Positions 1-42,091 of a stretch of DNA of 42,091 bases are shown here, in pieces. Source of the stretch: Acidobacteriota bacterium (GTDB lineage Bacteria; Acidobacteriota; Polarisedimenticolia; J045); NCBI GenBank assembly GCA_024763475.1, contig JANTFM010000002.1, positions 1 through 42,091 on the forward strand, read 5' to 3'. Under the pieces are notes generated by a model. It made no database searches. It saw only the letters and a list, made by a program, of their open reading frames with translations, and was not told where the DNA came from. The stretch's first letter is position 1. The number at the start of each line of letters is the position of its first letter. Made by a program: the position numbers and the translations under genes.

Positions 1-1041
1 GGATGCTTTCTCAAGGGCCAGGAAGGCGAAGCCCTAGAGCGCTTTCTCTTCGCCCGCCGCCGCACACTCACACTCACGCTGGTCGTGACCTGGCAGTGCA
101 ACCTGAGATGCACTCACTGCACGGTACTCGATAGGCTCGCAAGCGAGGAAACGCGCCGCATCGACGTTGAGGCCCTCATCGACTTCATCGAGCGTTATCT
201 CGCGCACAGTCCGGAGATCGAAGAACTCAAGATCACCTTCCTGGGCGGCGAGCCGTTGCTCGTTCCCGGCTTGTGCCGGGAAGTGATCGAACGCACCCGT
301 CCTCTGGCGCCGGTCGTGCGCTACGACACGACGACGAATCTCGCCTGCTCGTTGGGAACGCCTGAACTGGCTCTGCTGCACGACCTTGACGACATCATCG
401 TCAGTCTCGATGGACTCGAGGACCAACACAACGCACAGCGCAAGCCGTTCCGGGCACAATTCAACCCCTTTGAGCGCACCTTTGGCAACCTCGAGAAGCT
501 GGTGTCCGACGGGCTGGCCGAACGACTCTACGTCCAAGGCGCGATTCGGGACGAGTTCGCCACAATGGAGAGTTTCCAGGATTTCCAGCGGGAGCTCATG
601 CGTCTTGGCGTGCGCTACGATCGCATCGCATTCGAAACGATCCATCCAGCAAAGCACAAGATGAAAGCCCAGGAGTCGTACCTCAGTGCGCTCAAGACCC
701 CGCATCTGCGCGCAGATGCCTGCTGCAAGTTCCGGGGAGGGCGCAAGCTCGTCATCGACCACGACGACTCGATCCGCAGTGATTTCTACGACTGGGATCT
801 TCTGGGAACGACGCACGACGCGATCGGTGATTTGCTCGAGCGACACAGGAAGCTCGTCTTCGACACGATGCCTGCACTCCTTGACCCGGTTTGCAGGAGT
901 TGCCCGGTGATTGGCTACTGCTGGGGTGGTTGCACCAACTCGCGTCTGTTGACCGGGGATCGACCCAGTCGTTTCTGCAATCAACTCGGTCTCACCGAAC
1001 GAGTCAAGCAGCTCGCCGCCAACGGTAAGCTCCGCCTGTAG
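1..1041 (+). CDS. Radical SAM / SPASM-domain maturase-type protein, 5' end cut by the window edge
   Basis: The frame is open from nt 1. The CNLRCTHC (CxxxCxxC) motif sits only 5 aa after the ORF-track GTG at 85. It is preceded in frame by RRRTLTLTLVV with no start codon, so the true start lies upstream of the window. The C-terminus is Cys-rich (CCKFRGG ... CRSCPVIGYCWGGCTNS ... FC), typical of a SPASM/twitch auxiliary Fe-S domain. Confidence 0.8.
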   Translation, partial: GCFLKGQEGEALERFLFARRRTLTLTLVVTWQCNLRCTHCTVLDRLASEETRRIDVEALIDFIERYLAHSPEIEELKITFLGGEPLLVPGLCREVIERTRPLAPVVRYDTTTNLACSLGTPELALLHDLDDIIVSLDGLEDQHNAQRKPFRAQFNPFERTFGNLEKLVSDGLAERLYVQGAIRDEFATMESFQDFQRELMRLGVRYDRIAFETIHPAKHKMKAQESYLSALKTPHLRADACCKFRGGRKLVIDHDDSIRSDFYDWDLLGTTHDAIGDLLERHRKLVFDTMPALLDPVCRSCPVIGYCWGGCTNSRLLTGDRPSRFCNQLGLTERVKQLAANGKLRL

Positions 1042-1224
1042 AACGGGTCGTGGTTCCCGGGCAAGTATTCCTTTCCGCGATGACCAGCAGCCCTTCGCGC
1101 AACATCCGCGCCTCTACAGGGAACGAGTGGTCGCAGCGTCTCGCCGCATGGGCTGGTTCTCAAGGGGCAGCCTTTGTAGAATTATCGCTTGCGCATTCGG
1201 CGCCCATTCCCGCAGGAGTCCTCC

Positions 1225-4200
1225 ATGAAGCGCGTTCTCGTCGCCCTCACCGTTTATTGTCTGCTCGTCTCGCCTGTGTTCGCCCGCACCAAGAAGGATC
1301 GGCAAGCGTCCCAGACACCGGCAGAGAAAGTCCTACTCTCATCCGAGACTTTCTCGGGCATTCCATTTCGCGGCATTGGTCCGGCCATCACCTCCGGACG
1401 GATCGCGGATATCGCGGTGGATCCCCGGGATCCGTCAATCTGGTTCGTTGCCAGCGCCGCCGGCGGCGTTTTTAAGACGGAAAATGCGGGTGTGAGCTTC
1501 CAGCCGGTCTTCGATGATGCCGGCTCCTCTTCCATCGGCTGCGTCGCCATCGCCCCGTCGAACAGTCTCGTCGTCTGGGTTGGATCGGGGGAGAACAACA
1601 GTCAGAGAAGCGTCGGTTACGGTGACGGTGTCTACAAGTCCATCGATGGAGGCGAGAGTTTTCTCAACGTCGGCCTGAAGGACTCCGAGCACATCGGCAA
1701 GATCATCATTGATCCGCGGGACGAGAACACGGTGTTCATCGCGGCCCAGGGGCCACTTTGGCGTGCCGGAGGAGACCGCGGCCTCTACAAGACCAACGAT
1801 GGAGGAAAGACCTTCAAGAAGGTGCTCGAGATCTCCGACGATACCGGCATCTCGGACCTTGTGATGGATCCACGAAACCCGGATCTGCTCTACGCGAGCG
1901 CCTATCAGCGTCGACGCCATGTCTGGACCCTGATCAATGGGGGGCCGGAGTCCGCGATCTACAAGTCCTCTGATGGTGGAGAGACCTGGACGAAGCTCGA
2001 GAAAGGTCTGCCGAGTGGAGATGTGGGACGCATCGGACTTGCCATATCTCCGGCGAACCCGGATGTGGTCTATGCCTTGATCGAGGCTGCAGAGAACGGC
2101 GGTTTCTACCGCTCGCGCGATGCGGGAGCGTCATGGGAGAAACGCGGCGATTACAATCCCACGAGTGCCCAGTACTACCAGGAGATCATCGCCGATCCGC
2201 TCGAGCTTGGCCGGGTCTATGCCATGGACACCTGGATGCAAGTTACGACGGACGGCGGCGCGTCGTTCACAGGCGCCGGCGAAGCGGACAAGCATGTGGA
2301 CAACCACGCGCTATGGATCGATCCCGAGGATACCCGGCACCTGATCGCGGGTTGTGACGGGGGTGTCTACGAGAGTTTCGACCGTGCAACGACCTGGCGC
2401 TTCATGACGAACCTCCCCATCACCCAGTTCTACAAGGTCACCGCCGACAACGACTCTCCTTTCTACAACGTCTACGCGGGCACGCAGGACAACGCGACCC
2501 TCGGTGGGCCTTCCCGCACGACAAGTAGAAACGGGATTGTCAACGCGGACTGGTTCGTCACGGTCTTCGGCGACGGATTCAAGACCGTCGTCGATCCCGA
2601 GGACCCGAACATTGTCTATTCGCAGTGGCAGTACGGTGGACTCGTCCGCTTCGACAAGCGTAGCGGCGAGATTGTCGAGATCCAGCCCCAACCTGGAAAG
2701 GGCGAAAACGCCCTGCGCTGGAACTGGGATTCGGCGCTGATGATCAGCCCGCATTCCGCAACGAGGCTCTACTTCGGTGCAAACAGGCTCTTCCGCAGCG
2801 ACGATCGAGGCGACAGCTGGCGGCCTCTCGGCGGGGACCTGACACGCCAGATCGATCGCAACAAGCTCAAGGTCATGGGCAGGGTCTGGAGCATCGACGC
2901 CGTCGCCAAGAACGATTCCACGTCGTTCTTCGGCACGATCGTCTCCGTCAGTGAGTCGCCCCTTGTCGAGGGCCTGCTCTACGTCGGAACAGATGACGGT
3001 CTCGTCCAGGTCAGCGGAGATGGTGGCAAGAACTGGACGAAATACGAGAGCTTCCCGGCAGTTCCCGAGGGGAGCTACGTCAATCAGCTACAAGCTTCCC
3101 TGCACGAAGTGGACACTCTCTACGCCGCCTTCAACAATCACAAGCAGGGTGACTTCACGCCTTACCTGCTCAAGAGCCGCGATCGGGGCAAGACCTGGAC
3201 CTCGATCGCGGGAGATCTTCCTGAGCGAGGCTCGGTCTACAGCATCGTCGAGGACCATGTGAACCCGAAGCTGCTGTTCGCGGGCACGGAGTTCGGGGTC
3301 TTCTTCACCGTGGACGGTGGTACGAAATGGGTGCAGCTCTCAGCCGGTATTCCCCCGGTCGCGGCCCGCGAGCTGGATATCCAACGCCGGGAGAATGATC
3401 TGGTCGTGGGCTCGTTCGGGCGCGGGATCTTCATCCTCGATGACTACACACCCCTGAGGCAGGTCAGTGAGGAGGTCTTGAAGAGCGACGCGCTGCTCTT
3501 CCCCGTCAAGAAGACCCTGATGTTCATGCCGTCGGCTCAGTATGGCCTTCCGGGGAAGGCCTTCCAGGGCAGTGATTTCTACACCGCCCCCAATCCGCCC
3601 TACGGGGCCGTGTTCACCTACTATCTCAAGGAGGGCTTCAAGACCCTGAAAGCCGAGAGGAAGGAACGGGAGAAGGCCGTCGAAGACGAGGGCGGCACTC
3701 TCGAGTATCCCAGCTGGGAAGACCTGCGTCTCGAGGCGGCCGAGCCGGATCCCGCAGTCGTGCTCACGATTCGAGACCGCACGGGGCAAGTCATCAGGCG
3801 TCTCACCGGCCCGGCAGACTCGGGCTTTCATCGCGTGTCGTGGGATCTTCGCTTTCCGCCGTCAACGCCCGCGCGCCTGGATCCGCCTCCGCACGATCCC
3901 TGGGGCCCGCCGCCCTCAGGACCGATGGTGGCGCCGGGCGAGTACACGGTCAGCCTCGCGCGCCTTTCGGGCGGCTCACTCCTGCCTCTTGCCGAGGCGC
4001 AAAGCTTCGAAACCGTGCCCCTCGGGCGTGCGACCCTCGAGGCGAAGGACAAGCAGGCCGTCCTCGCGTTCGAGCGCAAGACCGCTGACCTTCAGCGCGC
4101 GGTCCTCGGTGCCGGCCGGGTTCTGGGCGAGCTCGACCAGCGTCTCAAGCTGATCCGGCGGGCTTTGCTCGACACACCGGCAGCCTCCGAGTCGATGCTC

Positions 4201-4521
4201 GCGGAACTTGCGACGATCGAGGACTCGCTGCGGGCACTCCATGTGCGCTACGGCGGTGATTCCATCGTGAGATCTCACAACGAGCCCGACCCTCCCGGCA
4301 TTCGTGAGCGTGTCCTCCGCATCGTGAAGGGTCAGTGGCATGCGAGTTCCGCCCCGACCAAGACCCACGTCGAGAACTACACGATCGCGGCCGGGGAGTT
4401 CGCAGACTTCCTCGTCGATTTGAGAAGGCTGGTCGATGACGAGCTAGCGGCTCTTGAACGACGCCTCGATAGCACGGGAGCACCATGGACACCCGGACGA
4501 ATTCCCATCTGGCAACCCTAG
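1225..4521 (+). CDS. Secreted sortilin/VPS10-like BNR (Asp-box) repeat beta-propeller protein, paralog 1
   Basis: The ORF runs 1189..4521. I prefer the ATG at 1225 (MKRVLVALTVYCLLVSPVFA signal peptide) because AGGAG lies 6 nt upstream. There are at least 9 Asp-box-like S-x-D-x-G-x-[ST]-[WF] repeats (SIDGGESF, TNDGGKTF, SSDGGETW, SRDAGASW, TTDGGASF, SDDRGDSW, SGDGGKNW, SRDRGKTW, TVDGGTKW). It aligns along its full length with the ORF at 24604..27903. Confidence 0.85.
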   Translation: MKRVLVALTVYCLLVSPVFARTKKDRQASQTPAEKVLLSSETFSGIPFRGIGPAITSGRIADIAVDPRDPSIWFVASAAGGVFKTENAGVSFQPVFDDAGSSSIGCVAIAPSNSLVVWVGSGENNSQRSVGYGDGVYKSIDGGESFLNVGLKDSEHIGKIIIDPRDENTVFIAAQGPLWRAGGDRGLYKTNDGGKTFKKVLEISDDTGISDLVMDPRNPDLLYASAYQRRRHVWTLINGGPESAIYKSSDGGETWTKLEKGLPSGDVGRIGLAISPANPDVVYALIEAAENGGFYRSRDAGASWEKRGDYNPTSAQYYQEIIADPLELGRVYAMDTWMQVTTDGGASFTGAGEADKHVDNHALWIDPEDTRHLIAGCDGGVYESFDRATTWRFMTNLPITQFYKVTADNDSPFYNVYAGTQDNATLGGPSRTTSRNGIVNADWFVTVFGDGFKTVVDPEDPNIVYSQWQYGGLVRFDKRSGEIVEIQPQPGKGENALRWNWDSALMISPHSATRLYFGANRLFRSDDRGDSWRPLGGDLTRQIDRNKLKVMGRVWSIDAVAKNDSTSFFGTIVSVSESPLVEGLLYVGTDDGLVQVSGDGGKNWTKYESFPAVPEGSYVNQLQASLHEVDTLYAAFNNHKQGDFTPYLLKSRDRGKTWTSIAGDLPERGSVYSIVEDHVNPKLLFAGTEFGVFFTVDGGTKWVQLSAGIPPVAARELDIQRRENDLVVGSFGRGIFILDDYTPLRQVSEEVLKSDALLFPVKKTLMFMPSAQYGLPGKAFQGSDFYTAPNPPYGAVFTYYLKEGFKTLKAERKEREKAVEDEGGTLEYPSWEDLRLEAAEPDPAVVLTIRDRTGQVIRRLTGPADSGFHRVSWDLRFPPSTPARLDPPPHDPWGPPPSGPMVAPGEYTVSLARLSGGSLLPLAEAQSFETVPLGRATLEAKDKQAVLAFERKTADLQRAVLGAGRVLGELDQRLKLIRRALLDTPAASESMLAELATIEDSLRALHVRYGGDSIVRSHNEPDPPGIRERVLRIVKGQWHASSAPTKTHVENYTIAAGEFADFLVDLRRLVDDELAALERRLDSTGAPWTPGRIPIWQP

Positions 4522-4636
4522 CGCATCCCGCGATCGGCTGGTGATCACGTAAATGACGAATCTCTCGCTGGGTCTTGCTTTGAACGATGTATCCGCAAAC
4601 GGGCACGGCCTACCATGCCCCGATGAGATGAGGTGA

Positions 4637-6532
4637 ATGATGAAGAATCTGACGACCCTGGCGCTGCTGCTCTTCGTTCTGGCGAGCATCCCGCTCCCAG
4701 CACTTGCAGAGGCACCCGCCAAGCAGACAGAGGAGAAGCTCTACTACGAGACTCGCGACGATGTCCCCGAGGCCTACCGCTGGAAGCTCGAAGATATCTT
4801 CGACTCTCTCGATAGCTGGGATACGGCCGCGGGTGCGTTCGAATCCAAGTTACCTGAACTCGCTCGCTTCAAGGGCAAGCTGGCCGACTCCGCGGACAGC
4901 CTCGCCAGCGCACTTGACCTGCGCTACGAACTCGAGCGGTCCCTGGACGACCTATACGTCTATGCATCCCAGTGGCAAACAAGCGATACGCGGAATGCCA
5001 CCGCGAACCAGTATCAGGGTCGTGCGCAACAGCTCGCAGCGAAATTCGGCCAGGCCACTGCGTTCATCGCGCCGGAGCTGACCCAGATTCCTGACGATCG
5101 GCTGCAAGCCTATCTGAAGCAGGAGAGGGTGAAGGTCTATTCCCACGTCATCGCGGACATTCTCCGCAGCCGGGAGCATCTCCGCTCGGACGAAGTCGAG
5201 CAGGTCCTCGCGGCGGCCTCTCTGCTGACCGGCGCCCCTGTCGGCATCTACCAGGGACTGGTCAGCGCGGATATTTCCTGGCCGGAGTTCAAGGCGGAGA
5301 ATGGCCAGCAGACCCGTGCGATCCCAGCCCTCTTCTACACCTTCATGGGAAGCCAGGATCGGCGGGTGCGTCGCGATGCCGCGCTCGCGCTCTTCGGCAG
5401 CTATGACCAATTCGGCCACGCGCTGGCCAAGACTTATGCCGCATCCGTCAACAAGGACGTGTGGTTGGCGAAGACGCGCCACTATGGCTCGAGTCTCGAG
5501 ATGGCCCTCGATCAGAGCAACGTGCCGCGGGGCGTCGTGGACAATCTGGTTGCGACTGTGCACGAGAACGCCGATGCAGTCCACGACTACGTCGCTCTGC
5601 GCAAGCAGCTCCTCGGCATCGAGGAGTTCCATATCTACGACCTCTACGTCAGCATGGTGCCCGAGGCCGAGAAGCGTTATCGCTTCGACGAGGGCTGGGC
5701 CCTCGCGATGAGCTTCTGGAAAGAGACCTACGGCAACGAATACGCCGGCGTTGCGGCCAAGGCTCTTGCCGATCGCTGGGTCGACGTATACCCCAACGCT
5801 GGCAAGCAGGGTGGGGCCTATTCCTGGGGCAGCTACAACAGCCACCCTTACCTCTTCCTCAATTGGGGGGGCACCCTCGAGGATGTCTTCACGCTGGTCC
5901 ACGAGATGGGTCATTCGATCCACACCTATCTTGCCAACGAAGCCAACCCCTCCCACGACGCGAACTATGGTCTCTTCGTGGCTGAGGTCGCATCCGTCGC
6001 GTCCGAGAGTCTCTTCTTCGAGTGGCTCTACGAGCGCACAAGTGATCCAACGGAGCGGTTATCGCTGCTCAACCTGAGAATGAACAACATCACGGGTACC
6101 TTCCTACGGCAGATCTTCTTCCACGAGTTCGAGGCCTCGGCCCATGCCGCAGCCGAGGCTGGACAGGCGCTGACCAAGGACGCCCTTGGCAAGATCTGGG
6201 GTGACCTGTGGCTTGCCTACTACGGCGACGGAGCAACCCTCGACGAGGAGTACCGAGCCGGATGGGCTCGCATTCCCCACTTCTACCGCAGCTTCTACGT
6301 GTTGAAATACGCGACATCTTTCGCCGCGGGAGAGGCGATCGCGAGCCGAGTCCGTTCCGGTGACAAGAGCGCGGTCCAGGACTACCTCGCCGCCCTGAAG
6401 CTGGGAGGAAGCGTCTATCCGATGGATGCGATCAAGCGGGCGGGCGTCGATCTGAACGATCCCAAGGTGATTCGCGCCGTAATGGACCGCTACCGCGAGA
6501 TCCTTGACGAGATGAAGAAGCTGCGTCCGTAA
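4637..6532 (+). CDS. pepF: Oligoendopeptidase F-like M3B zinc metallopeptidase with N-terminal signal peptide
   Basis: 631-aa ORF with HEXXH zinc motif (LVHEMGHSIH). Overall length and layout match the M3B family. The N-terminus MMKNLTTLALLLFVLASIPLPALA looks like a Sec signal. Confidence 0.85.
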   Translation: MMKNLTTLALLLFVLASIPLPALAEAPAKQTEEKLYYETRDDVPEAYRWKLEDIFDSLDSWDTAAGAFESKLPELARFKGKLADSADSLASALDLRYELERSLDDLYVYASQWQTSDTRNATANQYQGRAQQLAAKFGQATAFIAPELTQIPDDRLQAYLKQERVKVYSHVIADILRSREHLRSDEVEQVLAAASLLTGAPVGIYQGLVSADISWPEFKAENGQQTRAIPALFYTFMGSQDRRVRRDAALALFGSYDQFGHALAKTYAASVNKDVWLAKTRHYGSSLEMALDQSNVPRGVVDNLVATVHENADAVHDYVALRKQLLGIEEFHIYDLYVSMVPEAEKRYRFDEGWALAMSFWKETYGNEYAGVAAKALADRWVDVYPNAGKQGGAYSWGSYNSHPYLFLNWGGTLEDVFTLVHEMGHSIHTYLANEANPSHDANYGLFVAEVASVASESLFFEWLYERTSDPTERLSLLNLRMNNITGTFLRQIFFHEFEASAHAAAEAGQALTKDALGKIWGDLWLAYYGDGATLDEEYRAGWARIPHFYRSFYVLKYATSFAAGEAIASRVRSGDKSAVQDYLAALKLGGSVYPMDAIKRAGVDLNDPKVIRAVMDRYREILDEMKKLRP

Positions 6533-6568
6533 CCTAAAGACATTTAGTGATTTAATGGCAGAATAGCC

Positions 6569-6596
6569 GCTGGGGCACGGAGTCTCGTGCCCCAGC
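6569..6596 (+). terminator. GC-rich hairpin downstream of pepF (terminator-like, no U-tract)
   Basis: An 11-bp perfect stem gctggggcacg / cgtgccccagc with a 6-nt loop, about 35 nt after the pepF stop. There is no T-run, so intrinsic-terminator status is uncertain. Confidence 0.35.
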
Positions 6597-6697
6597 CGCG
6601 AACGCGAGGAGCGTTTTCAGCTTGTATCCGAATCGAATTTTGTGCATCTTCTCAAAACAGGCCGCCTCTCCGGCGGCCTATCGCTTGGGGACCGTCC

Positions 6698-6955
6698 ATG
6701 ACGAAGCGCTGTATCGCGGTATTCCTTTTCGGAGCCGCACTCGCGACCCTCCTGACAGCCGCAGCGATGACCACACTCGCCGCACCCCGCAGCCTGATCT
6801 CGCGTCCGTTCGACTGCACGCGATGCTCAGAGGTCTGCGAGCAGCTCTGCTCGCCAGCAGACCCCGATCCCCTCGACGCGATCGATGACTATCGTCCGCT
6901 CCCGGCGAATTCGTACCGATGCGATCCTGAGGACGGCTTCTGTGCCCGCCCCTGA
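6698..6955 (+). CDS. Small secreted cysteine-rich acidic protein (85 aa precursor, 6 Cys in the mature part)
   Basis: The ATG at 6698 lies inside ORF 6587..6955. The N-terminus MTKRCIAVFLFGAALATLLTAAAMTTLA-APRS is signal-peptide-like. The mature region carries CxxCxxxCxxxC ... CxxxxxxC. Third-codon positions are strongly G/C-biased like the neighbouring genes. I recognise no family. Confidence 0.55.
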   Translation: MTKRCIAVFLFGAALATLLTAAAMTTLAAPRSLISRPFDCTRCSEVCEQLCSPADPDPLDAIDDYRPLPANSYRCDPEDGFCARP

Positions 6956-7020
6956 TGTCTTGAGGCGCAAGTGGAGAGCAAAACTGGGGTAATCTGGACG
7001 GTGAAACAAAGGAGACTGTC

Positions 7021-7599
7021 ATGAGCCAGAGCCTGAGAGGGACCCAGACCGAGAAGAACTTGTTGACCGCTTTTGCGGGTGAGTCACAAGCCCGGAATCG
7101 CTATACCTACTATGCCGGCGCAGCCCGCAAGGAGGGATTGATCCAGATCGCATCGATTTTTCAGGAGACCGCAGAGCAGGAGAAGGAGCACGCGAAACGT
7201 TTCTTCAAGTTTCTGGAAGGTGGCGAGGTCAAGATCACGGAGACCTTTCCTGCGGGGACTATTGGAGACACGCTGAAGAACCTCGAAGCTGCGGCAGCTG
7301 GGGAAGAGCACGAATGGACCGAGATGTACCCCGCCATGGCGAAGGTCGCCCGCGAGGAAGGTTTCGAGAAGATCGCGCTGGCCTTTGAGGCGATCTGCGT
7401 TGCAGAAAAGCAGCATGGCAAACGTTATCGGGATCTTGCCGCGAACCTCAAGGCGGGACGTGTGTTCAAGCGCGATGGAAAGGTCGTCTGGCGCTGCTTG
7501 AACTGTGGTTACCTCCACGAGGCGGACGAGGCACCGACGGTGTGTCCGGCCTGCTTGCACCCTCAGTCCTATTTCGAGCTTCTGGGAGAGAATTGGTAG
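7021..7599 (+). CDS. rbr: Rubrerythrin
   Basis: N-terminal ferritin-like di-iron domain (TEKNLLTAFAGESQARNRYTYYA ... EEHEWTEMYP) plus a C-terminal rubredoxin-like CxxC...CxxC (WRCLNCGY ... VCPACLHP). AAGGAG RBS upstream. Confidence 0.95.
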   Translation: MSQSLRGTQTEKNLLTAFAGESQARNRYTYYAGAARKEGLIQIASIFQETAEQEKEHAKRFFKFLEGGEVKITETFPAGTIGDTLKNLEAAAAGEEHEWTEMYPAMAKVAREEGFEKIALAFEAICVAEKQHGKRYRDLAANLKAGRVFKRDGKVVWRCLNCGYLHEADEAPTVCPACLHPQSYFELLGENW

Positions 7600-7624
7600 A
7601 GACCTGCTTGTCCTCCGTCGCGAA

Positions 7625-7735
7625 GGCTGCGGAGCGCGGCCGGGATTCGTGCCTGGAGGCCACCCCGCGGAGGAACTCCAACTCTGAACTGCAGCGGCTG
7701 CGGAGACCTGCCGAGATCAGAGCCTGGAGGCCACC
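7625..7735. repeat. Two copies of a 40-bp direct repeat (period 71 bp) in a convergent intergenic region
   Basis: ggctgcggagCGCGGccgGgatTcGTgcctggaggccacc (7625-7664) versus ggctgcggagACCTGccgAgatCaGAgcctggaggccacc (7696-7735). Confidence 0.7.
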
Positions 7736-7882
7736 TTGGGGGAGTCTCCGGCCCGAGTTGAAGCAACTGCAAAGACACGACGACATCGGAGCTGTCCGGA
7801 CTCCCGTTCTCCTCTTCTCGTTGTGGTCTTCTCCTAAGGCGTTCATGAAGCGGCGGGCTTGAGCTGCTTTCTCGTTCCCCGG

Positions 7883-8932
7883 CTATCGGAGCGCGGGCTG
7901 CCTGGCTTCATCGGACGGGACCGGGCGGCCTCGCAAGTCCTCGACCAGGCGCATGAGAAGCTTCTCGAAAGTCTCGGCGCTCGTTGAGCGGGGATTCTCG
8001 ATGATCCTGTCCAGCTCCTCGTCCCGGCCCAGAAGAGGCTTGAGTTCGACACTCCAGGCGAGCGGCGCATGGCCTGGAACCGTCGTCTCGGCGAAGCGCC
8101 GGACAAGTTCCTCCAGAATGGCCAGGTCGTGTGTGACCAGTTCCTCCCTCCGGTTGATCTGCATCATCATGGCCGCCAGGGCATTCATGTTCTGCCAGAT
8201 GTGAAGCCCGTCGCTCGGGTCGGCGGTCTCGCCGAGCTCGATCCATTCCTTGAGGCGGGTCTCCAGCAACATCAGCTGGCAGCGATCGCTCAACCGGATC
8301 CGGGTGCGAATGCCCGAGTGAAGCAGTACGGCGACAGCATCTCCTGCGACCTCGAGTCTATTGCGGAGCTCACCCTTCGCCGGATCGCCACCGCGGGAGA
8401 CGGCGACGTGAAACGCCTGAAACGCCCTGCGCAACTCGGCGCTGGCCGAGGCGGAGTTCAAGCCCCCCAGCTGGCAGGGCTGCGCAACGACCTCGCAGGC
8501 TCGGGACTCCAAGGCGATCGCGGCCTTGACGAAGGCTCCCAGTGCCTGGTTGCAGTTGCCGATGATCAAGTTCGAATAGGCAGAGGAGTCCAGGTTGTCG
8601 AGGTTTGTACGCCAATGGGACATTTCCATCTTGGAAATGAAGCAGTGATCCGCTACCAGGCGGATGCGAGCTTCGTCTGAACCCTCGGGTGCTTCCTGAG
8701 AAGGACTCTGCGGACTGGCCCCTTCGTAGGCGAGAAGGAACTGGCCCAGAAGGCCGATCACACAGTCGAGGATGCGCTTGACCCGTGGCAACAGATCCTG
8801 CTTCACGGACTCGCCATCGCGAGCCTCAGGATCTCCGATCTCGAGGGCGATCGCGATGCTCACCAGATCTCGCAGCGCTCCAAGAAGCGCCGGGGTCCTG
8901 AACCTCACCGGTCCGAATCCGTCAGACATCAC
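7883..8932 (-). CDS. Hypothetical protein (349 aa, apparently all-helical), last gene of the sugar/glycosyltransferase operon
   Basis: Long ORF with GC3-biased codons. It starts 33 nt after the stop of the upstream glycosyltransferase on the same strand. I see no recognisable motif. Confidence 0.6.
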   Translation of the reverse strand: MMSDGFGPVRFRTPALLGALRDLVSIAIALEIGDPEARDGESVKQDLLPRVKRILDCVIGLLGQFLLAYEGASPQSPSQEAPEGSDEARIRLVADHCFISKMEMSHWRTNLDNLDSSAYSNLIIGNCNQALGAFVKAAIALESRACEVVAQPCQLGGLNSASASAELRRAFQAFHVAVSRGGDPAKGELRNRLEVAGDAVAVLLHSGIRTRIRLSDRCQLMLLETRLKEWIELGETADPSDGLHIWQNMNALAAMMMQINRREELVTHDLAILEELVRRFAETTVPGHAPLAWSVELKPLLGRDEELDRIIENPRSTSAETFEKLLMRLVEDLRGRPVPSDEARQPALR

Positions 8933-8965
8933 TGTGTCCCGCGCGCAGCAACGAGCGTCCGTTCT

Positions 8966-11900
8966 TCACCCGCATGACACGCGCTCCGCTGCATTCTTAC
9001 GAAGATCCACATGTTTCTCCCCCACCCTTGTCCGCAGTTCCGCGAGCGCCTCGATCGTATCGTCTGTCGCGCGAAGGCCCCCGGCGTTGAGAACAGCCTG
9101 CCCCGGAAGCAGAAGCGATGGACGAACCCGATCATCCCCAAACACAAGAACGAGACGATCCGACTCGCTTTCCGAGCAGCGGACGAGACGATCGATGCAA
9201 CCATCATCCACCGTCATGGTCTCCGGCATGAGAATGACATGCCGGTGGTGCCAGGTTTCACTCTCCTCCAGGATCCTCGAGAGCAGCGGAAGCGGAGGCG
9301 AGCTTTGGACACCGAGTCGATTGTCCGGAATCGTATCGTCGAGCTTTGCAATCCGGACCCTGAGGTCAAGATTTGCCGCGGGGAAAGCGCGCAACGCTCC
9401 CAGGCAGCTCCTCAGCGCGTCTTCGTCCCGGCCTGTACGATAGACGATCACCAACGGATCAACCGCTTTCGAGGCCGGAAAGATCCCGTCCTGCTGCCAG
9501 CGCAGACGCCGCTCGGCCCGCCACCGGTAGAGCTCCTGGATGTGCTCGATCTCTCGCCGCTTGCGCTCCGGGTCCCGTCGCTCAGAGCTGGTCTCCGAGT
9601 AGTAGTAGAGCCCGAGGGTCTCGTCGATGTGAAGCATCGTCTCGGTCTCGCTGATACGCAGCCAGAACTCCCAGTCACCGGCGGATTCGATGCTCGCGTC
9701 GAGATAGCCATAGGTCTCGTGTACCGAGCGTCTCCACATCGGCTGTGGCCCCATGTGGCAACGATCGAGCAAGGTCCCCTCATGGTAGTCAAGGCCTTGC
9801 ACGTGTCCCGCACGGCGGAAATCGCCAAAGGTCTCGTTCTCGCCAACGGTCACGAAAATATCAGCGTAAACGAGTGCGACATCCGGCCGCGCATCGAGAA
9901 CGGCTGCAAGACGCTCGAGAAAGTCATGCCGATGCCGGTCGTCCGTGTTGGCCAGCGTGAGGTAGCGACCCCGGGACTGGCGGATCGCGCGACTGATCGC
10001 GGCGTGCGAGCTTTCCCGCTCTTTCGTCCGGATGTAGACGATATTCTCGTACTGATTCTGAAACGCCTCCACGATCGCGCCTTCGCCCTCGGGAGACCCA
10101 CTGTCCACGACAACGATTTCCAATTGATCTGCAAGCGACTGGCTCTCGAGATCCTCGAGCAAGCCACGCATGAAGCGCTCGGACTTGTAGCTGCTGACGA
10201 TCGCGGAAACGAGGTACTCCCGCTGTTGATGACCGTCAGGAATGCGAACCAGCTCCACCTCCGCGTCCTGAACCCCTTCCTCAAAGGGTCTCCACGGCGC
10301 CGGGCGAGAACCCGCACGAGGAATCCGCAACCAGCTCGAAGCAAGCGCCGCCCGGGCATCCTCCGCCCAGAAGCCGCCATGGTGTTTTCTCGGCAAGCGC
10401 TCGACTTTCTTCCGGATCGCTTCGAGGTCCGCGACGTTGCGCCCTTCTTCGTGCACCAGCCCTGCGAGCAGCCGATGCGCCTCGCCGAGCAAGATCGAAT
10501 CCCGGCAAAGCAGTTCCAATATCGAAGCAGCTCGTTGGAGCTCCGCGTCTCTGGAGCTCGCCGCAAGCTTACGAGCGAGTTCGAGGGCGTAGAACGGGAA
10601 CTCGGGGTCCTGTTCCACCGCGCGTTCAAGGGGCACGCGTTTGTTCGTCATGCGGCCTTGGTAAAAGTTCAGGGATGCGAGGATCAATCCTGTGAGCCGA
10701 CCGCTCTTCGTCTCCGTATTGCGCGGATCGGACGACGCGCGATTCCTGAGAGCGAGGACCTTGACGACCTCGTCGAAGTACGCACGGTAGTTGAAGGCCG
10801 TACTGAAAAAGTCCCACGGCAGGACGTCGTCCAGTGGATCAACCACCCAGCTCTCGGCCGGCCTGGCCAAGGTCTCCTCGAGCAGCGAGAGGGCTGCGCG
10901 TTGCTCCGCCACCTTACCGTAGTGTATGGCCGCCCGGATCGTATTGAAGCGGAGCACGAGATTGTCCGGGAAGGTCTTCAGCGCCAGATGACAGAGAGAG
11001 AAGATCTGCTTCAAGTAGTCCTGGTTGATCTCGACATGGCCCGCAGCGCGGACGACGGAAACGTATTCGAGCAGCATCTCCCGCGTGATATCGATGAAGT
11101 CCTTGGGAGCGCATCCCTCGCGCAGCGTCTCCTGGAAGCGCGAGAAGTTCTTCCGGCGCAGCTCCTTCATCTCCTCGTGCCCGCCGCCGCTTTGCATCCA
11201 GCCCTTCCAGATCACCGAACGCTTCTGCGAGAGGATCTCTGGCAACTCCTCTCTTCGCGGAGTCCTCGGGCGCGCGGCAAGAAAGGTGAGATAGCGGAAG
11301 TACTCTGCCGCCACGCGCCGCATCGCGAACTCGCGCCGGATCCGCTTCGCGCCGTGCCGTGCCTGCGCTTCCACCACGGGCCAGTTCTCGACGATCCTGC
11401 GCAGGCAGCCCGAAAGTGCACCACGATCCGGGGAATACGTGAAGACTCCCTCATCCTCTCCCGCGTAGAGCGTCAGCACGGAGCCTTCCTGCACCGCGAC
11501 CGCGGACCCCATGGCGAGGGCTTCCAGGCCCCGCGTCGGCATCGCTCCCGAGTGACGAATGTAGGTAAAGGCGGTCTTGGAAGAGCTGACCAATCGCAGG
11601 TAGTCGTCCTTCGAGGCGAAGCCGTCCAGGAAGTAGATCTTCAACGCGTCGTCTTCGAGCAACTCGTGCAACAACCGGGCCTTGTCCGGATGATAGGGGT
11701 GCGTGACGGACCCTGACTGGAAGAGGTCGATCTCTCTCTCTCCCTTCGGAACCGGCGGCAGACGATCCGGCAGGCCGAAAGTCTTCGGGAAGGTCGTCAC
11801 CGGCACGCCGGTCAGGCTTCGCGCCTCCTGCCATTCGGTGGGATCGGTGACGAGTAACTCGTCAAAGACCTGGAGCCAGGGGTAGACGGCCTGGACGTGC

Positions 11901-12454
11901 AGGTCGAAGTCCGCCGTGTGTGCCAGAAGTGGGCAGGCAAGGTCACGGATGTCGGTCGGGATGAGCTGCCACTCGACCATCTCGGCAATCACGAGGTCCG
12001 GAGGAGCGTCCCGTTCGTAGCACTCGTGAATGCTGGCATAGGGGCGGTAGGCTCGCCCGTGCCCGGAGAAGCTCATGTTCTCCACGTCGAACTGCCGGTC
12101 CGCCCGTTGAACGGCGAGCAGGTCGTGGGGGGCGATTCCACCGTCAGGCAGGAACGCCAGCACGCGAATTTTCTCGCGGGAAATCAGCTGGAGCAGTCGT
12201 GCCGCATGCTCTCCCTCAACCGCGGCCAAGGCCTTCCTCGCCCGTTGCTTCCGCCCACCGATCCACAACGCCACCCCTTCGTAGAAGCGTGCCTCGTTGC
12301 CCTCGAAACGGCTCAGTCCCGCGAGGGCCTCCTCGACACGTCCGACGAGCCCGAGCGCCGCGTAGCTCTGCCAGCACTCGCCGTTGCCCGCGAGAGCAAC
12401 GCCCGCATAGTTGCCCGCGTCGAAGAGCTCCCGTAGCTCGCGAGTCGATCGCAT
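8966..12454 (-). CDS. Multidomain glycosyltransferase (1162 aa): N-terminal GT-B/CgeB-like domain, central TPR-like helical repeats, GT2 (GT-A) domain, C-terminal degenerate GT-A-like domain
   Basis: GT2 signature: VSAIVSSYKSERFMRGLLEDLESQ ... IVVVDSGSPEG ... YLTLANTDDRH. GT-B C-terminal signature: SGAMPTRGLEALAMGSAVAV. The helical TPR-like stretch covers roughly aa 420-700. The start overlaps the stop of the upstream rSAM gene by 1 nt (cTGATG). Confidence 0.8.
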   Translation of the reverse strand: MRSTRELRELFDAGNYAGVALAGNGECWQSYAALGLVGRVEEALAGLSRFEGNEARFYEGVALWIGGRKQRARKALAAVEGEHAARLLQLISREKIRVLAFLPDGGIAPHDLLAVQRADRQFDVENMSFSGHGRAYRPYASIHECYERDAPPDLVIAEMVEWQLIPTDIRDLACPLLAHTADFDLHVQAVYPWLQVFDELLVTDPTEWQEARSLTGVPVTTFPKTFGLPDRLPPVPKGEREIDLFQSGSVTHPYHPDKARLLHELLEDDALKIYFLDGFASKDDYLRLVSSSKTAFTYIRHSGAMPTRGLEALAMGSAVAVQEGSVLTLYAGEDEGVFTYSPDRGALSGCLRRIVENWPVVEAQARHGAKRIRREFAMRRVAAEYFRYLTFLAARPRTPRREELPEILSQKRSVIWKGWMQSGGGHEEMKELRRKNFSRFQETLREGCAPKDFIDITREMLLEYVSVVRAAGHVEINQDYLKQIFSLCHLALKTFPDNLVLRFNTIRAAIHYGKVAEQRAALSLLEETLARPAESWVVDPLDDVLPWDFFSTAFNYRAYFDEVVKVLALRNRASSDPRNTETKSGRLTGLILASLNFYQGRMTNKRVPLERAVEQDPEFPFYALELARKLAASSRDAELQRAASILELLCRDSILLGEAHRLLAGLVHEEGRNVADLEAIRKKVERLPRKHHGGFWAEDARAALASSWLRIPRAGSRPAPWRPFEEGVQDAEVELVRIPDGHQQREYLVSAIVSSYKSERFMRGLLEDLESQSLADQLEIVVVDSGSPEGEGAIVEAFQNQYENIVYIRTKERESSHAAISRAIRQSRGRYLTLANTDDRHRHDFLERLAAVLDARPDVALVYADIFVTVGENETFGDFRRAGHVQGLDYHEGTLLDRCHMGPQPMWRRSVHETYGYLDASIESAGDWEFWLRISETETMLHIDETLGLYYYSETSSERRDPERKRREIEHIQELYRWRAERRLRWQQDGIFPASKAVDPLVIVYRTGRDEDALRSCLGALRAFPAANLDLRVRIAKLDDTIPDNRLGVQSSPPLPLLSRILEESETWHHRHVILMPETMTVDDGCIDRLVRCSESESDRLVLVFGDDRVRPSLLLPGQAVLNAGGLRATDDTIEALAELRTRVGEKHVDLRKNAAERVSCG

Positions 12455-13983
12455 CAGATCGTACCCGCCGGCACGAGGTGGTCCCTCTCGAGTCTCCGCG
12501 CGGTCATCGACTCGATGTGAGCCCGTGTCTCGCTCCCGAACTTCGATCCGACCATCTCAAGGTAGGGAGCTGCGCTGAAGTAGCGGGTGAACGCTTGGTC
12601 GCGGAAGCGAAGAACCTCTTCACCCCGAATATGCTTGGTGTCGAGTGGCAGGGCATCCCGGGAGAACTGTGAGTAGCCGCCCCAAGACGCAGGCAGTCGA
12701 GCCCCGCTCGTCAGGGCCTGCTGGTAGAGTGCCGATCCCGGGTACGCCATCGCACAGTAGAAGTTCGCCATCTCGCAGTTGAGTTCGATCGCGAGATCGA
12801 GGGTTTGCTGCATGCTTGCGAGATCGTCTTCGGGTAGTCCAAAGATGTAGTTGCCGATGACATGGATACCCGCCGCACGGATCTCTTCGATCAGCTTGAT
12901 CAGCCGCTCGGGCCGGAACCCCTTGTTGACGTCGTCCCGCACGCGCTCGCTGGCGGCCTCGATTCCCAGAGCAAGCCAGCGCACTCCCGCCTGCCGCAGC
13001 TTGGGCAGCATGCCTTCCTTGATGGAGTCGACGCGCGCGTAGGCCCAGATGTTCAGGTCGTAGCCCCGCTCGATGATGCCGTCGCAGATCCCGTCGACGT
13101 GCTTCCTGTGCATCACGAAGAGCTCGTCGGCAAACTTGATGTGCCTCACTCCGTAGTGCTCGACCAACTTGCGAATCTCACTCAGAACCAGCGCAGGAGA
13201 CCACTTGCGGTAGCTGTTGACCTTGGCTGGCATGCCGAGGGCCTGCTCGCCCGACTTGAAGGGGGCCTGGATGCAACAGAAGCTGCAGCGATGCGGGCAA
13301 CCAAGAGTCGTATAGATCGACGCGTAGGGGCTGCGCTCACCGATCGTCTCGAAGGCATGCCAGTTGTGAGCCCGGTACTGATCGACCGGAACCAGGTCCC
13401 AGGCGATACCAGGCATCTCCCCGTTGAGATCCTGCACGAGCGGTGCGGGCCTGGTGCGGGTGATTCCGGAGCCGTCCATGAAGCAGATGCCGCGCACGCG
13501 CCCGAGCTCGGGAGACGCGCTCTCCCGGTAGGCCTGGACCAGATCGGCCAGTGTGTAGCATCCCTCACCGGTGCAGACGAAGTCGACGTCTTCCTCGCGC
13601 AGGGTGCGTTCCGGAAGCGCCGCCACATGCCCACCGAGGAGCAGGAGCTTCTGCTCGGGAGTCTCGCTCTTGATCGCGCTGCAGATGGCCCCCGCAGACG
13701 GCATGACCTGGGTCGATGCGGAAGGGTTGTGACCGTAGACGACAACAGCGGTGATCAGCGGATTGAGGTCTTCAATCCTCTCAGCGACCTCGCCGGGTCC
13801 CCATCCCATCAGGTTCGCATCGAGCACCTCCACACTGTATCCACACCTGCGGATGAAGGTCGCTATCAGTCCGGGCCAGACCGGATTCTCGATCGCCGCG
13901 AGATCCTTGCCGAGACCCTGATAGGCGTGTTTGCGCCCTCCGGGATTGACCAACACGACGTCGACACGTGGACGGCGCGTCAT
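12454..13983 (-). CDS. B12-binding-domain radical SAM enzyme (class B rSAM; probable methyltransferase or related)
   Basis: I chose the ATG at 13983 (MTRRPRVDVVLVNPGG...), which lies 1 nt after the stop of the upstream gene. The N-terminal Rossmann-like B12-binding region is followed by LGCPHRCSFCC (CxxxCxxC). The longer ORF-track start at 14235 overlaps the aminotransferase-like gene and is Arg/Ser-rich. Confidence 0.85.
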   Translation of the reverse strand: MTRRPRVDVVLVNPGGRKHAYQGLGKDLAAIENPVWPGLIATFIRRCGYSVEVLDANLMGWGPGEVAERIEDLNPLITAVVVYGHNPSASTQVMPSAGAICSAIKSETPEQKLLLLGGHVAALPERTLREEDVDFVCTGEGCYTLADLVQAYRESASPELGRVRGICFMDGSGITRTRPAPLVQDLNGEMPGIAWDLVPVDQYRAHNWHAFETIGERSPYASIYTTLGCPHRCSFCCIQAPFKSGEQALGMPAKVNSYRKWSPALVLSEIRKLVEHYGVRHIKFADELFVMHRKHVDGICDGIIERGYDLNIWAYARVDSIKEGMLPKLRQAGVRWLALGIEAASERVRDDVNKGFRPERLIKLIEEIRAAGIHVIGNYIFGLPEDDLASMQQTLDLAIELNCEMANFYCAMAYPGSALYQQALTSGARLPASWGGYSQFSRDALPLDTKHIRGEEVLRFRDQAFTRYFSAAPYLEMVGSKFGSETRAHIESMTARRLERDHLVPAGTI

Positions 13984-13984
13984 C

Positions 13985-15166
13985 TCAACGCACCGCCAGG
14001 ACGACGTCGCAGATCGACTGGATGTCCTCGGGTGAGATCGATGGGTTGTTCGGCAGGTGAAAGCTCGTCGTGTGGATCCGATCCGCCATCGGCACGACGG
14101 CCGGCTCGTAGCGCTTGGTCCAGAACGGCTGCCGCGACATGTTCCCGCCACCAAGCGGCCGGGTCTCGACGCCGAACTCCTCGAGGGCTTGCGCCACCCG
14201 GGCCCGATGCTCTTCGGAGCTGGCCAGCGCAGCAAAGGAAATGCTACAGATCTCGGCCCTGTGGTTGCTCTGGCAGTGGAAGTGCTCGGCCGCCTCGAAG
14301 TTCTGCTGGTAGATGCGGTGGTTCTCCTTGCGCCGTGCGATGACCTCCTCGACCTTCTTCAGCTGTCCCAGGCCCAGCTTTGCTCCGAGATCCGTTGGCC
14401 GTACGTTGAAACCCGGGTGGTAGAACGCGAAGCGGCGATTGAAGTCGAGGACGCCGAATTCCTCCACCAGGTGCTGTTCCTTCTCCGGCGACAGGTCCTT
14501 GGCCCAGCCATGGGAACGAATCTGCAGCAGGATGTCCTGTAGCTCTTCATCCGAGCTGCACACCATCCCCCCCTCGATCGTTGAGAGGTGGTGGCCGAAG
14601 TAGAAGGAGAACGTTGACAGGTCGCCGAAGGTGCCGACGAGCTTCCCGTCATAGCGTGAACCCGTCGCAGCGCAGGCGTCCTCCATCAGCGCGAAACCGT
14701 AGCGCCCCTTGAGCGCGAGAAGTTCCTCCATCTTGTGCGGGACCCCGAGGACATGGACGACGATGACGGCTCCGGGATCGTGCTCCTGGCAGAGCCTTTC
14801 GAGATGGTCCAGGTCGAGGCCGAAGGTATCCGGGTCACCGTCACACATGATGGGCTCGAAACCGAGCTGGATCGCGGGGGCAACCGTCGTCGCCCAGGAG
14901 ATCGCGGGAACGATCACCTTACGATTCTTCAGGCGGCCGGAGACGAGCAGCGCGTAGTACATCATCAGGTTGGCGGAAGACCCCGAGTTCACATAGAGCG
15001 CGTACTCTGTTCCCAACCACCGGGACCATTCGGTCTCGAAGCTCTTCGTGAGAGGCCCCTGGGTCAGCCAGGGATCCGTCTCCAACCAGGAGATCAGTTC
15101 GGCGATGTCCTTCCTGTCGATGGTCTCCTGGGCCAGCAGAAAGCGCTTCTTCTCGCTCGTCGTCAT
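13985..15166 (-). CDS. DegT/DnrJ/EryC1/StrS-family PLP/PMP enzyme with Lys-to-His substitution (ColD/E1-like nucleotide-sugar 3-dehydratase candidate)
   Basis: Family-typical N-terminus and the motif STFSFYFGHHLSTIEGGM. In the canonical SFHxxKxxTxGEGG motif the Schiff-base Lys aligns with the first His here. GGGAG RBS 6 nt upstream of the ATG at 15166. Confidence 0.8.
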   Translation of the reverse strand: MTTSEKKRFLLAQETIDRKDIAELISWLETDPWLTQGPLTKSFETEWSRWLGTEYALYVNSGSSANLMMYYALLVSGRLKNRKVIVPAISWATTVAPAIQLGFEPIMCDGDPDTFGLDLDHLERLCQEHDPGAVIVVHVLGVPHKMEELLALKGRYGFALMEDACAATGSRYDGKLVGTFGDLSTFSFYFGHHLSTIEGGMVCSSDEELQDILLQIRSHGWAKDLSPEKEQHLVEEFGVLDFNRRFAFYHPGFNVRPTDLGAKLGLGQLKKVEEVIARRKENHRIYQQNFEAAEHFHCQSNHRAEICSISFAALASSEEHRARVAQALEEFGVETRPLGGGNMSRQPFWTKRYEPAVVPMADRIHTTSFHLPNNPSISPEDIQSICDVVLAVR

Positions 15167-15188
15167 TCGTGGCTCCCTGTTCTCTTGT

Positions 15189-16286
15189 TCATGGTGCGAC
15201 CGTCTCCTCGAGGGTCGGCAGGTCCGGGATCTCGATGGCTTGACCCTGGCGGACCAGGCGGCGCGCGGCCTCGATGATTTCCTCTTTGCCGGCGTAGAAG
15301 GCGTTCTCGAGCGTGTAGCCCGCGGGTGTCGGCATATCAGGAGCGGTCACTCTCTCGATCGGCGCCCTGAGGGACGCGAATCCCTTCTCGGCCACCAACG
15401 CACTGATCTCCGCCGTGATGCCGCCGGTCTTCCAACCGTGATCCGCAACGATCAGCCGTCCGGTGCGGGCCACCGACTCCAGGATGATCTCTTCATCGAG
15501 TGGCCTGAGCGATCGAAGATCAACGAGTTCCGCGTCGATTCCTTCCTCCGCAAGGCACGCGGCAGCGGCGTAGGCCTCGTGCACCATCTGTGAGATCGTC
15601 ACGATCGACAGGTCTTTTCCGCTGCGGCGTACGACGCCTTTTCCGATCGGGATCGTGTACTGCTTCTCCGGCACAGGGCCGATCAGCTTGAAGTTGAATC
15701 GATGCTCGAGAATCAGGACAGGGTTCTTGTCCTTGATCGCCGCGAGCATCAGACCCTTCGCGTCATAGCCGGTGCTCGGCATGATCAGCTTGAGGCCTGG
15801 GAAGTGCATGAAGGTTCCCTGCAGCGCCTGGGAATGCTGTGCAGCTGATCCCCAGCCCCTCCCAATGCAGGACCAGATCACCAGTGGCACCTTCACCGCT
15901 CCGGCGGTCATGAAGGACCACTTCGCCGCGTGGTTGGCCAGTTGATCCAAGGCGAGCAGAAGGAAGTCGGGCCGGTTGTGCAGGTAGATCGGCCGCATGC
16001 CCGCGATCGCGGAACCCACGGCGATACCCATCAGGCCGTTCTCGGCCAGGGGCGTATCGAAGACTCTCTCCTTGCCGTGGGTCTCGAGCAGGCCCCTGCA
16101 TGTGCCAAACATCCCACCGGGATCGTTGACTCCCTGACCCATCAGGTAGACCGCCGTGTCGATGCCGAGGGCCTGGTCGAAAGACTCCCGTATCGCCTCA
16201 GCGTGGGTGATCCTCCGGGCGGCAGGATCTTCGCGCTCAAGAAAGTCGGGCTCGTGCGTTTCCGGCGTCACTTTGGACCAGGGCAT
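15189..16286 (-). CDS. TPP-dependent 2-oxoacid dehydrogenase E1 beta-like (transketolase-like) subunit
   Basis: Pyrimidine-binding and C-terminal transketolase-like domains (ERVFDTPLAENGLMGIAVGSAIAGMRPI). ATG at 16286 with a GAGGA RBS, 2 nt after the alpha-subunit stop. The ORF-track start at 16301 is a TTG. Confidence 0.88.
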   Translation of the reverse strand: MPWSKVTPETHEPDFLEREDPAARRITHAEAIRESFDQALGIDTAVYLMGQGVNDPGGMFGTCRGLLETHGKERVFDTPLAENGLMGIAVGSAIAGMRPIYLHNRPDFLLLALDQLANHAAKWSFMTAGAVKVPLVIWSCIGRGWGSAAQHSQALQGTFMHFPGLKLIMPSTGYDAKGLMLAAIKDKNPVLILEHRFNFKLIGPVPEKQYTIPIGKGVVRRSGKDLSIVTISQMVHEAYAAAACLAEEGIDAELVDLRSLRPLDEEIILESVARTGRLIVADHGWKTGGITAEISALVAEKGFASLRAPIERVTAPDMPTPAGYTLENAFYAGKEEIIEAARRLVRQGQAIEIPDLPTLEETVAP

Positions 16287-16288
16287 GG

Positions 16289-17263
16289 TCAATCCTCGCA
16301 ATACACGTAGCGCGTGAGGTCTTCATCCAACGGCAAGGGGCTCTTCACGGCAGCACGGAACGCCTCGTCGATCTCGGCCTCTATCGCCGCTTCCATCGCC
16401 TCCAGACCCTTCTGGTCCAGCAGTCCGCGGGCGAGCAGATCGGCTCGCAGGCCATGGACGGGATCATGGGTCTCCCAGCGCTCGATCTCCGCGGGATCCC
16501 GGTACTTTCCCGTGCGATCCACACCGGATCCGGCATGTTCGCGAACCCGATAGGTCTTGCACTCGATCAGGCTCGGACCGCCTCCGCTGCGCGCCAGCGC
16601 GATCGCGGTCGCAGCCGCGGCGTTCACGGCGTCGAGCGAGTTACCGTCCACCGTCTGGGTCCACATCTTGTTCGGCAGCACCTGGTGGAAGATCAGCTCC
16701 TGGGCCTGGCGCTCACGGGTCGTGGTACACACGGAGTAGCCGTTGTTCTCGTAGATGTAGACAACGGGAAGGCGCTTGAGCATGGCGAAGTTCACGCTCT
16801 CGTAGAGCACGCCCTCGTCGGCGGCTCCGTCGCCGAAGAAAACGACGCTGACCCGCGCCAAACCCCGCATCTTGTACGCCATGGCCATGCCCGTGCCGAT
16901 CGGCACGCCGCCGCCGACAATCGACGAGGATCCCATGTGGCCGACGGCGGTATCGACGAGATGCATCGATCCCCCGCGCCCCTTCGTGCAGCCGCTTTCC
17001 TTGCAGTGCAGCTCGGCGATCAGCTCGTTCAGGCCCCCACCCTTGGCGAGGTAGTGGCCGTGGCTGCGATGGTTGCTCGATACGCTGTCATCGTTTGTCA
17101 GATGTGCGCACACACCGACAGAGATCGCTTCCTGGCCGATGCAGAGATGGACCGGCGTCTTCATCCGGTCTTCGTGGTAGAGCGACTCGATGCGCAATTC
17201 GACGTTGCGAAGGCGGAGCATTCGCCGAAAAAGCTCGATGCGCCGCGCGGAGCTGAGTGTCAT
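16289..17263 (-). CDS. TPP-dependent 2-oxoacid dehydrogenase E1 alpha-like subunit
   Basis: TPP-binding motif GDG-x26-NN (GDGAADEGVLYESVNFAMLKRLPVVYIYENN) on an E1-alpha-like N-terminus. The start overlaps the upstream stop (ATGA). Confidence 0.88.
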   Translation of the reverse strand: MTLSSARRIELFRRMLRLRNVELRIESLYHEDRMKTPVHLCIGQEAISVGVCAHLTNDDSVSSNHRSHGHYLAKGGGLNELIAELHCKESGCTKGRGGSMHLVDTAVGHMGSSSIVGGGVPIGTGMAMAYKMRGLARVSVVFFGDGAADEGVLYESVNFAMLKRLPVVYIYENNGYSVCTTTRERQAQELIFHQVLPNKMWTQTVDGNSLDAVNAAAATAIALARSGGGPSLIECKTYRVREHAGSGVDRTGKYRDPAEIERWETHDPVHGLRADLLARGLLDQKGLEAMEAAIEAEIDEAFRAAVKSPLPLDEDLTRYVYCED

Positions 17264-18225
17264 CCGTACACCTCCGCGTGTTCGGTCCGGCCCGCAGATT
17301 CCGGGGAGAAGCGCTCAAGATAGTCTCTGTAGCTCTCCGCAAGCGCCTCGCGCAGCGTGAACTCCGCCTGCCAGCCGAGGGCGGCGAGGGGGGCCGCATC
17401 GAGAACCTTGACCGGCATGCCGTCGGGAAGCTCGGGATCGAAGCTGAGTTCCCCGTCGTAGGCGACAACCTCCCGGATCGTCTCGGCCAAGGCGGAGATC
17501 GTGATATCGCCGCCACAGCCGATATTGATCGGCTCCGCACCCTCGTAGTCGCTCATGATCGCGATCGAGGCTGCGGCGGCATCTTCGGAATAGATGAAAT
17601 CGCGGCGTGGACGGCCGGTGCCCCAGAGCTCGACCTTTGGCTCTCGGGCGATTTTCGCCTCGTGGATCTTCCGAATCATCGCAGGAATGACGTGCGAATT
17701 CTCGAGGCTGAAGTCCTCCCCCGGGCCGAAGGGATTCGACGGAATGGCACAGAGAAAGTCCGAGCCATACTGCGCTCGATAGGCTTCGCATAGTTTGATG
17801 CCCGCCACCTTCGCGACCGCGTAGGCCTCGTTACTGGGCTCGAGAGGCCCTCGCAGCAGGTACTCGGGAAAGAGAGGCTGGGGGCAGTCGCGGGGATAGG
17901 AACAGGATGACGCGAGATACAGCAGGCGTCGAACACCATAGCGGTGCGAGGCATCGATCACCTGCGTGGCCACCAGCAGGTTGTCGAGCATCAGTTCCGC
18001 AGGCTGGGACAAGTTTGCGCGGATGCCCCCTGACCTGCCCGCCGCGAGGAACACGTACTCCGGCAGGAACCAATCGAAGATCGAATCGACCAGGGCCTGG
18101 CCACGATGGCCGTCGCCTCCAACGACATGCACCTTCGTATAGCCCTCGAGCGCCAGGCGGCGGGCGAGCGCGGCACCCAGGAGAGTGCGCTGTTCGAAGA
18201 CGAGAATCCTGGAGTCCTTGTTCAC
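17260..18225 (-). CDS. GDP-L-fucose synthase / GDP-colitose synthase (ColC)-like SDR epimerase-reductase with a degenerate N-terminal glycine motif
   Basis: SSCSYP, YAVAKVAGIKLCEAY (YxxxK) and NSHVIPAMI closely match the GDP-fucose synthase catalytic motifs. The N-terminal GxxGxxG is replaced by EQRTLLG. Confidence 0.8.
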   Translation of the reverse strand: MNKDSRILVFEQRTLLGAALARRLALEGYTKVHVVGGDGHRGQALVDSIFDWFLPEYVFLAAGRSGGIRANLSQPAELMLDNLLVATQVIDASHRYGVRRLLYLASSCSYPRDCPQPLFPEYLLRGPLEPSNEAYAVAKVAGIKLCEAYRAQYGSDFLCAIPSNPFGPGEDFSLENSHVIPAMIRKIHEAKIAREPKVELWGTGRPRRDFIYSEDAAAASIAIMSDYEGAEPINIGCGGDITISALAETIREVVAYDGELSFDPELPDGMPVKVLDAAPLAALGWQAEFTLREALAESYRDYLERFSPESAGRTEHAEVYG

Positions 18226-19292
18226 CGTTGGACCTCCGTCGTGATCAGCTCGCGAAAACTGTCGATCTGCTGGTGTGAGCGAATCTCTTCCGCTTCGGAG
18301 TAGTCTTGCTCATGGTCGAGGAAGATGATCTGGCTGCCCGAGAACTCGAGCTTGAAGGGCACGTGGATCATGTGGCCCAGAGCGCTGCGGATCTGAAGGT
18401 GGCGATCCGGCGGCGCGAAGAGCAGCAGGAAGCCGCCACCCCCCGCGCCCGTTAGCTTCCCGCCAATGGCACCGTGGGCCAGGGCCCGCTCGTAGAGCCC
18501 GTCGATCTCCGGACTGCTGACGAGAGGGCTGAGACTGCGCTTGGCCTGCCATGCCTCGTGGAGCAGCTCCCCGAAGGCATTCAGGTCTTCCCGGCTGGTC
18601 AGGACGGTGATGGCTTCTTTCACCAGGTCAGACATGATGCGCAACTGCCTCTTGCGCGAGTCGAGCTTGTCGACAAAGGAGTCCGCGACGTTGGCCGCCG
18701 TGCGCACGATGCCCGTGTAGAAGAGCATCAGGTGCGACGAAAACTCTTCGGCGCGCGCCTTGTCGATGGTCACCGGCTGAACCAGGATCTCGCCATTGCG
18801 CTGGAAGCTAATGTGGTTGAGGCCCCCGTGGGCGGCGGACACCTGATCCTGGGATCCCACGGTCTCACCGATCAGGTCCTGCTCGATGTGGATCGCCTCT
18901 TCGGCGAGTTGTTTCTTGCTCGGCATCGATCCCTCGAGGCCGTAAAGCGCGTGAAGCAATCCGACAGTGAACGAAGAACTCGAGCCCATGCCGCTGCGCG
19001 CCGGCAGATCTCCGTCATGGTGGATCTCAACGCCGCGATTGAAGCGCCGGAAGCGCAGCACCTCCCGTACCGAAGGATGATCGATCTCGCTCGGATCCTG
19101 CGCGTTCTCGATCCTCGAGTACACGACGCGGTAGCGGTGATCGAAGAAGGGCGGCAGGAAACGACAGGTCAAGTAGCAGTACTTGTCGATACTCGTTGCG
19201 AGCACGCTTCCCCCGTGTTTGCGATACCACGCGGGATAGTCCGTACCGCCGCCGAGAAAGGAAACCCTGAAGGGTGTTCTACTGATGATCAT
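18222..19292 (-). CDS. hddA: GHMP-family sugar kinase, D-glycero-alpha-D-manno-heptose 7-phosphate kinase (HddA)-like
   Basis: N-terminus MIISRTPFRVSFLGGGTDYP and GHMP motif PARSGMGSSSSF. It sits beside gmhB and a heptose-1-P guanylyltransferase-like gene, with 4-nt overlaps on both sides. Confidence 0.8.
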   Translation of the reverse strand: MIISRTPFRVSFLGGGTDYPAWYRKHGGSVLATSIDKYCYLTCRFLPPFFDHRYRVVYSRIENAQDPSEIDHPSVREVLRFRRFNRGVEIHHDGDLPARSGMGSSSSFTVGLLHALYGLEGSMPSKKQLAEEAIHIEQDLIGETVGSQDQVSAAHGGLNHISFQRNGEILVQPVTIDKARAEEFSSHLMLFYTGIVRTAANVADSFVDKLDSRKRQLRIMSDLVKEAITVLTSREDLNAFGELLHEAWQAKRSLSPLVSSPEIDGLYERALAHGAIGGKLTGAGGGGFLLLFAPPDRHLQIRSALGHMIHVPFKLEFSGSQIIFLDHEQDYSEAEEIRSHQQIDSFRELITTEVQR

Positions 19293-19903
19293 TCGATACC
19301 CGTCCCGTCGTGAGCGTTGCCTGCCATGCCAGCCTGGCCCGCAGCTCCCTGACCTGCTCTCCCCATCTCCTGGCGGATCATTTCGAACGCTTCGGGGAGT
19401 CCATCGGCGACCAGATGCGGCGTGAGCCGCATCGTCTTCTCCTCCTTGCTTCCGTAACCACTTCGCACGAGCACGGTTCGCAGGCCCGCCCCCAGGCCGA
19501 CGCCGATGTCACACGCCTTGTCCCCGATCATGTAGCTGGCGCACGGGTCGAGTCCGAGCTCCTCCTGCGCCTGGCGAATCATGCCTAACGCCGGCTTGCG
19601 GCAGCTGCAGCCCTCCTCGGGCAGATGGGGGCAGTGATAGATCCCGTCGAGGAAGACTCCCGACTCCGCGAGTTCGTCCTGGAGCCGGCCATGGATCGCG
19701 TCGAGGGTCTTCACGTCGAAGAGGCCGCGAGCAAGGCCGGACTGGTTGGTCAAGAGAACCAAGCCGAAACCCAGGGCGTGGAACGCGCGGAGCGCCGCCG
19801 GAACACCGGGCAGAATCGCCAGGCCCGCCGGATCGGAGAGATAGTGCCTCTCCTCGATCACCGTGCCATCCCTGTCGAGGACGATGAAGGCGCGGCGACT
19901 CAC
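19289..19903 (-). CDS. gmhB: D,D-heptose 1,7-bisphosphate phosphatase (HAD family)
   Basis: HAD motif I VLDRDGT. GmhB-type zinc motif CPHLPEEGCSCRKP. GDKxxD motif (IGDKACD). Confidence 0.88.
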   Translation of the reverse strand: MSRRAFIVLDRDGTVIEERHYLSDPAGLAILPGVPAALRAFHALGFGLVLLTNQSGLARGLFDVKTLDAIHGRLQDELAESGVFLDGIYHCPHLPEEGCSCRKPALGMIRQAQEELGLDPCASYMIGDKACDIGVGLGAGLRTVLVRSGYGSKEEKTMRLTPHLVADGLPEAFEMIRQEMGRAGQGAAGQAGMAGNAHDGTGIE

Positions 19904-20682
19904 GCGAAGACCTCCTCTCGTGCTTCTGCGAGAAAGCTCTCCGCACGGGCATAGGACTCCGGCGTGCCGATATCCAGGAAGGCACCGGTGGCGCGGTGGC
20001 CGCAGAGCCGCCCCTCACCAGCCCAGAGCGGGAAGACGTCGCGCTCGAGAGACATCACCTGGCCAACAGCTATCTCGAGAGCCACCGCCCGCTCGATCAG
20101 GTAGATCCCGGCATTGATCCAGCCCGGACCTCCCGTGGCGCCCTTCTCCTCGAATCGCTCGATCTGCTGATTCACACCCAGTTCCACCCTGCCAAAGCGC
20201 CGGGTATCGTCCAGGTGGGCGAGGGCGAGGGACGTCGCCGCCCCGGACTCGAGATGGGCGGCAGCGAACGCATCGAGCTCCGTGTCAAAGCAGGAGTCCC
20301 CGTTGAGCACGATCAGGGTCTCACTGCGCGCTTCATCGAGTGCAAGGCGCAGCGCGCCCCCGGTTCCGAGCAATTCCTCTTCCCTGGAGTAGGCGATCTC
20401 CAGCCTGCCGGGAAGACCGCGGCCGTGATGCTCTCGGCCAAAGTGATCCATGACCATCTCTCCCAGGTAGCCGACGCAGAGCACCGCGCGCTGCACCCCC
20501 GCGCCCTGGAGGCGATCGAGGAGATAGGAGAGGAAGGGTCTACCGGAGACCGGTGCGAGGACCTTGGGCCGATCGGCCACAGCACGGCGCAGCCGGGTTC
20601 CGAGTCCCCCGGCCAGGACCACCGCGGTTGCCGTGGTCAGGAGCCGTCGCCCACCGGCCAGCCAGCTGTCATGAACCGACAA
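19900..20682 (-). CDS. hddC: Sugar-1-phosphate nucleotidyltransferase, D-glycero-alpha-D-manno-heptose 1-phosphate guanylyltransferase (HddC)-like
   Basis: VVLAGGLGTRLRRAVADRPKVLAPVSGRPFLSYLL nucleotidyltransferase signature. About 260 aa with no left-handed beta-helix domain. Context with hddA and gmhB. The exact start is uncertain: it overlaps the upstream gene by 14 nt. Confidence 0.78.
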   Translation of the reverse strand: MSVHDSWLAGGRRLLTTATAVVLAGGLGTRLRRAVADRPKVLAPVSGRPFLSYLLDRLQGAGVQRAVLCVGYLGEMVMDHFGREHHGRGLPGRLEIAYSREEELLGTGGALRLALDEARSETLIVLNGDSCFDTELDAFAAAHLESGAATSLALAHLDDTRRFGRVELGVNQQIERFEEKGATGGPGWINAGIYLIERAVALEIAVGQVMSLERDVFPLWAGEGRLCGHRATGAFLDIGTPESYARAESFLAEAREEVFA

Positions 20683-21676
20683 CGACCGTCTCCTTCCCCG
20701 TCACCGGCTGCGAGGGGCCGAGCCAGCGACCGGAGAGTTCCGTAACGTTCTTGAAGGGCGTGCGGCCGATGCAACGATAGCCCTTGAGTAGTTCCCTGAT
20801 GCCGTCGTCGAGGCCGCGCTTCGCCTCGAAGCCGCTCTCGCGGAGACGCCGGTTGGAGACGATGTAGTTGCGCTGATCGGGGTCCTTGCCATAGTTCGCA
20901 TAGTGGATGTAGAAGTTCGGCACGAACTCCTTGATCTTGTCCGCCAGCTCCGCCTTCGAGAGATTCGCCTCGTCGAGGCCGACGTTGAAGGCGCGGCCGA
21001 CCATCTTCGACGAATTCTCGATGGCGTGGAGGAAACAATCCGCGACATCGCGCACGTGGACGTAGTTGCGCTTGAAGTCCTTCTCGAAGATGACGATCGT
21101 GCCATCCGTGATCGCCGCGTAGACGAAGTGATTCACGAGGAGATCGAGGCGCATCCGGGGCGACATGCCGAAGACGGTGGCCAGGCGGAAGGTGATCGCG
21201 TCCCCCGCATCGAGGAGCGCCTGCTCGGCTTCCACCTTCGCTTTGCCGTAAAGCGAGATGGGCTCGAGGGGCGTCTCCTCGGTACAGTAGAGCTCACCGC
21301 TCTGGGTCCCGTAGCCGCTGTTCGTGGTCGGGTAGATCACGAGCTGGCCCTTCTGCGCCAGCGTATGCGAGAGGATCACCGCGTCACGGTTGGTGGAGAG
21401 CGTGCCCCAGGGATCCCGCTCGCAGGCAGGGGCCCCGACGATCGCCGCCAGCGGAACGATCACATCGTGCCCGGCGATCAGGTCCTTCATCAGCCGTTCA
21501 TCCCTGGCATCGCCGCAGACGATGTCGAAGTCCGGGTTCGCCGCCAGGTGAAAGAGGCTCTCGCGCCCGATGAGCAGGTTGTCGAGAGCGGTGACCTTGT
21601 GTCCCGCCTCGAGCAGGCGGGCAGCGAGGGTCGATCCAAGATATCCAGCGCCACCGGTGATCAGAACGCGTTGCAT
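20669..21676 (-). CDS. Extended SDR, NAD-dependent epimerase/dehydratase family (first gene of the operon)
   Basis: ATG at 21676 (MQRVLITGGAGYLGS) with a GGAGGA RBS about 10 nt upstream. YGKAK (YxxxK) is present. The usual S-T-D-E-V-Y-G dehydratase segment reads TTNSGYG. The ORF-track start at 21805 adds a non-homologous leader. Confidence 0.85.
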   Translation of the reverse strand: MQRVLITGGAGYLGSTLAARLLEAGHKVTALDNLLIGRESLFHLAANPDFDIVCGDARDERLMKDLIAGHDVIVPLAAIVGAPACERDPWGTLSTNRDAVILSHTLAQKGQLVIYPTTNSGYGTQSGELYCTEETPLEPISLYGKAKVEAEQALLDAGDAITFRLATVFGMSPRMRLDLLVNHFVYAAITDGTIVIFEKDFKRNYVHVRDVADCFLHAIENSSKMVGRAFNVGLDEANLSKAELADKIKEFVPNFYIHYANYGKDPDQRNYIVSNRRLRESGFEAKRGLDDGIRELLKGYRCIGRTPFKNVTELSGRWLGPSQPVTGKETVVVGS

Positions 21677-21895
21677 CGTCAGCAATCCTCCCCCCGGGAG
21701 CGCGAACACTCGTCCGAACATCCCGGAGCATGTGCGAGGGGCATGGGATAGCCCTGATGAGAATCTGGGTTCCGAGAACGGCAGCGTCAACGCACGCACA
21801 CACACAGTGGAGATCGGGCATCATCGGCCGCGAGGCCCCGGCGAAACGTCTCGATCTCGCCGGCATCCCACGGCCGAGCACAGAGGAGAAAGACG

Positions 21896-23446
21896 ATGGC
21901 CGAAAGGCAAGCAGATCGAGGCGGATTCCCTGGCGTCCAGGTCACACCACGGGACGAGCACAACCAGGCACTCGTGGACAACGTCCATCCCGCAGATTGG
22001 GTCAACCCGACTCCACCGCGGGGACGCTACGACATGGTCGTTGTCGGCGGCGGGACGGCGGGTCTGGTCACCGCAATCATCAGCGCCGGCCTCGGCGCCA
22101 AGGTCGCACTGATCGAACGGTACCTGCTCGGTGGAGACTGCCTGAACTACGGCTGTGTGCCCTCGAAAGCCTTGATCCGTGCGGGTCGCGCGGCCGCGGA
22201 TCTCCGCTCCGCCCATGAATTCGGAGTGGAGATCGAGGGAGAGACTCACGTCGATTTCGCCGCCGTCATGGAGCGCATGCGACGCCTGCGCGCCTCGATC
22301 TCGAAGCATGACTCGGCCCAACGCTTCCAGGAGGAAGGTGTTGACATCTACCTGGGTTCTGCGCGATTCACCGGCCGGGACACGGTCGAGGTCGACGGCA
22401 CGAGCCTTCGCTTCAAGAGGGCCTGCATCGCGACCGGAGCACGGGCAGCCGCTCCGCCGATCGCGGGGCTCGAGGACACGGGATACCTGAGCAACGAGAC
22501 CCTGTTCAACCTGACCCAGCTGCCCGGGCGCCTGGGCGTCATCGGAGGCGGACCCATCGGCAGCGAGATGGCGCAGTCCTTCGCTCGCTTCGGAGCCAAG
22601 GTCACCCAGTTCGAAGCCGGGGCGGGCATCTTGGGGCGTGACGACCCGGCCGCAGCACATATCGTGCAAGACGCGCTGATCTCAGATGGAGTCCAACTCA
22701 TAGTCAACGCGTCGGTTACAGGAGTACGTCAAGACGGATCCGAGAAACGAATCTCCTTTGCCAAGGACGGCTTGGATGAGTCGTTACACGTCGACGAGAT
22801 CCTGGTGGCCGTCGGGCGGGCCCCCAACGTCGATGGTCTCGGCCTCGAAGCCGCCGGTGTGGAGTACAGTCAGCGCCGCGGAGTCCAGGTCGATGAGCGG
22901 CTACAGACGACGAACTCGCGAATCTATGCCGCCGGGGATATCTGCTTTCCCTATAAGTTTACTCATACGGCGGACGCGATGGCGGCGATCGTCGTGCGAA
23001 ACAGCCTGTTTTTCGGGCGCTCCAAGACCAGCGCGTTGACCATCCCCTGGGCAACCTATACGGATCCGGAACTGGCCCACGTCGGCCTGACGCCGGCGGA
23101 AGCCACCTCGAAGGGCATCGAGATCACGACCTTCGAGCAATCCTTCGCCGAGGTCGACCGAGCGCTCCTCGAAGGCGAGGGCAGCGGTCTCGCCCGGATC
23201 CATGTCAAACAGGGCACAGACGAGATCGTCGGGGCCACGGTGGTCGCACGCCACGCGGGAGAAATGATCAGCGAGATCACCCTCGCCATGACCACGGGCG
23301 TGGGCCTCGGCCGGATCGCATCGACGATCCATCCCTACCCGACCCAATCGGAAGTCTGGCGTAAGCTCGCGAGCCAGTACATGAAGACCCGCCTGACGCC
23401 TTTCGCCAGGGGGTTGCTCTCCCGCATCATCCGATTCAGGCGCTGA
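21896..23446 (+). CDS. Class I pyridine nucleotide-disulfide oxidoreductase (MerA-like / dihydrolipoamide dehydrogenase-like flavoprotein)
   Basis: FAD motif VVVGGGTAGL, redox-active disulfide GGDCLNYGCVPSK, NAD(P) motif VIGGGPIGSE, and a C-terminal dimerisation domain with HPYPTQSE. No NmerA domain and no C-terminal Cys pair. Confidence 0.9.
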   Translation: MAERQADRGGFPGVQVTPRDEHNQALVDNVHPADWVNPTPPRGRYDMVVVGGGTAGLVTAIISAGLGAKVALIERYLLGGDCLNYGCVPSKALIRAGRAAADLRSAHEFGVEIEGETHVDFAAVMERMRRLRASISKHDSAQRFQEEGVDIYLGSARFTGRDTVEVDGTSLRFKRACIATGARAAAPPIAGLEDTGYLSNETLFNLTQLPGRLGVIGGGPIGSEMAQSFARFGAKVTQFEAGAGILGRDDPAAAHIVQDALISDGVQLIVNASVTGVRQDGSEKRISFAKDGLDESLHVDEILVAVGRAPNVDGLGLEAAGVEYSQRRGVQVDERLQTTNSRIYAAGDICFPYKFTHTADAMAAIVVRNSLFFGRSKTSALTIPWATYTDPELAHVGLTPAEATSKGIEITTFEQSFAEVDRALLEGEGSGLARIHVKQGTDEIVGATVVARHAGEMISEITLAMTTGVGLGRIASTIHPYPTQSEVWRKLASQYMKTRLTPFARGLLSRIIRFRR

Positions 23447-23523
23447 GAACGCCCCGGGACTTGCCTCTTCTCCAGGCGAAGCCAATCTTGACCGTCGGGA
23501 CGTGCCGTTCCCCGGAGGGTGCC

Positions 23524-24333
23524 ATGACGAACAGCGAGTCGAAGGACCTGCCCTGGGTCCTCTTCCGTGTCGAGAACCAGCTCCTGGCGGTCGATTCGCT
23601 CGCCGTCCAGGAGATGATTGCCATTCCTCCCGTGACAGAGGTGCCTCATACGCCGGCCTGGGTTCGTGGCGTCTTCAACCTGCGCGGACAGGTCATCCCT
23701 CTCGTGGACCTGCGGGTCCGCTTCGGGATGGAGCAGTATCCGCAGAAGATGATCGAGCTTGCCGCACTCCTCAAACGTCGTGAACAAGACCTCCTCGCCT
23801 GGCTGGACGAACTCGAGAAATCTGTCGCAGAGCAGAGGGAATTCGAGGGGCAGACCGACCCGGACAGGTGCAAATTCGGCCTGTGGTATCGCGAATTCCG
23901 CACGGAACACGTGCTTCTGGCTCAGCTGCTGAGTAAGTTCGACAAACCCCATCGGAAGCTCCATGAGGTCGCTCAGCAAATCAAGGACTTCCAAGGGTGC
24001 GGGGACCACGAGAGCGCCATGCGTTTGATCTCCCGGACGCGGAACAGCACCCTGGGAGAGATAGGCCAGCTGGTCGAGCGCGCCCAACATCTGATCCAGG
24101 AATCCATGACGGAGACGGCCCTCGTCCTCAAGATCGAGGGCAAGGTCTTCGGCGTCACGGCGGACAGCATCGAGGCGGTCGAGAAATTCAAGGGCGGCTC
24201 CGTCGAAGAGTTGCCTGACATGTTGAGCAATTTCGAGGATCTCGTCGAAGGGGTCGCGAAGCGCGATCGAAGCGATGAGATCGCGCTAATGCTCAACATC
24301 GGGGAGCTGCTGCCGACCGCCCTGAGTGCCTGA
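23524..24333 (+). CDS. CheW-like protein with a nested CZB (chemoreceptor zinc-binding) domain
   Basis: ATG at 23524 with a GGAGGG RBS. The CheW N-half reads WVLFRVENQLLAVDSLAVQEMIAIPPVTEVPHTPAWVRGVFNLRGQVIPLVDLRVRFG. The CheW C-half reads ALVLKIEGKVFGVTADSIEAVEKF ... IALMLNIGELL. About 125 helical residues between them contain W-x22-CKFGLW-x21-HRKLH, which matches the CZB core motif. Confidence 0.8.
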   Translation: MTNSESKDLPWVLFRVENQLLAVDSLAVQEMIAIPPVTEVPHTPAWVRGVFNLRGQVIPLVDLRVRFGMEQYPQKMIELAALLKRREQDLLAWLDELEKSVAEQREFEGQTDPDRCKFGLWYREFRTEHVLLAQLLSKFDKPHRKLHEVAQQIKDFQGCGDHESAMRLISRTRNSTLGEIGQLVERAQHLIQESMTETALVLKIEGKVFGVTADSIEAVEKFKGGSVEELPDMLSNFEDLVEGVAKRDRSDEIALMLNIGELLPTALSA

Positions 24334-24353
24334 CCCGCTCCGCACCGATTGCG

Positions 24354-24535
24354 AGTCTGTGCCTGGTGGCTTCCGAGTCCACATCAAGTGGCGTCAGACT
24401 CGTTGTCCCGTTGTTGCCAAGTCTGCTCCAAGCAGCTTCCGAATCCGTATCTGCCGGCTTTCCAAGTCTGTTCCAAGCGGCTTCCAAATCCGTATCTGTC
24501 GGCTTTCCAGTCTGTGTCTGGCGGCTTCCGCCTTC
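24354..24535. repeat. Four direct copies of a 27-nt motif (agtctgNNNNNNgNNgcttccNNNtYc) between the CheW-like gene and the second sortilin-like gene
   Basis: Copies lie at 24354-24380, 24420-24446, 24465-24491 and 24509-24535. The two central 45-bp units (24417-24461 and 24462-24506) match at 41 of 45 positions. Confidence 0.8.
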
Positions 24536-24603
24536 GTGCGCACCCTGCCGGTCGATGCATTGTTCTCGAAGCTGTGGATCTGCTAGCCTGACGCCATTCC
24601 TCC

Positions 24604-27600
24604 ATGGAGCTCACAATGCGGATTCTTCGTTGGGTCGTTCTTCTCGCGCTCACCACCTTTCTGCCAATCTCCCTCGCCACCGACAGCCCGGACGAGGAGA
24701 GTCCCTCTCCAGCCAAGATCTTCTCGGGCCTGAAGCTGCGCTCGATCGGGCCCGCTCTGATGTCCGGTCGCATCGCAGACATCGCGGTCCATCCCGAGAA
24801 CAAGAACATCTGGTACGTGGCCGTCGGCTCGGGCGGCGTCTGGAAGACGGAAAACCGGGGCACCACCTGGACCTCGATCTTCGATGGCCAGTCTTCCTAT
24901 TCGATCGGCTGTGTGACCATCGACCCGCGAAACCCCAACCGGGTCTGGGTCGGTACGGGAGAGAATGTCGGCGGCCGTCATGTCGGCTACGGCGATGGAA
25001 TCTACCGCAGCCAGGACGGTGGTCAGACCTGGGAAAATCTGGGCCTCGCGGAGACCGAACACATCTCAAAGATCATGATTGATCCCCGCGATTCGAAAGT
25101 CATCTTCGTTGCCGCCCAGGGGCCGCTCTGGTCACCCGGCGGAGAGCGAGGTCTGTATCAGAGTTCAGACGATGGCAAGACCTGGACGAAGATCCTCGGA
25201 GCTGGAGAGTGGACGGGCGTCACGGACATCGCGATGGATCCTCGGGATCCCGATCTGCTCTACGCCGCAACCTGGCAGCATCAGCGAAGCGTCGCCGCGT
25301 ACATGGGGGGGGGTCCCGAGTCCGGGATCCACAAGTCCACCGATGGGGGCAAGACCTGGCGGCGACTCGCGAAGGGACTCCCCGAGGGGGACATGGGCAA
25401 GATCGGCCTCGCCATCTCTCCCCAACAGCCTGACGTGGTCTATGCGGTCATCGAGCTCGAGCAACGCACGGGCGGCTTCTTTCGCTCGGCCGATCGCGGT
25501 GAGAGTTGGGAGAAGATGTCCAATGCCGTGGGTCGGGCGACCGGTCCCCACTACTACAACGAGCTGGCCGCGAGTCCCCACGTCTTCGACCGCGTGTACC
25601 TCCTGGACCTGCGGATCCAGGTCACTGACGACGGGGGCCGGCACTTCCGCGACATGAAGGAAGAAGCCAAGCATAGCGACAATCATGCGCTCGTCTTCGA
25701 TGCCGACGATCCGAACTACCTGCTGACCGGAACCGACGGCGGACTCTACGAGAGCTTCGACCTCGAACAGAACTGGCGCTTCGTCGCCAACCTGCCGGTC
25801 ACCCAATTCTACAAGATCGCCGTCGATGATGATCTTCCCTTCTACAACATCTATGGCGGCACCCAGGACAACAGCACCCAGGGCGGGCCGTCCCGCACCG
25901 ACAACAAGAACGGGATCCGCAACGAGGACTGGAAGCTCACGCTCTTCGCGGATGGACACCAGCCTGCGGTCGAACCTGGCAATCCGGATATCGTTTACTC
26001 CGAGTGGCAGCAGGGAAATCTCGTCCGTTACGACCGCACGACGGGCGAGCAGACCTACATCCAACCCCAGCCGGAGCCCGGCGAGGATGCCGAGCGCTTC
26101 AACTGGGACTCGCCAATCCTCGTCAGCCCACACTCCCCGACCCGTCTCTTCTACGGCAGCCAAAGGGTGTGGAAATCGGAAGATCGCGGTGATAGCTGGG
26201 AAGCGATCAGCCCGGACCTGACCCGTCACGAGAACCGGCTGCTGCTTCCCTTGATGGGACGCCGCTGGAGCTGGAACTCTGGCTGGGATCTCGACGCAAT
26301 GTCGTATTACAACACGATCACTTCGCTCGCCCAGTCTCCCCTCGAAGCCGATCTCATCTATGCCGGCACGGACGACGGGCTGCTCCAGGTCACCGAGGAC
26401 GGTGGCAAGACCTGGCGACCCATCGAAGTGGGTGATCTTCCCGGCGTTCCCGCAACCGCTTTCATCAACGACGTGAAGGCCGATCTCTACGACGCCGACA
26501 CGGTCTACCTTGCGCTGGACAACCACAAGAACGGTGATTTCGCCCCCTATCTCTACCGCAGCACGAATCGGGGCCGCACGTGGAAGTCCATCGCCGGAGA
26601 CCTGCCGGACAGGCACTTGGTCTGGCGCATCGTCCAGGATCATGTCAGCTCGAAGCTCTTCTTCGCGGGCACGGAATTCGGGGTCTTCTTCACACGCGAT
26701 GGCGGCGAGAAATGGATCAGGCTCGAAGGCGATGCACCAACCATTCCCTTCCGGGATCTTGCGATTCAGCGTCGGGAGAACGACCTGGTCTGCGCTTCCT
26801 TCGGGAGGAGCCTTTACGTTCTGGATGACTACACGCCGCTGCGAGGGCTGAGCGACGAGACGCTGGCGAGCGGGGCATCCCTCTTCCCTGTTCGCAAGGC
26901 CTGGTGGTACATACCCCGCCGCCCGCTGGGACAGGGTGGAAAGGCGGGACAGGGAGCAGGGTACTACCTCGCGGAGAACCCACCCTTCGGCGCGGTGTTC
27001 ACCTACTACCTCGCGGAGGACCTTGAGAGCCTGAAGGACGCCCGGCAGAAGACGGAGAAGGTGCTCAAGAAAGACGGCAAGGACACGCCGGTCCCGGCCT
27101 GGAGCGAGCTTGAGAAGGAGCGCCGGGAGGAGGCGCCACTCGTCCTCCTGACCGTGCGCGATGCAGAGGGAGAGATCGTGCGCCGACTCACCGGCCCGGT
27201 AAAGAAAGGCTTCCATCGGGTCGCGTGGGATCTGCGCTATCCGGATGTCCGGGCCATCGGCTACAAGGCGCCCTTCGGTCCGCCGAACAGCAAGGACAGC
27301 TTCCTCGCGACTCCCGGGACCTACAGCGTGACCCTGTCCACCCGGAAAGACGGCGTCGTCTCGCAGCTCGCCGGACCCGAGACTTTTGACGTGGTACGTC
27401 TGCGCGAAGGCGCGCTCAAGGGATCCACGCCCCAGGAGATGGTGGCCTTCATGCAGCGGGTCGGCAGGATCCAGGGCGCCGTGACCGGTGCACAACAAGC
27501 CCTTGGCGAGGCATTCAAGGCTACCGATGCGCTGAGGACCGCGCTCGAGCGCTCACGAATCGCCCCGGGGGCAGCGCTCGACCTCGAGCTGCGTCAGCTC

Positions 27601-27903
27601 AAGAAGGCACTCTTCGAGATCCAGGAGAAGCTCGCCGGGGATCCCCAGCCCAAGCGTGCGATCGGTGAGGCCACCGTACCCTCGGTCATGCGCCGCCTGG
27701 GTATCGCGATCATGGCCAGCCGCAACTCGACCTATGGCCCCACGGCGACCCACAAGCGCAGCGTCGAGATCGCGGAAACCCAGTTCCGAACCTTGCGCGC
27801 GGAGTTGAGCCGCCTGATCGATACCGAACTGCCAGCATTGCGTCAGCGAATGGCGGAGGCCGGCGTCCCATGGACGCCGGGCCAGAAGGTGCCAGAGCTG
27901 TAG
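24604..27903 (+). CDS. Secreted sortilin/VPS10-like BNR (Asp-box) repeat beta-propeller protein, paralog 2
   Basis: 1099-aa ORF; the start could instead be the ATG at 24616. Signal-like RILRWVVLLALTTFLPISLA. Asp-boxes SQDGGQTW, SDDGKTW, STDGGKTW, SADRGESW, SEDRGDSW, TEDGGKTW, STNRGRTW, TRDGGEKW. Collinear with 1225..4521, for example NLPVTQFYKIAVDDDLPFYNIYGGTQDNSTQGGPSRT versus [37 protein letters not shown]. Confidence 0.88.
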   Translation: MELTMRILRWVVLLALTTFLPISLATDSPDEESPSPAKIFSGLKLRSIGPALMSGRIADIAVHPENKNIWYVAVGSGGVWKTENRGTTWTSIFDGQSSYSIGCVTIDPRNPNRVWVGTGENVGGRHVGYGDGIYRSQDGGQTWENLGLAETEHISKIMIDPRDSKVIFVAAQGPLWSPGGERGLYQSSDDGKTWTKILGAGEWTGVTDIAMDPRDPDLLYAATWQHQRSVAAYMGGGPESGIHKSTDGGKTWRRLAKGLPEGDMGKIGLAISPQQPDVVYAVIELEQRTGGFFRSADRGESWEKMSNAVGRATGPHYYNELAASPHVFDRVYLLDLRIQVTDDGGRHFRDMKEEAKHSDNHALVFDADDPNYLLTGTDGGLYESFDLEQNWRFVANLPVTQFYKIAVDDDLPFYNIYGGTQDNSTQGGPSRTDNKNGIRNEDWKLTLFADGHQPAVEPGNPDIVYSEWQQGNLVRYDRTTGEQTYIQPQPEPGEDAERFNWDSPILVSPHSPTRLFYGSQRVWKSEDRGDSWEAISPDLTRHENRLLLPLMGRRWSWNSGWDLDAMSYYNTITSLAQSPLEADLIYAGTDDGLLQVTEDGGKTWRPIEVGDLPGVPATAFINDVKADLYDADTVYLALDNHKNGDFAPYLYRSTNRGRTWKSIAGDLPDRHLVWRIVQDHVSSKLFFAGTEFGVFFTRDGGEKWIRLEGDAPTIPFRDLAIQRRENDLVCASFGRSLYVLDDYTPLRGLSDETLASGASLFPVRKAWWYIPRRPLGQGGKAGQGAGYYLAENPPFGAVFTYYLAEDLESLKDARQKTEKVLKKDGKDTPVPAWSELEKERREEAPLVLLTVRDAEGEIVRRLTGPVKKGFHRVAWDLRYPDVRAIGYKAPFGPPNSKDSFLATPGTYSVTLSTRKDGVVSQLAGPETFDVVRLREGALKGSTPQEMVAFMQRVGRIQGAVTGAQQALGEAFKATDALRTALERSRIAPGAALDLELRQLKKALFEIQEKLAGDPQPKRAIGEATVPSVMRRLGIAIMASRNSTYGPTATHKRSVEIAETQFRTLRAELSRLIDTELPALRQRMAEAGVPWTPGQKVPEL

Positions 27904-27930
27904 CTCCTGGCGAGAGAAGACACCAGCCAG

Positions 27931-28140
27931 CGCCTCTGTGTCTCACCCAGGAGATGATGGCGCGTTCGTATCTCGTTCAGCGCTCTCGCGTCTCGCTGAA
28001 GAGAAAACGGCGCGTTCGTATCTCATTCTGCGCTCCCGCATCTCGCTGAGGAGATGATGGCGCCTTCGTGTCTCATGCTGCGCTTTCGCGTCTCGCTGAG
28101 GAGATAACGGCGCGTTCGTGTCTCACTCAGGAGATGATGG
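27931..28140. repeat. Tandem array of 9 copies of a degenerate 20-mer (cgcNtNcgNRtctcNNNNNg); a 10-mer (gagaNNNNgg) follows 5 of the copies
   Basis: 20-mers start at 27931, 27961, 27981, 28011, 28031, 28061, 28081 and 28111, with higher-order periods of 50 and 100 bp. The array fills the convergent intergenic region. Its last unit overlaps the final codons and stop of the BCCP gene (ctcaggagatgatggcg). That same 17-mer-like segment recurs at about 27946 and about 28045. Confidence 0.85.
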
Positions 28141-28621
28141 CGATCTTCGCCTTCGCCTCAAGGGTGTCGCCTTCCGCAACGAACAGATCCGAAACGACGC
28201 CATCGCGGGGAGCCGAGACTTCGTTCTCCATCTTCATCGCCTCGAGCACGATGATGCCCTGTCCCTCCACGACCTCGTCTCCTTCCGTGACGAGGACCTT
28301 GACGACGCGTCCCGGCATCTGGACCGCGAGTTCTGCGGGACCATCCTTGCCCAGGTGCGCGCCCGCGGCCGCGGCGAGGGGATCGATGAGCATCACGGTC
28401 TGTTTGTCTCCCGCATGAAGCACGGAGAACTGGCCACGTTCTTCCTCGCGCACCGAGACTTCGTAGGACTTGCCCTCGACGATCAGCGAGTACGAGTCCG
28501 CGTCGAGCTTCGCGCTATCCACCTCGTAGCGCCTGTCCTCGATGGTGACGAAGAAGCTTCCGTCACTCGCCTCGACCTCGATGCTGCGCTCTTCGTCCCC
28601 GTAGAAACTCTTGAACTTCAT
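28127..28621 (-). CDS. Biotin carboxyl carrier protein (biotinyl domain) of an acyl-CoA carboxylase
   Basis: Biotinylation motif EAMKMEN near the C-terminus. The start overlaps the biotin carboxylase stop by 4 nt. Confidence 0.9.
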   Translation of the reverse strand: MKFKSFYGDEERSIEVEASDGSFFVTIEDRRYEVDSAKLDADSYSLIVEGKSYEVSVREEERGQFSVLHAGDKQTVMLIDPLAAAAGAHLGKDGPAELAVQMPGRVVKVLVTEGDEVVEGQGIIVLEAMKMENEVSAPRDGVVSDLFVAEGDTLEAKAKIAIIS

Positions 28622-30138
28622 GACAACCTCCCGAGCGCGCGAGCCCGGCCGAGACGCAGCCAGGTCGAATCACATCCCTTGCTTTCCGCCCCATCGCCAT
28701 GCCGCATGGCGGACTGGATTTTCGTCCGATAGGCGTGAACGGCGGCGGCGAGAATCGTGATCTCCTTCAGCGGGGCCGTGTCCGTCGTCATCAACTCGGC
28801 TTCGTGCTGCTCGATGAAGCTCGTGTCCATGTCTCCCTCCTGGAAGGAGGGATGATCCATCAGGCGCCTGAGGAAGGGGATATTGGTCGTGATGCCCTCG
28901 AGGCGGTACTCCTCGAGACCACGCTGCATGCGGCGAATCGCCTCTTCGCGACTCGCCCCCTTCGCGATCAACTTGCCGATCATCGGATCGTAACTGATAG
29001 GAATCGTGTAACCGGGCGCGACGGCTGAATCGTCACGCAGGCCGGGACCGCTCGGGATACGCACCGCACCGATCTTTCCCGGACAGGGCATGAAGTTGCG
29101 GTCGGGATCCTCGGCTGTGATCCGACACTCGATCGCATGACCGATCGGACGGATCTGGTCCTGGGTCCAGCGCAAGGTCTCGCCCGCGGCGACACGGATC
29201 TGCGCCTTGACGAGGTCACGACCGTAGACCTCCTCGGTCACGGGATGTTCGACCTGGAGCCGGGCGTTGACTTCCATGAAGTAGAAAGACCCGTTTGCGT
29301 CCCGCAGGAACTCGACCGTCCCGGCGCCAACATAGTCTGCAGCACGGGCGGCAGAGAGCGCCATCTCGCCCAGCTTCTGTCGCGTCTCGCTATCGATCAC
29401 CGGAGACGGCGCCTCTTCGACAACCTTCTGGTGCCGACGCTGGATCGAACATTCACGCTCGCCGAAGAAGAGGCCGTTCCCGAAACCGTCGAAGAGAACC
29501 TGCACCTCGATGTGGCGCGGTCGCTCGATGAAACGCTCGATGTAGACCGTCTCGTTGGCAAAGCTCGAACGAGCCTCCGACTGCGCACGCTCGAGAGACG
29601 AGGCCATCTCCGCCTCGTCGAAGACGACACGCATGCCCTTGCCCCCGCCACCGGCGGCGGCCTTGATGATCACCGGGAAGCCGATGCGCTTGGCCTCCGC
29701 GACAGCCTCCTGCGGCGTGCCAGTGAAGGCGCCCTCGGTCCCGGGCACGACCGGCACACCGGCGGCGATCATGCGCTTGCGGGCCTCGACCTTGTCGCCG
29801 ACGGCGCGCATCGCAGCCGCGGACGGCCCGATAAAGACGAGCCCGGCAGCGGCGCAGGCTTCGGCAAAATCGGCGTTCTCAGCCAGGAAACCGTATCCCG
29901 GATGGATCGCTTCCGCGCCAGTCTGCTTGGCCACCTCGATCAGCTTGTCGATGCGAAGATACGATTCGGAAGCGGGTGCCGGGCCAATCAGGACGGCCTC
30001 GTCGGCTTGGCGTACATGGGGTGCATCGCGATCGACCGCGGAGTACACCGCCACGGTCTTGACGCCGAGGTCCCAGCAGGCGCGAATGACGCGCACGGCG
30101 ATCTCTCCCCGGTTCGCAATGAGGACCTTCTTGAACAT
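28618..30138 (-). CDS. accC: Biotin carboxylase subunit (ATP-grasp)
   Basis: MFKKVLIANRGEIAVRVIRAC at the N-terminus, the GGGGKGMR glycine loop, and full-length ATP-grasp architecture. AAGGAG RBS 7 nt upstream. About 60 aa of C-terminal extension. Confidence 0.95.
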   Translation of the reverse strand: MFKKVLIANRGEIAVRVIRACWDLGVKTVAVYSAVDRDAPHVRQADEAVLIGPAPASESYLRIDKLIEVAKQTGAEAIHPGYGFLAENADFAEACAAAGLVFIGPSAAAMRAVGDKVEARKRMIAAGVPVVPGTEGAFTGTPQEAVAEAKRIGFPVIIKAAAGGGGKGMRVVFDEAEMASSLERAQSEARSSFANETVYIERFIERPRHIEVQVLFDGFGNGLFFGERECSIQRRHQKVVEEAPSPVIDSETRQKLGEMALSAARAADYVGAGTVEFLRDANGSFYFMEVNARLQVEHPVTEEVYGRDLVKAQIRVAAGETLRWTQDQIRPIGHAIECRITAEDPDRNFMPCPGKIGAVRIPSGPGLRDDSAVAPGYTIPISYDPMIGKLIAKGASREEAIRRMQRGLEEYRLEGITTNIPFLRRLMDHPSFQEGDMDTSFIEQHEAELMTTDTAPLKEITILAAAVHAYRTKIQSAMRHGDGAESKGCDSTWLRLGRARALGRLS

Positions 30139-30243
30139 AGTCAGCTCCTTGGCTCATGAGGACCGCGCAAGTCTCCCTCGCCAAACATGACAAGGAAGTT
30201 CCGGCACGGAACACTAGCCCGGATTGTGCATGAAGCTTCGAGT

Positions 30244-30389
30244 CGAAACGGCGTAGATGTACGCTGGCGTGCCCGCACAGAGGCTCAAACAGCCGAGGTG
30301 TACCTGTAGGGTACTCCGCAGGCTGTTTGAGCCGAGTACGGGTGCGAGGGCCCGAAAGGGCCCGGCCAGTGTGTAGATACGCTGTTTCG
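30244..30389. other. Nested-palindrome structured element in the carboxyltransferase / biotin carboxylase spacer (ncRNA, attenuator or REP/MITE-like element)
   Basis: Outer 24-bp imperfect stem 30244-30267 / 30366-30389. Inner perfect 13-bp stem ggctcaaacagcc / ggctgtttgagcc (30282-30294 / 30321-30333), which encloses a 5-bp stem-loop (30300-30314). A second hairpin gggccc-gaaa-gggccc lies at 30348-30363. Confidence 0.6.
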
Positions 30390-30418
30390 GCCGAAGGGCT
30401 CATGCATATTCCAGGCTT

Positions 30419-31963
30419 CTAGAGAGGGATATTGCCGTGCTTCTTCGGTGGAGAAACTTCGACCTTCGTCTCGAGCCGTCGCAACCCCATGATCAGGCGC
30501 TTGCGAGTATCTGCCGGTTCGATGACGCCATCGACGTATCCACGCTCCGCAGCGATGTAAGGATTCGCGAAGGTCTCTTTGTACTCCTCCGACTGCGCCT
30601 TCTTGTAAGTGAGCGGGTCGTCGGCTCTCTTGATCTGCCGCCTGTAGAGGATCTCGACGGCGCCATCGGCACCCATCACCGCGATCTCTGCCGTCGGCCA
30701 CGCGAGATTGAGATCCGTCCGCAAGTGCTTGCTCGCCATGACGCAGTAAGCACCGCCGTACGCCTTGCGCGTGATCACCGTCAGCTTCGGCACGGTCGCC
30801 TCGGCAAACGCGTAGAGCAGCTTCGCGCCGTGGATGATGATTCCGCCGTGCTCTTGGGCCACGCCAGGCAGGAAGCCGGGAACATCCTCAAAGGTGATCA
30901 AGGGGATGTTGAAGGCGTCGCAGAAGCGAACGAAGCGGGCACCCTTTTTCGAAGCGTCGATGTCGAGCACGCCCGCGAGCACCGCCGGCTGATTCGCCAC
31001 GATGCCGACCGAACGTCCATCGAGGCGCGCGAAGCCGACGACGATGTTCCCCGCATAATGCTCGTGAACCTCGAGGAAGTCGCCGTCGTCGACGATCATC
31101 TCGATCACCTTCTTGATGTCGTAGGGCTTGTTCGGGTTCTCCGGGACGATCCCGTTGAGTGCCTCTTCCCTGCGGTCCGGCGGATCGTCCGTCTTGATCT
31201 GCGGGGGGCTTTCGTGGTTGTTCTGGGGCAGGAAGGAAATCAGACGGCGAATCAATCCCAGCGCATGGGCATCATCGTTCGCAGCGAAGTGAGACACTCC
31301 GCTTGTCGAGGAGTGTGTCAGCGCACCACCGAGATCCTCCTTGGTCGTCTCCTCATGGGTCACCGCTCGGATCACGTCGGGACCCGTGATGAACATGTAG
31401 GAGCTGTCCTTGACCATGACCGTGAAGTCCGTGATCGCTGGAGAATAGACCGCACCACCGGCGCAAGGCCCCATGATGGCGGAGATCTGCGGGATCACAC
31501 CGGAGACGAGGGTGTTGCGAAGGAAAATATCCGCATAGCCAGCCAGCGACGCGGCTCCTTCCTGGATTCGCGCACCTCCCGAATCGTTGAGGCCGAGGCA
31601 GGGACAGCCCATCTTGAGGGCCATGTCCATGATCTTGCAGATCTTCGCAGCGTAGGTCTCGGAGAGCGAGCCGCCAAAGACGGTGAAGTCCTGCGCGAAG
31701 ATCGCGATGGCCCGGCCATCGATACGGCCGAATCCCGTGATGACACCATCCCCCGGGATCTTCGTCTTTTCCATCTCGAAGTCGGTACAACGATGAACCA
31801 CCAGCGCATCCATCTCCTCGAAGGAGCCCGGATCGAGCAGAAGCTCGATGCGCTCGCGGGCACTGAGCTTGCCTGCATCGTGCTGGCGCTGGATACGTTC
31901 CTCGCCACCACCCTTCCTCGCTTGCGCCATGCGCTCGTGAAGCTCGCTAATCTTCTCAACCAT
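30419..31963 (-). CDS. Acyl-CoA carboxylase carboxyltransferase subunit (propionyl-CoA carboxylase beta / methylmalonyl-CoA decarboxylase alpha family)
   Basis: ATG at 31963 ([12 protein letters not shown]...) with a GGAGG RBS 6 nt upstream. Carboxyltransferase motifs [29 protein letters not shown] and [13 protein letters not shown]. Confidence 0.93.
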
Positions 31964-32168
31964 CTTCTTCCTCCACCGGAAGGTCGGCAGCAAGCCAGAC
32001 CTCCGGGCCTCCATCAACGAGGATCCCTTCCTTGAAGAGAGTCCTGATCTCGCGACTCAGCTCCACCCGCAGCCTGCGCGAATCGTGGGAACGACCAAGG
32101 CGCTCGGCGACCGTTTTCAAGAGCAGCGAGCGAACCGCCACGCCCCGCTCCCGCACGATCTCGAGCAC
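31956..32168 (-). CDS. Small hypothetical protein (70 aa) between the transaldolase and the carboxyltransferase
   Basis: GTG-initiated ORF with GC3-rich codons. Its stop overlaps the carboxyltransferase start by 8 nt. It has a weak HTH-like segment ([20 protein letters not shown]), a weak RBS, and no family I recognise. Confidence 0.35.
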
Positions 32169-32188
32169 GATCGCCCGAATCTGTGAGT

Positions 32189-32836
32189 CTACTGCGATGG
32201 CACCTGCTCCCAGTCCTTGAGAAACTGCTCGAGACCGCGCGTCGTCAGCGGGTGCTTGAGCAACGAATCGATCACCTTGAAGGGAATCGTCGCGACGTCC
32301 GCGCCGATGAGTGCGGACTGCACCACATGCATCGGCGAGCGGATACTGGCCACCAGGATCTCGGTATCAAAGCCGTAGTTATCGTAGATCTGGCGAATCT
32401 GGGTAATCAACTCCATCCCGTCCTGGGAGATGTCATCGAGCCGGCCTACGAAAGGAGAGATGTAGCTCGCACCCGCTTTCGCGGCCATCAGCGCCTGCAT
32501 TGGGTTGAAGCAGAGCGTGACGTTGGTCTTGATACCTTCGTTGGTACACCAGGAGATCGCCTTGAGCCCCTCCGAGATGATCGGGATCTTGATGACGATG
32601 TTCTCGTGCAATGACGAGAGCTCTTTAGCCTCGCCAATCATCCCCTCGAAGTCCACGGCCGTTACCTCGGCGCTGACCGGGCCATCTACAAGATCGAGAA
32701 TCTCCTCGAGGACCTCACGGAAGGGCCGCCTGGTCTTCGCGATGAGCGAGGGATTCGTGGTCACACCATCGAGGACACCAAGGGCCGTCGCCTCGCGAAT
32801 CTCGCCGACGTCGGCGGTGTCGATGAAGAACTTCAT
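32189..32836 (-). CDS. tal: Transaldolase, short TalC/Fsa (class I aldolase) type
   Basis: [16 protein letters not shown]...GVTTNPSLI at the N-terminus and the Schiff-base lysine context NIVIKIP. 215 aa. It starts 2 nt after the gyrA stop. Confidence 0.93.
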
Positions 32837-32838
32837 GT

Positions 32839-35343
32839 TTACTGCACCTCCTTGATTGCGTCGTCTGTGGGCTCATCATCGTCGCCATTGACGCTGACCT
32901 GCCCTCCGCGGCTGAAGGAGACGACCTCATCGCCCTCCCCAAGCCGGATGACCCTGACCCCCTGCGTGTCCCGGCCAAGACGGCTGATGCGGTTGTTTTC
33001 GTCCTGCTCGACAGGGGTTCGGATGACTTGGCCGTTCTTGGTGGCGACGATGATCTCGTCGTCATCGCGCACGGGGATAGCCGAGACAACCAGGCCCGTC
33101 TTCGAGGACGCGCGGAGACTCTTCAGACCCACGCCTCCCCTGCCCTGCCGGCGATAGTCTTCGACCCGCGTGCGCTTGCCATATCCCGTCTCGCTGATGG
33201 TCAGGATGTCCTCGTCTCCCGTGACGACCGAACCCTGTACGACGGCGTCCCCTTCCCGCAGGCGGATGCCACGTACGCCGCGGGCGGTCCGGCCCATCGG
33301 GCGCACGTCTGCGGCCGGGAAACGAATCGCCATGCCCTGCCGCGTCGCAATGAAGATGTCCTGGTCCGAACCAACGAGGCGTACCGAAATCAACTTGTCC
33401 CCTTCATCGAGGGTCAAGGCGATAATCCCAGTCGAACGAATCTTGGCGAAGGCGGACAGGACCGTCTTCTTGATGTAGCCCTTCTGGGTGATCGTGACGA
33501 CGAAGAGATCCGGATCATCGAAATTGCGGAGGGCCAGGAGCCCCTGCACGCTCTCGGTGGGGCGCAGGCCCAGAAGATTGACGATCGGCTTGCCTCGCGA
33601 CGCCCGGCCCGCCTCGGGAATGCGGTAGACCGGCAAGCTGAGAACCCTGCCTTCCGAGCTAAACCATAGGCTGCTGTCGTGAGTCGAAACCGTACGTACA
33701 CGGGAGATGAAGTCGTCCTCGCGGACCTCCATCAGGCGAATTCCCTTGCCTCCCCTGCCCTGCGACCGGTACTCGCTGAGGGCCGTGCGCTTGACGTAGT
33801 CCTTGTTCGAGACGGTCAGGACCACATCCTCCTCGTTGATCATGTCGAGAGTGCGGATCTCGCCCTCGTCTTCGACGATCTCCGTGCGCCGCTCATCACC
33901 GAAGCGCTCGAGGATCTCATCCAACTCCCGTACGACGATCTCGTCCACGAGTTTCGGCGAGCCGAGGATCTCGAGGTAGTGGGCGATCCTGGCCAGCAAC
34001 TCCTCGAGCTCTGCGAGAAGCTTGTCGCGCTCGAGCTGCGTCAACCGCTGCAGGCGCATGTCGAGGATCGCCTGGGCCTGGATCTCCGAGAATTCGAAAC
34101 GCCGGATCAGCTCCGCCTTGGCCTCTGGTGGCGTCTTCGACCCGCGGATCAACGCAATGATCTCGTCGAGGTGGTCCAGGGCCTTCTTCAGTCCTTCGAG
34201 GATATGGGCCCGGGCCTCGGCCTGCTTCCGCAGGTACTGGGTCCTACGAACGACGACCTCCCGGCGGTGGGAGAGGTAGTAATGCAACATCGACTTGAGA
34301 TCGAGAACCCGGGGCCTGCCCGACACGATCGAGAGGAAGATCGCGCCAAAAGTCGTCTGGAGACGCGTGTGCTTGTAGAGGTTGTTCTCGACAACCTTTG
34401 AGACGGCGTCCTTGCGAAGCTCGAGCACCAGTCGGATTCCGTGGCGATCGGACTCGTCGCGAATGTCGGCGATGCCCTCGATGCGCTTGTCCCGCACCAG
34501 GCCCGCGATCTCCTCGATCAGGTGGACCTTGTTGACCTGGTAGGGCAGCTCGGTGACGACGAGGCGGTCGCGGCTGCCCCGGGCGCCTTCCTCGAAGCCC
34601 ACACGGCCACGGATGACGATGCGCCCCCGGCCGGTGTGGTAGGCCTGATAGATCCCGCTGCGGCCATAAATGATGCCGGCCGTCGGGAAATCCGGGCCCT
34701 CGACAAAGGCCAGCAGGTCACCGATGCTGCAACCCGGATTGGCGACCAGGTGCTTGGCGGCGCCGATCAGTTCGGTCAGGTTGTGCGGCGGAATTCGGGT
34801 GGCCATGCCCACCGCGATGCCGTCACTTCCGTTGGCCAACAGGTTGGGAAACGCGCAGGGCATGACGAGGGGCTCGTTTTCGGTCCCGTCATAGTTCGGC
34901 CCGAAGTCGACCGTCTCCTTGTCGATATCCCGCAGAATCTCGCCGGCCAGCGGCGACATGCGAATCTCGGTGTATCGCATGGCCGCGGCAGGGTCCCCAT
35001 CGACGCTACCGAAGTTTCCCTGGCCATCGATCAACGGATAGCGCAGCGAGAAGTCCTGTGCCATGCGCACGATCGTGTCGTAGACCGCCTGGTCTCCATG
35101 CGGATGGAACTTACCGATGACCTCACCGACCGTCTTCGCACTCTTGCGATAGGTGCGGGTGGCGGTGTTTCCGGACTGGTGCATCGCGTAGAGCACTCGC
35201 CGGTGAACCGGTTTGAGCCCGTCGCGCACATCGGGCAGCGCGCGGCCGATGATGACCGACATCGCGTAGTCGAGATACGAGTGACGCATCTCATCCTCGA
35301 TGCTGACGGGCTTGTTCCTTGCTAGTTGGTTTTCATCCATCAT
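32839..35343 (-). CDS. gyrA: DNA gyrase subunit A
   Basis: [29 protein letters not shown], the active-site AAMRYTEIR, and a C-terminal beta-pinwheel repeat region. Confidence 0.98.
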
Positions 35344-35406
35344 CTGGAGTGGATCTCCTCGGCGATCTGCTATGGCTTAGCCGGGACAGTTCAGCTGGAT
35401 TCCGGG

Positions 35407-38966
<3,560 letters not shown>

Positions 38967-38976
38967 GGGCTCTCCC

Positions 38977-40092
38977 CTAGGAGAGGGCCATCGGCATCAC
39001 GATGTAGGTGTCCTTGCGCGCATCGTCTTCCGTGCGGACGGGCTGGAAGAGTCCCTGACCCATCTCCTTGCCCAGGGAGACGAGCACCTTCTCCGTGCCC
39101 GCCACAGCGATGAAATCGAGCAGATATTGCGCGTTGAATCCGATGGCGATCGACTCCCCGGCGTAGTCGACGGCGATCTCCTCCTGGGCTTCACCGAGCT
39201 GCTGGTGAGACGAGGAAAGACGCATGAGCCCTTCTTCGAGTTCCAGCTTGATCAGTCGCGTGTGCTCCTGGCTCAACACGGCCACACGCTCGATGGCGCT
39301 GCGCAGAGCCGTGGTCTCGATCTCGATGTTCTTGTCGTTTCCCTCGGGCAGTACACGGTTGTAGTCCGGGAACTTCTGCTCCTGGAGGCTGCTGCTGATC
39401 TCCCGTTCCCCCATCTGCGCGAAGAGGCTGCCGCCGCTACTCCAGAGGAAGACATCCCCCTCGTGATCGCTGGCGAGCTTCAGAAGCTCGGAACTCGCTT
39501 TCCGGGGCACAACCCAACTTTCCTTCTCACTGCCCGTGCGATGGACGCTGCGGCGCGAGACAGCGAGACGGTGGCCATCGGTACCCACCAGGGTCAGGAG
39601 ATCGTCGCCAAACTCGAAGAGAGCTCCACCGATCGAGTAGCGCGGGTCATCGGAAGTGATCGCGAACAGGACCCGCTTGATCATGTCCGCCAGAGGAGCC
39701 GCGTCGATCTGGGCGACGGGAGTCCCTTCCTTCTCGCGCAGGGACGGGAAGAGATCCGGCTCCTGGGTCGCCAGGCGATAGCGAATGCGCTCGCAGTTCA
39801 GGTGCAGGTCCGTTCCCTTCTGATGGAAGCCCACGTTGCCGGACGGGAGGCGGCGAAGGATGTCATGCAACCTCCGCGCGTGGACGGTCGTCGCACCGGG
39901 AATCTCGACCGTGGCAGGAATCGACGAGCGAAAACCGATCTCCAGATCCGTGGCCGCGATGCGCAGGCGTCCTTCCTCTTCGGCGACGAGCATCACGTTG
40001 GAGAGGATCGGCAACGTGGCTTTGCGCTCGATGATCCCCTGGAGCAGAGAGAGCTCCCGAAGGAAGTTTGACTGGTCGACGGTGATTTTCAT
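38977..40092 (-). CDS. dnaN: DNA polymerase III beta sliding clamp
   Basis: MKITVDQSNFLRELSLLQGIIERKATLPILSNVML at the N-terminus. Three-domain length of 371 aa. Confidence 0.97.
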   Translation of the reverse strand: MKITVDQSNFLRELSLLQGIIERKATLPILSNVMLVAEEEGRLRIAATDLEIGFRSSIPATVEIPGATTVHARRLHDILRRLPSGNVGFHQKGTDLHLNCERIRYRLATQEPDLFPSLREKEGTPVAQIDAAPLADMIKRVLFAITSDDPRYSIGGALFEFGDDLLTLVGTDGHRLAVSRRSVHRTGSEKESWVVPRKASSELLKLASDHEGDVFLWSSGGSLFAQMGEREISSSLQEQKFPDYNRVLPEGNDKNIEIETTALRSAIERVAVLSQEHTRLIKLELEEGLMRLSSSHQQLGEAQEEIAVDYAGESIAIGFNAQYLLDFIAVAGTEKVLVSLGKEMGQGLFQPVRTEDDARKDTYIVMPMALS

Positions 40093-40369
40093 GATCGTAT
40101 GCCTCGGTGCTGCGGATCGCGTGGTTAGGTATAGCCAAAGTATCTCAAAAGAAAGAGAACTTAGAAACAGTAATAGAGCTGTGGATCGTGTTGAAAACGT
40201 CCCAAAGCACTAGAAACGCGACGATTAGTGAGTGGTGCGAAGGTGGATGGATCTGTGTGCCGAGCTGTGTACAACACCGACACCTGAGCAGGGCTGGAAT
40301 CATCCACTGCGTTCCACAGCCCTTCCAGAGGGAGGGCTGTGGATCCTGAGCAAGAAAGGAAGCTAAGTC
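40093..40369. promoter_or_regulatory. dnaA-dnaN intergenic region with an AT-rich tract and DnaA-box-like motifs (candidate oriC module and/or dnaN promoter)
   Basis: The AT-rich tract at about 40130-40230 repeats tagaaac at about 40162 and about 40211. There are 7/9 DnaA-box-like sites: tgtggatcg 40180-40188, gttccaca 40311-40318 and tgtggatcc 40338-40346. A 10-bp perfect inverted repeat ccacagccct / agggctgtgg (40314-40323 / 40334-40343) sits just after the dnaA stop. Confidence 0.5.
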
Positions 40370-41713
40370 TCATCGCAACTCACCTTCAAGCTGCGTCAGC
40401 GTCTTGTGGAAAGCCGGGTCCGCGAGCTTCTTCGCGTCGATCTTGCGGACCGCGTGCATCACGGTGGTGTGATGCTTGCCGCCGAAGACCTTGCCGATGG
40501 TCGGGTAGCTCTCTCGGGCCAGGCTCTTCGAGAGATACATGGCGACCTGCCTGGGAAACGCGATTCGCTGGGCATTGGTCTTCGATTTGAGATCCAATAC
40601 ACGGAGATTGTAGTGACGGGCAACGACCCTGAGAATGGCCTCAGTGGTCACGATCTCTTCTTCGACGGACCCGGTGCTCTGCACAACTTCCCGTGCCAGA
40701 GTCAGGTCCGCCGGGCGCCGCTGGATCGAAGCCGCGGCCATTAACGTGGTCAGGCATCCCTCGAGTTCGCGGATGTTGCTCTGGATCTGCCCGGCGAGGA
40801 AGAGGCCGACCTCCGGGGCGAGCTTCCATCCCCGAGCGGCGGCCATTTTGTTAAGGATGGCGACCTTGGTCTCAAGGTCGGGTGGCTGGATGTCGGCAAT
40901 CAATCCCCATTCAAAACGGCTGCGGAGACGCTCGGCCAAGGCCGGGATGGCCCGAGGAGGCTTGTCGGAGGCGAGTACGATCTGGTGGCCGGCGTCGTAG
41001 AGTGCGTTGAAGGTGTGGAAGAACTCCTCCTGCGTGCTCTCCTTCCCCGCGATGAACTGAATGTCATCAACCAGGAGCACCTGCACGCTCCGGTAGCGCG
41101 CCCGAAACTCGGGCGTCTTCTCGTAGCGAATCGACGTGATCAATTCGTTGATGAACTGCTCCGAGGTCAGGTAGCGGAGCCGGATCTTCGGGTCGGCCTT
41201 CAGCCAGTAGTTGCCGATCGCCTGCATCAAATGGGTCTTGCCCAGCCCGACCCCTCCGTAAATAAAGAGTGGGTTATAGGTTCCACCGAGTTGATTCGTG
41301 GTGGCCAACGCCGCCGCATGGGCAAACTGATTGCACGAAGAAACGACGAAGTTCTCAAACGTGTAGCGAGGGTTCAGCCGTGGGACTCGATGCTCCTGTG
41401 CGCCTTGGTGTTCGGGGGAGCTGGGAGCGCTCGGCGTCTGGGTCGACTCCGGAGCCACGAAGACGATGCTCTCAGCGGACAGGCCGGCCTTCGGCATGGC
41501 CGCACGGATCGTATCGAGGTACTGGCTGCGCAACCACTCGGCGAACATTTCGTTCGGAACGCAGACTCTCAACGAGGAACCGTCGAAGTCCAGATGCTGG
41601 GTCGGACGGAACCAAGTCTCGAAGATACCGGGATTCATCTCCGGTTTGAGTATGGCCAGAACCCGCTCCCAGGGATTGGGAGAATCAGAGGATCTGAGCG
41701 CTAAATTTTCCAC
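40370..41713 (-). CDS. dnaA: Chromosomal replication initiator protein DnaA
   Basis: AAA+ Walker A GGVGLGKTHLMQAIGN, Walker B LLVDDIQF, and the C-terminal DNA-binding signature RQVAMYLSKSL...IGKVFGGKHHTTVMHAVRKI. GTG start. Confidence 0.98.
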   Translation of the reverse strand: MENLALRSSDSPNPWERVLAILKPEMNPGIFETWFRPTQHLDFDGSSLRVCVPNEMFAEWLRSQYLDTIRAAMPKAGLSAESIVFVAPESTQTPSAPSSPEHQGAQEHRVPRLNPRYTFENFVVSSCNQFAHAAALATTNQLGGTYNPLFIYGGVGLGKTHLMQAIGNYWLKADPKIRLRYLTSEQFINELITSIRYEKTPEFRARYRSVQVLLVDDIQFIAGKESTQEEFFHTFNALYDAGHQIVLASDKPPRAIPALAERLRSRFEWGLIADIQPPDLETKVAILNKMAAARGWKLAPEVGLFLAGQIQSNIRELEGCLTTLMAAASIQRRPADLTLAREVVQSTGSVEEEIVTTEAILRVVARHYNLRVLDLKSKTNAQRIAFPRQVAMYLSKSLARESYPTIGKVFGGKHHTTVMHAVRKIDAKKLADPAFHKTLTQLEGELR

Positions 41714-42049
41714 AACCCTAACCCCTTTGAATTCTTGGAATTCGCCTTGGTCTGAACTCTAGACAATACACAACTTTTCCACAGGTGTGGAATTGTGTGT
41801 TGCTTATTAAGTCCTTAATATAAGGGGACTTAGGTCTAGAGTGTTGGACTGGAGGCCTGAGGTGCCTCACGCCACTCCCAATGGAAAAGAGCCGTTGCCA
41901 GCTACCCGCCAGAGCATCCTGCGACGACCGATTAAGCGAAGCGATCGATGGCTGAAAAGCCTGCTGAGGCTAGCACCCGCTCAGCGCGCGTGACAAGGGT
42001 TAATTCTAGCCAACGTCTATCCCTCAATCCGCCAACGGCTTGTGGAAAA
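41706..42049. promoter_or_regulatory. DnaA-box cluster and AT-rich tract upstream of dnaA (candidate oriC / dnaA autoregulatory region)
   Basis: Three exact TTTTCCACA boxes that fit TTWTNCACA: 41706-41714 (overlapping the dnaA GTG), 41775-41783, and 42041-42049 in reverse orientation. There is also a head-to-head degenerate box tgtggaatt at 41786-41794, giving the palindrome ccaca-gg-tgtgg. An AT-rich stretch lies at about 41795-41830 and contains the inverted repeat aagtcc / ggactt. Confidence 0.6.
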
Positions 42050-42091
42050 CTCCCAAGGGCCGCCGAAGGCTAACGAGATTCAGAGCTGTTC

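Follow-up and report, generated by a model that had tools for sequence, protein, structure and literature searches.

A widespread bacterial gene cassette predicted to produce and transfer an unusual GDP-linked higher sugar

Ten consecutive genes, encoded between positions 8966 and 21676 of a 42,091-nucleotide stretch of DNA from an Acidobacteriota bacterium (hereafter referred to as the window), are considered with moderate confidence to form an operon for the production and transfer of an unusual GDP-linked higher sugar, one that is derived from a heptose, is deoxygenated at C3, and is extended by two carbons. The operon represents a single instance of a very widespread cassette rather than a one-off arrangement. 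Whereas the enzyme families for GDP-heptose formation, C4 oxidation, and 3-deoxygenation are already known, their joining with a ThDP-dependent enzyme pair and a B12-domain radical SAM enzyme corresponds to no described pathway that we could find. No characterized cluster with the same gene set was found in the literature searched, in agreement with a preliminary description of this DNA in which the gene set could not be mapped onto any described pathway.

Operon organization and distribution of the cassette

The features of the region are listed in Table 1. Eleven consecutive, closely packed coding sequences occupy the minus strand from 7883 to 21676. Four of the junctions are 4-nt start/stop overlaps (17260-17263, 18222-18225, 19289-19292, and 19900-19903), and the radical SAM and glycosyltransferase genes overlap by 1 nt at 12454. 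Gaps of 1 nt (13984) and 2 nt (16287-16288) separate the DegT gene from the radical SAM gene and the E1α gene from the E1β gene, respectively. The other gaps measure 22 nt (15167-15188, between the E1β and DegT genes) and 33 nt (8933-8965, between the glycosyltransferase gene and the last gene). All of the same-strand coding sequences, overlaps, and gaps given in the preliminary description were found in the ORF listing, with only the start of the nucleotidyltransferase gene being ambiguous. The candidates are a TTG at 20682, which displays a good Shine-Dalgarno sequence and results in a 14-nt overlap with the stop of the SDR gene, and a GTG at 20622, which leaves a 46-nt gap. A GGAG/GAGG-like Shine-Dalgarno sequence is found at eight of the eleven starts; it is only weak at those of the kinase, radical SAM, and glycosyltransferase genes and is absent at that of the last gene. 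No sigma-70-like match was observed in the 219-bp intergenic region upstream of the operon.

Table 1. Features of the operon region (window coordinates)
Feature	Position	Strand	Basis
Conserved all-α protein (eleventh gene)	7883..8932	-	Family of 710 representatives
1162-aa cytoplasmic glycosyltransferase, predicted	8966..12454	-	Pfam GT2, AF2 model, Foldseek
B12-binding-domain radical SAM enzyme, large uncharacterized family	12454..13983	-	Pfam B12-binding and Radical_SAM
ColD/E1-type PLP/PMP-dependent sugar 3-dehydratase (DegT, Lys to His), predicted	13985..15166	-	PDB matches and motif
ThDP-dependent E1β-like subunit	15189..16286	-	Pfam Transket_pyr and Transketolase_C
ThDP-dependent E1α-like subunit	16289..17263	-	Pfam E1_dh, 226 bits; GDG...NN ThDP motif
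GDP-L-fucose synthase/ColC-like epimerase-reductase	17260..18225	-	NCBIfam Fcl, PDB, residue alignment
GHMP kinase, HddA/WcbL-like, predicted heptose-7-phosphate 1-kinase	18222..19292	-	PDB and NCBIfam matches
GmhB-like HAD-IIIA heptose-1,7-bisphosphate 7-phosphatase	19289..19903	-	NCBIfam NF006506, TIGR01656, TIGR01662
Sugar-1-phosphate nucleotidyltransferase, HddC/ManC-like, predicted GDP-heptose forming	19900..20682	-	Pfam NTP_transferase
Cj1427-type GDP-heptose C4-dehydrogenase (extended SDR), predicted	20669..21676	-	PDB 6VO6/6VO8
Divergent intergenic region	21677..21895	.	Between first operon gene and plus-strand flavoprotein gene; presumed promoter region

The last gene yielded no match in Pfam, NCBIfam, or the PDB. 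Its product, previously referred to as an orphan, belongs instead to a large family (710 representatives at E ≤ 1e-3). In the two closest relatives a gene for an MCP (chemoreceptor) lies between its homologue and the glycosyltransferase gene, and thus the eleventh gene probably falls outside of the sugar pathway. The ten genes that precede it probably constitute the real operon, with the eleventh being an unrelated neighbor. The domain families named in the preliminary description were all recovered in sequence searches of Pfam, NCBIfam, and the PDB, including the PDH-E1 α/β pair, the GDP-fucose synthase/ColC-like enzyme, the ColD/E1-like DegT enzyme with its Lys-to-His change, and the radical SAM enzyme with its B12-binding domain.

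The gene order SDR, nucleotidyltransferase, (GmhB/GmhA), GHMP kinase, Fcl-like enzyme, E1α, E1β, His-DegT, and B12-radical SAM recurs in more than 12 phyla, from Cyanobacteria to Planctomycetota. Its occurrence in dozens of genomes that are unrelated to one another makes this arrangement more than a coincidence. Co-conservation was assessed with 49 loci having at least 8 kb on either side of the radical SAM gene. The kinase is encoded in 45 of these, a ThDP enzyme in 43, the His-DegT enzyme in 39, the Cj1427-like SDR in 36, the nucleotidyltransferase in 31, the Fcl-like enzyme in 29, and a GmhA-type SIS protein in 13. By the thresholds used, six of the 49 loci and M. moscoviense lack a ThDP enzyme at a distance of up to 10 kb from the radical SAM gene, which counts against the proposed pathway. 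One of the six, from A. argentinense, contains an annotated transketolase pair. In another, from Azospirillum lipoferum 4B, the E1 pair is found at a distance of ∼20 kb, on the plasmid that carries the radical SAM gene and, in two sub-clusters, all of the cassette parts. The cassette is also present in Kuenenia (locus L032), in which GDP-heptose has been detected by metabolomics. Against the favored pathway, only plain heptose has been reported in the S-layer glycans of Kuenenia.

A chance fusion of two unrelated gene sets had been named in the preliminary description as the outcome that would undo it; the neighborhood analysis of the 49 loci revealed instead that the tailoring and activation genes are strongly co-conserved. 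It is extremely improbable, then, that the two sets are adjacent by accident or that the E1 pair is the remnant of a 2-oxoacid dehydrogenase complex. The pyridine-nucleotide disulfide oxidoreductase gene located divergently upstream would fit such a remnant, but the recurrence of the gene order across many phyla already contradicts this explanation and an E2 gene is absent. Moreover, the flavoprotein is a member of the PRK06370.1-3 subfamily rather than a lipoamide dehydrogenase, and it was not found as a cassette-adjacent shared family in the other loci clustered.

Predicted GDP-heptose formation, C4 oxidation, and 3-deoxygenation

The early steps of the proposed pathway are well supported. 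A GmhA encoded elsewhere would supply heptose-7-phosphate, which the HddA-like kinase would phosphorylate at C1 and the GmhB-like phosphatase would dephosphorylate at C7. Following nucleotidyl transfer, the Cj1427-like SDR would oxidize C4, with its bound NADH being recycled via α-ketoglutarate, and the ColD-like enzyme would remove the 3-hydroxyl group to yield GDP-3-deoxy-4-keto-heptose. Note that no gene for a GmhA-type SIS isomerase was observed among the window ORFs scanned, which counts against this explanation.

An HddA/GmhB/HddC trio for heptose activation had been put forward, and the heptose module is indeed the closest match by family searches, with scores below the cut-offs. Among solved structures, the kinase is nearest to WcbL (4USK/4USM) and to a putative HddA (4N3O), with scores of ∼131 bits. 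Its top NCBIfam match is the HddA model, at 140 bits versus a cut-off of 600; this model is narrow, with both kinases of a homologous locus (L005) scoring 134 bits. The kinase is 52-68% identical to those encoded in 45 of the 49 full-flank cassettes. The GmhB-like phosphatase scores 161.8 bits with NF006506 (cut-off 178) and lies above the cut-offs of TIGR01656 and TIGR01662, the HAD-IIIA and histidinol-phosphatase-domain models. For the nucleotidyltransferase, the mannose-1-phosphate guanylyltransferase model (165 bits) scores above HddC (139 bits versus a cut-off of 300), with both values being below cut-off. As no operon protein attains an NCBIfam equivalog cut-off, the substrates are assigned on the basis of family resemblance and gene context.

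The extended SDR aligns with PDB entries 6VO6 and 6VO8 at 351 bits and 52% identity, without gaps over 309 amino acid residues, and its YxxxK motif is retained. The former entry we take to be Cj1427 from C. jejuni, a GDP-heptose C4-dehydrogenase that recycles its cofactor with α-ketoglutarate. Specifically, then, the SDR is predicted to be a Cj1427-type GDP-heptose C4-dehydrogenase. Because such an enzyme oxidizes C4, a 4,6-dehydratase need not be sought, and the genome search for one that was proposed earlier is superfluous. By the same token the 6-hydroxyl group would be retained, and the sugar probably keeps it. LhgO-like genes are present in nine of the 49 loci, and an L-2-hydroxyglutarate oxidase scores above its equivalog cut-off in two homologous cassettes. 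These genes fit the L-2-hydroxyglutarate by-product of Cj1427 chemistry.

The best PDB matches for the DegT enzyme are ColD (2GMS, 1.2e-57) followed by the CDP-sugar 3-dehydrase E1. Its motif SFYFGHHLSTIEGG aligns with SFYSHHIATMEGG of ColD, such that the first histidine corresponds to His 188 of ColD. A histidine rather than a lysine occupies the catalytic position in nearly all of the DegT genes adjacent to the radical SAM gene in the fetched loci. The higher score of ColD favors that subtype over the E1 (AscC) subtype, which is characterized by a [2Fe-2S] cluster and an E3 reductase partner, and no gene for an E3-like reductase was seen in the operon.

In lincomycin biosynthesis, LmbN/P/K/O, which are GmhA-, HddA-, GmhB-, and HddC-like, lead to GDP-octose. 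It is very unlikely that the activation trio here likewise serves a non-heptose, ketose-derived sugar such as an octose, with the ThDP pair acting early and in a transketolase-like manner to lengthen a ketose phosphate. That the kinase, nucleotidyltransferase, and SIS proteins fall far short of the heptose equivalog cut-offs is consistent with such a role, as is the replacement of the E1 pair by a split transketolase in some cassettes. However, the SDR closely resembles the GDP-heptose-specific Cj1427, the GmhB-like phosphatase scores near its cut-off, and GDP-heptose has been measured in Kuenenia, a carrier of the cassette. In addition, E1-type decarboxylation of a 2-oxo acid would yield 1-deoxy-ketoses, which an SIS isomerase could not convert.

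The heptose-based pathway shares with the capsular GDP-heptose pathways of C. jejuni the same families for GDP-heptose formation (GmhA/HddA/GmhB/HddC), C4 oxidation with α-ketoglutarate recycling (Cj1427), removal of the 3-hydroxyl group by a PLP enzyme (the HS:5 C3-dehydratase), and C4 reduction by Fcl-like C4-reductases. In C. jejuni, however, the 3-dehydratase is paired with a 4,6-dehydratase, and there is neither a ThDP pair nor a B12-radical SAM enzyme. The C4-dehydrogenase and 3-dehydratase activities of C. jejuni enzymes have been shown to give GDP-3-deoxy-4-keto-heptose in vitro, and the pairing of Cj1427 with the 3-dehydratase has been presented solely as a way of obtaining novel sugars in vitro.

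Tailoring enzymes and the glycosyltransferase

On the basis of gene context and family, the E1α/β pair would decarboxylate pyruvate and attach the resulting two-carbon unit, as an acyl-anion equivalent, to a carbonyl group of the sugar. The likeliest acceptor would be the C4 ketone, as with YerE in the formation of yersiniose and with AviB1/B2 and Pau11/12 of actinomycetes. The α-subunit scores 304 bits with TIGR03182 (cut-off 393.85) and the β-subunit 313 bits with NF006667 (cut-off 321). Both close relatives retrieved via E1β sit in a cassette context: one is 67% identical and the whole cassette is present (L093), and the other is 75% identical and is adjacent to a DegT gene on a 2.4-kb contig (L092). 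A role as the E1 component of a pyruvate dehydrogenase complex was rejected in that both subunits score below equivalog level, no E2 is present, and the nearby flavoprotein is not a lipoamide dehydrogenase. By gene context the pair is of the AviB1/AviB2 type, namely a two-subunit ThDP enzyme beside a 3-deoxygenation step. The cassettes with a split transketolase also contain a D-2-hydroxyacid dehydrogenase, which could supply hydroxypyruvate as the donor.

The Fcl-like enzyme would epimerize and/or reduce the remaining carbonyl. It scores 338 bits with the NCBIfam Fcl model (cut-off 500) and 248-266 bits with GDP-fucose synthases in the PDB. Ser 107, Cys 109, Tyr 136, Lys 140, and His 179 of E. 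coli GFS are all conserved in the alignment, and these comprise the Ser-Tyr-Lys triad and the Cys 109/His 179 epimerization pair. The N-terminal GxxGxxG NADPH-binding motif is degenerate in the window protein, where it reads VFEQRTLLG, and this argues against the favored pathway; most of the cassette orthologues have AGGxTLIG at this site. A further point against the pathway is that C4 could not serve as the ThDP acceptor were it to be reduced by the Fcl-like enzyme, such that the late steps may follow more than one order and occur at more than one site.

The 1162-residue glycosyltransferase would transfer the sugar to an acceptor in the cytoplasm. From the N terminus, helical repeats lie on both sides of a conserved PF13524-like α/β module, and these are followed by a GT2 (GT-A) domain and a tail of low confidence. 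Pfam identified a single GT2 domain (residues 750-862, 4.8e-20). In the AF2 model (pLDDT 81) the GT-A domain extends from residues 733 to 985 at high pLDDT, and helical repeats are observed at residues 1-92 and 426-690. The top Foldseek matches (K4CP, SpsA, and WrtF, E ∼1e-10 to 1e-11) all fall on the GT-A domain. Of the multi-glycosyltransferase TPR protein described earlier, one GT-A domain stands; the second module is only PF13524-like, with PF13524 itself being found in homologues rather than in the window protein, and the TPR matches are weak (E 0.01-0.1). The N-terminal ∼650 residues are also known as a stand-alone family of ∼780 residues. As noted previously, the window ORFs scanned revealed neither Wzx/Wzy nor an ABC exporter or a priming transferase.

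The radical SAM enzyme would carry out a radical step on the sugar, whether C-methylation, diol dehydration, or C-C ring closure. Both of its domains are recognized (PF02310, 41.2 bits versus a cut-off of 32.1; PF04055, 65.5 bits), and its CX3CX2C motif (Cys 229, Cys 233, and Cys 236) is invariant. The family is tightly conserved (56-66% identity across phyla) and extends to at least 582 representative species genomes; no characterized member was found. The best NCBIfam matches, HpnJ (155 bits) and BchE (140 bits), are both far below cut-off, and no methylase family came near its cut-off in the NCBIfam and PDB searches. To our knowledge AprD4, OxsB, BchE, and HpnJ have the class B architecture, yet they are not methylases. 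C-branching and C-methylation of the sugar, as put forward in the preliminary description, are putative.

The best PDB match of the radical SAM enzyme is AprD4, a sugar diol dehydratase, and it bears upon a somewhat unlikely alternative in which the end product is GDP-3-deoxy-heptose, a seven-carbon analogue of colitose made by the SDR, His-DegT, and Fcl/ColC-like enzymes. The radical SAM enzyme and the ThDP pair would then act on something else, either the exocyclic C6-C7 diol (an AprD4-like dehydration followed by two-carbon chain extension) or, once transfer has taken place, the glycan. The succession of ColD and ColC is that of colitose biosynthesis, the Fcl catalytic residues are intact, some loci have no ThDP enzyme nearby, and homologues of the glycosyltransferase N-terminal module are fused to other B12-radical SAM enzymes. 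The AprD4 match, however, is confined to the radical SAM core at 72.8 bits, with HpnJ and BchE scoring higher in NCBIfam, and most of the full-flank loci do contain a ThDP enzyme within 10 kb.

Comparison with other sugars and a possible relation to caryose

The two-carbon-extended heptose pathway resembles that of colitose (GDP-mannose, Gmd, ColD, and ColC) in its His-variant DegT enzyme closest to ColD, the Fcl homologue that follows, and the GDP-linked sugars. It differs in that the substrate is a heptose and in its additional ThDP and radical SAM steps. Furthermore, the 4-keto group arises from a dehydrogenase, and thus there is no 6-deoxygenation as in colitose.

Sugars with two-carbon branches at C4, such as yersiniose (E1/E3, YerE, and YerF) and the products of AviB1/AviB2 and Pau11/Pau12, are likewise formed by 3-deoxygenation, ThDP-dependent acetyl transfer from pyruvate to a 4-ketone, and reduction. 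A further example is aldgarose (AlmDI/DII). AviB1/B2 share the two-subunit E1-like architecture, a likeness drawn from architecture and gene context. Unlike the operon described here, these pathways employ CDP- or TDP-linked hexoses or pentoses and involve neither a heptose nor a radical SAM enzyme. For antibiotic sugars, acetyl branches at C4 have been proposed to be introduced by E1-like pairs (PMC4753412).

With the B12-domain radical SAM enzymes that act on sugars, the operon enzyme shares an N-terminal B12-binding-type domain and the CX3CX2C core, HpnJ, BchE, and AprD4 being nearest. It lies far below all of the family cut-offs, however, and forms a large family of its own. In this group, GenK and Fom3 catalyze C-methylation, AprD4 dehydrates a diol, and HpnJ and calditol synthase form a cyclopentane ring; OxsB is also a B12-domain radical SAM enzyme.

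The structure of caryose has been reported, with its biosynthesis stated to be unknown (PMC9092360). Retro-biosynthetically, this sugar can be viewed as a heptose that keeps its 6-hydroxyl group, lacks the 3-hydroxyl group, carries a pyruvate-derived two-carbon unit on C4, and is closed between C7 and C8, which gives one role to each tailoring enzyme of the operon. It is quite unlikely, though in keeping with these roles, that the cassette makes such a GDP-linked carbocyclic C9 sugar. The Cj1427-like and ColD-like steps would give GDP-3-deoxy-4-keto-heptose with an intact 6-hydroxyl group. The E1 pair would next place a pyruvate-derived acetyl group, the future C8 and C9, on C4 to form a tertiary alcohol. 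The HpnJ/BchE-like enzyme would abstract a hydrogen from C7 and join C7 to C8 to generate the cyclopentane ring, and the Fcl-like enzyme would fix the remaining stereocenters. The link is a speculative, if chemically neat, one between a structure and an enzyme set, with the cassette being known from its genes. If correct, it would solve the biosynthesis of caryose and imply that carbocyclic sugars are common surface components in more than 12 phyla of bacteria.

Organization of the operon and its surroundings

Both the operon and the cassette, the latter being the recurring set of SDR, NTase, kinase, Fcl-like protein, ThDP enzyme, His-DegT, and radical SAM enzyme (rSAM), are real. In the ORF listing of the window, the operon appears as 11 successive minus-strand ORFs, the coordinates of which are provided in the table together with those of other features. 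The close coupling claimed in the preliminary description was reproduced at every junction that it named, using starts backed by profile alignments. The remaining intergenic gaps measure 22 and 33 nt. The NTase start is ambiguous, with candidates at TTG 20682, giving a 14-nt overlap with the SDR stop, and at GTG 20622. Most starts are preceded by a GGAG-like Shine-Dalgarno sequence; a search at the start of the last gene revealed none.

Coordinates of the operon, its neighbors, and selected features of homologous loci
Feature	Location	Strand	Remarks
Radical SAM ORF	85-1041	+	Similar to SPASM-type peptide maturases, N-terminal portion (PapB-like, 64 bits); no relation to operon
BNR/Sortilin-Vps10 repeat protein	1189-4521	+	~1100 aa
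Last gene	7883-8932	-	349 aa
Glycosyltransferase	8966-12454	-	1162 aa
Helical repeat	residues 1-92		AF2 model
Alpha/beta module	residues 96-400		AF2 model
Helical repeat	residues 426-690		AF2 model
GT-A domain	residues 733-985		AF2 model
Low-confidence tail	residues 990-1162		AF2 model
Antisense ORF	9011-11716	+	901 aa
B12-type rSAM	12454-13983	-	
His-DegT	13985-15166	-	
E1 beta	15189-16286	-	
E1 alpha	16289-17263	-	
Fcl-like	17260-18225	-	
Fcl-like N-terminus	18175-18225	-	Degenerate NADPH glycine motif VFEQRTLLG
GHMP kinase	18222-19292	-	
GmhB-like	19289-19903	-	
NTase	19900-20682	-	
SDR	20669-21676	-	
4-nt overlaps	17260-17263; 18222-18225; 19289-19292; 19900-19903		
1-nt overlap; 1-nt gap; 2-nt gap	12454; 13984; 16287-16288		
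Flavoprotein	21896-23446	+	Divergent, upstream of operon
BNR/Sortilin-Vps10 repeat protein	24604-27903	+	~1100 aa
gyrA, gyrB, recF, dnaN, dnaA	32839-41713	-	
Split transketolase, D-2-hydroxyacid dehydrogenase	L003:11530-14332		Nitrospira-type cassette
Two kinase/NTase sets	L005:3065-20092		Omnitrophota; one set is the cassette
LhgO	L009:3494-4750		Within cassette
LhgO	L088:27447-28649		Within cassette, S. magneticus pDMC1
MtnA, MTA phosphorylase	L109:3745-6010		A. lipoferum 4B p6; adjoin E1/DegT/SDR sub-cluster

The GC content of the operon is the same as that of its flanks. Neither tRNAs nor Rfam families, such as the cobalamin riboswitch, were detected in the window, and no sigma-70-like promoter was found at the operon ends, where terminator-like sites were not above shuffled expectation. 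The 901-aa ORF and other long ORFs antisense to the operon genes, putative in coding potential, are regarded as a side effect of the high GC content. The two repeat proteins on either side of the operon are probably secreted or located at the cell surface. Given the gyrA, gyrB, recF, dnaN, and dnaA genes, the window adjoins the chromosomal replication origin region.

The last gene had been labeled an orphan, a term that does not hold for a 349-aa protein with 710 representatives at E<=1e-3. The family is all-alpha and ~340 aa in length, with invariant residues R168, R213, D216, R217, R262, D269, and G302. Pfam and PDB profile searches gave no match for it, and the single-sequence AF2 model (pLDDT 50) was too poor for a fold search. 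Among the closest relatives, the homologue is separated from the glycosyltransferase gene by a gene for a chemoreceptor. This protein was not counted as part of the pathway.

Enzymes and the proposed pathway

Every protein family named in the preliminary description was confirmed with Pfam and NCBIfam, with none of the operon proteins reaching an NCBIfam equivalog cut-off. The kinase has as its nearest solved relatives WcbL and HddA, both heptose-7-phosphate kinases. The first gene indeed encodes an extended SDR, as had been stated, but that label is too generic for a protein that matches PDB entries 6VO6 and 6VO8, which we take to be C. jejuni Cj1427, with 351 bits and 52% identity over 309 residues without gaps. 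Among solved structures, the DegT protein most closely resembles ColD. Its motif, SFYFGHHLSTIEGG, places a histidine at the aminotransferase lysine site, in alignment with His 188 of ColD. Histidine replaces the catalytic lysine in nearly all DegT proteins encoded next to the rSAM, including some that are ~35% identical to the window protein.

In the proposed pathway, GDP-heptose would be made first, the SDR would oxidize C4, with 6-deoxygenation not involved, and the His-DegT would remove the 3-hydroxyl group to yield GDP-3-deoxy-4-keto-heptose. These steps, predicted from homology and published enzymology, are well supported. The same compound, for which m/z 616.08 was reported, has been produced in vitro with the C. 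jejuni homologues, in a study that termed it novel.

The E1 pair resembles PDH E1, with scores lying under the cut-off, and no E2 gene accompanies it. The divergent flavoprotein upstream was considered as the E3 component, namely lipoamide/dihydrolipoyl dehydrogenase, and was ruled out by its placement in the PRK06370.1-3 FAD oxidoreductase subfamily (780 bits); nor was it among the families that the other loci clustered share beside the cassette. The ThDP pair would move the C2 unit of pyruvate onto a sugar carbonyl, of which C4 is the simplest choice. Precedents for such transfers are provided by YerE and by the AviB1/B2 and Pau11/12 pairs.

The Fcl-like enzyme would epimerize or reduce. It retains Ser 107, Cys 109, Tyr 136, Lys 140, and His 179 of E. 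coli GDP-fucose synthase. The glycine motif reads AGHRGMVG in E. coli Fcl and AGGxTLIG in most cassette orthologues, and the degenerate version in the window copy may signify altered cofactor binding. The rSAM combines a domain of the B12-binding type with a CX3CX2C motif that is invariant. Its top family matches are HpnJ and BchE, and its top structural match is AprD4, all of them remote. These point to C-C ring chemistry (HpnJ, BchE), sugar diol dehydration (AprD4), or C-methylation (class B methylases) as candidate reactions.

The product put forward earlier, read broadly as a GDP-linked heptose that lacks the 3-hydroxyl group and carries a C2 extension and/or some other modification, is plausible: the 3-deoxygenation is well supported, and the C2 extension is one that we infer. 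Caryose is a 4,8-cyclo-3,9-dideoxy-nonose, the biosynthesis of which was called unknown (PMC9092360). It corresponds to a 3-deoxy-heptose with the 6-hydroxyl group kept, a C2 unit from pyruvate attached to C4, and a C7-C8 cyclization. Speculatively, a caryose-type product would give each tailoring enzyme of the cassette one role.

The AF2 model of the 1162-aa glycosyltransferase has a mean pLDDT of 81. Its Foldseek matches (K4CP, SpsA, and the GDP-fucose-using WrtF) are all confined to the GT-A domain. A widespread stand-alone protein of ~780 aa corresponds to the N-terminal ~650 residues and carries PF13524 in homologues, and in nine fetched loci this module lies 10 kb or less from the rSAM gene. 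Some homologues of the module (P0251, P0268) are fused to a B12-domain rSAM. Such fusions were dropped as direct, Rosetta-stone evidence because the fused rSAM shares only 25-27% identity with that of the cassette and belongs to a different family.

Distribution and variants of the cassette

The rSAM family comprises more than 7,700 90%-identity clusters at E<=1e-20, with relatives in at least 582 species-representative genomes and identities of 54-66% from Cyanobacteria to Elusimicrobia. When the Azospirillum orthologue served as the query in a search for a connection to the Burkholderia/Trinickia caryophylli rSAM, and hence to caryose, the best 120 matches contained only alphaproteobacterial relatives. 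Carriers of the cassette include Cyanobacteria, Nitrospirota, Planctomycetota (including the anammox Kuenenia), Omnitrophota, Acidobacteriota, Myxococcota, Verrucomicrobiota, Azospirillum, and Solidesulfovibrio. The Kuenenia cassette was found in locus L032, and Kuenenia cells contain GDP-heptose.

Gene order was determined by comparing the window proteins with the fetched loci in tblastn. The order that repeats is SDR, NTase, (GmhB), (GmhA), kinase, Fcl-like, E1 alpha, E1 beta, His-DegT, and rSAM. Among the 49 loci that extend 8 kb or more on both sides of the rSAM gene, the kinase is present in 45, a ThDP enzyme in 43 (E1 type 37, split transketolase 7), the His-DegT in 39, the Cj1427-like SDR in 36, the NTase in 31, the Fcl-like protein in 29, a small GT2 in 20, and a GmhA-type SIS protein in 13. 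A metagenome scan from the E1 beta side, which gave little information owing to overly specific peptide patterns, yielded just two close relatives, both in cassette context: one locus (L093) holds the whole cassette, and in the other (L092), a short contig, the DegT gene adjoins. That two unrelated gene sets were fused by chance was rejected because the cassette is widespread and co-conserved in a recurrent order. In the Omnitrophota locus with two kinase/NTase sets, the second set includes another GHMP kinase along with an HddC-GmhB fusion and an RmlC-like epimerase, and the HddA model scores the two kinases equally.

On plasmid pDMC1 of Solidesulfovibrio magneticus RS-1 the cassette set is complete. 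In order, its genes encode two GT2 proteins, rSAM, NUDIX, kinase, E1 alpha, E1 beta, Fcl-like, DegT, SDR, NTase, a GT-C that depends on a lipid carrier, L-2-hydroxyglutarate oxidase (LhgO), and a SIS protein. Both this oxidase and a homologue from a Nitrospirales locus score above the equivalog cut-off for LhgO. Of the 49 loci, 9 contain LhgO-like genes; the window has none. Their presence in cassettes would be expected if the SDR, like Cj1427, produces L-2-hydroxyglutarate.

In Nitrospira-type cassettes, including related Nitrospirota loci, the E1 pair gives way to a split transketolase and a D-2-hydroxyacid dehydrogenase. This arrangement is compatible with hydroxypyruvate as the C2 donor and suggests that the unit is glycolyl rather than acetyl in that variant. 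Many cassette versions encode an ArnC/PgfS-like polyprenyl-phosphate GT2, sometimes with a GT-C, and the sugar would therefore travel via a lipid carrier there; in the window, the soluble 1162-aa glycosyltransferase takes their place.

On plasmid p6 of Azospirillum lipoferum 4B the cassette genes form two sub-clusters ~20 kb apart. Consequently, "minimal" Azospirillum clusters are no proof that the rSAM can do without the E1 pair and DegT, whose genes, absent from such a cluster, lie at a distance of ~20 kb on that plasmid. The p6 cassette genes adjoin GT41/TPR genes, which hint at protein glycosylation, as well as genes for MTA phosphorylase and MtnA, which could dispose of the 5'-deoxyadenosine arising from the rSAM.

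Novelty and implications

No characterized cluster with this gene set was found in the literature searched, in which subscription journals were thinly covered, such that an earlier description is possible. The paper on bradyrhizose mentions 11 genes and does not itemize them. What is notable is the combination of enzymes and its very wide distribution, with no characterized example in that literature. Each chemical step has family precedent, and thus the system is nucleotide-sugar tailoring and not a new category.

If the proposal is true, a large share of environmental bacteria make an undescribed heptose-derived higher sugar. The chemistry would join an alpha-ketoglutarate-recycling dehydrogenase, a PLP 3-dehydratase, a two-subunit ThDP carboligase, and a B12-type rSAM, and its study could account for the formation of carbocyclic or branched LPS sugars, for example caryose. 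The question is directly testable in culturable, sequenced carriers (S. magneticus RS-1 with pDMC1; the Azospirillum plasmids), and earlier work on the C. jejuni homologues has defined the substrates as well as the first two tailoring reactions. Since the rSAM family consists of thousands of clusters without an assigned reaction, a single assignment would annotate a very large family.
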